From contig NW_027271282.1 in assembly GCF_040938485.1 (NCBI RefSeq), positions 62,001 through 126,000 of the forward strand: 64,000 nucleotides of DNA, written 5' to 3'. Under the pieces are notes generated by a model that worked only from the letters and a program-made list of their open reading frames with translations, was not told where the DNA came from and ran no database searches. A program made the translations under genes and the position numbers. This document shows, piece after piece, positions 1 to 64,000 of the stretch; positions within the stretch are counted from its first letter, which is position 1; every line of letters starts with the position of its first letter. The stretch is from Diadema antillarum. Its lineage: Eukaryota.

Positions 1-300
1 GCTTTTCAATTATGTCAATGTAACTAATGATCAGCATTAAAGGACATCTGAACAAAGATGATTGGCAAAGAACCGAAGGGGCAGAAAGAGACGAGGATGT
101 CAACGACGAATAAGAATAGATAGAAGAAGGAGAAGAAGGGAAGGAGGAGAAGAATACGAAGACAAAAAAATGTACAAATGAGTAAATTCGTTGCATTTGA
201 AAGGGAAGTAACAGACAGGATAAAAAGTAAAAGGAATGAAAGAAAAGGTTGGATCAGAAAAAAACTTAAACAGGAAGTAGGGAGAAAAAGATCGAGAAGA

Positions 301-446
301 CTATACCCCTTCAGAAGATGGTACTTTTCTCTTATTCATCACCACAGTCGCACAGGTCATCATCGATATGAGTAACACGACTACGAGCAGGGCGTACGTG
401 GTCGATGGCTGCTGAAGAACTCCTCGACGGAGACCAGCAATTGGAC
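301..446 (-). CDS. Paralog A terminal exon: juxtamembrane linker, TM helix, short tail (PIAGLRRGVLQQPSTTYALLVVVLLISMMTCATVVMNKRKVPSSEGV*)
   Basis: Acceptor tttcacag|GT at 447/446; hydrophobic run followed by KRK; stop TAG at 301-303; homologous exons at 37126-37262 and 52199-52335. Confidence 0.85.
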
Positions 447-1003
447 CTGTGAAAAAAAGAAAAAAAAGACTACATTTCTTTTAAGACAGAGTACAGTTTA
501 ACAAAAAAAAAAACACACATCGAAGGTTTAAACAACCACCGACCACACTATGATGCCATATACATTTTATCATTAACTTTTCCAATGTTCATGTATTGCT
601 ATTTCAAGTACTATATATGTATAAACGTATTCAATGTGATAAGCGTGATGAAACGTACGTCAAGTCGGCAGCTGTTAAAGATTATGTTTGCCTGGTCATT
701 TAGGAGTGTTTAAGTTCAAATTTGAATATGATTAGAAATAAAGTGGCAATAATAGCTCCATGTAGCAAGCAGCGACGAAGGTATCATTCATGCTAAACAG
801 TATTTCACATTGCACATTTTGTCAACAAAACACAAAGTTTTTCCTCTTTTTTAAAACATGATGGTGCGGTAAAAGGCATCACATGCCAAGTACAAAATTC
901 CCTTCTGAGCACAAGCAACTTCAAATTTCATCGAAATGTTTACGCTTGCTCAAATAAGGTCGGAAGAAGGAGGAAAATCGCTATACAAAGTATAGATACA
1001 TAC

Positions 1004-1303
1004 CTTTCTCCGAGCCGAAAGTCGGACAATGCTCGAGACTTGAGAAAGTCCAACCAATCCCGTTCGTCCCCGAGCACGTGACATTGATGCATCCGTCGTG
1101 TGGGCGTGGTCTGAAGAGAGCTGAGGCGCAACTAGACGTGGAGAGCGTTGCGTTATCGACTTCGATGGTGTATGTGTGAAGGTGTGGGAACGGCTGGTCA
1201 TCAAGACTAACGTGACACGTTATGACGAGAATGACCTGACCGCCTTCTCCAGTGATCTCCTGGGTCTCGATGGAGAGAATGTTACTCGCTGGGGGCGCTT
1301 GCC
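1004..1303 (-). CDS. Paralog A exon Y2: atypical Ig-like domain (QAPPASNILSI...ITC...CINVTCSGTNGIG...HC)
   Basis: tttag acceptor and G|gtatgt donor; 300 nt, phase 1-1; inside ORF 981..1322; conserved in B and C. Confidence 0.85.
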
Positions 1304-2056
1304 CTAAAAAACAAACAAACATGAAATCACTACATTTACCTTTGTTTAATTATGTCTTATATTTCCAGATAATTTGCATTCTCTGCCATCATGAGCATCA
1401 TCGAAAAACTGAATGCGATATTGAGGAATGGGGTTATGTGTTCACGTTTCCTATAGATCGAGTAACAAGGCGGGCAGCGGCATCTGGAATTATTTGAAGC
1501 TTTGAGACCTGCTTGTCTTGATGGGCAATGGGAAGACTGCCCAGAATTGATGTGACAAGGGCATTGACCATGCATTTGTGGGTTCATTGACGAAACAACG
1601 AAGCGTTCATCCACCATTTCACGTATTTTGCTGCTGGATTAGAGATAATAACACATTGTACTTTTAGTGTCACATTGTACTTTACTTTGTTTATATTATG
1701 CGATATATTGTATACTTTCGTCGGACATGAAATAAATGAAATGAAATGAAATAAGAACTTCTGGTAAATTCATTTCAACGATTCGATTTCTTTCAACTAA
1801 TGGCATAAAAATCTTCTAAAGCGGAGTACAATAGAAGTTGATTATTATCATCTAATTTTTGGGGGAGGACTTGAAATTAACATCAGAATTTAGAGCTGAG
1901 GGTGCTTGATGTAATCTTGATTACAGGAAAAAAAATGTTAATAGAGATGCATGTATTTGGAATGAGGAATTGGCAGAACACATATGGCCGATATTAATTG
2001 CATAGAAATTAATTCCATTTTTTAAGTCCTTCTTCCTCTACGCACAAGATATTTAC

Positions 2057-2335
2057 CTGCTCTTTCCGGGCAGTAATTCTCCGTCGAAACAGTCTTTCCG
2101 TATCGATTTATACCGGTACACGATATAGCGATACATCTGTTTGGGCGATCTTCCATCATCGTCGAAGACGTGCTGGATCTTGATAGAATGTCTCCATCAG
2201 CAGCGATTTCAAACACACTGATCGGTGGAAACGGTTGATCGCTCGGATCTACGTGACACGAGATATTAAGATTTGTCCTCCAGTCATCCTCGTCTTCCGC
2301 GAACTTGATAGAGATGATGTTATGCGCAGGTGGGT
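2057..2335 (-). CDS. Paralog A exon X2: atypical Ig-like domain (DPPAHNIISIKF...ISC...CIAISCTGINRYG...NYC)
   Basis: gtcag acceptor and G|gtaaat donor; 279 nt, phase 1-1; ORF 2022..2378; homolog at 54134-54412. Confidence 0.85.
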
Positions 2336-3119
2336 CTGACGACAACAAAAAGATACAAAAAACAACATGGAAGTACACATTAAAACATGACAGGGGAAAG
2401 GCAAGACTTTGTCAAGACTTAATCTTGAATAAATTAAAGGTCCTGTTTACCTTTGGGAGCAGTGATATTAAAAAAGATATCACATTTGATGCGTATGTGT
2501 AGGTCTGTAGTATTAAAAATATCCTACCTTGCAAAATTATCGCAATAAAGCTTAAATATAAGACGATATCAGTGTATTTCTCAATAAACCGTAACTGCAG
2601 ACGGTTTAGTCTGGAAACATGTTTATTATAACTATTGTTCACGTTTGTGTATTTAACAACACTCAACATCGATTATAGAGATTCAAATTTTGACAGTGGT
2701 TGTTTCTATCCCTAACTCACATTTTAGAACTATTCTAAAGCACTAATGCCGGGTTTTGTTTCATCTGCAAATGGTAAATTATGCCTTTGATACAAACATT
2801 AATATTGAAAAACACTGATGTGAAGGAAGAAGTTTTTCTCCAGTGAAACCAAGGCTCGTTGGAATAATTACATATTCTATTGGTATCTTAATTAATATAA
2901 CAATAGTAACTTTAACATAAAAACACAGAAATGTATAACTGTAACAACAGTGTTGTGATAATGATAAAGACTGATGATAACAACAATAGTAATATCTTGT
3001 AAAATAAAGCAAAAGGGCATTGACTTCGAATGCAAAAATATAATTATTCAGAAAAGAAAAATCTGCTCTGATTTAATCGTGAAAAGCCCACTGTGTTGTC
3101 AGCGGTCTACTTAAATGGG

Positions 3120-4290
3120 ACAGTGCACTCCCATTACAACGAACACGGTTATAACGAAATTTTGTTACAACAAAGTAAGAATTCAGGTCCAAAAATTATC
3201 ATCATTAAAGTATATGGTGCAAAATTATTCGCTTATAACGGATACAGTTATAACGAAATTTTCGTCATAACAAAGTCGTTTTCAAGCTCCATTGACAAAG
3301 AAAGTCAAAAGAAATGTGTCTCATTAAAACGAAATGCAGATCGCTTACGAAATTACACATCGTATTTGCATGAACAAACGCTTCACATTTCAGTGTTCTT
3401 AAGTAGAAATCACTCTCTTCGTTCGCTCCCGATTTCACACTCTGTTACCGAGGAGAACCTGCGTTATGACATTTTAATCCGAAATGAAATAAGGTTCGTT
3501 ATTCCTAAGGTTCACGAATTCCGTACACCTAAATGACCGTAAATGCGACAATGAAATAGAATTCGTTATTACAAACCGTGCGGCGTTATAGCGGAAGTTT
3601 GTTATTTCTAAGTTTTGCTGATCAAAAAATGAAATAAGAATAGTTACTTACGAAGGTTTGTTAATCCAAAAATTATATAGGAACCTTCGTTATTAGTACT
3701 GTTCGCTAATCGGAGAAGGAAATAAGGTTCGTTAATCCGAAAGTGAACAAAAAAGGTGAGTATACTAGCATGCCTTCGGAATGACAACACTTATATCGCA
3801 TTCAGATTAATGAACATTCGGAATAACGAACCATTTTTTATCGTAAGATAAACGAACCTCCGGAATAATCAGCCGCCTTTCATTGCTGGATTAACGAGAC
3901 TTGGGGATAATGAATCTTGACGATAGTGAACCTTCGGAATAATGAGCCTTCGAAATGAGGAGCCCTCGGAATAACTAACCTTTGGAATCACTGTAACCAA
4001 ATCCCATAAATCTCCACTTTTCATATATGGTTCATAACATAAGCATGAAAATACATACAACTTTATGCTCTCTCTTAAAGGGAACATTATTGATCGAAAT
4101 CAAAGAGATAACATGGCATTTAACATTGCTTTTCAAAGTATGATGCGTATCCACCAAACAACGTACAATACACGGAGGGCTCGCGTGTTTTCGTCATACT
4201 CCTGTATTTGTTCGATTATAACGAATTTACAATATAACGACAGAAAACCGCTGGTCCCGAGGACGTCGTTATAACGGGATTGTACTGCAT
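3120..4290. mobile_element. Degenerate nested non-autonomous DNA-transposon fragments in an intron (outer pogo/Tc1-like termini; inner element with tandem cttcggaataacgaac motifs)
   Basis: Left cagtgcactcccattacaacga and right tcgttataacgggattgtactg are imperfect inverted termini; same block at ~55200-56285 in C. Confidence 0.45.
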
Positions 4291-4499
4291 TCCATCATTA
4301 TTACGCTATTGCCAATAAGAAATCTCGCAGGAACAGAGCACATCTAGAACATGATATTCTACAGGTTAATTTTTATCGTCTGTGCTCTCATATCCTTTAC
4401 TGAAGAGAGACGCCCTTTCTTACGGATATAGAATAATGTTATTAAGAAAAAAATGAAGAAAGGGACTTAGAAGGATCTAATAAGTTTCTCAAGGATTAC

Positions 4500-4790
4500 C
4501 TTTTGGACAGTGTGTTGCCCACGCAGAGGTGATCCCAACGCCGTTAGTCGCTGAACACGTGACGTTGACACACCTGTTTGGTCGTGGCCTGTGGACGGCC
4601 GAAGCCCAGCTAGTTGTAGACAGGACGGTCCCATCAACTCCAATCGTGTAAGAATAGAGGTACGGATAAGGCTGGTCGGTCAGGTTTGCTCGGCACAGTA
4701 TTAGCAGATTCATCAGGCGATCTTTGGTTTGGAATTCCAGAGTTTCGATGGACAAAATGTCAGCTGCTGGAGGGTGGCCGCTGTCTCCTC
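4500..4790 (-). CDS. Paralog A exon Y1: atypical Ig-like domain (HPPAADILSIE...LILC...CVNVTCSATNGVG...HC)
   Basis: tctcag acceptor and G|gtaatc donor; 291 nt, phase 1-1; ORF 4489..4833. Confidence 0.85.
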
Positions 4791-5317
4791 CTGAGATTGA
4801 CAGGTTGATGAGCGAATTAAGACGTGCTGACATTAGATATTAGGGTGAGGCTCATCATGAGAGCTTTTCTCGTTAAAAGAGTAAAACCTGTAATATCAGT
4901 GATATTCCCTTTGATAATAAGGTCATATAGGAAATTCGTAAAAAAAGTAGTCATACATGTTATATTGGCCATACTCGTAAGAATTGAAAATACTACAATT
5001 TATATAAGTTCAGATATAAAAGCTCTATATGTAGACGGATAAAGCTTGACAAATGAGTTTGTACGTTGCAAATATTTTTTTTCATAAATTCATTAAACAA
5101 TAATTTGAAGTGAAACTGAATTTTTCTTGTAATAATCACATGTCAGTTGGTATCCATCAGCACGGAAAGCTTCAACCCTTTAATAAAGGGTTAAAGCACC
5201 GTCATAATATGTGCTTTAAGAATAATAATTGACAGAGAAAAGCCCAAAGCGTTGCACACGTTCTTCAAAGTCCCATGGACATTATAAAGGGATAAACTTC
5301 ACAAATTAACGTCTTAC

Positions 5318-5599
5318 CATCGCTTCTTGGACAGTAGTTCTCTGTAGTGATCGTCCTACCGATGTCGTTGATACCGGTGCAGGAGATTTCAACGCATTCA
5401 CTCGGAATGGACTCAAGAGTCACGGACGGGGAGCCTGAAGAAGACTTGATGACGTCATCAATTGCAATCTCGTATTTTCCCATTGATGGAAATGGCTGAT
5501 CACGTGGGTTGACGAGGCACGTGATTTTAAGGCCATCTGTTTCTTGTCCGTCCTCGTTGTCAGCGATCTTGATCCCAATGATATCGTCTGCTGGAGCGT
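5318..5599 (-). CDS. Paralog A exon X1: atypical Ig-like domain (DAPADDIIGIKI...ITC...CVEISCTGINDIG...NYC)
   Basis: gacag acceptor and G|gtaaga donor; 282 nt, phase 1-1; ORF 5265..5606. Confidence 0.85.
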
Positions 5600-5919
5600 C
5601 TGTCACGTGACGAACGTTTAATAGGCAACAGAAATTTCTTCAGATTAAGAAAAAAAAATCATCACGATGACGAGGAATTGAAATATCAAAAGTTAAAGAT
5701 GTCAAGCAAAAGTCGCATTCTATGATTAAATTGACAAAATCACTCTGCTAATGTAATATGCATTACGAAATTAGATACAAGGCTTAAAACGAAATTAAAA
5801 GTGCTCTGCACATTGCACTTAATTCAATGGCATTGCATATTGTTTTTAAGATTCATGCCCATGCGTTTTGGTGTCTAAAAACAAATTTGAAAGCACTAAC
5901 CATGTAATCGTTTGATCAG

Positions 5920-6205
5920 GTCACCCCACTGCTTCAAGCGGGATCACCCTACAAGACCGACATCCACGAGTCATACAGCTAACGAGTTCGACATTAAAGG
6001 TTCATGACTCATGCAGTCCACGAGTCAGACAGACCACGAGTTCGACAGTAGGTAAAAACAACCCACGAGTTCGATAGATAGAACACGGAGCTTAATGTAT
6101 TGGTCTCGTGGGCCTTGTTTGCTTATTGTCGAACTCGGTGGCTGTATGACTGGTGGGCTGTCATACTCGTGGGCTGTATGACACGAAACTGTCGGTCTGG
6201 TGACG
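5920..6205. repeat. Small MITE-like element with inverted subterminal repeats
   Basis: Several ccacgagt(t)c copies on the left are mirrored by (ga)ctcgtggg on the right; gtcacc...agaccgaca versus tgtcggtctggtgac at the ends. Confidence 0.45.
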
Positions 6206-6799
6206 TGCATCCCTTCAAACATACCATGTTGAATGCATATGAAACGTAAGTGGATGAGTATCTTACACAATTAGCAGAGAAAAACCTATATTAACATACA
6301 CTGTGAATGTAACTAATGTTTTGAGTTTCAACTTCTATGCCTCGGAAAGCACCAGCGTAGATGATTTTCAGCTTTGTAAAAAGTGCTTATCGTGGGAGTG
6401 AAAATGGATTCCAGAATCGATAAAGCTGACGAACAAGTCTGATTTCCATAGTGTCTTGCTAGACCTTCTGCAATGGCAAGAAGTTAATTTTTACATCAAA
6501 GTGTTTTCTTTCCACTTACAGAAGAATGTGGATTTTTGCTTCTGTATGCCTTGTTATCGTAGATATTCCGGATCAAGTTATATAACCTGAGGAATCTTAT
6601 GTGATCATGACGTCATCACATCGTATGACGTACTCATTATGCCTACCAACCAGCTTCACTGAGCACTTGCTCTCATTAAATTCACGAAGTGGAGAGGGTG
6701 GTGAACATAATGGACATAGAAAATCATGACGTCATTATGACTCGCACGCAGGTCCTACTGGAGTAGGTACTCAACAAAAGTGTATACACATGTACTTAC

Positions 6800-6988
6800 G
6801 CTGCACTTGCAAGTTTCGGGACCTTTCGCTGCCGATGAGATGACACTGAAGGACGCCCCCATTGTCAGCTGCAGTTGGAGTCAAGGTCAGCTCGCTACGA
6901 ACGTTGTAATATGTGTAATAATTGAAAGCGTAGGCGAGACCAGAGCTGAGAGACGCGTTTGCATATGTAGCAACAGCATTATCGCTTC
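6800..6988 (-). CDS. Paralog A exon: C-terminal half (E-F-G strands) of a C2-set Ig domain (YNVRSELTLTPTAADNGGVLQCHL)
   Basis: aag acceptor and C|gtaagt donor; 189 nt, phase 1-1; S-x-L-T-L-T-P-T-x-x-D-N-G-x-x-L-x-C is the nephrin/CD80-like E-F motif; only one Cys. Confidence 0.8.
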
Positions 6989-7584
6989 CTTTACATGAGA
7001 AACAGCAGAAAACATAAAATCCCCAAAAAAAGAAAGGAGTTTTGATTACGTTTATAGATAATCTTGTATGATACGTATCAGAAAGTTTGAGCAACGAATA
7101 TTAATCAAAGCATACAGATTTTGAACAAAATCTTTAACGAGTCATAGAATTAATTTTGAGAAACATGCTATTGGGTCTCGCATATCCTCTTCAGTGTATT
7201 TCCTTTTTTTTTTTTTTTACTTGCAACGACATGTAGTTTTCAGAATGTTACTCCTTGATTGTTTTTGTTGTATTTGTTATTGTTTAAGATCAATAAAACT
7301 CTTCGTGTCACCGTTCAAATAAAAAATCTAGTTCAATTTGAATATAAGAAATCATTTCTTAATTTGCGATAGTTTGAAATAGGCTTGTCTTTTCGATTTT
7401 TTTTTTTGGCTTTCTTTGAGAGGATTTCATTTTTTTTTGGATAAATAATTGATTGTAATAAATCAGACACTATCGCGGTTACCAAAATGATGATTTAAAA
7501 AGGTCATTATCATTTAAAATTCAGATGTGAGTCATTCTACCTCGCTATGCATGCAGTCATGAAATAGTAATAGTGCAAACTTAC

Positions 7585-7893
7585 GGTCTCCTTCACACCT
7601 CACTCCGGCGTCTTCACCATGACGACAGTTTTCACATCCCCATGGCAGATGAGGGCAATCAATCAGAGAGTTTTCAGTTCCTGCACAGGCAACCTCGTCA
7701 AGCCAGATAGGTCCAGATCCCTGCCCAAAGTGGGCGTTACCAAAATGGTTTGAGGCGGATGAGTAGCCAAGCTCTCTGCAAACGGCGTGCGCGTCGTTGA
7801 TATCCCAGCCATCGTCACACACCGTGCCCCACTGCCCGTTGCACGATATCTCAACTCGCCCCTCCCTTTCGCTCGAGCCGCCAGTCAGTCTCA
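7585..7893 (-). CDS. Paralog A exon: scavenger receptor cysteine-rich (SRCR) domain
   Basis: VRLxGG...EGRVEI...WGTVCDDGW...VCRELG...FGQGSGPIWLD.V.C.G.E..L..C...WG..NC.H.EDAGV.C; tacag acceptor and C|gtaagt donor; 309 nt. Confidence 0.95.
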
Positions 7894-8805
7894 CTGTAAT
7901 AACACCACATTCGTAATATACTACAAATGCACACAACACTCAAAACCAAACAAAACTCCTCAAACACACAAACACCCCTCCCCACACAAATTCATTTAGC
8001 AGGACAAGGTTTGCTAATCATTTTCATGTTTCTTGAATATGAGCATATTCATACATAGGGCCGCTGTTATCAGATCATATCATACACGTGTAAAGTAACA
8101 TTGACAAGTTTTTTTGATACTTAGACGTCAATACATTATACATTTTGCAGAAGGGTTGTGTATCAAGTGAAAGTATTTTGAACAAATATTGTTTTCTGTA
8201 CACCCATTATATTTGACAGCGTCGTCCGAAATGATGATAGAATTTAATTTACTTTAATTTACTTTACTATTACATTGTGGGTAGGCCTGGTTCGAGAAAA
8301 GACAAGGACTTCAGGCCCTACCATTGATGAAAACAGAGGATTCTGGCCTCTGTTAGCGGGCAAAAGTGTTTTCCTGAACAAGGCACAGCAAAACAAAACA
8401 GGAGGAAACGTCACTTGCCACCAGCGACCCAACCAAAGAGAACTACCAACATGCCGACTGCCTTTCTTCATTTGCACTTTCCACGTTGAATCGTTTTATA
8501 ATGATGATATTTTCTGTATGGAAATATTGCTACCTTCGTTACAATTTCACAATGTCGTGGAAGAACAAAACGAGTACTAGACAGTACTAGTAATTAGGAA
8601 ATAGATCCACGAACATTCAACGGTTTGGGTTAAAATTCAGACATTGTCAGATGAATGTATGATTGTGTGTCGACGCACACACATTGGTGTCTTCTTTAAC
8701 TCTACAACACTTGTCTTCATTGTGTGTGTGTGTGTGCGCGCGCGCTCATTGTGTGTATCTGTGTCTGTGTATATTCGAACATTTTCAAAAGCTGCATGTA
8801 CTCAC

Positions 8806-8916
8806 CAGCGAATCCGGAACATGCACTCCCGCAAGTATCACCGCAGTTATAATAATGTGTCCACTGTACTCCTTGACTTGGTCTGCCGCTATCCGCCAGA
8901 GTTGCTTTACCCGTCA
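8806..8916 (-). CDS. Candidate Cys-rich micro-exon of paralog A (TGKATLADSGRPSQGVQWTHYYNCGDTCGSACSGFA)
   Basis: Strong G|gtgagt donor shared with B (43394); phase 1-1 is possible from a gacag acceptor with a poor pyrimidine tract; the first half is not in the same frame as in B. Confidence 0.35.
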
Positions 8917-10107
8917 CTGTCCTTTATGTGTCATGCTTCATCATATACATTGACGATATATATCAGTGGGTGAAAACAAAGGCTGGGATGAAATCTTCCT
9001 CAATACTTTATTGAAATAACAGGAATGTGAGAAAATGACCTAAGGCATAAACATCAGAACAGCAGTCAAACACCCTCTTTATCACTTCCGTCTGACTATG
9101 ATTCAACACCTCCTGGTAAAATCAGTCAGTGGTCAGAAACCATGTCTTTATGCTTTTGTTCGAACCAGTGATCATGATTTTCAGCATTCTTCTACCCCTT
9201 TAGCAAAACTTACGAGATTAACGTGATAAATCGGATCAAATTAAAAATACATCCTATTGGTTGAAAGGGAAGAAAATACACCTTCATAGATGATTTTAAT
9301 GTGACGATCATCTGAATAATATTCTTTGTGTCCACCAAAAGTTGTTGTCATCCTTACGTTCCGTATCATTTCTCAGCATCTACATACTGAACACTCTCTA
9401 ATTTCTAGGAAGTAACTCGAGTGCGGACCTTCTACTCACACACGTAGAGTAGACGTTACGTCATTCAGTGCATTCGTCTTACAGCACTTTCTGCCCCTGG
9501 ATATAAAAAGTGAGTCATTAACACAAAACTACACTTCTGTAGAAGTTATTTCAGCTGGGGTAAAATTGATAAGGAATCAAACACGGTGGCTTGTCTGTAG
9601 CTTTAGAAAATGCTTACTTTAACTAGTGTTAAAAGGCTACTCTTCGCGATTTACATCACAGTCGGCAAAAGTTCACATCCGTTTCGAAAGTCCTTTGCTC
9701 TTGCCTTTGCGTCTTCCATGTGGTAAATATCTTTGTCACCAAACATATTTCAACCAATCAAAACTCTGTTGTCTTCTAAGGAGATTGCACATACAAATAT
9801 ATGCTCCTCAATAAGTACATCATGTTATTTCTTGCCTATCTGCTTACTTTCGCCTGTGCAGAGATCTTTTTGGACCTCGAAACTATACGTTTGCACCATG
9901 TACAAGATTACCAATTATAACCCTTACAGCCATAGGGCAGAAATTTTGTGCCTTTCTACTTAAGTGATTTCCATTTTGTGCACACTTCGGCCTGTCTTTA
10001 AGGTACTTTATAGTTTTTATATAGTCATAAACCTTCACGGCATACTATTCATTGGCTATTCTATATTTCAATTTTATGTTACTATTTTTTGCGGTCAGCC
10101 TACTCAC

Positions 10108-10283
10108 AGTACTACCGGTTCGGCTGACTTCGCTGGTAGTGGTGAAGCCGTCTGTGATTTGGACGCCATTCAAATACCAGCTTAGAATAGCCGAGCCGTA
10201 GACGTCATTTCCGGAGCACACTGCCGTGACTTCACGGCCAGCCCGGAGAGGAGAGGCTACCTTGAGGTTCATCGTCATGGCAG
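10108..10283 (-). CDS. Paralog A exon: N-terminal half (A-B-C strands) of a C2-set Ig domain (AGREVTAVCSG...AILSWYLNGVQI)
   Basis: ctttcag acceptor, phase 1; Ig B-strand Cys and C-strand Trp. The donor is uncertain: gtgagt after 10108 (phase 0), gtagta after 10116 or gtaggc after 10104 (both phase 1). Confidence 0.75.
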
Positions 10284-10687
10284 CTGAAAGAACAATACCA
10301 GAAAATAGGGAGGTTGATGCCGAAACATGAATAAATAATTATAGACGTAAATCTAATACATGTAACCATTGTCTCGTTTCCTATACATTACACACAACAA
10401 CTGAGGAAGTAGGAAATGGCTAGAATAATTGAGCAATTGAGAAGGACAAGGGAGTATCAATAGTTATCTATGTACCGTCTAAGATTCTGAGATTGATATT
10501 AAAAAAAGCTTATATCACAACCAACAAAGCCAACGATTTTCCCTTATCTTCACAGTTTCCCACTTATCACATTCATGGCATTACTATTTCTTACGTTATG
10601 TCTATAATGATTCTTCCAATCTACGGAAGATTATAATGATGTAGTAATGTAGAATAGTTAGCAGTCTGAAACTGCCGTGCTCCTTAC

Positions 10688-10748
10688 CACCATGATGAAT
10701 ATTTATGAGAAGAATCCCGACCTGAACCAACGCTCGGTAGTCAATCAT
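10688..10748 (-). CDS. Paralog A first coding exon: signal peptide (MIDYRALVQVGILLINIHHG)
   Basis: AAAATG start, hydrophobic core, G|gtaagg donor; an upstream ttcattcagcag acceptor implies a non-coding exon further 5'; homolog at 47115-47175. Confidence 0.75.
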
Positions 10749-11165
10749 TTTGATGAGATTCCTTGATAACGTGAGAATCCTGCTGAATGAAAATACATGT
10801 AAAAAGAATTTGATAGACCCGTGAGCAAATCATGCCATGATTCAACGCATTAAAAACAACAACAACAACAACAACCATGTCATATAAAAATCGGTGAATT
10901 CAAGAGACATAATAAGCAAAGCAGCAAATGTTCAGCAAAAAAAAAAATCAAGAGAAAAAATCACTGTATTCGGTTTTATTCTCTTGGTATAAAGAAAAAT
11001 GAATATCCAGAATGATAACATATTAGTTGTTAGAAGTTGTCAGCAGAAAATGAAAGTCAACATTCGCGGTCTTCTGAATATTCTTCTATTCACAAGAGTC
11101 ACTGTGAGAAGATGAGAAATGGAAAAACGGTTAAAGCTTTACAGAGATACTTGTCTGTATACCCT

Positions 11166-13175
11166 TTAAAAGGGCATTGTACCGGTTTTTTATTTTTTTA
11201 TATGTTGTTCTTTTAATTCTAAAAGACCCAGCGGTGCAAACAGAATCAAAATTTCATAACGATTTAGTCCGTAATTTCATGTTGAAAATGGAAATTTTGG
11301 GGCGAGAATTATGCTAATGAGCTGACGAGCCCGGATGTCGTGATGTCACAGGTGCCAAATATATCACTGATTACAAGCCCTCGCATACGTGTGCGTTAAA
11401 TTGTGCCGAGTAGCAGACGACGCTTAGGCCCAATTTAGCTAGCAGGCGGCACTTGTGTACTGTCCTATCCATGCAGCTGTCTCAAATTTCGCTGAACCAA
11501 ATCGCACCAAAATTACAGGATATACTTCTAAGCATATTTCAAAATACTGTATTATATTTGAACGAAATCGGTAATCGAGAAGTATCAATATTGACGCCGA
11601 CTTTCAAGTTGTCACTCAAAAATAACTCACTCTTCGTGAGAGACCTTGGTAAACGCGACATGCACAATCTAGAACTGAAGTTAGCCGACTCGTACTGTGC
11701 GAATGGGAAATTTATGCAGGAACTAAATTTAAAAATGTCATGATTTTGGCGATTTATGTGATTTACGAACTTTATTTTTCATTCAACTTAGCTCAAATAA
11801 TTTATAAATTGATTTTTTGCTCCCGATTACTTGAAAGATTTGTCTCATGATGTTAGATGGCTAACTTCAGTCTGTGCATGAGCAGGCAAGTAGGGCTACT
11901 ACGCCGCGATCACTCTTTGTTTAGTCGTACAGAGCAGATTGTTTTTAGCGACGACAGTAAAGTCGATAACTTCACTTACGCTTCCCGACTGGCGATTTGG
12001 TTCCAATTAGCGTGAGCAAGTGGACATGAGCCATAAAATATTTCTTGTGATTTTGGTGCAATTTGGTTCAGTGAATTTTGAGATATCTACATGGATACGG
12101 AAGTAGTCTAGCACTATGCCTACACCAGCGCTTGGATCGCGAAGCGGCGGCACTGTTTGTATCTACGTGGTCAGGCCACTCTTCCGAGGTATGGGTCCTA
12201 CGAACTCCTACTAAAACTAGATCTAAGTTAGTCCTTGGTGTTAATACGACCACAATGAGATTTATCTCGACTACAAAAACATTGAAAATCCATAAAGCAG
12301 ATACCTTACCTTCAAAATTCAGCACAGAAACAACAGGGCCTGCAGCACAAGGGCCTAGATCTAGCGGCAACGCTAGACCTTGGAGTCTGGACTTTCATCT
12401 GGACTTTCTTCAAGTTCTGGCAGCAGGGGTATGTATTGCATACTAAACGTTTACGCTGTGCCTATTATTAGCGCTGTGCACGTACAGCTGTCGACGGGGC
12501 AGCGAGTAGAATCTTCTCGGTCCTTGACTGCTCACTAGTCCTAGTCCTAGTTCTAGTCTAGAGTCTACTGAGTGCCGTTTTCTTCTAACTAGGCGTAAAC
12601 CGTGATTACCGTTGACTATTTTTTGGATTTAGATTTTAAGAATCACTCAGTCCTCATCTTCGTTAGATAGTTTGAACTGTGATGTCGAATCATTATCGCT
12701 CATCATCAATGCATAGATAGTTAGTGCAACGTTACTTACACACAGTTTTCTATGGGCAGCACGTTCGGACAATGATGCCAATTTCATTTTGCATATCTGG
12801 AATATTCCCCACAGATTTTATCCAAATAAAAAGCTTTTGAAGAGATTCCTTTTAAAAGTTAATAAATATTGGTTAACATGTTTATTTCAGCTCCATATTG
12901 CAATTTTACTAAATAACAGTTTTTGCAGTACTTCGTGTGAGATTTCATCAGTAAATTGACATGTGTAGTTCGTTTTGCTAAAGTCGGAGGTTGGCACCTG
13001 TGACGTATGCCAAATTGTGTGGATCGTTCCTTGGCTTGCTCGTTTTCATTTTTTTCAAAAAATCATTACAGGCTTATCCTGGGTTTTAGAATCCTCTCTT
13101 TCCAGTTGTAGGCATCAAAAAATGTAGATTAGAATTATCAGACGAGTAGAAAATGTCAGTACAGGTTTCTTTTAA
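11166..13175. mobile_element. ~2 kb non-autonomous TTAA-target DNA element (Kolobok-like), specific to A
   Basis: TTAA at 11166-11169 and 13172-13175; weak AAG...TGTAC termini; B has an empty site with one TTAA at 47519-47522 and continuous flanks. Confidence 0.65.
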
Positions 13176-13533
13176 GTCGACGCTGGTTTCAATCCTACTT
13201 CGCCATCAGATGGCAACCAAACTTCCTTGTTTTTATTGAGTCACGGGTAGGTAGGTGCATTGAAAAGAGACAGTTCACAAGATGACATTATCAAGATTCA
13301 TCCGCGTAATGTGATGAGTCATCTAGTCTATCCCTTTTATCAATCTCACATGGTTTCCTCCCTGTACCTGATTCATTTGTTTGATTTCAGTTGAATTACC
13401 ATTGTAATTACCATCTCACACTTTTACTGAAGTTTTTCAAAGTTGGATTTTACATCTGTGTTCGATCATAATTATCAATATCTAGTATAAACAATCTAAC
13501 TTGCAGGGGAAAAAGCATGTTTCGACATAATAT

Positions 13534-13537
13534 ACAT

Positions 13538-13586
<49 letters not shown>
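13534..13586. repeat. (CA)n(TA)n microsatellite at the left edge of the TE nest
   Basis: Read directly; the homologous position in B is the (TA)-rich tract at ~47878-47935. Confidence 0.9.
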
Positions 13587-13588
<2 letters not shown>

Positions 13589-15087
13589 TTCACAACAGTA
13601 GGTCAATATAAACTCCGTTAGAGACGTAAATTCGACGAATTTTCGCCCATAGGGCTTTGTCAAGTCAATACATTTAACACTTTATTTTGAAGCAGATCAA
13701 AATACAATAGAAGATGCGTCGTCACTGGTAGCGCGTCCATAACAAAATGCGCACAAACACAAATAGCGCACAAGGGCGCACATACACAAATAGCGCACAA
13801 AGCAGGACGTCACAAAGAAAACTAGGAAGGTAAGGAAAATACAAGACGCGTACAAACTAGGACGTCACAAAGAACAAAGAGAAAACACGTCACAAAGCAA
13901 GGAGGTAGAAAATTGCAGATGAGAGAGAGAGATAGAGAGAGAGAGAGAGGGAGAAGGAAACGAAGATAAAAAAAGAGAGATTATTCCCTAACGGGGAAAG
14001 AACGAAAAGAAACATTCAGTCCATTGGGTTGAAGGCAGCCGAGGCGATGGATAAGTTGTTCTTCTCGTAGTTTGCGAACTTCGTCTGTGCCACCATGACA
14101 GGTCGTCATTACACCGATCTTCAGGTGATTAATGGTGTGCCCGGGCAGGTTGAAGTGCTTGGCCACTGGAAGTCCCGGTGTATTGAGCCTTACTGATCGG
14201 AGGTGTTCGGTTGCGCGATCTGCTAGTCTCCGTTTGGTCTCACCTATGTAGATCTTGTGGCAGGCTGTACAAGTGATCGCGTAGATCACATTCTAAACTG
14301 TACAGCTGAACCAATCGCGAACAACCCAGGTGTATTTAGGACCTTTGATGTGTGCTGCTCTATCCACATGGTTACATATGTGTTGCACCTTCTCCTTCCG
14401 CAGGGTTGGGTACCGCATCCCAAATCTGCTTCAGACTGTGCCTGGACCTTCAAACCCGTGTGGACCAACAGATCCCGCAGACTCCGGTCCTTCTTGTATG
14501 CTACGAGAGGAGGCTCTTTGAAGATTTCCTTGGTGGATGCATCTTCTTGTAAGATGTGTGTGTTGTCCATAATGGTAGAAACGAGCTTTTGCGTTGATGG
14601 GTGATATGTCAACACTAGTGGTACTCTGTCGCTGTTGTGTTGTCTCCTTGGCTCCAGGGCTTCTTGCCGGTTCAACCTAGAAACTTTTCTTGTCGCCTTC
14701 TTGACAACCTATTTAGGGTAGCCACGCCGTTCAAAGAAACCGGCCATTTCATGCGATTTCTGTTGGAAGTCTTCATCATCACTGCAGAGACGGCGGAGTC
14801 TAGTGAGTTGGGAGAACGGAATTGAGCGTTTACAGCTGAGTGGGTGAGATGATGAGTAGTTCAGATAGCAATGCGCATCAGTAGGCTTGTAGTGTACGCT
14901 TGTCTTTATCCGATCTCCTTCTAGGCTGAGTTCAATGTCCAGGAATGCGATCGAGTCCGCGGAAATTTCATGTGTGAATTTCAGTGAGTAATGGAAGTTG
15001 TTGAAGTGGTTGATCAGCTCATTTAGTTGTTCGAGGGAGCAGGATGCAACTCCGACGTAGTCGTCAATGTACCTCTTTAGAAGCCGC
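13584..15087 (-). mobile_element. Penelope-like element, 5'-truncated left arm (RT C-terminal part, GIY-YIG endonuclease, 3' pLTR)
   Basis: RYIDD...FLDI...SVHYKPTD..CYL.YSS.HP (ORF 14709..15215); VIYAITC..C.KIYIGET.R.L..R..EH...N (ORF 13981..14289). Confidence 0.92.
13632..13668 (-). ncRNA. Minimal type I hammerhead ribozyme with U3-A8 core variant in the Penelope pLTR
   Basis: ttgac UUGACAA a gccc uau gggc GAAA au UC|gtcgaa: stem I gac/gtc, 4-bp stem II, palindromic mini stem III. Confidence 0.7.
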
Positions 15088-17180
15088 CCGTAGACCCTCC
15101 TCCTACGGGCAATAAAGCATTTCTTGCAGAAGTTCCCGTCTCCTGACCGGCCAGATGACACCACCATCCTGCGCCTTGCGGAGCTGGTGCTTGGACTTTC
15201 CACCTTCCAGTTCAATGGAAATTTCTACCATCAGAAGAAGGGAGTTGCCATGGGAACTAAAATGGGCCCTTCGTAGGCCTGCCTTTTCGTATGCTTCATC
15301 GAGGAGGCAATTATAAGGAGTTTCGAAGGCCCCAAACCGCTGCTTCTAAAGAGGTACCCTGACGACTACGTCGGAGTTGCATCCAGCTCCCTCGAACAAC
15401 TGAATGAGCTGATCAACCACTTTGAACGGCGTGGCTACCCTAAATAGGTTGTCAAGAAGGCGACAAGAAAAGTTTCTAGGTTGAGCCGGCAAGAAGCCCT
15501 GGAGCCAAGGAGACAACACAACAGCGACAGAGTACCACTAGTGTTGACATATCACCCATCAACGCAAAAGCTCGTTTCTACCATTATGGACAACACACAC
15601 ATCTTACAAGAAGATGCATCCACCAAGGAAATCTTCAAAGAGCCTCCTCTCGTAGCATACAAGAAGGACCGGAGTCTGCGGGATCTGTTGGTCCACACGG
15701 TGTTGAAGGTCCAGGCACAGTCTGAAGCAGATTTGGGATGCGGTACCCAACCCTGCGGAAGGAGAAGGTGCAACACATATGTAACCATGTGGATAGAGCA
15801 GCACACATCAAAGGTCCTACATACACCTGGGTTGTTCGCGATTGGTTCAGCTGTACCGTTGAGAATGTGATCTACGCGATCACTTGTACAGCCTGCCACA
15901 AGATCTACATAGGTGAGACGAAAAGGAGACTAGCAGATCGCGCAACCGAACATCTCCGATCAGTAAGGCTCAATACACCGGGACTTCCAGTGGCCAAGCA
16001 CTTCAACCTGCCCGGGCACACCATTAATCACCTGAAGATCGGTGTAATGACGACCTGTTATGGTGGCACAGACGAAGTTCGCAAACTACGAGAAGAACAA
16101 CTAATCCATCGCCTCGGCTGCCTTCAACCCAATGGACTGACTGTTTCTTTTCGTTCATTCCCCGTTAAGGGATAATCTCTCTTTTTTATCTTCGTTTCCT
16201 TCTCCCTCTCTCTCTCTCTCTCTCTCTCATCTGCAATTTTCTACCTCCTTGCTTTGTGACGTGTTTTCTCTTTGTTCTTCGTGACGTCCTATTTTGTACG
16301 CTTCTTGTATTTTCCTTACCTTCCTAGTTTTCTTTGTGACGTCCTGCTTTGTGCGCTATTTGTGTATGTGCGCCCTTGTGCGCTATTTGTGTTTGTGCGC
16401 ATTTTGTTATGGACGCGCTACCAGTGACGACGCATCTTCTATTTTGATCTGCTTCAAAATAAAGTGTCAAATGTATTGACTTGACAAAACCCTATGGGCG
16501 AAAATTCTTCTTCTTCTTCTTCTGATTAAGTCTGCCTCCTTCAATAGACTGAAGATTCTTGCAGACTGGTGCTATTTACATTATAATACAATTTATTTAC
16601 ATATATTTACAAGCACACAGAAAATTTGACGAAAATAACTAGCCACTGTGATCAACCGTTAGACGGTTTCGAAATGATCCCACAAATGGCGCTGAAACAA
16701 TTTCTGACGACAGGGAATTCCAGTTCCTTACAGTTCTTGGGAAGAACGAATGCCGATGCGATTCAGTTCTCGAATATGGTACCTGATAGGAGTGTGGTTG
16801 CGAGGCTCTCGTCAACTGAGTAGCCTGTTTGATAATATAGTCCTGTGCTGAAAGAGGAGTAAGATTATTGTGTATTTTGTACATCATAATGAGCCTGTCA
16901 TTTTCTCTGCGCTGTTCCATATTGGTCTAATCAAGTTCTTGTAGCATTTTGGTGACACTCGAGGTGTTATGGTAGCGATTTAAAGTGAATCACGCAGCTC
17001 TTCTCTGGACCATTTCCACTCGGTGGATTAGGTTCTTGGTAGATGGGTCCCAAACTGTGGAAGCATACCCAACAATTGGTCGAACCAACGTTTTGTAAGC
17101 TGTGGCTTTAACATCAGAGTAAATTCGTCGAATTTACGTCTCTAACGGAGTTTATATTGACCTACTGTTGTGAATCTATA
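15088..17180 (+). mobile_element. Penelope-like element, right arm in inverted orientation (RT motifs B-C, 270-nt internal deletion, GIY-YIG, pLTR interrupted by a LINE)
   Basis: 15103-15420 reads ...FQFNGNFYHQKKGVAMGTKMGPS*ACLF...KRYPDDYVG; ORF 15738..16175 is GIY-YIG; terminus cctactgttgtgaatctata mirrors 13582-13601. Confidence 0.92.
16508..17120 (-). mobile_element. 5'-truncated L2/CR1-group LINE fragment with (GAA)n tail and 6-bp TSD
   Basis: KATAYKTLVRPIVGYASTVWDP...VQRRAA*...SFFPRTVRNWNSL (two in-frame stops); tail seen as (ttc)n at 16508-16522; aaattc at 16502-16507 and 17121-17126. Confidence 0.88.
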
Positions 17181-18415
17181 CTTTCTTAGGACTCCGAGCA
17201 GAAAGTAATTATTGCTGTTATTCATATATATATATATATATATATGAGATTAAAACCTAAAATGGCATCAAAACGCTTTATCCTGGCGAGGAAATTAAGC
17301 GCATGTTTAAAAAAGAAACAAAAACCAAACATGCGCTTAATTTCCTCGCCAGGATGAATATATATGGGCCGTGACGCGAGAAAAGGGCCCTTAGGGCATT
17401 ATATGATGCAATATTTGGTACCCTGGGGTACCAAATGAAAATTCGCCATTTTGTTGAATTATTTTTTTTTCAGCGCTGTACCCTGGCTTACCAAAAAAAT
17501 GTGTCAAAATAATTTTTAGTATTATTATGCACAAAAATGTTTTCTTATTTGTGATTATGCAACAATTAATGCATGCAAGTGTACTTCGAAAGAAACTTAT
17601 GGTGCTAGTTCATTGCGACGACTTTGCCGTATCCGAATTCGGAATCGGCGTATCTGAATTCGGATACGCATTATAAATAATGGGCATGAGATGGCGCTAT
17701 ACAACGCGGTACCCCGGGTTACAACGGTACCCCGGTGTACGGCGTGCCGAATCATATACCGAAAATGAGTTTTCACCTCCATATTCAATTCAATTCAAAG
17801 GTTTTATTTTCACTTCTTTCAACAGAATGTACAAAAAATATAAATTCGACATACGTTTGAAGGAATGATACTTAGATAGCAAAGGATAGCATTTGTCAAT
17901 AATCATTACAAATTTAGGCATTTTTCATACAGACATATTTATACATTCTGCCAAAAAAAAAGTGGAGGTACCCACTCAAAAGACTATGCTTGTACAACGT
18001 GGGCACCTCACAGGAAGAAAAAAAAAAGGTGAAAACTTAACTACAAGTGTGCGGGATGAAAAGAGAAGTGGAAAAGGGGAAAGGGAAGAAGCATAAATAC
18101 AAGTAAAGAGACGAGACAACTAAGAACAAAAAGCCTAGATCAATCGGTACATTCAAGATCAAACCAACAGAGACTATTAGCCATATTAGAAGTGTAGAGC
18201 ATTAAAAGCGACGAGAAAGTGATATATACAATTGTATGGAATTGCTGATAGCAGAACGCATTATCTGTTCTGTGAAGGCACGTGAGTTTGCAATAGGAAA
18301 AACAGGGGATGCGTTGCGGAATTCCGCGAAAGACGCGACCTAACAAGCCTATGAAAAATCAATAGCATCCTGGTGCTTACAAAACCTACTTACTGAAAAA
18401 AATAAACAAACAAAA

Positions 18416-21400
18416 TTAATTTCTTTCTGTTACATTATAAGACTTAAGAAGGAATGATTTCAATCTTTTTTTGAATGAAAACAAAGAAGGAGCATTTTTT
18501 ATGTCTGGACTAAGGGAGTTCCAGAATCTTGGGCCTGTATATATAAATGTCTGCTGAGCTAAAACCGTTCTAAGCAGGGGCAAATGAAATTCATTAGACT
18601 GTCTTGTTGGGTAACTATGGTATGTCAGGTTACGAGGAAACATAGAATCGAATATAAGCGGAAGACAGTTATTATTATAACTATACATAATTGTCCTAAA
18701 TGAAATAAAAACAAATCCTTAATTTTCAGAATCTTATTTTCAGAAAACAAAGAAGCTGTATGAGAGCAAGGAGCGGCATTACAAATGATTCGAAGTGCCT
18801 TCTTTTGTAACAATAAAACCCTATCTAATAATGTTTGATGCGTGTTTCCCCATGCCAAGATTCCGTAATTTAAATAAGGTAGTATCAAAGACGAATACAG
18901 TATGAATAATGAATGTTGGGGAAGAAACAATTTGAACCTGTTAATGACGCCTATATTGCGCGAAATAATTTTACAAACATAATCTATATGAAATTTCCAA
19001 GAAAGTTTATCATCTACTGTGATTCCAAGAAATTTTGTATATGAAACACATTCTAAAACAGTGTCATCAAAATAAATATCCATATTCAAATTATCTAAAG
19101 TGTTACTAAAAAACATATACTTGGTTTTATTGATATTCAGGGACAGCTTATTAGCTCGTATCCAATCTCGTAAATTTTGTAACTCCGCATTTACTGTGTG
19201 CACAAGAATATTTGGATCTTCATGTGAATAAAACACATTTGAGTCATCGGCGAAAAGTATGAATGATAACACTTGGGAGGAAGCACATAAATCATTAATA
19301 TAAACAATAAACAACAACGGCCCCAATATACTACCTTGTGGCACGCCACACATTAATTCTCTCATATCAGAGTTATAATTATTCATTGAAACATATTGTT
19401 TACGATCAGTTAGATAACTCCTGAACCACTCCAAGGCCTTCCCACGTATACCATAGTGGGACAACTTATAAAGCAATATATTATGATTAATAGTGTCGAA
19501 GGCCTTGGAGAAGTCCAGGAAGATACCGATCAAATGAGAGTGATTATCTAAAGCATGTGCTACTTTATCAATAAAATTCAAAAATGCATGAGAGGTGCTA
19601 TGCTTTTCTCGAAAACCAAACTGGGAGTTTGTCAGAACACAATGCGTCTTCAAAAAATTCATTGTTCTTTTATATATAATTTTCTCTAAGATTTTTGATA
19701 TACAAGATAATAAAGAAATAGGTCTATAATTACTAATATCCAGGTTGTCACCATTCTTAAATATAGGAATAACTTTTGCTATTTTCATTTGTTCCGGAAA
19801 CTGACCGTTTGACATTGACAAATTGAAAATATACACCAAAGGATCCACAATAGAATATATTGCTCCTTTTAAAATCATATTGCTTATATCATCATAACCT
19901 GCACTTTTTTTATTTTTCAAACCAGAAACAATATCAACAACCTCATACCTAATGGTAGGAGTAAAGAATATAGAATGTGTATTATACTGATTCAAAAAAT
20001 CAGTAAAATGTTTATCAGTATTGGGAATTTCTTGAGCAATATTTTCTCCAATAGTTGTAAAATATTTATTGAAAATATTTACAATATCTTGAGAATTATC
20101 AATAATCTTGTCATCAAATCGAATTTTTGATATACCAGAGATTTCGGTAGATGTATTCATAGCTTGTTTTAACACATTCCACGTACTTTTTATATCATAT
20201 CTATATCTCTGCAATTGCTTATGATAATATTTTTTCTTTTCTATACGTAATATTTTTGTGAGGGTATTTTTATATGATGTGTATTTCAAACGTGCTTGCT
20301 CAGTACTTTTCATCTTAAATGAATAAAACAATTTATTTTTTCTATTAATAGATCGCAAAATGGACTTTGTAATCCAGGGAAGCCTTGGTGTTGTTTTATA
20401 ATTCCCCCGTTTGTATTTTCTTTTGGGAATACATATATCCAAATGAATATTCAAAACATCAAAAAAAATATTCAAAGACAAATTAATGTCATCTGTATCA
20501 AACACACATTCCCAATTAGCATTATCTAAAGAAGCACAAAAAGAAAACAAATTTTCTTGAGTTACTCTACGCCTTTCCTGACGATGAAATGAATTAACAT
20601 TAATATGATTATACTTAAAATGCGTCATAACAGGAAAATGATCAGTAATATCAGACAAAATTATAGAAGAATCTGGGAGAGTTAAAACATTACAAAAAAT
20701 ATTATCAATCAAAGTAGCCGAATGACTAGAAACACGAGTTGGTTTGGAAATAAGGGGTAAAAAAGAAGAGGATAAGAATGTATCAAGGAATTCACTTGGT
20801 ATATTGTCTGTTGTATGTTTTAACAAATCAATATTAAAATCACCGAGTATAAAGGACTCTGAGTTAGCAAATAAAGGATCTGTGAGCAACTCGGTGAGAT
20901 ATGATAAAAAATCTTTGTTATTAGAATTTGGAGGTCTATAAATGATACCTATCACAATATTTTTACTACCAGGAACATTAATTTGAACAAAAAGGGACTC
21001 CACAATGTCATTCATTTTACTCAACTTTTCACAAACAATACATTCAAAACTGCTTGAAACATACAAGGCAACCCCACCACCAGAACGATCGGGTCTGTTA
21101 TTCACAAAAACATTATATCCTTCAAGCGAGAAAGATCGTTTGGGGCATGAAGATAACCACGTTTCAGTTAGTCCTATCACAGTAAATAAAGGGTTATTTG
21201 GGTTATCCAATAATAACTGTAATTCATCAAAATGCTTACTTAAACTTCTTATATTCAAATGTATCAACGAAAATGTGTCTTTACATAAACCCTTACGAAT
21301 TTCTTTAAATTGATTCATAGTAACATAACTACATAATGGGGCTTGGGTTAAATCATCAAAATCATACTGCATTTCTTCAGCTGTTGAGTTCATATTATCG

Positions 21401-21540
21401 GCAACTAACTTATCATAAAAAGATGTATGCGAATTAGAAACATCATCTAGGAAATCAAATTCTGGTGTAGTAGGTCTAAATAGATCAAAAAACTCATCAT
21501 CCAATACGGAACGAAAAGGCGCATTTATCCCCTCAGCCAT
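18416..21540 (-). CDS. LINE ORF2: APE endonuclease plus reverse transcriptase, with one -1 frameshift near 18690
   Basis: HLNIRSL, GLTETW, GGGVALY, GIIYRPP, GDFNIDL, SATLIDNIF, SDITDHFP; YRPISLL, FLDFSKAFD, GVPQGSILGPLLF, FADD, FLG; C-terminus continues in ORF 18416..18688. Confidence 0.95.
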
Positions 21541-23068
21541 TTTGAATGAGAAATTCTCTGACAATTGAGCGCGCAAATGATGCTAACAGGAAGAAACCAG
21601 CATAGGCATAACAGCAAAGTCGACGCGGCAGATACCGCACCGGATTCTGCACAAAGTGAAAAGGTAGGCTGGCGCCATGTGTGACAATGAAGGGTAAGTG
21701 CCTCTCACGGGCATACAAACAAAATGTTCGGGCTAGTTGGCTGTCAGCAAAACCAGGGGTACTAGAGTAGTTAGAGGCAAGGAAATAAGAGGAACAGTGA
21801 ACAATCAAGAAAACATAAAACATGGCTAATGTCTCTGTAGGCTTACACTTCGTTATAAAACACAACATACATAGAAAAGAAGAGAACAAAATGTTGAGAA
21901 TACACATAATGGACAATGATCTTACACGATACACTACAGTACAGGTAAATTTCTCGTATGAAACGAGGGTGTAATCCCAGTTGCGGGTAGAGCTCCCGCC
22001 AATAAGTGCTAAAAAAACATCAACAGCTGATTTATAACGAGATACACGGAATGAGGTAGGCCTTTGTGAAAAGGATAAAAAAGAGAGTGGGATAATCGAT
22101 CAAGAGGGTGAATAGTGAGCGAGCATTATCAGAGCACCTTGTATTTTGAAAAGAAATAAGTGCGGCGGGGAGAGTCTCGTCTCAGTGGACTTGAAATATG
22201 CAGAATGAAACCGAATAAACCCAAGAGCTTCAAAAGGGTAAAGATTTGAGAGACTTTGACGTATTCAATAAAAACAGAAGATCAGGTTAAGAAAGATGTG
22301 CATATATCATGAAATAAAACATGTACATCTGAGCAATTTATCGACGTGTTGACATCAATCAGCGATTTTTTTATCAATGTGCAGCTGTTCAAAAACTTAC
22401 TCAACATCAGGGTCAAGGACTTACGTAAGACATAATATGAAGAAAGAAAAAAAAATAAGAAAGAGAAAGAGAGAAAAGAATGTGTAAAGGGAAGGTGTCA
22501 GCAAGTAAAACGTATAGAACCGCATACTTCCGAACTGGGTGTGGACAAAACATCACCAATTGAACCCGGTAATCTGCTACATCGACAAAGACTTAACAAG
22601 GATAATGAACTGAGGGAATTTGATCTGTTCCTAACTTGTAACAAGACAAACAAAAATCGGAGAAAAATTCCTGTGACAGGGAACAAAACGTTTGTACTTG
22701 AACATTGAATCTATTAAAGGGAATGTGTATCGGTTCAAAAACTTGCTAAGCATTAGCATTTAGTCAGAGGACTTGCGTAAGACAAGAAACTTGCATATCA
22801 AAACGAGTGGTAAGTGTAGAATGAATGCTAGACAAACATCAGCAAGAAAGAGAAAAAATGTACATATATTTTGTGATAATGCACGTAAAGCTGAATATTC
22901 TGTCGATGTGTTGACATAAATCAACGATTATTCTATCAGTGTGCAGCTGTTCAAAAACTTACTTAACTTCAGGGTCAGGGACTTACGCAGGACAAGAATA
23001 TAAAGGAAAACAGAACAAAAGAGAGTGAGAAAAAAATGTTAGAAGGGAAGGTGTCAACAAGTAGGATA

Positions 23069-26000
23069 CGTGGGTATGAATAGCCAGAAAAGAATAACCA
23101 TTTTAAAATTGCAGAACCTCATACTTCCGAACTAAGTGTGATGGGCAGAACAACTCCAAGTAAACCCGGTAATCTACGACATCGCCAAACAAAAGACTTA
23201 ACAAATCTGGGACAGGGAACAAAAAAGATTGAACCTGGGTATTGGGTCAATTAAAAAGAATGCGTATCAGTCATGTCGTTTCAAAGACTTGCTAAGCATT
23301 TGTTGGAGGACTTACGTAAGGCAAGAAACTTACATGTCAAAAAAGCATGTAGGAAGCATACATGAGAATGAAAGCTAGAGCAACAACAGCAAGGTTGGAA
23401 TTCTGAAATTGCATACGTTGAAATGTGCGTAGGAAGTGAAAGTACTGCTTGCCGACATGTTTACAAAGGGCAGTGACTTAAAAAAGAATTGATACGTTTT
23501 CTGGTGTGTAACAGAAGGCTCGCTCAAAAGAGAACTGCATTCGTGAATAAATATAGCGTGTGCTAAAAAGCATTAATGACATGTACAGAGACGCAATAAC
23601 AAAAATGTGGAGCAGTTCATGATGGAGTAACAGAAAATTCTTATCTGAGCTATAGTATGCGTAAAACAGCGAGAAGTTTGAAAGGAAAACACACAGATAC
23701 ACACCAAAATTTGTACATTTACGCGACCCGAAAACCAAAATCCAAAAATAAGACTTCAGTATCGTAACATGAAGGCCTATGACATGGAAATAATGATTAC
23801 ATGTCTTTTCGATAATCAAGGGAAAATTCAGCGCATGTTTTCAGTTATCAAACGCTTTTCATTGACCTTACGTTGACATTGTGAAGAACATTTGAAATAA
23901 AGAGGGCACAGCGTAAATGAGTATGAATAGCCCAGAGAAAAAAAAAACTCCACTCATTACAGGAGCGTACTTTACATTACGTGTGAGTTACTTCATAAGG
24001 TAAATGGATTAAGATGAAAAAGTACCTGAACAGCTGTAGTACAATAAACTAACAAACCAGACCATTCAATACTCTGTGACTTTTCGAGTGTTGAATTCTC
24101 CTGCTTCTCGTTTCACCGTGAAACGTGGTGATAGTACAGTGCCAGTGGCAGACCGAGGCCCGGAGCAGACAAAGCACTGGAGGGGTACCATGTGCGCCAG
24201 TCCAACGCCCCGCCAGCCCAAAACCCCAGTCCGCCACCGGCGCGTAATTGGTTACTCTGTTTTCGACATTTATAAAAGAACAAAGATTATATATTGGGGA
24301 GAATGAGAAGTAGTTGCAAATCATGATATACAGGCAGGCAAAAACAGTCTTCCTATTAATACCCTAATTTGGAACGATGTATCTAACAACCATTTCATAT
24401 TATCTTGGTATTGCAAACATACCGATATGAAAGTAATTTACAAAAATTGTTTTAAAATAAATACATGCAATTTAAATGGTGGATGTGTCTTGCTTGCAGA
24501 GAGATGTGAAAAACAATAACAGCGACAACGTTATTGCGCTGAGAAAAAGGATATTTATGCTTAGTGCAATATCAAAACTGATACATCTAATTTCCTTCTC
24601 TCAAATCACATTAATCATTCACCTGCCCGTACACCTATCAAAGTATATGTTGCATTAACACATAATTAAATGCAATATAGTGATTATGAGTAAATCACTG
24701 AGTTGCAGAGAAAATTTTTATCATGAAAATTTTGTTTAGTGGGTTTTGTGGGTATGAAGAGCCAGAAAAAAATAACCATTTTAAAATTGCACAAAACCAC
24801 ATACTTCCGAACTAAGTGTGATGGGCAGAACAACTCCAAGTAAACCCGGTAATCTATGACATCGCCAGTCAAAAGACTTAACAAATTTGGGACAGGGAAC
24901 AAAAAAGATTGAACCTGGGTATTGGGTCAATTAAAAAGAATGCGTATCAGTCATGTCTTTTCAAAGACTTGCTAAGCATTTGTTGGAGGACTTACGTAAG
25001 GCAAGAAACTTACATGTAAAAAAAAAAAAAAAAAAAAAAAACAAAAAAAAACATGTAGGAAGCATACATGAGAATGAAAGCTAGAGTAACAACAGCAAGG
25101 TTGGAATTCTGGAATTGCATACGTTGAAATGTGCGTAGGAAGTGGAAGTACTGCTTGCCGACTTGTTTACAAAGGGCAGTGACTTAAAAAAGAATTGACA
25201 CGTTTTCTGGTGTGTAACAGAAGGCTCGCTCAAAAAGAGAACTGCATTCGTGAATAAATAAAGCGTGTGCTAAAAAGCATTAAGGACATGAACAGAGACG
25301 CAATAACAAAAATGTGGAGCAGTTCATGATGGAGTAACAGAAAATTCTTATCTGAGCTATAGTATGCGTAAAACAGCGAGAAATTTGAAAGGAAAACACA
25401 CAGATACACACCAAAATTTATACATTTACGCGACCCGAAAACAAAAATCCAAAAATAAGACTTCAGTATCGTAACATGAAGGCCTATGATATGGAAATAA
25501 TGATTACATGTCTTTTCGATAATCAAGGGAAAATTCAGCGCATGTTTTCAGTTATCAAACGCTTTTCATTGACCTTACGTTGACATCGTGAAGAACATTT
25601 GAAATAAAGAGGGCACAGCGTAAATGAGTATGAATAGCCCAGAGAAAAAAAGAAAATCCACTCATTACAGGAGCGTACTTTACATTATGTGTGAGTTACT
25701 TCATAAGGTAAATGGATTAAGATGAAAAAGTACCTGAACAGCTGTAGTACAATAAACTAACAAACCAGACCATTCAATACTCTGTGACTTTTCGAGTGTT
25801 GAATTCTCCTGCTTCTCGTTCCACCGTGAAACGTGATGATAGTACAGTGCCAGTGGCAGACCGAGGCCCGGAGCAGACAAAGCACCGGAGGGGTACCATG
25901 TGCGCCAGTCCAACGCCCCGCCAGCCCAAAACCCCAGTCCGCCACCGGCGCGTAATTGGTTACTCTGTTTTCGACATTTATAAAAGAACAAAAATTATAT

Positions 26001-26430
26001 ATTGGGGAGAATGAGAAGTAGTTGCAAATCATGATATACAGGCAGGCAAAAACAGCCGTCCTATTAATGCCCTAATTTGGAACGATGTATCTAACAACCA
26101 TTTCATATTATCTTGGTTTTGCAAACATACCGATATGAAAGAAATTTACAAAATTGTTATAAAATAAATACATGCAATTTAAATGGTGGATGTGTCTTGC
26201 TTGCAGGGAGATGTGAAAAACAGTAACAGCGACAACGTGATTGCGCTGAGAAAAAGGATATTTATGCTTAGTGCAGTATCAAAACTGATACATCTAATTT
26301 CCTTCTCTCAAATCACATTAATCATTCACCTGCCCGTACACCTATCAAAGTATATGTTGCATTCACACATAATTAAGTGCAATATAGTGATTATGAGTAA
26401 ATCACTGAGTTGCAGAGAAATTTTTTATTT
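23069..26430. repeat. Tandem duplication of a ~1.7 kb unit inside the LINE inter-ORF spacer; diverged partial third copy at ~22300-23050
   Basis: Paired near-identical ORF-track hits (23478/25230, 24049/25757, 24476/26183); units start gtgggtatgaa at 23069 and 24748. Confidence 0.9.
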
Positions 26431-26561
26431 TGATTTAACAAATTAACGTAAAATATTTCTGAGACATTGGTGAGACGAAAAGTTACAAAATCTCATGACA
26501 AAGTTTTAAAACCTATGCTATCTAAGTATAGGTTGTCAATTCTTACTTTAGCACAGGTGAC

Positions 26562-27623
26562 TCAGTCATTCCAGGCTTTCCAAGGCAGTGGGGTTGCATT
26601 TTCATTTGGCTTTCTCGTTTGCAAAATTACTTTGGTTCCATTGACTATGATTCTTGTAGCCAGCTTTTGCTCCTTTCTGAGACGGTAGGCGGTAGCTGCC
26701 AGCCTTCCGCGCTCTCTCTTCATCGATGCCGGTAGGTCGGTCCTGACTGTTATGCGCGGTTGAGGGCTCGATGCTGCGTTGGCATAGGACATTTCAGCAG
26801 CCTGCGGTGGCCGGGGACCTGGACGTTCACGCTGGGATGCATGCAGGATACGCTCACGGTCGCACATTCGCCCAAATCGGACGATAATCGGGTCGGGGTT
26901 CGCAACACCATCACCGGGCGATGTTTGGGATTGGTGGTCGTTGGGTCCTCGGGCTGGTTGTCTCCGGGGAAGACGATGTGCATTGATTACGGGAATTCGG
27001 GCCGCTTCCTCTTGGGATATGTTGAGCAGCATGGCGAAGACCTCCGCGCACACTTTCAGGACATTTTCGTTGGGTTCCTTTGGCACCCCGTACAGCAGTA
27101 GGTTGAGTTTGCGTTCGTGGATCTCAAATAACAAAAGTTTTTCATTTAGCTCACTTTTGGCCTTTTCGATTTCTTTTAGTATGTTCGGCATTTTTGTAGA
27201 CTCTATCTCGTCTAGTCGACTACTGGTGTTAGTGGCACTCACCTCCAGATCGGAAACGGTTTTCTTGGTGGTCATGAGGTCCAGCTTTAAGGAGGCCACG
27301 TCGCTCATGAGTAGGTCTATCTTTGAGTTGAGTTGGCGATTGTTAGCTTCATTTGCCTGTTTTAAATCAGAAATCATTTCAGCAATGTCTCCAATAGTAG
27401 CAGTGGTGTCAGCTTGGTCCGAATGTTCAGCTGCCGGCGCACGGTCTCCCACAGGATGGGAGGGGCTCCCCGCAGTGCTTGACGTAGCGTCGTCATGTTC
27501 CTGATCCGAGTCTGCCGCACAACTTTCATTTGCTGTTTTCTGGTTTCTTGTAGATTTATTTCTGGTTGACATTCTGGTAGATTTCACTGCTGGAACTTTG
27601 GGTCTCACTGCTGGGTTAGACAT
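26562..27623 (-). CDS. LINE ORF1p (coiled coil, RRM, CTD; L1-ORF1/Transposase_22-like), 353 aa
   Basis: Heptad-rich N-half; ERKLNLLLYGVPKE, AHRL, PIIVRF, DL...RERG motifs; open frame; upstream GC-rich 5' UTR ending ...gacgtg. Confidence 0.85.
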   Translation of the reverse strand: MSNPAVRPKVPAVKSTRMSTRNKSTRNQKTANESCAADSDQEHDDATSSTAGSPSHPVGDRAPAAEHSDQADTTATIGDIAEMISDLKQANEANNRQLNSKIDLLMSDVASLKLDLMTTKKTVSDLEVSATNTSSRLDEIESTKMPNILKEIEKAKSELNEKLLLFEIHERKLNLLLYGVPKEPNENVLKVCAEVFAMLLNISQEEAARIPVINAHRLPRRQPARGPNDHQSQTSPGDGVANPDPIIVRFGRMCDRERILHASQRERPGPRPPQAAEMSYANAASSPQPRITVRTDLPASMKRERGRLAATAYRLRKEQKLATRIIVNGTKVILQTRKPNENATPLPWKAWND

Positions 27624-27951
27624 CCTCTCTTTGGTTGGGATGGGGTTAACGTGAGCTCACTTTCAGCTGAGTGTTTTATAGTTGAGATGAGTTATTGGGA
27701 GCGGGAGCTCAAGAGGACACGTCCTATCAGTTCCACGTCATTCGATCGAAAAAAAATTCGATCGAAAAAAATATTGTAGAAGAAACTCTGACGTATTTGG
27801 ATATGCAAATCTTTGTCTGAAATTCCACTCCTAAGTTCTCCAATTACAACATTCAAAACAGCATGTTTTGTCCAAATCCTGTCACTTTTTGATGCGTCTA
27901 TGCATTTCCGCGTAGTTAGCTAGTTCATCTTTTTTTGCGCGTATTGCTTTG

Positions 27952-28519
27952 TTAAAGGACAAGTTCACCTTCATAAACATAAGGATTGAGAGAATGCAAC
28001 AATATTAGTAGAACACATCAGTGAAAGTTTGAGGAAAATTGGACAATCGATGCAAAAGTTATGAATTTATAAAATTTTTGTATTGGAACCGCTGGATGAG
28101 GAGACTACTACAGCTTGTGAGTCATTTGCGTACAACAGTATAAAGAAAATGTATAAGAAAATTCAACATATTTTCACTTTTTTCGCATAATAAAAGAGCA
28201 CTTGACTTGACTCTTTCTAAAGGCAGGGGGAATAATATTACCCATAACAATTTGTCGGTAACGAGTCAGGGGAATGTGTACTTTTTTCAAAAGAAGGAAT
28301 TTTGTGAAATTCTCTTTATATTGACCTTATATTGTTGTATGCATGTGACATCGTACACTGCAGTCGTCTTCTCATCCAGCGGTTACTGTACAAAAACTTC
28401 AAAAATTAATAACTTTTGAACGGATTGTCTGATTTTCCTCAAACTTTCAATGATGTATTCTACTAATATTGCTACTTTCTCTCAAACCTTATGTTTATTA
28501 AGGTGAACTTGTCCTTTAA
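27952..28519. mobile_element. TTAA-TSD MITE (Kolobok-like)
   Basis: ttaaaggacaagttcacc...ggtgaacttgtcctttaa; same family at 37449-38701 and 57230-57796. Confidence 0.9.
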
Positions 28520-28586
28520 ACTTCCGCGCCGTTTTCTGGCGTTTGCGCGCAGCGGCGCTAAGGGCCCTTTTCTCGCGTCACGGCCC

Positions 28587-28643
<57 letters not shown>

Positions 28644-29078
28644 TCATGGTTGCAGTATATATTATTAGCATCATTTATGTCATTATTCGATAGCCAGAAG
28701 ATGACGCGTGGCTGTTGTACTGCATTATATATAGCCACTTACGTCTTGCAATGCTGCCACATGCTGTATTATAGTCGACAACATAAAAATGTCTAGTTTG
28801 ATACTATTACAGTCTTATGTTATACAACTCACAATATGAAAATATTGAATTGGTGTTTTTGTTATATACCTTCATCTCAATTAATAACACGAGTTTGATA
28901 TGAAATGTATTCAATACTATGCAATTAACTACGTAGATTATTATTGTATTCTGATACACAATTACGGATTGATTGATTACATAGTCATTACAGACTCACG
29001 CCAGTTAGATTTATATACATTGTATATATCAGTGTAGCCATATACACTATGATACGAGTGAGTCATTTTTGTATCGTT

Positions 29079-29121
29079 ACAGCCCTGATGAAGGTCCTAA
29101 TGAGACCGAAAGCTCGGCAGT
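29079..29121 (+). ncRNA. Minimal type I hammerhead ribozyme, canonical core
   Basis: acagcc CUGAUGA a gguc cuaauga gacc GAAA gc UC|ggcagu; predicted cleavage after 29115. Confidence 0.75.
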
Positions 29122-29252
29122 AAACACGCACGTTGATCACTAGCTACGTCTACAATTGCTCTTCTTCTCGCACTGAATATAAATAATGAAAGAGCTACAC
29201 TGGTGCTGTAAATGGTCGAGACCCCTTCTCGCAGTCTATATTATATTCATTC

Positions 29253-29307
<55 letters not shown>

Positions 29308-29308
29308 G

Positions 29309-29972
29309 TGACCCGCTACAACAAAAGGATCCTAAAGTCGCTGACGGCTGAGCCCAGAAAATCGAGTTTCAAGTCACATCATCAAAATTGGTCAAAACAA
29401 TCGGATTTCTGTTTTTGGAATAATTCTGTACTCTGATGTTTTGTCTATCATCTGCCGAAATTTCGAAGCTAAATGATCAAAGGAAAGGCAAGAAATCAAC
29501 GTTTTTCTGGGCCACGATTTTCCGACTTTCAACGTAACAGAAACGTGTCCGAAGATTTAGATTTAGCGCCGCAGCTAGACTCCGCCCCTAGCAACGAGGG
29601 AGTGATCTTAATGGCCAGTGCGTGGCATCCTGATTACTGATTGGTCGTGCGTAGACCGCTGGCGCTAAGCTTGAATGAACATCGCGGAGGTTGCTAGGAG
29701 CATACCTTCTATTGTCCAGCGGTGAAAACTGTCTCAACTCCCCTTGATCATGATAGCGTCGGAAGGATAACTTTGAAGGCGTTTTTCTCAAAACTCTCGA
29801 TTTCCTCAGCCAACTGACATGCTCTAATAAAATCATTGATATCTCCTCAATCGCGTATTTTCATGAGTTGTGCTATATATGAAATTAAAGTAGAAGAGTA
29901 AATGAATAATGTCATGCAATTTTCAGAAAATTGTCCTCCCCCGTCTTTCAGATCCTTTTGTTGTAGCGGGTC

Positions 29973-29973
<1 letters not shown>
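29309..29973. mobile_element. MITE with 23-bp TIRs inserted in (TA)n
   Basis: tgacccgctacaacaaaaggatc (29309-29331) and gatccttttgttgtagcgggtca (29951-29973); (TA)n on both sides. Confidence 0.85.
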
Positions 29974-30034
<61 letters not shown>

Positions 30035-31103
30035 TGTATATATATATTCATTTATAAACGAGAGTAAAGAGGCGGTAGACGTTGCTTAATCCTCACAAGT
30101 GAGTTTACTCAAGCTTTCGGGCTTCCTGCCCTTTGCCAAGACTGGGGACAAGATACAAAACATGGATATCATATACACAAATAGAAAATAATAATGATGA
30201 TCAAAACAATAGCGGAACTGATAACTACAGTGAAGGAGGCAGAGACGGCAGGGAATAATTACACAGGTGGGAGTGTATATATGCATCAATCTTGCATAAT
30301 ATAACATGCAGATATACAATCACAAACAAGCATACAAAATATGAACATTTACAAATACAGTGTACGTATGACTAAACATCTGCACACACACAATGGATAC
30401 GGATGTGTGCGCACAATCACACATGTGAAAGTCCTCGCGCATGTCAAAGCAGGCAACCATATAAACAATAACGGCAATTAATGAAATCATAATAGTAATT
30501 AAATCAAGGAGTGTATGTATGAATAAGCGGAACATAGGTACACACAAAAAGAGCACAGTTTTTTCTTGTGTCTTTCTTCTCTCCTTATTCCCTCCTTTCC
30601 TACTTTTTGCTCTCTCGTCTCTCCTCTGTATATAATGCGTACAAGCACTTGACAGATTGTATCACTTCATTGCCATTATGACGTTTCTATTATCGTTCAT
30701 AATTATTGTCTCCTTTGTGCAGCGCGTGCCATCTCAGTGTGACGTCTTCTCTGTTATAACGCACAGTATGGCACTCATATATTCACGCAATTTTAAATTT
30801 AGTTAAGTTTTGTCATAAAATAATGATTTTTTTCAAGAACTCATAGAAAACTTATGGTAAACATTGTTACTATAATGTTAATTTCCTGTCTGATTTGTCA
30901 TTTTCGAATATCAATTTTCCGCATTGTATCATCATTTACTGGTGCCAACCAGGACCACCCCTGTTTTTGCATTGTTTTATTATTTTTTCTTGTACAGTTA
31001 TGTTACAGATTTAGTTATTTGGTTATTTGGTTAATTACATAGCATTATACAACTTTTTTTTTCTTTTTTTTTTCCCCAGTAAATTTATGTACCTTCATTG
31101 TAC

Positions 31104-31234
31104 NNNNNNNNNNNNNNNNNNNNNNNNNNNNNNNNNNNNNNNNNNNNNNNNNNNNNNNNNNNNNNNNNNNNNNNNNNNNNNNNNNNNNNNNNNNNNNNNN
31201 NNNNNNNNNNNNNNNNNNNNNNNNNNNNNNNNNN
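31104..31234. other. Assembly gap (N run)
   Basis: Run of N. Confidence 1.
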
Positions 31235-31688
31235 TCAAATGTATAATTCACATGGTTATCTCCAATACCCTGATTGGGTGACATGAGATAAATAAAATTG
31301 TCATAAAAAAAAAAATAACGCAACTCAGCATGCGTTTATTGTTATTATTTGTTATCCTTTGTTTTGGTTACACTAAGACTACGCGCGCTGGTGGGATATT
31401 GACATATCACTGTGAAAATCCATTGGCACCTTCATTGTATCATATTAACTTCATTGCCTTTATGACGTTTCTATTATTGCTATTATTGTCTCATGATCTT
31501 TTTGTGTAGCGCGCGCAATCCTAGTGTGACGTCTTATCTATTATGACGTGTAGTATGACACTCATAAGCGCACAACATGCGTTTGTTGTTATTATCTATT
31601 ATTTTTTTGTTTTGGTTACACTTATTGCGCGCGCTAGCAGGGTAGTAACACCTCACTCTTAATAATCATTGTGAATATTCGCACTGTC

Positions 31689-31726
31689 ATCCCTGAAGAA
31701 GAGGAAGGTTCCTCGAAAATTCGGAT
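31689..31726 (+). ncRNA. Minimal type I hammerhead ribozyme, canonical core
   Basis: aucc CUGAAGA a gagg aagguu ccuc GAAA au UC|ggau; perfect 4-bp stems I and II. Confidence 0.75.
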
Positions 31727-31898
31727 TATTCATTAAATCAAGATTGGCTATCAATGCATTCCCTGCATTCCTCTGTTGTGACTTTATATTATATACATCC
31801 CCTTTTTTCAGTCCCTTTCATCACATTACTCCTTACTGATAAAGCCTACTTAAGGCCCAATTTGTATTCTGCATTCTGCTAACATCATTACTCTTTAA

Positions 31899-32747
31899 AG
31901 GCCGTGTCACACCATAACGCGGGCTTGTGGCGAGGAGGTAGTTTCCAGCACGTAGAAAATTTTCAGCGGACGAACAAGAATGTTTGCAATTTTCATTCAT
32001 GCCTTGTCAAACCGTACGGGGGAACTTCTGCAGCTTGACTTGCGGGGAAACAAATTTACTCACCGGAGCTCTCCGCAGTAATGGTCCGCACCTGACAGTA
32101 TCTAGCGCGTAGTTGCCCGGAGGTGCTCACGCAAGTCCGATTTAACCGCAGCCAACTTTTGAGCAAGACCAAAACTTTTTCCGGGTGAGTCGCGGGAATG
32201 CCCGTAGAGGTCCACGCAGAACGCCAGTAGGAGACCAATAGCGGCAGTACTTCCCAGGCAATTCCCACGCAGGTACTTCACAGTCCCGTATGCAGCCAAG
32301 ATAATGAAATTCTGTGAGATTTCAGCCATTCCATTAGAGGAATTCCTTCACTAAGTTGTCAGCCCCCACGCGACTGGTACAAAGGTCACACAGTATACTC
32401 GCAAGTATAACGCGGCCAGCAAGTAAGACACATGCGCTGACTCGCACAAATCAGAGCGGGTTGATAGATATCTATCAACCCGCTCTGGCACAAATTCTTT
32501 TCCGCCCTCAGGAATGTCCGGTATGCTAGAAAATCCCTACACGTAACAAGCCCGAGTAGCTTGCCCGGAAAGGTGTGACAGGGCCTAAACACGATTGCGG
32601 GTAAAAAAAAAAATATGCGTGCGCACCTCCGGGCGACTACTTTTGAGATACATGCTAGGTACTGTCATGTGCGGATATCTACGGGGACCTCCGGGTAGTC
32701 AAAATTGTTCTTTGCAAGTCGCACGTAAGGCTAGTGTGACACGGCCT
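31899..32747. mobile_element. Non-autonomous PIF/Harbinger-like element
   Basis: TIR aggccgtgtcacac / gtgtgacacggcct with TAA/TTA flanks; absent at the homologous position near 48005. Confidence 0.65.
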
Positions 32748-33744
32748 TTAGTTCGAAGAGCATGCAGGCAGTTTTAAGTAATTTTGGAAGTAATGATGTA
32801 ATCATTGCGCTATAATTCCTGCGTGTAACAAAATTATATTCTGTAATTGGTCGACAAAACAGTTCTCATAAACGTCACTTGAAGGTGTTCAGTGCTAATG
32901 ATAAATGTATAAAATCAAAAAAAATATGAAAATCAGAGTTTTAAAATAGAAAAGTTCAAAAAGTTTTTAGTAAGAAAATATAATCTTAACAACTAAACTT
33001 CTGACGAAGTTTTAGATTTTTGATTGCATGGCTCTATTAAACCTATCAAGCTATCCTATATATAAGTTATCATTGAAATTGATTCGACATCATATCTATA
33101 AAAAAAATCTGAAAAAAATATCTATCATAACTTCCTGAAGAGATGTATTCATTGTTACTCATGCGTTTGATATAAGGCGCAAAAGTAAAAGAACTATATA
33201 CATTTTGCATATATAGACCCAAGCATGTTCCGCAAGGACACAAAATATAAGGACATAAAATAAACTTCCAATTAGAAACAGCATTTTGATTCAGCAAAAT
33301 AATATGTCAAAGAAAATAGATTGAGAAAGAGTGCTAAAGCAAAAACATCAAGAGTTCAGTGAGTCATTTCACAGGAATTAAAAATTTTTGATGTTGAAAT
33401 GTCTTGATTGTGGAATAGACGAATGATAATTAAAAATTTGGAACAAGGCAGCGCCCACCGTTACTGGTTTGTGTAGCATTAGCGTAAAGCTACACTTGTT
33501 ATTACATATTCACCATCAACTCTATCGATGCAAAATCTGTTCTTGTTTTCACTGTCTGGCAAATTACCGGTTTCTGTTGACGTATGCCATCCTAGTCCGT
33601 AGCCAAAATATCCTCACTGTACTTCCTCTACTGACAACTCATGATACATAGCGTACACACGGTGAATGTGTACATACACTAAATGTACGTTTTAAACTTT
33701 ACTGTCATTATAGTATTATCATCTCACGCATAGCTACATGTGTG

Positions 33745-33755
33745 TTTATATATAC

Positions 33756-33816
<61 letters not shown>

Positions 33817-33825
33817 CATATATTC
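33745..33825. repeat. (TA)n-rich microsatellite; homolog at 49164-49203
   Basis: Read directly. Confidence 0.9.
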
Positions 33826-36800
33826 ATAATACAAATATACAATTTAGTTTTATCTACTTTGGTATACGTCATGTCATCTAATTTTGTAATTGGTTTCCAT
33901 GTTTCGAATTATATCGTGTTGTTGTCGTGAAATATGGCGAAGCTGTCAATAAGACTGTAAGCTAAAATCTTAAGTAAACAAAATTTCGTCCTTGTCTTCT
34001 AACTTGAAGACAGTTGTGTGATATCAATGCTGGAGTTGGAGATATGTCAAACTCCTTTTGACGCCTGGAGGCATTTCAGAAAGCGTTTTGGTAGGATATT
34101 TTTCCTGACAAACTGTTACAAGCTATTGAAATCCTTGCATCTGATTGGCTGAGAGCAAATTTGTTCGACAACTTTGTCGGACAAAATGCTTCATGAGATG
34201 CCCCAAAGAAAATGAAATATGTGAAATTGCATCAGATTCTCAAGACAACAAGGTGGATTTCTTTCCATTGAATTTAGGTGGCTGTTCGTTGAAGACAACT
34301 GATTTAACATGCCTTTTACATTGTACACATTTTCAATGTCAGCATGGTCAGAGAGAAAGAAAAAAGAAAGTTGTTTGTTTTGTTTTGTTTTGTTTTGTTT
34401 TTTTGATGATGATAATGATGTTGTATAATTATAATGTCGGTCATATTTGCAAGGCGGGTCTTTCTGCTCAAACTTCGCTCAGAAAATTAGGACCTAATAT
34501 TTTATAAGCCCGGCAGTGACAAATGATTAAAAAAATAGATAAAAGTCTGGAAAGTGTTTTTATGTGTGTGTTGTAATATGAAAACTATTTTTTGGTAGAT
34601 CTAATTTTACAGGGATGTAGATTAAGAATTTGCGAATACACATGAAAACAGAGAAACAAGAAATTGATATGTTTATATAACGTGAGAGGTTTTTCATTTT
34701 GAAATGAAAGTAACTTTGAAAAAAGTATAAGCGTCAGTACGTGGCAGAAAAATCTAAATACTCTTCGTATAACATGTGTATCCAGTCTATTGTTCGAAAA
34801 TGAAATCCAACTGAAACTGGATTGGTCAAGTCAATTCACTTTGTTATTTGTAAACACTACACAACTTAGTGGGAAAAAAAGTTGGTCAAGATCGACCAGC
34901 TGATTTTGCTATAACACACGAGTATACTCGGGACTTGTCTTCAACGAGTTAAAATGATGTGTATCAAATTTTCAATGCATTTGTGTATACGTCTTGTACA
35001 TGAGTACATGCATGGCATGAGTGAACGTGTGTATTCTTTTTATTAAACTTTCCACACTCATACTAATGCATTCAGAGTTACCATGGTTACGCACATTGAA
35101 TAATAACAAATGTGCTTACATTGTACACTCATAACTACATACATACCTGCATACAGTCATACGGACATACTTTTGCACATGCTGACATACAATGTACACA
35201 TACACGGTTCACGAAAATAGAAAAAAAAGAGACTCAAATCAAACATACAATAATCATTCAGATAAGAAAGCAGAAAAGTGTTGACATACGTGATCAATTC
35301 TCAAAAGAAGTCTTTACTGCATGATTTCGTTTTACTATGACAATCCAATAATCCTATCGCAACGAGACTAAAATCATAATCACTCCTTTTATTTCTATTT
35401 CAATTACACTCAATTTCCATCAAACAAAAACCACTCACGCCTAAACTTGGTATGCTTTCAAATTCAAATTCAAAATTATTCCGTTTTTCCACAATAAGAT
35501 ATAACATAACATGTACATCACACTTTCTTCAACGGTAGAAGTCGTATCAAGAAAACAATGTGAGTTTAACAGAGCAAACAGTACTTGTATACTTACAGTA
35601 AAGATACAATGTCTGAAGTAAAATGAAATAAAGTGAAATATCAACGTACACAAGGCAGAAAACGGAGGGAACCACTGAAAAGACAAAGCTTGTAGAGTGC
35701 GGGCCCCTCTTTTATCCATCAGTGCTCTAATAAACTAGTTGAAAATAGAAGGAAAGGAATTTGTTTCCTTTTTAGACCTGTAAATCACACTTGTGGAGTT
35801 TTCACGTAACTGTCCTTAAGGCCATGACCGAACGTCTCTTCCTTCAGCAATGAATTAGATACAGCAGAATGACGGTCTAATTCTAAAGAGCAGGCAAGAT
35901 GTAAAGACCCTTATCTCATAAACACACCTGCTGTTATCAGTGGTTATTACCCATATTAGTCCACATGCATTCAGCATCATTACGTATTTACATGTACGAA
36001 GTTTCATTTTTTCTTGACAACTTTATTTGCCTTTAAAGTGTACACTTTGATGTGTTAGTCTCATATTCCTCTTCGTGTGATGTGCCAAGCTTCGCAACTA
36101 ATAAAAAAGGGCTTTTCATATGAATAATAAATCACTTAGGTATAAAAGACATACAGCGTTATGATTTGTAGAAACAAAAGCTTAACTTGGTCCACAGTCA
36201 ATATGATATCCCTGCATAAGTTCTACCTGTATACTCGTGTACATTATGCCTACATTTTCCCGTCTTTCTAATGTTTCAATAATCCGTGGTTCTAGATCAA
36301 TAAAATGGAACATCTATGTCCCATGTACTGATAACTCTAATACTGTACTGTCACATCCGTCAGTTAAATGGTTGTCTTTGTTGGCCGAAATGACACATCT
36401 CTGAATATTAAACGATAATTTCAGTTTTTGCTTCATCTCATAGGAAATATATCAAAAAAGACAGAAGAGAAATGATTTGGATATCAGTACAATAGATAAA
36501 TCTGTCATTTAAGATGTAAAACTTCTCAGTATACATAGAGAGACAGGTAATATCTTTCAGAAGTTCAGAGTTTTAAAGTTCGCTTGTATCCATAATTTCA
36601 CCAGCAAACCATTCAAAATACTATTGTAAAAAAAAAAATCTGAATGAAAAGAGTGTCCATTTCTTCTAAGTTAGCTTTATGAGGAATCGTTGTTTAACGC
36701 TCACGGGGCCACTTGGTATTGTTGTTTCCACAGTACAAACCGTTCACACAAAGACTCATTTATTTCAATTAAGATCCCTCTAGCCAGTTGATCAAATAAA

Positions 36801-37125
36801 GTTTTTTAACCACAAACCTGTCCTTCTGTAGCTCTGCTTTAAATTATTTCAATGTAACTACTGATCAGCATTAAAAGAGATCTGAACAAGGATGATGGCA
36901 AAGAACCGAAGGGGAAGAAAGAGACGATGATTCCAACAACAAAGAAGGACAGATAGAAGAAGGAGAATAGGGTAAGGAGGAGAAGAGAACGAAAACAAAA
37001 ATGTACAAGTGAGCAAATTCGTAGCATTTGAAAGGGAAGTAAGAGGCAGGATGAAAAAAAAAAGTTGCTTTAGAAGAAACTAGAACAGGAAGTAGAAAAA
37101 TAAGATCGAAAAAGACTCTACCTCT

Positions 37126-37262
37126 TCAGAAGATGATAATTTTTCTCTTATTCATCACCACGGTCGCACACGTCATCATCGATATGAGCAACACGACAAC
37201 GAGTAGGGCGTACGTGGTCGACGGCTGCTGAAGAACTCCACGACGAGGACCAGCAATCGGAC
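37126..37262 (-). CDS. Paralog B terminal TM exon (...VVMNKRKIIIF*)
   Basis: ttacag acceptor; inside ORF 37126..37392. Confidence 0.8.
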
Positions 37263-37448
37263 CTGTAAGCCAGACCCAAAATGGAAAAAAAAAGAAGACG
37301 GCATCATTAAGACAAAACACACAGGGAAAAAGTTTGTCAAAGGTTAAACAACCAAGGCCCATTGCTCTTTTATTTAATGTCATGTGTCGCACATATTTTG
37401 ACCTTTAAAGCAATCAGGTCCAAACATAAAAGAAAAAATACGGCATCT

Positions 37449-38701
37449 TTAAAGGACAAGTTCACGCACAGACATGTGGAATGAGAGAATGCAGCAATAT
37501 TAGTAGAACAGATCAGTGAAAGTTTGGGGAAAATCGGACAATCCGTTTACAAGTTATGAATTTTTAAAGTGTTTGCTCAGTCACTGCTGGATGAGAAGAC
37601 TACTCAGTGTATGATGTCATATGCGTACAACAACATAAGAAAATATAATGAGAATTTGACATATTTTTATTTTTTGAAAAAAAGTTCAAATTTCCTCGAC
37701 TTGTCACCGACGTAGGTTAAGGGTAATATTATTCCCCCTGCCTTCTGAAAGAGGCAAGTCCAGAGTTTTTTTATCATGCGAGAAAAGTGAAAATATGTTG
37801 AATTTTTTAATGTTTTTTTCATATCGTTGTACACATGTGACATCACAAGCTGTAGTAGTCTTCTCATCCAGCAGTGACCGAGCAGAAGCTTAAAAAATTC
37901 ATAACTTTTGAGCGGGTCGTCCGATTTTCTTCAAACTCTCACTGATGTGTTCTACTAGTATTGCTGCATTCACTCAATCCACATGTCTATGAAGGTGAAC
38001 TTCAAATTCATGATTTTCTTCCGTCGAGATGTTTTCATTGCAACTGATTGACAAATTGCCCTACATCGACGTAAATAAGCACTGAATTGATCAGTGTCTT
38101 AGTAGTAGCCATGATAAAAAATTCATGGGCGTACATACTCGAAAAAAAACATCTCGACGGAAGAAAATCATGAATTTGAATAACAAAGCAGTACCCGCTG
38201 CATGCTATAAGGATTAGAACCAACACTTGCTTTCGGGCGAAAGCTCGGTGGTCTAGTGGAGATGACGCCTGTCCGGTGATCAGGAGGTCGTAGGTTCAAA
38301 TCCTGCTCGAGTATGTACGCCCATGAATTTTTTATCATGGCTACTACTAAGACACTGATCAATTCAGTGCTTATTTACGTCGATGTAGGGCAATTTGTCA
38401 ATCAGTTGCAATGAAAACATCTCGACGGAAGAAAATCATGAATTTGAATAACAAAGCAGTACCCGCTGCATGCTATAAGGATTAGAACCAACACTTGCTT
38501 TCGGGCGAAAGCTCGGTGGTCTAGTGGAGATGACGCCTGTCCGGTGATCAGGAGGTCGTAGGTTCAAATCCTGCTCGAGTATGTACGCCCATGAATTTTT
38601 TATCATGGCTACTACTAAGACACTGATCAATTCAGTGCTTATTTACGTCGATGTAGGGCAATTTGTCAATCAGTTGCAAAGAAGGTGAACTTGTCCTTTA
38701 A
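37449..38701. mobile_element. TTAA-TSD MITE carrying a SINE-derived insertion in its right TIR, specific to B
   Basis: ttaaaggacaagttcac...ggtgaacttgtcctttaa; empty TTAA site in A at 481-484. Confidence 0.85.
38003..38680 (+). mobile_element. tRNA-derived SINE insertion: inverted partial copy plus two tandem 268-bp units, 12-bp TSD
   Basis: tRNA-like heads at 38243-38312 and 38511-38580 with A box TGGTCTAGTGG and B box GGTTCAAATCC; gaaggtgaactt at 37991-38002 and 38681-38692. Confidence 0.8.
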
Positions 38702-39007
38702 AGACAGAATGCACAGGGGAAAAAAACCCGCTTGTCAAAGATTAAACAACCAAACCCAGACCATGATGCCACACATACGTCATAACATTTGCCTTTTTAA
38801 TGTCATGTATCACCATGGTGATATTTAGAATTTCATATTGATGCATTCAATGTGAGTAGAGATAAGAAAGGCGTGCGTCAAGTCGGCAGTTATGCATCCA
38901 TGCTTTCTGGCATATTTCGTTACATATTTTTTACGCTTTCTCTCTAGGTTGCAGGAAACAAAATGGCAGCTTTATGCAAAAAAAAAAGTAGATGAAATAG
39001 ATAATAC

Positions 39008-39307
39008 CTTTCTCTGAGTCGAAAGTCGGACAATGCTCGTGACTGGTGAAGGTCCAACCAATCCCGTTCGTCCCCGAGCACGTGACATTGATGCACCTGT
39101 TGTGTGGACGTGGTCTGAAGACAGCTGAAGCGTAGCTGGACGTGGAGAGCGTGGCGTTGTCGACTTCGATGGCGTATGTGTGAAGGTGTGGGAACGGCTG
39201 GTCATTAAGACTAACGTGACACGTGATGACGAGAATGACCTGACCTCCTTCTCCATTGATCTCTTGGATCTTGATGGAGAGAATGTTACTCGCTGGGGGC
39301 GCTTGAC
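39008..39307 (-). CDS. Paralog B exon Y2 (atypical Ig-like)
   Basis: ctcag acceptor and G|gtatta donor; 300 nt; ORF 38931..39323. Confidence 0.8.
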
Positions 39308-40143
39308 CTGAGAAAGCAAGCATAAAATCAGTCCTTTTGACTTTTTCCCTTCGTCAGTTGTGTCTTTAACATCCAGAAAGATTGCATTTTCGCGCAGCGG
39401 TATATAAAAAAACCCCAACAACAACGTACAAACAAACAAACAAAAAACGCTGGAAGGTGAAAATCAATTCTAGGCGAATTATAACCATAAAATCATAAGT
39501 GAGACTCGTCATAAATGTTATATCCTCGTTAAAGGAGTAAATAAATGGATTGTCAGTGATAGTCCTTACAGCGACTGCACTTGTTGTAGTAGCAATACGT
39601 TGAACATTTAAAAAGCAGTCATGCATGTAATACAATGTATCAGAGACACTCATTCACGCACAAGCACTCTTCTCCATGTTATAGAAGTATTGATATTATA
39701 TTTATAACACATGATCATATTAATACCAACTAAATACTGTTAGCATTTTCTTTATTTTAGCACTGCCAAAACCTGTCGCCACTAACGTTCATGTATCATT
39801 CACCAATAAGGAATGTTATCAACGAAAATACTACTATCTTATCAGAGCAGGAATTAAAGTACTTTGTTAGACGGTTAAGACGGATGTAGTTTCAAATGAA
39901 TTTGTATATTTCAAATGAATTTTTTTTTTTAATTTGGTGAAACAATAAAGTGTATTCGAAGTGAAATGGATTTTTTTCTTGTAATGATCAAAGGGGGATT
40001 TGGAAGCTTTAACCTTTTCTGTGCTTTGTGTATCAATAAAATAAGATGCCAAAAAAGAAGACACCACGCTGATTCATGAGCTATCTAATGTCAATGACCA
40101 CAATAACGCAAAACTGGTTAGCTATCATAGATTATTGTCTTAC

Positions 40144-40422
40144 CACCGCTTCTTGGACAGTAGTTCACTGTAGTGGTTGTCCTACCGATGTCGTTGATAC
40201 CGGTGCAGGAGATTTCAACGCATTTACTCGGAATGGACTCAAGGGTCACGGAAGGGGAGCTTGAAGATGCCTGAATGACGTCATCAATTGCAATCTCGTA
40301 TGTTCCCATTGGTGGAAATGGCTGGTCACGTGAGTTGACGTGACACGTTATCCTTAGGCCATTGGCTCCTTGTCCGTCCTCGTCAGCGATCTTGATCCAG
40401 ATGATATCTTCTGCTGGAGCGT
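40144..40422 (-). CDS. Paralog B exon X1 (atypical Ig-like)
   Basis: gacag acceptor and G|gtaaga donor; 279 nt; ORF 40118..40429. Confidence 0.8.
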
Positions 40423-41146
40423 CTGTCACGTGGTGAAAGGCAGACGATCGAATGATATAGCTCCTTCTTATTGAGATATACTATCTTCACACAACCACAC
40501 ACACACATGATAATAAATACTATTATCATATAATTAATAAATGCATTATAAACACACCTTTATCAAAATAAAAATCTACATAATACACGACAATGATTAA
40601 AAAACAAGGATTCGGTGTTATTAGTGTGGTAAAGCATAATCACACTGTTTTGTACTTGTATTGCTTCAAAAATAAGCAAACTGTGAATGTGATGTTGAGC
40701 GTCAACCGATATACCCGTGAAAGCATCAACAAAGAAGATTGTAAGCTGGGTAAATAATTATATAGTAGGGTTTGAAAGTTCATCTTAAATCACCCAAGTT
40801 GACATACAGGTGAGATTTCCAAATTCGTGTCTTGCTAGGCCTACTACAATGGCAGTAAGGTCTTTTTTGATACACAGGTGTTCTCTCTCCACCTATATAC
40901 ATGAGAATTAACCATTGTGTATGCTTTGCTATTGTAGCTATCTCGAAACAATAGCTGCAACTAATCTCAGGGATTTTATGTGAGTATGACGTCATCGTAT
41001 GCCTGCAAAATATCGTAGCTTTCCTCAGGACATGCTCACAGAAAAGTCACCTAGTGGAGAGGATGGTGAATGTTTAGACATAGAAATTGCACGCGCCGCA
41101 TGTTCCAATGCCTATGGAGTTAGATACTCGACAAAAGTGTACTTAC

Positions 41147-41335
41147 GCTGCACTTGCAAGTTTCGGGACCTTTCGCTGCCAATGAGATGACACTGAAGGA
41201 CGCCCCCATTGTCAGCTGCAGTTGGAGTTAACGTCAGGTTGCTACGAACGTTGTAATATGTGAAATAATTGAAACCGTAGCCGAGACCCGAGTTAATAGA
41301 CTCGTTTGCATACGTAGCAACAGCATTATCGCTTC
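41147..41335 (-). CDS. Paralog B Ig C-terminal-half exon (GSDNAVATYANESINSGLGYGFNYFTYYNVRSNLTLTPTAADNGGVLQCHL...)
   Basis: Same splice sites and length (189 nt) as A 6800-6988; open frame. Confidence 0.8.
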
Positions 41336-41956
41336 CTTTGGATGAGAAACAGAGAAAAAAAAAGACATCAACAAAGAGAATGGAGTTTAAGTAACATTGG
41401 AGATAACATCAAAAGACTGACGATTGTATGTATATCATTAATAAAAACAAAGGCATACAGACTGAGTAAAATCTTGAGTGAGTCGTAAAATTAATTCGAA
41501 ACAGCATTTGTCATTGGATCTCGCTTCCTGTTCGGTGTATTTCATAGTATATATTTGCAATCATGTGTAGTTTTCAAAAAGCTGCTCCTTAAATGCTCAT
41601 TTTTCTTAATTTGTTATTGTTTGATACCGTAATTAGAAAGCTCCTTGTGTCAAAATCAGAAATCTATTTGAATTTGGCTGTAAGAAATCAACATAATTAC
41701 TATTCTTATATGCGATACTATGAAATAGATCTACCTCCACCTTTCCCCCCGGTAACACGCTATTAGTATTTGCTTATCTTTGGGTAGATATATTTTTTAG
41801 ATAAAAAGTTAAGTCGTTTGTATAGATTAAACGGTCTGGCAATTTCCAAAATAATGGTTTCTTTGTCACTTATCTAGTATATCCATAATATCAGCCATTC
41901 CACTTCGCTATGCATGCAGTTGAAAATAAACACGTAAATTAGTGGAGCAAACTTAC

Positions 41957-42265
41957 GGTCTCCCTCACACCTCACTCCTGCGTCTTCACTATGATCACAA
42001 TTGTGACATCCCCATGGCAGACGAGGGCAATCAGTCAGAGAGTTTTCCCTTCCAGCACAGGCAACGTCGTCAAGCCAGATAGGTCCAGATCCCTGCCCAA
42101 AATGGCCTCCCCCATAATGAGCTGAGGCGGATGAGTAGCCAAGCTCTCTGCAAACGACGTGCGCGTCGTTGATATCCCAGCTATCGTCACACACCGTGCC
42201 CCACTGCCCGCTACATGATATCTCGACCCGCCCCTCTCTTTCCTCCGATCCACCAAACAGCCTCA
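41957..42265 (-). CDS. Paralog B SRCR exon
   Basis: ORF 41874..42266; tacag acceptor and C|gtaagt donor; 309 nt. Confidence 0.93.
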
Positions 42266-42852
42266 CTGTAAATATACATGACGTGTGGTTTAATTAGCAT
42301 AGTTGTGTATACAGACTATAACTATGAAATTTTGTATGTACTCAACTCTCGAAACCAAACAAATCATGAAATGATAATTATGCACTGACGTGAATTATCA
42401 ATTTTTAACCCATTATCTAGCGCGGGCAATGTATATATGTTTGGTAATCATGTTCATGCTTCTTTGAATATTTGCATATTTGCACGCATTATGCGAACTA
42501 TTATCAGAATGTCATAATAATTATGTAAGACTAAAGTCACATTGCCAGGTCTTTCTGTATACGTAAGGATCAACACATAACAAATTCTGCATAAGTGTAT
42601 TAAGTGTTAGTATTCCGCACAAATATTGTTTTCTGTATTATTTTTGAAAGCATTGTCCGAAGTGATAATAAAAGATAAAAACCGATGTTAAAATTTCTAT
42701 ATCAAATCTTCCTGTTACTAGCATATTGTCGATGAGCCTATTGGCCTTGTAGGGATAACGGCGAGGACTTCACCATTGATGAAAACAGAGGATCTTGGTC
42801 CTTTGTTAGCCTGGAAAGGTATTTCCCTGAACGGCGGTAAGTGTGTACGCAC

Positions 42853-42861
<9 letters not shown>

Positions 42862-42938
<77 letters not shown>
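42862..42938. repeat. (CA)n microsatellite
   Basis: Read directly. Confidence 0.95.
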
Positions 42939-42941
<3 letters not shown>

Positions 42942-43393
42942 TCAATAACACATACAAAAACGAAGAAAAAAAAAACTAAACTTCTCATTTCCATACTCGT
43001 GTTCATGTGACTCGTTATCGGAGGAGTAAGTCACCACTGACCCAATGAGCGAGTACTAAAACCAACATGCCAATTTATAGTAGCCTTTCTTCATTTTTTT
43101 GGGGGGGTACTTTCCACGTTGCACTCTTTTTACCTTCGTTTCAATCCAGCAACGTGGTTTTCCAAGGAGAAAAAACTTATTAGATACGAACGATCAACTG
43201 TTTTTGAGAATTGAAATTCAGACACTGTCAGATGAATGTAATTAGGTGTGTCGACGCACATACATTGGTGTCTCCTTTAACTCTAACATAATATAGATTG
43301 TACTTGCATTCATTGTGTGTGTATGTGCGCTCTTGTGTGTGTATCTGTGTGTATTTTGGAACATTTTCAACTTATCAAGCTGCATGTACTCAC

Positions 43394-43516
43394 CCGCATA
43401 TCCGGGACACTCACTTTCGCGGCAAGTACCGCTGTCGCAGTAATAACTATTAGTGTATCCACTGTACTCCTTGACTTGGTCTGCCTCTGTCGGGCAGAGT
43501 TGCTTTACCCCTGTCC
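43394..43516 (-). CDS. Candidate Cys-rich micro-exon of paralog B (TGVKQLCPTEADQVKEYSGYTNSYYCDSGTCRESECPGYA)
   Basis: taag acceptor and G|gtgagt donor; 123 nt, phase 1-1, open, four Cys. Confidence 0.4.
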
Positions 43517-44702
43517 CTTATGTATCAGATTTCATCAATTACATTAACGATATCACTCATTAGTGCATGAATGGAAAAATTAGGATGAAATCTCCCTCAA
43601 TACTCGACTGCAATAACAGGAATGTGGGAAATGACATAACGCATTAACAGTATACAAGAGTAGTAAAAAGCCCTCTTTATCACTTCCGTCTGACTATGAT
43701 TTAACACCTGCTGGCAAAATCAGTCATTAGTAATAAATCCTGTCTTGATACTTTTGTTCAAACCAGTGATCACCATTTTTAGCATTCTTCTACCCCTTTA
43801 GCAAAACTTACGAGATTAACGTGATAAATTCGATTAAATCAAAAATATACCCTGGTGGTTGAAAGGGGAAGAAAATACACCTACATAGACGACTTTGATA
43901 TGGAGATCATTTGAATATTATTTTTTGTTCAACCAAAAGTTGTATGTAATTCACAAATTCAGAATCATTTCTCAACATGTACATACTGCGCACTTTCTAA
44001 TTGATTAGAAGTAATTCTAATGCGGGCCTTCTACCCGCACACGTAGAGTAGACGTTATGTCATGCAGTGCATTCGTCTTACAGCACTTTCTGTCCCTGGG
44101 TATAAAAAGTGAGTCATTAACACAAAACTACACAACTTTAGAAGTTATTTCAGCCAAGGTAAGATTGATAAAGGATCATATACGGTGCCTTCTCTGTAGC
44201 TTTAGAAAATGCTTCCCTTAACTGGTGCTAAAAGCCTACTCTTCGCGATTTACATCAAGTCGGCAAAAGTTCACATCCGTTTCCAAAGTCCTTTGCTTTT
44301 ACCTTTGTGTCTTCCATGTGGTAAATATCTTTGTCACCAAACATATTTCAACCAATCAAAACTCTGGTGTCTTCTAAGGAGATTGCATATACAAGTATAT
44401 GCTGCTCGATAAGTACATCATGTTATTTCTTGCCTATATACTTATTTTCGCCTGTGCAGAGATCTTTTTGGACTTCGAAACCACACGTTTACACCATGTA
44501 CAAGATTCCTCATATAACCCTTACAGCCATAGGGCAGAAAAATTCTGTCTTTCTACTCAAGTGATTTCTATTTTGTGCACCAATCGGCCTGTCTTTAAGG
44601 TACTTTATAGTTTTTATATAGTCATATACCTTCACGGCATACTATTCATTGGCTATTTTGTATTCCAATTTCATGTTACTATTTGTTGCGGTCAGCCTAC
44701 TC

Positions 44703-46538
44703 AATAGATGGTCCAAAATGAAAGCCTCCAAGTCTGTCTAATGACTCTCTTGGAAGTATGTACCACCATGCCTTCAAATAATCACATTCATCATGCTTAC
44801 CAAGTTGAAATAGGTTGCAAATTGTGTGCTGGTCTGCTCAGGGATTCTTGTGGAAAGGTTGCCGAGTTAATCCAACGATAATAGTGTTCTTAGCGTCGTA
44901 AAATCTGCTGGTTTTGGTTTGCTGACTTGATTGTCGGTGAAAGGTCATATCCGATCGAGATGCTCATTGGGTTGCGTACACTCTGTGTGGAGAGAGCGAT
45001 GCGGAGTGGGCGTGAACAGTAAGTCAAATCTACCATACAAAGTTTGTAAAAAGAATGGATAATTCCCATTAAGACAATTGTAAGTATCAAGAAACACTTC
45101 AACGACTTTCAAGGTTGTTTAAATTATCAAATCTGTGACATACGAAACTTTCCAACTTGCCAAATCACGCCCATTGTGACAGTGCTAATAATTTTATTGT
45201 CTGATTTTTTTGACATGACAAGATCTCTATTGATATCTGTTTCTCAAAGAAGACGAAAGTGTCTGCTCATTTCAGTATAGTTTTAGAGCTGTTTCTCCCA
45301 TCCGCGATATCTACCATTATCATTTTGGCATTATACATTTTAATGAGTTAATCTGAGGCATTTCATTACAGAAAAGATAAATGACTAAAGGTATTTCAAA
45401 TTTCTGTGTCCTATCTAGGCACACAGTCCTTAAGATGCCCGTTGAAAGCTCGAGATTTTCTGCCCTTTTACTCTAGTCGACTCTGATGCTTGCATGACAA
45501 ATCTTGCACTCATTATTTCGGAAATCCGTCACACTTATGTTGTCAAAAATATGTCCATGTGTAAACGATCTATTTTTCTTTCCATTCTGAGTCATACCAT
45601 GCTTAATAAAAGAAACATGTATTCCACAGATGATGAAATTTCAGTCTCGGTGTAGCACTGTGTGAAAGGTGACTTCCGTCTGAGGTTTCTAGGACCAGAT
45701 TTTGAAGAGCCCTCAATTTCTGTCACAGATATCGTTATGTTGACTGACAGCAACATTTACAAATTTGTCTTTTACTATAGATTCACTTCACATGAGTGTA
45801 TATAACACAATGCGAGAAAAGAAAAATCATTCTAATGTCATTTTCAGTGTTATATTTAGCAAGTGCCACGTCCAGAAATTACTATATCCCCGATAGTGAT
45901 GAGCGTACACACAAACAAGAGCACACACAGAGAAACACACACGGAAGAACATGAATATCAGACATACCAGAGCCATACGTATAAATCACTTGTAATGTAC
46001 AACAGCATTAAATGTATATTCTCTTTCTCCCTTAATCATGCTTATTGTAGGTGATGAATGATATAGTTATATTGGCAGGCTTTGCATTATAATTATAGAC
46101 ATTGTCCCTTGAGATAACGTCTGAATTCACTGACATGTCTTAAAGAACAATATAAACTGATTTTCTTGATACTTTGATAAGAATGATTACAAAAGTTATA
46201 TATTCGTCATGATAAATATGTATTTCTTTTAAAATAGTAGAATGATCACTCTACTGCAAGTCAAATAAGTTTGCTGCAAAAATGGAATGAATTCAGTTTG
46301 GCATTGGGCCAAAGCTTCTTGCTCGCGCCGAACAGAAAGGCAGAAAATGACAGCAAAATTGAAGCATGAAAGTCTTTGTTTTCACTCTGTTTCGACTTTT
46401 GTCATGCAGTAAATTAACTGATTAGATTATTTCAGGTGAGTGCTTCAAATCCCGATGATGGTATATTGATATGCCATTAATTCTTAAGTTCTCGTCTTTT
46501 CTATATATATGTTTTGCTAAAGTCATAAATGTCTATAT
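44703..46538. other. ~1.8 kb unclassified insertion at the 3' end of the paralog B Ig N-half exon
   Basis: Both flanks are contiguous in A (10095-10105 and 10119-10130) apart from ~13 nt lost; no TSD or clear protein homology recognised. Confidence 0.75.
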
Positions 46539-46703
46539 TTCGGCTGGCTTCGCTGGTGGTGATAAAGCCGTCTGTGATTTGGACGCCATTCAAATACCAT
46601 GTTAGAACAGCCGACCCGTGGATGTCATATCCGGAGCACACTGCCGTGTCTTCACGGCCAGCCCGCAGAGGAGAGGGAACTTCGAGGTTCATCGTCATGG
46701 CAG
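46539..46703 (-). pseudogene. Paralog B Ig N-terminal-half exon, donor lost; reads into the insertion and stops at 46501-46503
   Basis: AAMTMNLEVPSPLRAGREDTAVCSG...LTWYLNG (ORF 46501..46785); no GT between the homology end and the stop. Confidence 0.65.
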
Positions 46704-47114
46704 CTGAAAGAACAATATCAGAAAAGGATTGATGATGAAATACGAATGATAGACATGATGGAGTGAGTCTTATTTCGTTTCCCAAATATGAATATTACAC
46801 AAAATAGGGGAGGAAGGAAATGATTAGAATTAATTAATTATTGCGTATTATGCAAGGGACAGTTATCTGTGTATCCTGTCGATTCATTAAAAAATATACA
46901 ACTAACAAAGACAAGGACGCTGTATTCATAGGACATTGTGTCAATAAATCATATTCACTCCCAGTCTCATAGTGCTGTATGATTTTCCCTTTGTCCCATT
47001 TCCCAGCCATTTCATTGCTGCTTCTCATGTTGTAATTTGTCAATAAAGATCCATTTCAATCTATCATGTAATACTGCAAAATGATAACCAGACTAAAACG
47101 GTCGTGCTCCTTAC

Positions 47115-47175
47115 CACCATGATGAATATTTATGAGAAGAATCCCAACGGAAACCAACGCCTGGCAGTCCATCAT
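47115..47175 (-). CDS. Paralog B signal-peptide exon (MMDCQALVSVGILLINIHHG)
   Basis: AAAATG start and G|gtaagg donor; homolog of 10688-10748. Confidence 0.75.
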
Positions 47176-48535
47176 TTTGATGAGATTCCTTGAAAATCCT
47201 GCGGAATGAAGATGAAAAGAATTTGATAGACCAGAGAGCAAATGATGCAATGATACAACACATTAAAAAGACAAACAACCATGACATATCATAAGCAAAG
47301 CAACAAAATGTACAGCGAAGAAAAAAATCATTGATTTCTGTTTGCATGTCTTGGTAAAGAAGAATTGGTATCTAGAATTAGAAAACATTACTGTTTATAA
47401 GAAAATGTCAGTATTCACGGTCTTCGGTATAATTATGCTTCTACTCACAAGTATCACTGTGTGAAGACAAGAAGTAAAAAATGAGTTAAGGCTTTACAGA
47501 GATACTCGTCTATACCGTTTAATTCGAAGCTGGTTTTAATCATTATAGTTCGCCATCAGCGGGCAACCAAACTTCCTTGTTTTTATTGAGTCACTGATAG
47601 GTAGATGCATTGAAAAGGGACAACTCACATGATGACATAACCAAGATTCATCCGCGTAATGTGATAAGTCATATATGGTCTATTGCTCTTTAATCTCACA
47701 TGGTTTCCTCCCCGCACTTTGTTCCTTTGTTTTACTTCAGTTCAATCTAACTCATTTGAACTACCATCTTATAATTTTACTGAAGCTTTCAAATTTGGAT
47801 TTCACATCTGTGTTCGAACATAATTATTGATATTTATTATAAACAAGCTAACTTGCAGGAAAAAATATTTCGACAAATATATATATATACTTATATATAC
47901 ATATATACTTATATATACATATTATATATTATATACTTCTTTGCAACCCTTTCATCACATTATTCCTTACTGATAAAGCCTACTTAAGATCTAATTTGTA
48001 TTCTGCCATTGATCGACAAAACAGTTCTCATCAAAGTCACTTGAAGGTGTTCAGTGCTAATGATATTTAGAGATTTAAAATGAAATGAATAGAATCAAAC
48101 TTAAAAGCAAAAATGAAAATTAGAGCTTTGAAATAGGAAAGTTCAATTAGTTTTTAGCATTGTGTGTAGTAAGAAAATTATCATACTCTTAACAACTGAA
48201 CTTTTAATGGAGTTTCACGTTTTAAATTGCATGGCTCTATTAATCCTATCCAGCATATAAGTTATTAAGTATGAAATGAATACAACATCATATCTAACGA
48301 CTGAAAAAATATATATTCAATTACTTCCTAAAGAGATAGTCATTGATACTTATGCGTTTGATACAAGGCATAAGGTACAAAGCTATTTGCATATTGATAG
48401 GCCTATGCGTATTTCGCAAGGACATAAAATAATCTTTCAATTAAAATGAACATTTTGATTCAGCAAAATAATATGGCAAAGAAAATAGATTGAGAAGAGT
48501 GCTAAAGTGAAAACTGCAAGAGTTAAGGGAGTCAT

Positions 48536-49028
48536 TTCACAAGAATTTAACCAAAAAAATGGTGTTGAAATGTCTTACTTGTGAGAATAGACGAATTATA
48601 ATTCAAAGTGAGGAAGAAGGCAGTGCCAGCCGTTATTGGTTTGTGTAGCATCAGCGTAAAGCTACACTTGTTATTAGATATTCACCATCAACTCTATCGA
48701 TGCAAAGTCTGTTCTTGTTTTCACTGCCTGGCAAATTACCGGTTTCTATTGACTTGCCCTACAAGTCCGTAGCCAAATATTTCACAAGAATTTAACAAAA
48801 AATGGTGTTGAAATGTCTTACTTGTGAGAATAGACGAATTATAATCAAAAGTGGGGAAGAAGGCAGTGCCAGCCATTATTGGTTTGTGTACCATCAGCGT
48901 AAAGCTACACTTGTTATTAGATATTCACCATCAACTCTATCAATGCAAAGTCTGTTCTTGTTTTCACTGCCTGGCAAATTACCGGTTTCTGTTGACGTAT
49001 GTCATCCTACAAGTCCGTAGCCAAATAT
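48536..49028. repeat. Tandem duplication of ~245 bp in the 3' flank of C
   Basis: ttcacaagaattt at 48536 and 48781; single copy in the B flank at ~33365-33610. Confidence 0.85.
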
Positions 49029-49158
49029 TCTCACTGTACTTCCTCTATTGACAATTCATGATACATAGCGGTACACACGGTGAATGTGTACATACACTAA
49101 TTGTACGTTTTAAACTTTACTGTCAGATACAATATCATCTCACGCATCCCTACGTATG

Positions 49159-49211
<53 letters not shown>

Positions 49212-52198
49212 TAATACAAATATAGAATTTAGTTTTATTTAGTTTGGTATACGTCATGTCATCTAATTTCGTTATTGATTTCTATGTTTTGAATTGTATT
49301 GTGTTGTTGTCGTGAAATATGGGAAAAGCTGTCAATGAGACTGTGAGTTAAAATTTCAAGTATCGTTCGTCATTGTTTTCTAACAGTTGTGTGATAGTAA
49401 TGCTGAAGTTGGAGATATATATATGTCAAACTCCTTTTGACACCTGGGGGCATTTCATGAAGAGTTTTGGTCCGATATGTTTTCTGACAAACTGTTACAA
49501 GCTACGGAAATCCTTTCACCTGATTGGTTGAGAGCAAATTTGTCCGACAACTTTGTCGGACAAAATGCTTCATGAAATGCCCCCAAGAATTTTCCCAAGG
49601 AAATGAAATATTTGAAATTGCATCAGATTCTCAAGACAACGAGGTGAATTTCTTTCCATTGGATTTAGGTGGCTGTTCGTTGAAGACAGCTGAATGAACA
49701 TGCCTTTTACATTGTACACATTTTTTATGTCAGCATGGTCAGAGAGAAAAAAAAAATAAAGTTGTTTGTTTTGTTTTGTTTTGTTTTGTTTTTAATGATG
49801 ATAATGATGCTGTATATGTCGGTCATACTTGCAAGGCGGGTCTTTCTGCTCAAACTTCGCTCAGAAAAGTAGGACCTAATATTTTTTAAGCACGACAGTG
49901 AAAGTCAAGAAAGTTTTTTTTTTTGTGATGTAATATGACAACTATATTTTGGTAGATTCAATTTTGCAGGGATGTAGAATAAGAATTTACGCTTATACAT
50001 AAAGACAGAGAAACAAGAAATTTATACCTTTATATAATGTAAGAAGTTTTTCATTTTGAAATGAAAGGAACTTTCAAAAGAAAAGTATTAGCGTCAGTAC
50101 TTGGCGGAGAAATCTGAATACTCTTCGTTGTATCCAGTCTATTGTTTGGAAATGAACTAAAAGTGAAACTGGATCGGTCAAGTCTAGTCACTTTGTTATT
50201 TGTAAACACTACCCAACTCAGTGGGAGAAAAGTTGGTCACGATCTACCTGTATTTACCTACGAATGGATCGATGTGTATAAATTTCTCAATGAGTTTGTA
50301 TACGTCTTTTACATGAGTACATGAGTAAATATGTGTATTCGTTTTATTCAACTTCTACACTCCTATCAATGAATGTACGCACAAGTGCATTCGAAGTTGT
50401 CATGGTTATGCACATTGAATAATGACACATGTACATACGGGAATAGTCTCATATCGCACGTGTACATACAATACACTCATAACTACATACATACAATCAT
50501 ATGTTATACATCCTTTCGCACATCCTGACATACAATGTACACATAAACGGTTCACGAAAATAGAAAAAAAAAGGACTCAAATCAAACATATTATAATTCA
50601 TTCAGGTAAGAAAGCAGAAAAGTGTTGATACACGTGATTGTCAATCTTCAAAAGAAGTCTTTGCGGCATGATTTCTTTTTACTATGACAATAAGATAATC
50701 CTATAGCATTGAGGCAAAATCATAACCACTCCTTTTATTTCAATTTTAATTACACTCAATGTCCATCAAACAAAAACCACACACGCCTAAACAGGATATG
50801 TTTTGATCCAATGCTCTAGTAAAGTTTTAAAAGTCCATTTTAGACCTGTCAATCACAATGTGAAGGTTTCACGTAATTTTTCTTATAAGTCAATGACTGA
50901 ACGTCTCTTCCTTCAGCAATGAATTAGGTTCAGCTGAATTACGGTCTTACTCCAAAGAGCAGGCAAAATGCAAAGACTCTTTCTCATAAACACACTTGTT
51001 GTTATCAGTAGTTATTACCCATTAAGTCCACATACATTCAGCTTAATTTCTACATGTAAAGATTGTTTTTTTGTAGAAATAATAAATTATCGTTTTCATT
51101 CACAACTTAATTTCCATTTAAAGTGCACACCTTGATGTGATAGTCTCATATTCCTCTTCGTGCGATTTGCAAAGCTTCGCAACTAATAAAAAAGTGGCTA
51201 TATTTATATGAGTAACAAGTCACTTTGGTATGAAAGAAATACAGCGTTATGATTTTTAGACATAAGAGATTAACGCCCACATTCAATATTATTCACTGCA
51301 TAAATTCTACCTGTATACTGGCATGAGAAGTATATACATTATGGCTACATTTTCCCGTCTTTCAAATGTTTCAATATCCATGTTTATAGATGAATGAAAT
51401 GGAACACCTATGTACAATGTACTCAAATACTGTATACTGTCACATCCGTCAGTTGGATGGTTGTCTTTGTGGGCCGAAATGATACATCTTTGAATATCAT
51501 CCGATGATTTAATTTTTTACTCCATCTATAGGAAACATATCAAAAAGACAGAAGAGTGATGATTTCAATATTAGTACAAGAGATAAATACAGTCATTTAA
51601 GATATAAAAGTTCTCATGTATAGACATACAGGTAACATACAGCGAATAAGTTCGTTTGTATTCATAACTTCATCAGTAAACCATTCAAAGTATAACTGTA
51701 TAAAATCTAAATGAAATAGAGTATTCATTTCTTCTAAATTAGCTTTATGAGGAATCGTTGTTTAACACTCACGGGGCCACTTGGTATTGTTGTTTCCATA
51801 GTACAAACCGTTCACATAAAGACTCATTTATTTCAATTAAGATCCCTCTAGCAAGTTGATTAAATAAAGTTTTCAAACCACAAACCTGTCCTTTTTAAGC
51901 TATGCTTTAAATTATTTCAATGTAACTATACTGATCAGCATTAAAAGAGATCTGAACAAGGATGGCAAAGAACCGAAGGGGAAGATAGAGACGATGATTC
52001 CAACAACGAATAAGGGTAGATAGAAGAAGGAGAATAGGGGAAGGAGGAGAAGAGTATGAAAACAAAAATGTACAATGAGTAAAGAGAATTCGTAACATTT
52101 GAAAGGGAAGTAAGAGGCAGGATGAAACAAAAAAAAAGTTGTTTTAGAAGAAACTAGAACAGGAAGTAGAAAAAGAAGATCGAAAAGACTCTACCTCT

Positions 52199-52335
52199 TC
52201 AGAAGATGGTATTTTTTCTCTTATTCATCACCACAGTCGCACAGGTCATCATCGATATGAGCAACACGACTACGAGCAGGGCGTACGTGGTCGATGGCTG
52301 CTGAAGAACTCCTCGACGGAGACCAGCAATTGGAC
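52199..52335 (-). CDS. Paralog C terminal TM exon (...VVMNKRKNTIF*)
   Basis: ttcacag acceptor; ORF 52199..52381. Confidence 0.85.
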
Positions 52336-52553
52336 CTGTGAAAAAAAGAAAAAAAAAACCCATTCTTTTCAGATAGAGCACAGTTAAAAAAATACATCGA
52401 AGGTTTAAACAACCACGGACCAGACTATGATGCCATATACATTACCATCATTAACTTTTCCAATGTTCATGTATTGCCATTTCGAGTACAGTCATTTGTA
52501 TAAACGTATTCAATGTGATAAGCGTGATGAAACGTACGTCAAGTCGGCAGCTG

Positions 52554-53030
52554 TTAAAGGGACATTCCAGACGATTTTCATAATTTCATATCATGTAGTA
52601 CATAAATCGACAACTCCATGTATAGATTTGTGGAATTCATTGTGGTTCTTGAGCAGAGAAACAATACTTTGAAGAAAAAAAAACTTAAACAAATAATTAC
52701 ACTGAACGAGGATGATGACATAGGAGGTTCACATATTTCAGAAATGTAGCAGTGTTATTGCATTAAAATACCGCTTGCTTGCAAGTTATCCTGTGTATAA
52801 TCTATGCATGCCTTCTTCTTTTGTTCTGCTTCCTTGATCCCCAACTCATTCATTCTTTATGGTGACTCTGCCATGTCATCATCCTTGTTCATTGCAATTT
52901 GTTCTAAATTTTGAAAATATCCTTATTCCTCATCCCAATTATCACAAATTCTGAAACTCTGTCCTCAGTAAAACTAATTTATAGTTGTTCAAATGTAAAA
53001 ATCTGAAAACCATCCGGAGGTCTCCTTTAA
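52554..53030. mobile_element. TTAA-TSD MITE (Kolobok-like), specific to C
   Basis: ttaa|agggacattccagacg...catccggaggtctcct|ttaa; empty TTAA in A at 675-678. Confidence 0.8.
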
Positions 53031-53236
53031 AGATTATGTTTGCCTGGTCATTTAGGAGTGTATGAGTTCAAATTTGAATATAATTAGAAAGAAGCAATAC
53101 AAAAGCACCATGTAGCAAGCAGTGACGAAGGTATCATTCATGCTACACAGTATTTCACAGTGCACTTTTTTTTACGCTTGCTCTAATAACGTCGAAAGAA
53201 GCGAGGGAAATCGCTATACAAAGTAGATAGTAATAC

Positions 53237-53536
53237 CTTTCTCCGACCCGAAAGTCGGACAATGCTCGAGACTTGAGAAGGTCCAACCAATCCCGTTCGT
53301 CCCCGAGCACGTGACATTGACGCATCCGTCGTGTGGGCGTGGTCTGAAGAGAGCTGATGCGCAACTAGACGTGGAGAGCGTGGCGTTGTCGACTTCGATG
53401 GTGTATGTGTGAAGGTGTGGGAACGGCTGGTCATCAAGACTAACGTGACACGTTATGACGAGAATGACCTGACCGCCTTCTCCAGTGATCTCCTGGGTCT
53501 CGATGGAGAGAATGTTACTCGCTGGTGGCGCTTGCC
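53237..53536 (-). CDS. Paralog C exon Y2
   Basis: 300 nt, phase 1-1; ORF 53214..53555. Confidence 0.85.
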
Positions 53537-54133
53537 CTAAAAACCAAACAAACATGAAATCAATGTGGGCAGCGGCATCTGGAATTCTTTGAAGCTTTCA
53601 AACTTGCTTGTGTTGATGGGCAATGGGAAGACTGCCCAGAATTGATGTGACAAGGGCATTGACCATGCATTTGTGGGTTCATTGACGAAACATGCCATTT
53701 TGCTGTTGGGTTAGAGATAATAACACATTGTACTTTTAGTGTCACATTGTACTTTACTTTGTTTACATGCGATATATTGTATACTTTCGTCGGAAATGAA
53801 ATAAATGAAATGAAATGAAATAAGAACTTCTGGTAAATTAATTTCAACAATTCGATTTCTTTCAACTAATGGCATAAAAGTCTTCTAAAGCGGAGTACAA
53901 TAGAAGTTGATTATTATCATCTAAATTTTTGGGGGAGGAATTAAAATTAACATTAGAATTTAGAGATGAGGGTACTTGATGTAGTAATCTTGATTACAGG
54001 CAAAAAAAAAAATGTTAATAGAGATGCATGTATTTGGAATAAGGAATTGGCAGAACATATATCGCCGATATTAATTGCATAGAAATTCATTCCATTTTTT
54101 AAGTCCTTGTTCCTCTACGCACAAGATATTCAC

Positions 54134-54412
54134 CTGCTCTTTCCGGGCAGTAATTCTCCGTGGAAACAGTCTTTCCGTATCGATTTATACCGGTACACGA
54201 TATAGCGATACATCTGTTTGGGCGATCTTCCATCATTGTCGAAGATGTGTTGGCTCTTGATAGAATGTCTCCATCAGCAGCGATTTCAAACACACTGATC
54301 GGTGGAAACGGTTGATCGCTCGGATCTACTTGACACGAGATATTAAGATTTGTCCTCCAGTCATCCTCGTCTTCCTCGAACTTGATAGAGATGATGTTAA
54401 GGGCAGGTGGGT
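54134..54412 (-). CDS. Paralog C exon X2
   Basis: 279 nt; G|gtgaat donor; ORF 54099..54455. Confidence 0.85.
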
Positions 54413-56497
54413 CTGACAACAAAAAGATACAAAAAACAACAACATGGAAGTACACATGAAAACATGACAGGGGAAAGGCAACACTTTGTCAAGACTTAAT
54501 CTTAAATAAATTAAAGGTCCTGTTTACCTTTGGGAGCAGTGATTTAAAGAAAGTTCAAGATATCACATTTGATGCGTATGTGCAGGTCTGTACTATTAAA
54601 AATATCTTACCATGTAAAATTATCGCAATAAAGCTTAAATATAAGAAGATATCAGTGTATTTCTCAATAAACCGTAACTGTAGACGGTTTAGTCTGGAAA
54701 CATTTTTATTATAACTATTGTTCACGTTTTAGTATTTAACAACACTCAACATCGATCATAGCGATTCAAATTTTTACAGTGGTTGTTTCTATCCCTAACT
54801 CACATTTTAGAACTATTCGAAAGCACTAATGCCGGGTTTTGTTTCATCTGCAAATGGTAAATTATGCCTTTGATACAAAAATTAATATTGAAAAACACTG
54901 GTGTGAAGGAAGAGGTTTTTCTCCATTGAAACCAAGGCTCATTGGAATAATTTCATATTCTATTGGTATCTTAATGAATATAACAATAGTAACTTTAACA
55001 TAAAAACACAGAAATGTATAACTGTAACAACAGTGTTGTGATAATGATAAAGGCTGATGATAACAACAATAGTAATATCTTGTAAAATAAAGCAAAAGGG
55101 CATTGACTTCGATTGCAAAATATAATTATTCAGAGAAGAAAAGTCTGCTCTGATTTAATCGTGAAAAGCCCACTGTGTTGTCAGCGGTCTACTTAAATGG
55201 GACAGTGCACTCCCATTACAACGAACACGGTTATAACGAAATTTCGTTTCAGCAAAGTAAGAATTCAGGTCCAAAAATTATCATCATTAAAGGCTATGGT
55301 GCAAAATTATTCGCTTATAACGGATACAGTTATAACGAAATTTTCGTCATAACAAAGTCGTTTTCAAGCTCCATTGACAAAGAAAGTCAAAAGAAATGTG
55401 TCCCATTAAAACGAAATGCATATCGCTTACGAAATTACACATCGTATTTGCATGAACAAACGCTTCACATTTCAGTGTTCTTAAGTAGAAATCACTCTCT
55501 TCGTTCGCTCGCAATTTCACACTCCGTTACTGAGGAGAACGTGCGTTATGACATTTTAATCCGAAATGAAATAAGGTTCGTTATTCCTAAGGTTCACGAA
55601 TTCCGTACACCTAAATGACCGTAAATGCGACAATGAAATTGTTTGTTATTTCTAAGTTTTGCTGATCAAAGAATGATATAGGAACCTTCGTTATTAGTAC
55701 TGTTCGCTAATCGGAGAAGGAAATAAGGTTCGTTAATCCGAAAGTGAACAAAAAGGTGAGTATACTAGCATGCCTTCGGAATGACAAAACTTATCGCATT
55801 CAGATTAATGAAAATTCGGAATAACGAACTATTTCTTATCGTAAGATAAACGAACCTCTGGAATAACCAGCCGTCTTTCACTGCTGGATTAACGAGCCTT
55901 CGGGATAATGAATCTTGGGGATAGTGAACCTTCGGAATAATGAGCCTTCGAAATGAGGAGCCCTCGGAATAACGAACCTTTGGAATCACTGTAACCAAAT
56001 CCCATAAATCTCCACTTTTCATACATGTGTTCATAACATAAGCATGAAAATACATACAACTTTATGTTCTCTCTTAAAGGGAACATTTGATCGAAATTAA
56101 TGAGATAGCATGGCATTTAACATTGCTTTTCAAAGTATGATGCGTATCCACCAAACAACGTACAATACACGGAGGGCTCGCGTGTTTTCGTCACACTCCT
56201 GTATTTGTTCGATTATAACGAATTTACGATATAACGACAGAAAACTGCCGGTCCCGAGGACGTCGTTATAACGGGATTGTACTGCATTCCATCATTATTA
56301 CGCTATTGCCAATAAGAAATCTCGCAGGAACAGAGCACATCTAGAACATGATATTCTACAGGTTAATTTTTATCGTCTGTGCTCTCATATCCTTTACTGA
56401 AGATAGACTCCCTTTCTTACGGATATAGAATAATATCATTAAGAAAAAAAATGAAGAAAGGGACTTAGAAGGATCTAATAAGTTTCTCAAGGATTAC

Positions 56498-56788
56498 CTT
56501 TCGGACAGTGTGTTGCCCTCGCAGAGGTGATCCCAACGCCGTTAGTCGCTGAACACGTGACGTTGACACACCTGTTTGGTCGTGGCCTGTGGACGGCCGA
56601 AGCCCAGCTAGTTGTAGACAGGACGGTCCCATCAACTCCAATCGTGTAAGAATAGAGGTACGGGTAAGGCTGTTCGGTCAGGTTTGCTCGGCACAGTATT
56701 AGCAGATTCATCAGGCGATCTTTGGTTTGGAATTCCAGGGTTTCGATGGACAAAATGTCAGCTCCTGGAGGATGGCCGCTGGCTCCTC
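56498..56788 (-). CDS. Paralog C exon Y1
   Basis: 291 nt; ORF 56487..56831. Confidence 0.85.
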
Positions 56789-57229
56789 CTGAGATTGACA
56801 GGTTGATGAGCGAGTTAAGACGTGGTGACATTATATATTAGGGTGAGGCTCATCATGAGAGCTTTTCTCGTTAAAAGAGTAAAACCTGTAATATCAGTGA
56901 TATTCCCTTTAATAGTAATGTCATATAGGAAATTCTTAAAAAGTAGTCATGCATGTTATATCGGCCATTATCGTAAGAATTGAAAATACTACAATTTATA
57001 TAAGTTCAGATATAAAAGCTCTTTATGTAGACGGATAAAGCTTGACAAATGAGTTTGTATGTTGCAAATATTTTTTTCATAAATTTACTGAAACAATGAT
57101 GCGGATTTGAAGTGAAACTGAATGTTTCTTGTAATAGTAATCACATGTCAGTTGGTATCAATCAGCACGGAAAGCTTCAACCCTTTAATAAAGGGTTAAA
57201 GCACCGTCATAATACGTGCTTTAAGAATA

Positions 57230-57796
57230 TTAAAGGACAAGTCCACCTTCATATACATAAGGATTGAGAGAATGCAGCAATATTAGTAGAACACATCAGT
57301 GAAAGTTTGAGGAAAATTGGACAATCCGTTCAAAAGTTACGAACATTTTAAGTATCTGCGCAGGCACTGCTGGAGGAGAAGACTACTACAGTGTGTGATG
57401 TCACATGCGTACAACTATATAAGGAAAATAAAAAGAGAATTTCACAAAGCTTTACTTTTTGAATAAAGTGCAAATTTCTTCGACTTGCTAATGACGTATG
57501 TTAAGGGTAATATTATTCCCCCTGCCTTCTGAAAGAGAGAAGTCGAGTGTTCTTTTATTTTGCGAGAAAAATGGAAATATGTTGAATTTTCTTTATTCTT
57601 TCCTTATATCGTTGTACTCATGTGACATCATGAGCTATACTAGTCTTTTCATCCAGCCGTGACAGAGCAGAAACTTCAAAAATTCATAACTTCTTAACAG
57701 ATTGTCCAATTCTCCTCAAACTCTCACTGATGTGTTCTACTAATATTGCTGCATTCACTCAACCCACATGTCTATGAGGGTGAACTTGTCCTTTAA
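57230..57796. mobile_element. TTAA-TSD MITE (same family as 27952-28519), specific to C
   Basis: ttaaaggacaagtccacc...gtgaacttgtcctttaa; absent in A at ~5225. Confidence 0.88.
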
Positions 57797-57885
57797 TTGA
57801 CAGAGAAAAGCCCAAAGCGTTGCACACGTTCTTCAAAGTCCCATGGACATTATAAAGGGATAAACTTCACAAATTAACGTCTTAC

Positions 57886-58167
57886 CATCGCTTCTTGGAC
57901 AGTAGTTCTCTGTAGTGATCGTCCTACCGATGTCGTTGATACCGGTGCAGGAGATTTCAACGCATTCACTCGGAATGGACTCAAGGGTCACGGAAGGGGA
58001 GCCTGAAGATGGCTGGATGACGTCATCAATTGCAATCTCGTATGTTCCCATTGGTGGAAATGGCTGGTCACGTGGGTTGACGTGACACGTGATATTAAGG
58101 CCATCTGTTTCTTGTCCGTCCTCGTTGCCAGCGATCTTGATCCAGATGATATCGTCTGCTGGAGCGT
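57886..58167 (-). CDS. Paralog C exon X1
   Basis: 282 nt; ORF 57833..58195. Confidence 0.85.
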
Positions 58168-58418
58168 CTGTCACGTGACGAACGTTTATAGGCAACAGAA
58201 ATTTGTTCAGATTAAAAGATGGCGATCATGATGACGAAGAATTAAAAGATAAAGAGTTACAGATTAAAAGCAAAAGTCACAATCAATGATTAAATGGACA
58301 AAATCACTCTTGCTAATGTATTGCATTACGAAATTGAATCCTCTGCTGTGGGAATCGATCCCTTAAAACGAATTGAAAATGCTTTGAAGTGCTTACCCTG
58401 CATATGATACTGTGAAAG

Positions 58419-61400
58419 CAGTGGCGTATCTCGGGAAAACGGCGCCCGGGGAAAGCGCGAAAATTGCGCCCCTAATTTCTGAAAAAGTGTTCAACCCCAG
58501 CCCCATCCCGGTAGGGACTTAAAAAAAAAGTCCACATGATATGCTTTTTCAAGCACTTAAAAGGGGTCTTTTGAGAGTGTTTTAAAGCCCCCTCACACCT
58601 GAGCGAATGTAGGGGGACGAAGGGGGGACGAATGGGAAAAACGCACGAAATGCGCGCGAATTCAACGATTTCAAATAAAATTGCCTTCAAATCATCCGAT
58701 TATAAACTAAAGTCAAACATGATTAACGAACGGTAAGCGTAGGATAAACATGCGAATGATAACGATTTTTCGGTTCACTTCTTTGAGTAAATTGCGGCCG
58801 AAGGCGAGCGAAGGGTTGATATGACCCGATAAGACGAACGAACACTCATGAGCAATGGTTTGATATGGCGTGCGATTGGAAACGAAGACGAAAGAATAGA
58901 TCAGGCGTTCTCGTACGGGGAGCATAAAAGCGACCAGGTCCGTCCAGATTTCAGTGCGGCCAGAGAAATCATCCACGCAACATGAGAGGAAGAGGCAAAA
59001 GCAGAGGGAACGCACGAAAGACTGCGTCAACCGGGAAGAAATCCACAACCTCGGAATGCTCACAACCACAGACTGAAGTGCCGCCTCCTCCTGACAGTCC
59101 CGCAGAGTCACACTCACAGTCTGCCAGTCCATAGTCACGGTCTCCTACGCCCGCACGGTCTCCAACGCCGCCTCTACGCCAACATCAAGAGGATGCTGCC
59201 AGTAATGCCAGCGGTGATGATGAGGATAGAGATGGTCACAGAGAGCAGCTCAGCATTCGCCAATTTTTTCGTCAGGTCATTCGCTCGTATTCGTATCACT
59301 TTGCAATCCATAGTTTGTCATGGTATCTCTTAGACTTGCCTTCGTGTATGCATCGCTATTCAAATTTAGTAAAAGTCAATCTTGGTTTCCATTCGCATAG
59401 AAGATGGCAAGCGGAAAAAAAAACCGTTTGTCATAGTATCTTGGTTTCTATGCGCAAGTCATATTATTAGTCATCGGGTTGCTTCGTTTAGGGTTCTTTC
59501 GAGATCGTTCCACCTTGGCAAAAGCGCGATGAGGGACTATGCGTGACAATAGCACACGAACAATAAACGAACGATTACCGCACACTGAAAAAGAGATGCA
59601 AATTCAAGCAAATGACAGACGATTTTTCAATTCGTCGGGAAATTTCAAACATGTTCCAAAATCCAGTGCGAATTTGAATAATCGCAACTGTTCAGAAGGT
59701 GTACGAACCAAACACGAAGGGTAAATCTATCAAATACCATTGAAAACGATTTTTCAAAAAATGCCTATCGCCAGCCATAGCAAGTCATATTTCAGGCAAT
59801 TCGCTCAGGTGTGAGGAGCCTTAAGATGTAATAAAGTTTATTAAATTTTGGCGAGCGAGCGCAGCGAGCGAGCCGAAAATTTTTGTATTTCAGCTTACAA
59901 AAAACAAGGAAAATCTTGTCATTTTTTTTGGTTTTTAAATCTTACAATTCTAATCAAGATATAGCGACGGCCTTATAGATAACGATTTATACCAACAAAA
60001 TGCGGACTTGAAAAAATACTCTAAATTAGTACGAGCGAGTGAGCCGAAATTTGTATATTTCTGTGTAGGTAACATTGCACTTATCTCATAGTTCGTTGTA
60101 CTTGTAAATCATACAATGCTGGCACACTGTTATATGCAATGGCTTGCTCTGTATATAAAATAACAGATCATGCGACAACTGAATCCAAAAGCTTGCTAAA
60201 CTTACAAATCAGTGTGAGAATTTTCTGAATATGTTCGTATATAGGAAGTATGAGATTTTCTTCAATTGTATGGTTGATAATTCAAGTAATTATTAACATT
60301 ATGATATAGAGATGGCTGGATTTATGAATGGTGATAATATATACTGACAAACTTTAAAAAAAATGACAAAGCATAATAGTTAATGCAAACGAGCGCAGCG
60401 AGTGAGCTCCTTTTATTTTTCACTTAGGTTGCAAATAGTTATATCGTATAGCTCTCAATAATGATTATGGTGGCTAATTGATAAAAAGCATATATAAGTT
60501 GGAGAGAGGCATATATAAGTTCTAGAGAGTCAAAATTCTTGTATTATTGCAGAGGAAACGCATGGGGTTTTCTTCAGGACATGTATTTGGTTGTGAATCA
60601 CGTTTTTCCTATTCGTCACTGCTAAAACTGCGCCCTTGTACAGTATAAAACTTTTTTTGTGGTCACCGCAAGGCAACTACATAATGTACCTTACATTATT
60701 TTGGCAGAACTGCATAAAAAGTGGATAATCAAGCACCCTTAGTCGTCAAACATGAAACTTGCACTTTCAATTTCTCATACTTATGTGTGTCGCCCCATTG
60801 TGTCAAAAAGGGGTATTCAGCTATAAACATTGTGTATACTAATTTGTTGTTGTTCTTGTTGTTTTTAATGAGGAAATGTTTGTGATTACTTACTAGTATA
60901 CATAATTTTGAGGTATACATTGAATTTCTAATCAAGTAAACTGAAAAACTTAGAGGTTTTGTTTGTTTTTCTTTGTCATGCATTTATCTGTGATATTCAA
61001 TTTGTCATCATCATCTTACTTTTACACATACTCAAGTTTGCGTCAACTGAACACCTTTCTCTATAGACCCTTTATCTGCCTTTATCCATTTCTTACATCT
61101 TATCTTTTTGCTGATTATTCTCTCACTTCCATCCCTCCATCCTACCACCCCAACCCCCCTCTGCCCCCCCCCCCAATCGCTCTCTATACATATCTCCTTC
61201 AGAACGGCTCAACTTTTGATTTATTTCAGAACGACACCAAAAAGAACATGCGCATAATTTAACTTTTTCAAGTGGTGTTTTTTTTTTAATGAACACCGAT
61301 CTGCATTGTTACCCTGATACAATGCTTATTATTTCCATTATAAAATGATATGTGTGAACAACGTCAACAATAAACATTGTCATTTTGTCCGCGTAATTAT

Positions 61401-61969
61401 CATGTTTTGTTCTTATCTTGTTTGATTTGGTTTTCTGCACTCCCCCCCCCCCCCCCCCCCGCCAATGAAGAATGTGACGTCCGGGTGAGGGTTTATTTGT
61501 TTGTTTGTTTTTGTGCGTGTGTGTAAACAGCAATAAATGTGTGAACAATAAACACGGTCATTTTGTCCGCGTCATCATGATGTTTCGTTCTTATCTTGGT
61601 TGAGTTGGCTTTTCTGCACCCCCCCCCCATGTGCGAAACCGTTTGCGCCCTCTTTTGATCCAATCGGCGATCGCTTCAGAAAGAAAGCAGTTGCAGCCGC
61701 TGCACCGTGTAACATTTTGCCTGCTAGATATAAAATGATATGTGTGAACACAATAAACATTGTCATTTTGTCCGCGTCATCGTCACGTTTTGTTCTTATC
61801 TTGTTTGATTTGGTTTTCTGCCCCCCCCCCCCCCTCCATCCCCCCCCCCCCGGATCCGGGCGAGATGTTTTGATTTGTGGTTTTGTTTTGTTTTTTCGTT
61901 TTTGGCGCCCCCAAGGAGTGGCGCCCGGGACACTTGCCCCCCTTGCCCCCACCCCCAGATACGCCACTG
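58419..61969. mobile_element. 3.55 kb non-autonomous hAT-like element in an intron of C
   Basis: 13-bp TIR cagtggcgtatct / agatacgccactg; 8-bp TSD tgtgaaag / agtgaaag (7 of 8); three ~190-bp subterminal repeats at ~61350-61830. Confidence 0.8.
58586..59821. mobile_element. PIF/Harbinger-like element nested in the hAT element
   Basis: TIR agccccctcacacctgagcgaat / attcgctcaggtgtgaggagcct; TAA TSD at 58583-58585 and 59822-59824. Confidence 0.75.
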
Positions 61970-62705
61970 AGTGAAAGCACATTTTTGGAAATTCATGCCC
62001 AAACAAGAAAATGCATGCTGACATCCGAATTTGAATCATGTTGTAGCAATGAATCTAAATGAATTTGAAAGGACTAACCATAAAGTTGTTTGATCAAAGT
62101 CACTCCACTGTTTCAAAGATACCATTTGAATGCACATAAAACGAAAGAGGAAGATTATCTTTCCAGGGGAAAGGGAAAAACCTACATGAACATATTCTGT
62201 GAATGCAATGTTTTGAGTTTCAACTTCTATACCTCGGAAAGCACCAGCGTAGAGGATTTTCGGCTAGGAAAAATGTTGTTTATCGTAGGATTTGAAAATG
62301 GAAGCAGAAATCAAGAAAAAGTTGACCAACAGGTCTGATTTCCGTATCCGTGTCTTGCTATAGGCCTACTACATATGGCAGTAAGTTCATTTTTACAGCA
62401 AAGTGTTTTCTTTCACCTCACGGAAAATTTAATAATGGTTTTTGCTTTTGTATACCTTGTTATTGTAGATATTCCGGATCAACTTTTATAACCTCATGAA
62501 TTTTATGTGATCATGACGTCATCACATCATATGACGTCATCATATGCCTGCAAACCAGTATAGCTTTCCTCAGCACTTGCTCAAAGTCATGAAGTGAAGA
62601 GGATGGGAAGAGGATGGTGTGAACATTATAGACATAGATACTCATGACGTCATTTTGACTCGCGCAGGTCCTATCGAAGTTAATACTCAACAAAAGTGTA
62701 CTTAC

Positions 62706-62894
62706 GCTGCACTTGCAAGGTTCGGGACCTTTCGCTGCCAATGAGATGACACTGAAGGACGCCCCCATTGTCAGCTGCTGTTGCAGTTAACGTCATCTCG
62801 CTACGAACGTTGTAATACTTGTAATAATTGAAACCGTAGGCGAGACCAGCGGTAACAGACTCATTTGCATATGTAGCAACTCCATTATCTCTTC
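62706..62894 (-). CDS. Paralog C Ig C-terminal-half exon
   Basis: 189 nt, phase 1-1; ORF 62680..62934. Confidence 0.8.
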
Positions 62895-63492
62895 CTTTAC
62901 ATGAGAAACAGGAAAAAACATAAAACAAAGACAAAAAGAAAGGAGTTTGAATTACATTTGAAGTTAACCTTGTATGATACCTATCAGAAAATTGAAAAAC
63001 GATATTATCTAAGGCATTTGACAGACTTTGAACAAAATCCTAAATGAGTCATAGAATCAATTTCGAAAAACATGCTATTGGAACTCGCATATCCTGTTCA
63101 CTGTATTTTTTTTTTATTGCAACGACATGTATTTTTCAGAATGTTACTCTTTTATTTTCTTTTTGTATTTGTAACTGTTTAAAACTAAAAAATTCTTCGT
63201 GTCACTGTTCAAATCAGATATCTAGTTTAATTTGAAGATAAGAAATCAGATTTCCTTACTCGCGATATCATAAAATAGACCTGTCTTTATGCATTTATGG
63301 TTTTTCATAAGAAATAATTCGGCATTCTTTGAGAGAATTTTATAAACGTTGTTGACAGAATAATTACTTGTAATAAACCAAACACTATCACGGTTCGAAA
63401 GTGATGATACAAATTAGTTATTTATCATTTAACAGTGCGCTACCTTGCTACGCATGCAGTCATGAAATACGTGAATAATGGAGCAGACTCAC

Positions 63493-63801
63493 GGTCTCCC
63501 TCACACCTCACTCCCGCGTCTTCACCGTGACTGCAGTCGTGGCATCCCCAGGCATAACGAGGGCAAGCGAGCAGAGAGTTTTCAGTTCCAGCACAGCCGA
63601 CGCTGTCAAGCCAGATAGGTCCAGATCCCTGCCCAAAGTGGGCTCCAGTATAATGAGCTGAGGCGGATGAGTAGCCAAGCTCTCTGCAAACGGCGTGCGC
63701 GTCGTTGATATCCCAGCCATCGTCACAAACCGTGCCCCACTGCCCGTTGCACGATATCTCAACTCGCCCCTCTCTTTCGCTTGAGCCGCCAGTCAGTCTC
63801 A
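63493..63801 (-). CDS. Paralog C SRCR exon (gene continues beyond the window end)
   Basis: 309 nt; tacag acceptor and C|gtgagt donor; ORF 63440..63916. Confidence 0.93.
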
Positions 63802-64000
63802 CTGTAATAACACCACATTCGTAATATACTACAAACAAACACACAACTCTTAGCCAAACAAAACTCCTTGAGCACACAAACACCTCTCCCTCACACAAAT
63901 TCATTTGGCAGGACAATGTTTTCTATCATTTTCATGTTTCTTGAATACAAGCATATTCATACATTGGGCCTACTACTCAAGCTGGTATCATATCATGTCG

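Follow-up and report, generated by a model that had tools for sequence, protein, structure and literature searches.

A tandem array of genes for predicted Ig- and SRCR-domain surface proteins in Diadema antillarum

Three genes of a six-gene array

The stretch of Diadema antillarum DNA described here (64,000 nucleotides, positions 62001-126000 of contig C394, hereafter the window) hosts three paralogous genes on the minus strand, A, B and C. These are part of a head-to-tail array of six genes (A, B, C, g1, g2 and g6) that spans 28.6-148.3 kb of the contig. The genes are built from phase-1 exons, each of which carries one module. The modules are ordered as a signal peptide, the first half of an Ig domain, an SRCR domain, the second Ig half, two or four stalk domains, a transmembrane (TM) segment and a tail of 4-8 residues.

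We rebuilt the model of gene A from its splice sites. This exactly reproduces the model of an earlier note on this DNA, which used a phase-1 donor at 10116 and totalled 2025 nt (674 aa). There are nine exons, all with AG/GT splice sites, and all of the internal exons are phase 1-1:

10688..10748, minus strand: exon 1, start codon, signal-peptide-like leader of 20 aa and phase-1 GT donor; conserved in 6/6 genes
10116..10283, minus strand: exon 2 (Ig-a), first C2-set Ig half with the B-strand Cys and C-strand Trp
7585..7893, minus strand: exon 3, one complete SRCR domain, 8 Cys, group-B type, phase 1-1
6800..6988, minus strand: exon 4 (Ig-b), second Ig half, strands E-F-G, D-x-G-x-L-Q-C motif
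5318..5599, minus strand: exon 5, stalk domain D1, Y type
4500..4790, minus strand: exon 6, stalk domain D2, X type
2057..2335, minus strand: exon 7, stalk domain D3, Y type
1004..1303, minus strand: exon 8, stalk domain D4, X type, modelled as a 7-strand beta sandwich
301..446, minus strand: exon 9, juxtamembrane region, TM helix, K-R-K stop-transfer, 8-residue tail and stop

The paralogs share an I-x-I-F tail, from which the tail of gene A departs by a frameshift.

Gene B is a near-copy of g1, with 90-94% identity across most of ~10 kb. It is open from the SRCR exon to the stop (403 aa), with canonical splice sites. Four stalk domains had been proposed for B, but only D1 and D4 are present:

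37126..47175, minus strand: gene B, seven exons, signal peptide through TM plus stop
47115-47175, minus strand: signal-peptide exon
46540-46703, minus strand: Ig-a exon, without a GT donor
41957-42265, minus strand: SRCR exon
41147-41335, minus strand: Ig-b exon
40144-40422, minus strand: D1 exon
39008-39307, minus strand: D4 exon
37126-37262, minus strand: TM plus stop exon

The 3' part of gene C lies in the window and its first two exons lie past the window end:

52199..64000, minus strand: gene C, 3' part, seven exons inside the window
63493-63801, minus strand: SRCR exon
62706-62894, minus strand: Ig-b exon
57886-58167, minus strand: D1 exon
56498-56788, minus strand: D2 exon
54134-54412, minus strand: D3 exon
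53237-53536, minus strand: D4 exon
52199-52335, minus strand: TM plus stop exon
contig 130015-130648, minus strand: Ig-a and signal-peptide exons

A comparison of the window with itself gives three units, all on the same strand. Unit A (~1-13600) and unit C (~47990-64000) are 92.5% identical over 1466-5234 / 53561-57239, while unit B (~31800-47940) and unit C share 80-84% identity. The self-comparison and the exon models therefore support the earlier proposal of three same-strand paralogs in a head-to-tail array. The array also continues on both sides, as had been expected: two further genes are found below the window, and the 5' exons of C plus one more gene above it. We searched contig positions 1-28 kb and 148-206 kb for family exons and found none. 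The suggested repeat unit of ~16 kb holds for the B-to-C period. However, the A-to-B period is ~37 kb, because of transposon insertions; this spacing spans an assembly gap, and the true A-B distance is uncertain. The spacer contains the following features:

13634..31800: swollen A-B spacer, filled with transposons
13634-14736 / 15420-16510: inverted pair with a weak GIY-YIG match (Penelope-like)
18625-21576, minus strand: LINE ORF, endonuclease and reverse transcriptase
23070-24721 / 24748-26428: tandem duplication
26562-27623, minus strand: ORF1-like ORF
31104-31234: assembly N gap

The gap interrupts no exon. On both of its sides, open frames extend for 33 codons at most, and the nearest family exons are the TM exon of B (~6 kb away) and the signal-peptide exon of A (~20 kb away).

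The assembly is documented as keeping both haplotypes (1.75 Gb versus a haploid estimate of ~703 Mb, with 84% duplicated BUSCOs), and the A-to-B join spans the gap. Both facts lend something to the view that the three copies are an assembly artefact, either uncollapsed haplotypes, a case raised by the earlier note, or a mis-join across the gap. We consider this extremely improbable. The copies lie in tandem on a single contig, share just 70-92% identity and differ in exon number. Furthermore, an allelic haplotig, contig C66, carries its own array of five genes (gene B is missing), with flanks that are collinear with those of the six-gene array at 96-100% identity. The same head-to-tail layout is found in D. 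setosum. The copies in the window are, in short, not haplotypes of each other. The true alleles on C66, compared over the stalk and TM exons only, have nucleotide identities of 96.4-100% and pS of 0-0.09, and one pair of Ig-b alleles is 98% identical.

Domains of the predicted proteins

The architecture proposed for A, a signal peptide, an Ig domain with an SRCR, a repeated stalk and a TM segment, is supported by the exon model. The SRCR domain matches PF00530 with 114.6 bits (E 2.9e-33, cutoff 26.1; minus-strand ORF 7535-7939). Its eight cysteines are conserved in 6/6 paralogs and it is encoded by a single 309 nt exon of phase 1-1. Group B of the SRCR superfamily is defined by eight cysteines and a domain contained in one exon, and the domain can be assigned to this group from its sequence.

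The two Ig halves, when scored singly against the Pfam C2-set_2 profile (PF08205), reach 19.7 and 14.9 bits, which is under the gathering score of 21. They cover complementary parts of the profile, positions 14-64 for Ig-a and 56-80 for Ig-b. When joined, as in the RefSeq relative P0182, the halves score 25.2 bits (cutoff 21) over profile positions 14-80. The B-strand Cys and C-strand Trp of Ig-a, and the D-N-G-G-V-L-Q-C of Ig-b, are found in 6/6 genes. An AF2 model of residues 20-260 of the relative P0036 has a pLDDT of 70-92 for the SRCR and 30-60 for the Ig parts, and is thus confident for the SRCR part only. Judging by the profile matches and conserved residues, the SRCR exon probably sits between two halves of one predicted C2-set Ig domain, which would be an unusual architecture.

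The stalk domains have four cysteines and alternate between two subtypes, X and Y, in two or four copies. The earlier note called them atypical Ig-like domains. The AF2 model of D4 (pLDDT 89.5) is a 7-strand beta sandwich, and Ig C2 domains are close structural matches, within 1 Z of the top (SYG-2 Ig, Z 9.0). However, the top matches are FN3 domains with Z 9-10, the best being gp130 FN3 (Z 10.2, rmsd 2.7 over 91 residues), and there is no match to a curated Ig or FN3 sequence family. The Foldseek E-values are 2e-3 or larger, the four stalk exons have no Pfam match at E <= 0.1 and a search of the ESM Atlas with the stalk domain gave no usable match. The juxtamembrane and TM segment is very conserved among the paralogs. 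The 4-8-residue tails of the array genes contain no ITAM/ITIM-like or other signalling motif.

The donor of the first Ig exon

None of the 46 exons of the six array genes contains a stop or a frameshift. Introns are kept and all exons are open in these genes and in D. setosum, so the usual marks of a pseudogene were not found. The exception to this intact structure is the missing donor of Ig-a. The phase-1 donor that the earlier note placed at 10116 is present in A, but it is not general. Among the six genes, A is alone in having an in-frame phase-1 GT donor after Ig-a; gene C has an in-frame GT donor six codons earlier than the Ig-a end, and the donor is absent from g1, g2, B, g6 and both D. 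setosum orthologs. Gene A is therefore the only one for which a full protein, from signal peptide to TM, can be shown on paper. RefSeq models of the allelic copies begin at the SRCR exon, with leaders that are unlike signal peptides, and are truncated.

This raises the possibility that most array members are defective at their 5' ends or have recently become pseudogenes, which duplication and gene conversion carry along, and that only A-type copies make the full protein. In 5/6 genes a segment of 1.0-1.8 kb parts the Ig-a exon from its original donor. The segment lies exactly at the exon end, with the old donor-bearing sequence 1-1.8 kb downstream, and in A and P0182-type genes this sequence adjoins the exon. 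The failure of RefSeq to join Ig-a to SRCR in the allelic copies points the same way as the donors missing from g1, g2, B and g6. That said, the absence of any disrupted exon argues against decay, as does the persistence of the donor-less state in the D. setosum orthologs, with a whole-CDS dN/dS of 0.20. The dN/dS of Ig-a itself is 0.2-0.5 among the five donor-less genes. Moreover, a leader that is spliced straight to the SRCR exon, skipping Ig-a, stays in frame because all of the exons are phase 1-1. On balance we think that such a defect is unlikely.

Family range, evolution and possible roles

A profile search of 1.84 billion representatives returned 20 matches at E <= 1e-26, followed by a gap to 1e-7. 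Every strong match for which the source was looked up is a D. antillarum or D. setosum protein, and the strong relatives in databases are RefSeq 'uncharacterized proteins'. A word search found 52 relatives, all from Diadema, and proteins from other genera match the SRCR part at most. For example, the RefSeq proteins XP_071480511.1, XP_072182308.1 and XP_072173864.1 belong to the same family, with 50-100% identity per exon, and in the last of these (P0036) a single model runs from the leader through Ig-a, SRCR, Ig-b and three stalk domains to the TM. These Diadema models are unnamed and undescribed, mostly truncated or starting at the SRCR exon, and just 3/~70 join Ig-a to SRCR. None of the RefSeq models retrieved comes from contig C394. 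We favour, with a probability of about 0.65, the reading that genes A, B and C of the six-gene array encode type-I surface proteins of a family that is, according to public data, restricted to the genus Diadema.

Across the assembly there are at least 150 intact Ig-b exons (358 candidates) and at least 150 Ig-a exons (404 candidates). Because both haplotypes are retained, counting the family in the 1.75 Gb assembly overstates its size about twofold; a haploid genome would have roughly 75-180 of these genes. The family is large and confined to one genus, and all of its RefSeq entries are unnamed models.

Gene number in the array rises and falls through whole-gene duplication and unequal crossing-over. 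In D. setosum the ortholog of g6 is directly adjoined by a g2-like gene, with no genes at the A-B-C position. Identity between members is also a mosaic: A and g6 are 93.6% identical at the 5' end and 80% in the middle, while A and C are 74% identical at the 5' end and 92-95% in the stalk. This pattern indicates gene conversion. The coding sequence, on the other hand, is under purifying selection. Between g6 and its D. setosum ortholog, which have nine exons each, all open, dN is 0.023 and dS 0.115 (dN/dS 0.20). Among paralogs dN/dS is 0.05-0.7 (about 0-0.1 for the TM), and no exon is consistently above 1. The description of the cluster as rapidly evolving consequently applies to its gene content, which differs between haplotypes (six versus five genes) and between species, and to its mosaic identity, but not to its coding sequence.

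The sea-urchin SRCR superfamily provides the closest context. In S. purpuratus 253/359 SRCR genes are clustered, and the most frequent partner domains in sea urchins are EGF-like, Sushi, F5/8 type C, WSC and CUB (PMC10855680). Group-B single-exon SRCR domains and a large lineage-specific expansion, mostly in tandem arrays, are common to that superfamily (PMC10855680) and to the Diadema genes, which differ in having one SRCR between Ig half-exons followed by an unnamed four-cysteine stalk. The split Ig shares its C2-set_2 type with echinoid nectin- and CD80-like proteins (S. purpuratus LOC105445209, L. pictus LOC129267421 and the D. setosum 'nectin 1a-like'). A stalk profile matches such proteins weakly (E 5e-5 to 9e-4, marginal), and in two of them the match spans the whole domain, after annotated V and C2 domains. 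However, the nectin-like proteins lack the SRCR, the four-cysteine pattern and tandem expansion.

The vertebrate receptors CD5, CD6, WC1 and CD163 are type-I membrane proteins with group-B SRCR ectodomains, and WC1 genes form multigene arrays. They contain several SRCR domains in tandem and end in long signalling tails, whereas the Diadema proteins have a single SRCR together with an Ig and beta-sandwich stalk, and next to no tail.

By analogy with other SRCR genes of sea urchins an immune role would be plausible. The protein would expose its SRCR head on a stalk whose length varies, and would bind a ligand outside the cell. With no signalling motif in its tail, it would either serve in binding or adhesion without signalling itself, or signal by way of a partner in contact with the conserved TM region. 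One could go further and view the family as a Diadema-specific recognition repertoire, for pathogens or for self/non-self discrimination, with an SRCR binding head in an Ig loop and individuals that differ by gene gain and loss, conversion and stalk length. We regard this combined reading as doubtful. If it is true, the conserved donor-less Ig-a exon would hint that the first Ig half is included in a regulated or unconventional way.

Another reading sees in the array a polymorphic system for allorecognition or for immune recognition specific to the individual, its head domains diversified by selection, with a logic comparable to Hydractinia Alr or Botryllus fuhc. Alr proteins are clustered, lineage-restricted Ig-like surface proteins whose domains escape sequence-based detection; they have no SRCR, and many have ITAM/ITIM-type tails and extreme polymorphism. 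The Diadema family is likewise clustered, lineage-restricted and Ig-like, but no homology to Alr is detectable. There is no cnidarian protein among the source-checked profile matches or the word-search matches, and the earlier note was right to restrict the likeness to analogy. The differing gene content of the two haplotypes and the mosaic conversion are what such a system might produce. The variable SRCR loops also fit, with pN/pS near 0.8-1.0 versus 0.07-0.3 in the core, as do allelic synonymous differences of 0-9% in the stalk exons, against a genome heterozygosity of 2.52%. Nevertheless, no segment has a dN/dS clearly above 1, the A alleles are 99.4% identical across 3.4 kb and the short tails are without ITAM/ITIM-like motifs. 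In addition, sea urchins are solitary animals and are not known to have fusion or rejection biology that would need such a system. Taken together, this makes the reading quite improbable.

D. antillarum, a keystone grazer on reefs, has gone through repeated die-offs from disease, and its genome papers give the innate-immune gene families as the reason that a reference is needed. Should immune cells express it on their surface, the family described here would be a candidate for survival association studies. Because haplotypes and species differ in gene content, copy number must be typed in such studies, not only SNPs.

Gene models and layout of the array

Self-comparison of the window recovered three same-strand units, and the minus strand carries stop-to-stop open reading frames that are kept across these units and show internal paralogy. 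In gene A one such frame encodes an entire SRCR domain (114.6 bits), and two more align with complementary halves of the C2-set_2 profile for Ig domains. Splice sites for A were picked by frame and by conservation among the copies, and the joined exons were then checked for frame and length; database searches and fold predictions were run on single exons or on public proteins. The result is a gene of nine exons and 2025 nt, encoding 674 aa with a single terminal stop; all acceptors are AG, all donors are GT and all internal exons are phase 1-1. This rebuilding reproduces exactly the model proposed in the earlier note. In the paralogs B and C the frame stays open over 403 aa and about 594 aa, respectively, between the SRCR exon and the stop, with canonical sites in both.

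The nine A exons were used in tblastn searches of the window, 62 kb below it and 80 kb above it. Six genes were mapped, on the minus strand throughout, between 28.6 and 148.3 kb of the contig (C394), and no family exons were found by these searches in contig 1-28 kb or 148-206 kb. Thus the array reaches past the three genes of the window on both sides, as had been anticipated, and it ends inside the region searched. The genes differ in the number of stalk domains that they encode.

Stalk domains per gene (g1 and g2 lie below the window, g6 above it)
g1: 2
g2: 2
A: 4
B: 2
C: 4
g6: 4

The array had been described as built from a unit of about 16 kb. A and B are instead about 37 kb apart, and the spacer is filled with mobile elements.

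Mobile-element features in the A-B spacer (window coordinates)
13634-14736 and 15420-16510: inverted repeat, 97% identity, GC-rich (49.5%)
18625-21576, minus strand: LINE ORF2, 983 aa, uninterrupted, with Exo_endo_phos endonuclease and reverse transcriptase
23070-24721 and 24748-26428: direct tandem duplication, 1.7 kb, 95.6%
26562-27623, minus strand: ORF1-like frame, 353 aa, adjoining the tandem duplication; its ESM-Atlas neighbours are transposon ORF1-like clusters

The LINE ORF2 is apparently intact. One arm of the inverted repeat holds a frame (15738-16175) with a weak GIY-YIG match of 20.8 bits, under the cutoff; this head-to-head arrangement suggests a Penelope-like element. Copies of one short low-complexity repeat, matching each other on both strands, also occur in the spacers (28586-28647, 29232-29340, 29972-30055 and 33735-33839). 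The continuity of A and B rests on a contig with a run of Ns between them (31104-31234). The closest family exon is about 6 kb from this run, no exon is broken by it, and no frame beside it is open for more than 33 codons. Separately, an intron of B (38001-38683) contains a 270 bp unit in direct repeat (99.6%) and a 142 bp perfectly inverted arm, which is a very young local rearrangement.

Alleles, duplicates and selection

The assembly holds 1,754,659,819 bases in 2963 contigs. The first hifiasm assembly of D. antillarum was described in its genome paper as about 1.75 Gb (1.73 Gbp in the abstract), with 2,964 scaffolds and a GC content of 38.5%. According to a later paper that assembly keeps the haplotypes of both parents; the paper gives a haploid estimate of ~703 Mb, a heterozygosity of 2.52% and 84.4% duplicated BUSCOs. 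A second contig, C66, bears near-identical family exons, and the 10 kb blocks that flank the array are collinear with it at 96-100%, so C66 is the allelic haplotig. The A region is 99.4% identical between the two contigs over 3.4 kb; identity in the remaining genes is 92-96%, with mosaic pieces in places. The copies inside the window are a different matter. They stand in tandem, are 70-92% identical and differ in exon number, and thus are paralogs, as the earlier note held, and not uncollapsed haplotypes.

The array on C66 (~549-636 kb) has five genes against the six on C394. Searches of C66 with D4-type and Ig-b exons did not find a counterpart of B, and B is 90-94% identical to g1 across most of its ~10 kb; on this evidence B arose by a recent duplication and occurs on one haplotype only. 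In the C-like gene of C66 (locus L004) a D3 exon was not seen within 1.5 kb of D4, so alleles may differ in stalk length as well. Genome-wide, at least 150 Ig-b exons are intact among 358 candidates and there are at least 150 Ig-a exons among 404 candidates, counts that should be roughly halved. Elsewhere in the genome the family exons form numerous same-strand runs on other contigs.

Identity among the array members is mosaic along the gene, which indicates gene conversion. The earlier note had also taken the cluster to be rapidly evolving, which holds for its gene content; the coding sequence is under purifying selection. Compared in pairs, the six genes have a dN/dS of 0.05-0.7, falling to near 0-0.1 in the TM exon, and no exon is consistently above 1. 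Replacement changes in the SRCR exon cluster around residues 47-53 and 71-90, where pN/pS reaches 0.8-1.0, versus 0.07-0.3 in the core. This pattern points to relaxed constraint and is not demonstrably positive selection. Alleles differ by 0-3.6% in the stalk and TM exons, and per site synonymous change exceeds replacement change.

Between g6 and its D. setosum ortholog dN is 0.023, dS is 0.115 and dN/dS is 0.20 over 660 codons; identity is 80-90% in the introns and 93% at the 3′ end of the locus. Past the g6 ortholog, the D. setosum locus continues with intergenic DNA orthologous to C394 135.9-130.7 kb and then with a gene that has 90% identity to g2 in its 5′ part. This order implies that D. 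antillarum gained A, B and C or that D. setosum lost them. At this locus (OZ188205.1:20159362-20185633) RefSeq annotates the g6 ortholog from D1 to TM only, as a 450 aa protein (P0077). Exons for the leader, Ig-a, SRCR and Ig-b are present and intact 1-8 kb upstream of the annotated part, and another family gene begins 5.5 kb downstream.

The Ig-a exon and its donor

Among the six genes an in-frame phase-1 GT after Ig-a is found in A only. In C a synonymous AGC-to-AGT change has produced a GT donor six codons earlier, and g1, g2, B and g6 have no in-frame phase-1 GT between Ig-a and the next stop. Both D. setosum orthologs are likewise donor-less. C, g1, g2, B and g6 share an extra segment of 1.0-1.8 kb directly after the Ig-a exon. 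In these five the sequence from which A, and genes elsewhere of the type of the RefSeq protein P0182, take their donor sits downstream of this segment. Ig-a is nevertheless open in all copies, with a dN/dS of 0.2-0.5 among the five genes with the segment. Direct splicing from leader to SRCR would hold the frame, because all exons are phase 1-1.

Several ways of rescuing Ig-a in the five genes were considered. In-frame GT or GC donors are limited to weak GC sites; U12-type AT-AC boundaries and a phase-2 donor in the Trp codon were ruled out, by eye, by frame or stop codons; and a search for a hidden exon like the P0047 or P0182 linker found none. A hydrophobic leader inside the segment is shared without change by g6 and D. 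setosum, and g1 and B have a similar one, but it is missing from g2 and its ortholog and for that reason was not accepted as a general exon. Nor is the 1.8 kb segment a transposon or dispersed repeat, as its full copies are restricted to the array and its alleles.

Domain architecture, family range and possible function

Ig-a holds the B-strand Cys and the C-strand Trp of an Ig domain, and Ig-b holds the D-x-G-x-L-x-C motif and the last strands. In P0182 the two halves are joined without an SRCR and pass the C2-set_2 threshold as a single domain, and the order Ig-a, SRCR, Ig-b is joined in three further RefSeq proteins (P0034, P0036 and P0047). An AF2 model of P0036 residues 20-260 (44-row alignment) is confident for the SRCR part alone, with low confidence in the Ig halves; for this reason the domain-in-domain head, an SRCR within an Ig, is a structure that we infer.

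The AF2 model of the stalk domain has seven strands and a pLDDT of 89.5. Its top structural matches in VIA-align are FN3 domains (gp130, Z 10.2), with Ig C2 domains at most 1 Z unit behind; the ESM Atlas gave no usable match for this domain, and Foldseek gave none in the PDB at E <= 1e-3. On the model we label it an Ig/FN3-like sandwich, without choosing between Ig and FN3. A profile of 28 aligned stalk domains, from the window and other loci, was searched against 1.84 billion representatives and gave 20 matches at E <= 1e-26, the next following only at 1e-7. The strong matches whose source was looked up are Diadema proteins in every case. Among the weak matches (E 5e-5 to 9e-4) are IgSF proteins of nectin-like or C2-set type from other sea urchins, and in two of these the match spans the whole stalk domain, after annotated V and C2 domains. 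The stalk domain is thus probably a very diverged Ig type.

Among public proteins the nearest are RefSeq models from D. antillarum and D. setosum, and a word-based search from one D. setosum member returned 52 relatives, all from Diadema. An SRCR-containing query was flooded by multi-SRCR proteins, none of which aligned beyond the SRCR part. We found no paper that describes the family; two Diadema genome papers treat SRCR genes in general terms only. The RefSeq alleles of C and g2 (P0098 and P0185, on a 4.19 Mb contig) include one named 'neurotrypsin-like'. Their first exons map within the Ig-a-to-SRCR intron, lack a signal peptide and contain a stop in most C394 copies, and were rejected as real starts; the names and starts of these public models probably arose as artefacts of gene prediction.

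Conservation across the family is highest in the juxtamembrane and TM segment, a hint of a partner in the membrane. Past the K-R-K stop-transfer the tail reads I-x-I-F in five genes, an ending that the RefSeq relatives share, and A has a frameshifted version of 8 residues. The predicted tail is too short for a signalling motif. The earlier note had raised allorecognition, a role that finds no support here, and an immune one, which may be proposed solely by analogy with other sea-urchin SRCR expansions (PMC10855680). Our best reading is that the family would encode ligand-binding surface proteins, in which a predicted SRCR head is shown on a stalk of variable length.

What the first reader, a model, noticed from the sequence alone, without database searches (positions are those of the whole stretch)
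6800..10283. SRCR domain apparently inserted inside a split Ig domain
Seen: exon 10108-10283 encodes only the A-B-C strands of a C2-set Ig (one Cys, then WYLNG). Exon 6800-6988 encodes only the E-F-G strands (SELTLTPTAADNGGVLQC, one Cys). A complete SRCR exon (7585-7893) lies between them. The SRCR-to-Ig-C-half adjacency is identical in all three paralogs, and the AT-rich intron between them holds no Ig N-half. Established: C2-set Ig folds need the B-F disulfide, and SRCR N- and C-termini lie close together, which suits loop insertion. Inference: the Ig folds around an SRCR displayed from its C'-E region, a germline-encoded domain-in-a-loop receptor. If a phase-1 donor is used, skipping the SRCR exon would restore a plain Ig. 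I do not know a described family with this layout.
Basis: partly seen in the sequence, partly recalled or inferred. Interest (0 to 1): 0.88.

Follow-up and report, generated by a model that had tools for sequence, protein, structure and literature searches.

The report
SRCR domain nested inside split Ig
A Diadema-type sea urchin carries tandem surface-receptor genes in which a scavenger-receptor (SRCR) exon sits between the two exons of one C2-type immunoglobulin domain, so the SRCR is probably displayed from a loop of that Ig; the layout is real and family-wide in the DNA but has no transcript or experimental structure behind it yet.

Summary
Exon 10283-10108 encodes Ig strands A to C'/D, with one Cys and then Trp. 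Exon 7893-7585 is a complete 8-Cys SRCR. Exon 6988-6800 encodes strands E-F-G with one Cys. Pfam C2-set_2 matches the halves on abutting profile positions (14-55 and 56-80).

The same exon order recurs in all eight loci fetched from Diadema setosum and D. antillarum. All 14 N-half exons seen are open, with dN/dS 0.2-0.5. A few RefSeq models already splice N-half, SRCR and C-half together.

An AlphaFold2 model of one such homologue aligns to single C2-set Ig domains across both halves (Z 10-12). A second homologue folded poorly.

Three corrections. With it, the N-half's strong phase-0 GTGAGT donor gives an intact 696-aa gene. Skipping the SRCR exon would therefore not restore a plain Ig. Paralog B's N-half exon has no usable donor, yet B is otherwise an intact 455-aa gene.

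The scan also noted this layout on another piece of this genome (s1-208696). I found no paper on it. Verdict: real, probably a nested-domain receptor, a new variant of a known kind.

The parts
10688..10748 (-). Gene A exon 1: start codon and signal peptide (20 codons plus 1 nt), donor G|GTAAGG, phase 1
   Evidence: Homologous exons lie upstream of the N-half in B, L002, L003, L005, L006 and L007.
10108..10283 (-). Gene A exon 2: Ig N-half (strands A-B-C-C'/D; Cys of VCSG, Trp of WYLNG). Phase-1 acceptor, strong phase-0 donor ACT|GTGAGT.
   Evidence: C2-set_2 positions 14-55; dN/dS 0.2-0.5; the profile hits Ig B-C strands in PDB, E 2e-5 to 7e-4.
8806..8863 (-). Acceptor gtacag|TGG in phase 0, donor G|GTGAGTAC in phase 1.
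   Evidence: The donor G|GTGAGTA is conserved 0.4-1.9 kb upstream of the SRCR exon in all 10 genes examined. RefSeq model P0085 uses the homologous exon.
7585..7893 (-). Gene A exon 4: complete SRCR domain with 8 Cys on one phase 1-1 exon
   Evidence: PF00530 E 1.2e-33. for the homologue model (Z 14-15.5 to solved SRCR domains).
6800..6988 (-). Gene A exon 5: Ig C-half. About 25 aa of extension, then strands E-F-G with the F-strand Cys (LQC). Phase 1-1.
   Evidence: (C2-set_2 positions 56-80).
5318..5599 (-). Gene A exon 6: first Trp-less four-Cys Ig-like stalk domain (X1), phase 1-1
   Evidence: No Pfam hit.
4500..4790 (-). Gene A exon 7: stalk domain X2
2057..2335 (-). Gene A exon 8: stalk domain X3
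1004..1303 (-). Gene A exon 9: stalk domain X4
301..446 (-). Gene A exon 10: transmembrane helix, short basic tail and stop codon. The ten exons give a 2091-nt, 696-aa open frame.
47115..47175 (-). Gene B exon 1: signal peptide, phase-1 donor
46540..46703 (-). Gene B Ig N-half exon. It is open through the Ig part, but no GT follows position 46585 before the in-frame TAG (46504-46506), so it has no usable 3' donor.
43394..43486 (-). Gene B mini-exon: 93 nt, phase 1-1, 3 Cys
41957..42265 (-). Gene B SRCR exon
41147..41335 (-). Gene B Ig C-half exon
37126..40422 (-). Gene B stalk and anchor: X exons 40422-40144 and 39307-39008, TM exon 37262-37126. With the N-half skipped, B is an intact 455-aa frame.
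63493..63801 (-). Gene C SRCR exon. Its upstream exons lie beyond the window end.
62706..62894 (-). Gene C Ig C-half exon
52202..58225 (-). Gene C stalk (open frames 57836-58225, 56490-56837, 54102-54488, 53217-53597) and TM open frame 52202-52441. Exon ends were not refined.

Best explanation
The window holds three tandem paralogs, on the minus strand, of a gene family found here only in Diadema. They encode single-pass type I membrane proteins.

Gene A reads as follows:
- signal peptide;
- Ig N-half (strands A, B, C, C'/D);
- a 19-aa Cys-rich linker encoded by a mini-exon;
- a complete 8-Cys SRCR domain;
- Ig C-half (about 25 aa of extension, then strands E, F, G);
- four Trp-less four-Cys Ig-like stalk domains;
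- a transmembrane helix and a 10-residue tail.

Inferred mechanism. The two Ig halves fold into one C2/C1-type beta-sandwich, closed by the canonical B-F disulfide. The linker plus SRCR loops out from the D-E end, so the SRCR is held at the membrane-distal tip on an Ig scaffold.

Inferred origin. A phase 1-1 SRCR exon was shuffled into the phase-1 intron that already split an Ig domain. Tandem duplication and diversification followed.

Inferred function, by analogy only: a binding or recognition receptor, as proposed for other echinoid SRCR families.

Shown: exon anatomy, phases, open frames, conservation and HMM complementarity. Inferred: splicing, the folding of the halves into one domain, and function.
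For: 1. The exon boundaries are exact, and a 10-exon, 696-aa frame without stops can be assembled for gene A.
2. C2-set_2 matches 14-55 on the N-half and 56-80 on the C-half. The same split occurs in P0020, P0018, P0024 and P0085, and the combined score passes the cut-off in two of them.
3. The N-half profile significantly hits Ig B-C strands in PDB sequences, including the CD276 IgC domain.
4. All 8 fetched Diadema loci carry SP, N-half, mini-exon, SRCR and C-half in that order, even where the RefSeq model omits the N-half. All 14 N-half exons are open with conserved Cys and Trp. N-half dN/dS is 0.2-0.5.
5. In the window-like subfamily the N-half has a conserved phase-0 donor and the mini-exon a conserved phase-0 acceptor. 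Gene A keeps that rule with different sites.
6. RefSeq models XP_072173864.1, XP_071503323.1, XP_072181430.1 and P0085 (D. antillarum) splice N-half, SRCR and C-half.
7. In the AF2 model of P0020:22-258 (pLDDT 70.8), single Ig domains align 88-99 residues over model range 1..237. These include CD22 d2 (Z 12.3), Rst and SYG-1 D2 (Z 12.0), Necl-4, CD166, RAGE and Lutheran. SRCR domains align to 59-172.
8. N-half plus mini-exon alone gives no Ig hit. No Ig N-half lies in the SRCR-to-C-half intron, and no frame-conserved hidden exon lies elsewhere.
Against: - No transcript evidence was available. The RefSeq models are predictions, most omit the N-half, and those that include it use weak donors (GTCTGA, GTGTGG, GTACAA).
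- Gene A's mini-exon acceptor has a poor pyrimidine tract.
- Only 1 of 5 AF2 models for P0020 was of moderate confidence (the others 41-57). The second target, P0085, which has the mini-exon and a short C-half, gave pLDDT about 30 for both halves.
- Gene B is an otherwise intact gene whose N-half exon cannot be spliced. RefSeq P0025 skips an intact N-half. This hints that the C-half may exist without its partner.
- On its own the C-half's Ig signal is weak (Pfam E 0.1; PDB E 0.6).
- The alignment behind the AF2 model is shallow: 27 sequences, of which 4 carry the N-half.
Confidence: 0.6

Rival explanations
1. The halves are adjacent in the primary sequence but do not form one intramolecular Ig. 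The N-half (with the Cys-rich mini-exon, whose ...YYC or ...L.YC motif resembles an F strand) and the C-half might be separate partial or disordered modules. They might pack on other domains. Or they might complement in trans, the N-half of one chain with the C-half of another, giving dimers.
For: The mini-exon carries 2-4 Cys, and an F-strand-like A-T-L-x-Y-C motif at canonical spacing from the B-strand Cys in L002, L005, L006 and L007. AF2 failed on P0085, which includes the mini-exon. The Cys count in the A and B mini-exons is odd.
Against: N-half plus mini-exon gives no Pfam Ig hit. The C-half matches the E-F-G positions of C2-set_2 in four paralogs. The one confident AF2 model assembles the halves in cis, at Z 10-12 to single Ig domains. 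The mini-exon is degenerate in L003 and short in subfamily 1, so it cannot be a required strand.
Confidence: 0.17
2. The N-half exon is usually skipped. The main product is then signal peptide, optional mini-exon, SRCR and C-half. The C-half would be a beta extension of the SRCR head rather than half of an Ig, and the N-half would be a minor or regulated cassette.
For: The SP donor, mini-exon (in B), SRCR and C-half are all phase 1, so skipping stays in frame. Gene B without its donor-less N-half is an intact 455-aa frame. RefSeq P0025 joins SP directly to SRCR although an intact N-half exon lies between them. Most RefSeq models lack the N-half.
Against: All 14 N-half exons are open with conserved Cys and Trp and dN/dS 0.2-0.5, even at saturated dS, so the exon is translated. 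Many N-half-less models start at arbitrary Met residues just before the SRCR, which marks them as 5'-truncated predictions. An orphan E-F-G half-sandwich with a free Cys is structurally implausible.
Confidence: 0.18
3. Artefact or relic: the N-half is a decaying remnant of an ancestral Ig exon, or an assembly or duplication artefact, and is not part of any protein.
For: Gene B's copy has lost its donor. Donors elsewhere are weak.
Against: The same order is seen in three independent assemblies: the window, GCA_964275005.2 and GCA_040938485.1. There are no stops or frameshifts in 14 copies, and dN/dS is below 1.
Confidence: 0.03

Closest known systems
CD80-like C2-set Ig domains (Pfam PF08205): CD22 d2, Rst/SYG-1/Neph1 D2, nectin-like Ig2, CD166, RAGE C1, Lutheran d2
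   Same: The best HMM family for both halves and the best structural matches for the assembled halves in the AF2 model (Z 10.5-12.3). The B-strand Cys, the C-strand Trp 13 residues later and the E-F motif ending in Cys are all present.
   Different: In those proteins the domain is contiguous. Here about 125-150 residues (Cys-rich linker, SRCR and an extension) interrupt it between C'/D and E, and each half is on its own exon.
Group B SRCR domains (DMBT1, CD163, CD5/CD6, M2BP/LGALS3BP, SCARA5) and the expanded sea urchin SRCR gene families
   Same: A full 8-Cys SRCR on a single phase 1-1 exon (PF00530 E 1e-33). The homologue model matches solved SRCR domains at Z 14-15.5 and 1.8-2.5 A. It belongs to an echinoid multigene family in tandem arrays. 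RefSeq names some members 'galectin-3-binding protein A-like' or 'M130-like'.
   Different: As I recall them, known SRCR proteins carry the domain in series with other modules (tandem SRCR, CUB, ZP, collagen, BTB). I know none with the SRCR nested inside another domain. No AFDB cluster or ESM Atlas model matched more than the SRCR part (TM by query 0.49 or less).
Integrin beta subunit: beta-I domain inserted in the Ig-like hybrid domain (my own knowledge; the phrase 'inserted in the hybrid' occurs in the full text of the reviews listed, e.g. PMC10137042, which I did not open)
   Same: A beta-sandwich whose sequence is interrupted by a whole globular domain emerging from one end. This shows that such nesting is physically workable and can couple the two domains.
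   Different: The hybrid domain is not a canonical disulfide-bonded IgSF C2 domain. The insert is a vWA-like fold and the family is ancient. There is no homology to the case here.
Antibodies with a domain in a loop: bovine ultralong CDR-H3 knobs and LAIR1-insert antibodies (my own knowledge, not checked here)
   Same: An Ig domain is used as a scaffold that displays a foreign disulfide-rich or Ig-like module from a loop.
   Different: Those inserts sit in CDR3 (the F-G loop) of V domains. The LAIR1 inserts arise somatically, and the bovine knobs derive from germline D segments with somatic diversification. Here the insert is a separate germline exon, lies at the D-E end of a C-type domain, and is fixed in a whole gene family.
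Split PH domains (alpha-syntrophin PDZ-in-PH, PLC-gamma) (my own knowledge)
   Same: The concept of two half-domains, separated in sequence by other domains, that reassemble.
   Different: They are unrelated folds, intracellular, with no disulfide.

Membership tests
IgSF C2-set (PF08205 C2-set_2) | B-strand Cys followed by the C-strand Trp about 12-14 residues later | tested here: met
   VCSG...SWYLNG has a Cys-Trp spacing of 13. It is invariant in 7 aligned N-halves and in all 14 exons.
IgSF C2-set (PF08205 C2-set_2) | E-F motif (S-x-L-x-L ... D/N-x-G ... L-x-C) carrying the second Cys | tested here: met
   SELTLTPTAADNGGVLQC lies in the C-half. L, Q and C are invariant in 16 sequences. It aligns to profile positions 53/56-80/86.
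IgSF C2-set (PF08205 C2-set_2) | HMM score at or above Pfam's gathering cut-off (21 bits) | tested here: inconclusive
   The window halves score 18.9 and 13.1 bits separately, each below the cut-off. They could not be submitted joined. Homologues P0018 (24.3 bits, 2 stretches) and P0020 (23.3 bits) pass. P0024 (17.9) and P0085 (15.4) do not.
IgSF C2-set (PF08205 C2-set_2) | One two-sheet beta-sandwich formed by strands A-G | tested here: inconclusive
   In the AF2 model of P0020:22-258, single Ig domains align 88-99 residues over model range 1-237 at Z 10-12.3. Only one of five models was confident, and P0085 failed. The window's own spliced protein could not be folded.
IgSF C2-set (PF08205 C2-set_2) | B-F disulfide bond | not testable with these tools
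   Exactly one Cys lies in each half. No coordinates or chemistry were available.
SRCR superfamily, group B (PF00530) | HMM score above the cut-off over the full domain | tested here: met
   115.8 bits against a cut-off of 26.1, covering profile positions 2-100 of 100.
SRCR superfamily, group B (PF00530) | Eight conserved Cys, with the whole domain on a single exon | tested here: met
   There are 8 Cys in exon 7893-7585 (translation). It is one phase 1-1 exon in A, B, C and in L001-L008.
Nested (inserted) domain architecture | The parent domain is split in sequence by a complete guest domain in the mature mRNA and protein | not testable with these tools
   The genomic order and phases allow it, and four RefSeq predictions encode it. 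No transcript reads or protein data were accessible.

The most novel reading that the evidence does not exclude
The split Ig works as a switch or a combinatorial device. The SP donor, the SRCR exon and the C-half exon are phase 1 in every gene mapped, and the N-half acceptor is phase 1 too. Genes also differ in whether the N-half can be spliced: gene A can, gene B cannot. Cells could therefore make closed heads (N-half plus C-half in cis) and open heads (an orphan C-half). The open heads could be completed in trans by the N-half of a neighbouring paralog's product. That would give combinatorial hetero-dimers of SRCR heads from a tandem gene array.
Probability: 0.08. Interest if true: 0.88.

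Novelty: new variant of a known kind. Interest (0 to 1): 0.62.

Why it matters
Ig and SRCR domains are two of the commonest building blocks of animal surface receptors. As far as I know they are described only as beads on a string.

A germline family in which one is nested in a loop of the other would be a new way of building a receptor head. It would rigidly couple the SRCR to an Ig scaffold at the tip of a stalk. It would also be a clean natural example of exon shuffling into an intra-domain intron.

The family has dozens of tandem copies and was found here only in Diadema, among the proteins searched. These features fit fast-evolving echinoid immune-type receptors, in a genus whose mass die-offs make its immunity of practical interest.

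The claim can be tested directly with RT-PCR and one recombinant head domain.

Tried and rejected
1. CCG|GTAGTA (exon end 10116) does give an in-frame 675-codon CDS. It is weak and not conserved. The conserved family rule in the window-like subfamily is a phase-0 donor plus a phase 0-to-1 mini-exon, so I prefer that path.

2. A hidden Ig C-half in the N-half-to-SRCR intron. The A/B alignment shows 4-nt and 10-nt indels upstream of the mini-exon core and no other frame-conserved block.

3. A hidden Ig N-half in the SRCR-to-C-half intron. None exists in A, B or C.

4. The mini-exon as the true F strand. N-half plus mini-exon gives no Pfam hit, and the exon is degenerate in L003.

5. A word-index search with the C-half open frame found nothing in the 60-190 aa range. 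A search with the N-half region of P0085 found only P0085 itself. So no transcript-derived fragments were recovered.

6. AF2 of P0085:21-252 was uninformative.

7. Foldseek against PDB, AFDB clusters and ESM Atlas returned only SRCR matches.

8. Literature searches found no description of the family.

9. The window's own spliced protein could not be given to the fold or HMM tools without typing it, so homologues held under protein ids were used instead.
Full report
**What is in the window**

The window is eukaryotic, about 38% GC, with one N run at 31104-31234. On the minus strand it carries three tandem paralogs, A, B and C. This is shown by self-alignment and by stop-to-stop frames.

- Exon 10283-10108 starts after ttctttcag and ends before GTGAGT.
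- Exon 7893-7585 starts after attacag and ends before GTAAGT.
- Exon 6988-6800 starts after a pyrimidine tract plus aaag and ends before GTAAGT.

**Domain calls**

Pfam calls the middle exon a full SRCR (E 1.2e-33). The first exon hits C2-set_2 on profile positions 14-55 of 89 (E 0.0016). The third hits C2-set_2 on positions 56-80 (E 0.1). Each half has exactly one Cys. The first half has the Trp 13 residues after its Cys.

The downstream frames are four exons for a Trp-less four-Cys domain with no Pfam hit, followed by a transmembrane exon.

**Gene structure and the missed mini-exon**

A signal-peptide exon (10748-10688, donor G|GTAAGG, phase 1) precedes the N-half. The N-half starts in phase 1, but its strong donor ACT|GTGAGT is phase 0. 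The SRCR and C-half exons are phase 1-1.

Instead, the 2.2-kb intron holds a 58-nt mini-exon, 8863-8806. Its acceptor is gtacag|TGG (phase 0) and its donor is G|GTGAGTAC (phase 1). It encodes 19 residues with three Cys. With it, ten exons give a clean 2091-nt, 696-aa frame.

The weak-donor path without the mini-exon is also in frame, so both remain possible. Either way the order N-half, SRCR, C-half holds.

**Relatives**

A profile of the three C-halves was searched against 1.84 billion representative proteins. It hit, at E below 1e-8, only proteins that proved to be RefSeq predictions from Diadema antillarum and D. setosum. A family search with P0020 again found close relatives only in Diadema. 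Other echinoderms gave SRCR-only matches.

Four models encode N-half, SRCR and C-half: P0020, P0018, P0024 and P0085. P0085's model uses a homologous mini-exon, phase 0 to 1.

Most other models start at an arbitrary Met just before the SRCR. I fetched eight loci. Every one has an intact N-half exon between a signal-peptide-like exon and the SRCR exon, including loci whose model omits it (P0008, P0025, P0002, P0060, P0016).

In total 14 N-half exons were seen, all open, with invariant Cys and Trp. N-half dN/dS is 0.19-0.51 wherever dS is measurable. So the N-half is a translated exon, not a relic.

**Splice logic across the family**

In the window-like subfamily (L002, L003, L005, L006, L007) the N-half ends at a conserved phase-0 GTACAA. 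In L002, L005, L006 and L007 an open mini-exon follows with a phase-0 acceptor. It carries the motif ...AATL.YC...TCPGYA (C..DDYA in L002) and the donor G|GTGAGTA. L003's copy has a stop.

Gene A has lost the ancestral donor region through a deletion relative to B and the other loci. It keeps the phase rule with a new GTGAGT donor and a different phase-0 acceptor.

The other subfamily (L001, L004, L008) has a conserved phase-1 GT(C/T)TGA donor and a short mini-exon, GSYCSRPCDG(K/R)T.

**Gene B**

Its N-half exon has no GT after position 46585 and runs into an in-frame TAG (46504-46506). B's mini-exon is 93 nt, phase 1-1. SP, mini-exon, SRCR, C-half, two stalk domains and the TM exon form an intact 455-aa frame.

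So B probably makes a head with an orphan C-half, or it is a very recent casualty. This is the main internal evidence against an obligatory cis-assembled Ig.

**Do the halves form one domain?**

- Sequence. The 12-55 and 53-86 split of C2-set_2 recurs in four homologues. In P0018 and P0020 the whole-protein score passes Pfam's cut-off, and C1-set passes too.
- The N-half profile hits Ig B-C strands in PDB sequences at E 2e-5 to 7e-4, including the CD276 IgC domain. The C-half alone is weak (B7-H6 IgC E-F strands, E 0.6).
- N-half plus mini-exon alone gives no Ig hit.
- Structure. AF2 on P0020:22-258 with a 27-sequence alignment gave pLDDT 70.8 and pTM 0.53 for the best model; the other four scored 41-57. 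It has five strands before the SRCR and three after.
- VIA-align placed SRCR domains on model residues 59-172 (Z 14-15.5). It placed single Ig domains on model range 1..237 with 88-99 aligned residues (CD22 d2 Z 12.3, Rst D2 12.0, SYG-1 D2 12.0, and others). That is only possible if both halves share one sandwich, with the SRCR looping out between the fifth strand (D) and E.
- AF2 on P0085:21-252 failed, with both halves at about pLDDT 30.
- No coordinates were available, so the disulfide geometry is unmeasured.

**Novelty checks**

Foldseek against AFDB clusters and the ESM Atlas matched only the SRCR portion (TM by query 0.49 or less). Full-text searches found no description. The 2026 D. antillarum genome preprint mentions SRCR only as an expanded family.

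The scan's own notes list the same layout on another piece of this genome (s1-208696, s1-208695). I treat these as leads only.

**Verdict**

The function as a recognition receptor is by analogy only.

Noticed in passing
window 1004-5599 (-), also 53217-58225 and 39008-40422: The stalk is built of about 95-aa exons (phase 1-1) encoding a Trp-less, four-Cys, Ig-like-looking domain in two alternating types. Pfam gives no hit. Copy number differs between paralogs: four in A and C, two in B.
   Followed up: partly
window 18628-21582 (-): An uninterrupted 985-aa open frame with an endonuclease (Exo_endo_phos) and a reverse transcriptase (RVT_1, E 5e-35). It is an apparently intact non-LTR retrotransposon in the A-B intergenic region.
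   Followed up: partly
window 13984-16172: A GC-rich block (0.495) containing two near-identical copies in inverted orientation. Frames 14289-14708 (-) and 15448-15867 (+) are almost the same protein. There is a weak GIY-YIG match (E 5e-4, below the cut-off) at 15726-16172. It looks like a head-to-head Penelope-like element pair.
   Followed up: partly
window 8600-10107 versus 43181-44703: The intron between the N-half and the mini-exon is about 84% identical between A and B overall, with visibly near-identical stretches. That is no lower than the adjacent N-half exon block (87%). This may be a conserved non-coding element or simply relaxed coding constraint.
   Followed up: no
window 44973-46539: About 1.6 kb directly after B's N-half exon has no counterpart in A or in the fetched Diadema loci. 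The next 270 nt (44973-44703) is shared with L005 and L006 but missing in A. So A carries a deletion and B probably an insertion at the same exon-intron junction.
   Followed up: partly
window 26565-27656 (-): A 364-aa open frame, Ser/Thr/Pro-rich and then coiled-coil-like, with no Pfam hit. It may be an ORF1-type protein of a retroelement.
   Followed up: no
L005 21800-21970, L006 30989-31684, L007 27210-27868, L008 32322-32510: Each fetched Diadema locus has a second SP or N-half exon a few kb downstream of the gene. The family therefore lies in head-to-tail tandem arrays in both species.
   Followed up: partly
L004 4001-4156 (RefSeq model P0008): The model's 'signal peptide' is an upstream open-frame extension of the mini-exon. 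An intact N-half exon lies 1.2 kb further upstream (2691-2864), so this N-terminus is probably a prediction artefact.
   Followed up: partly
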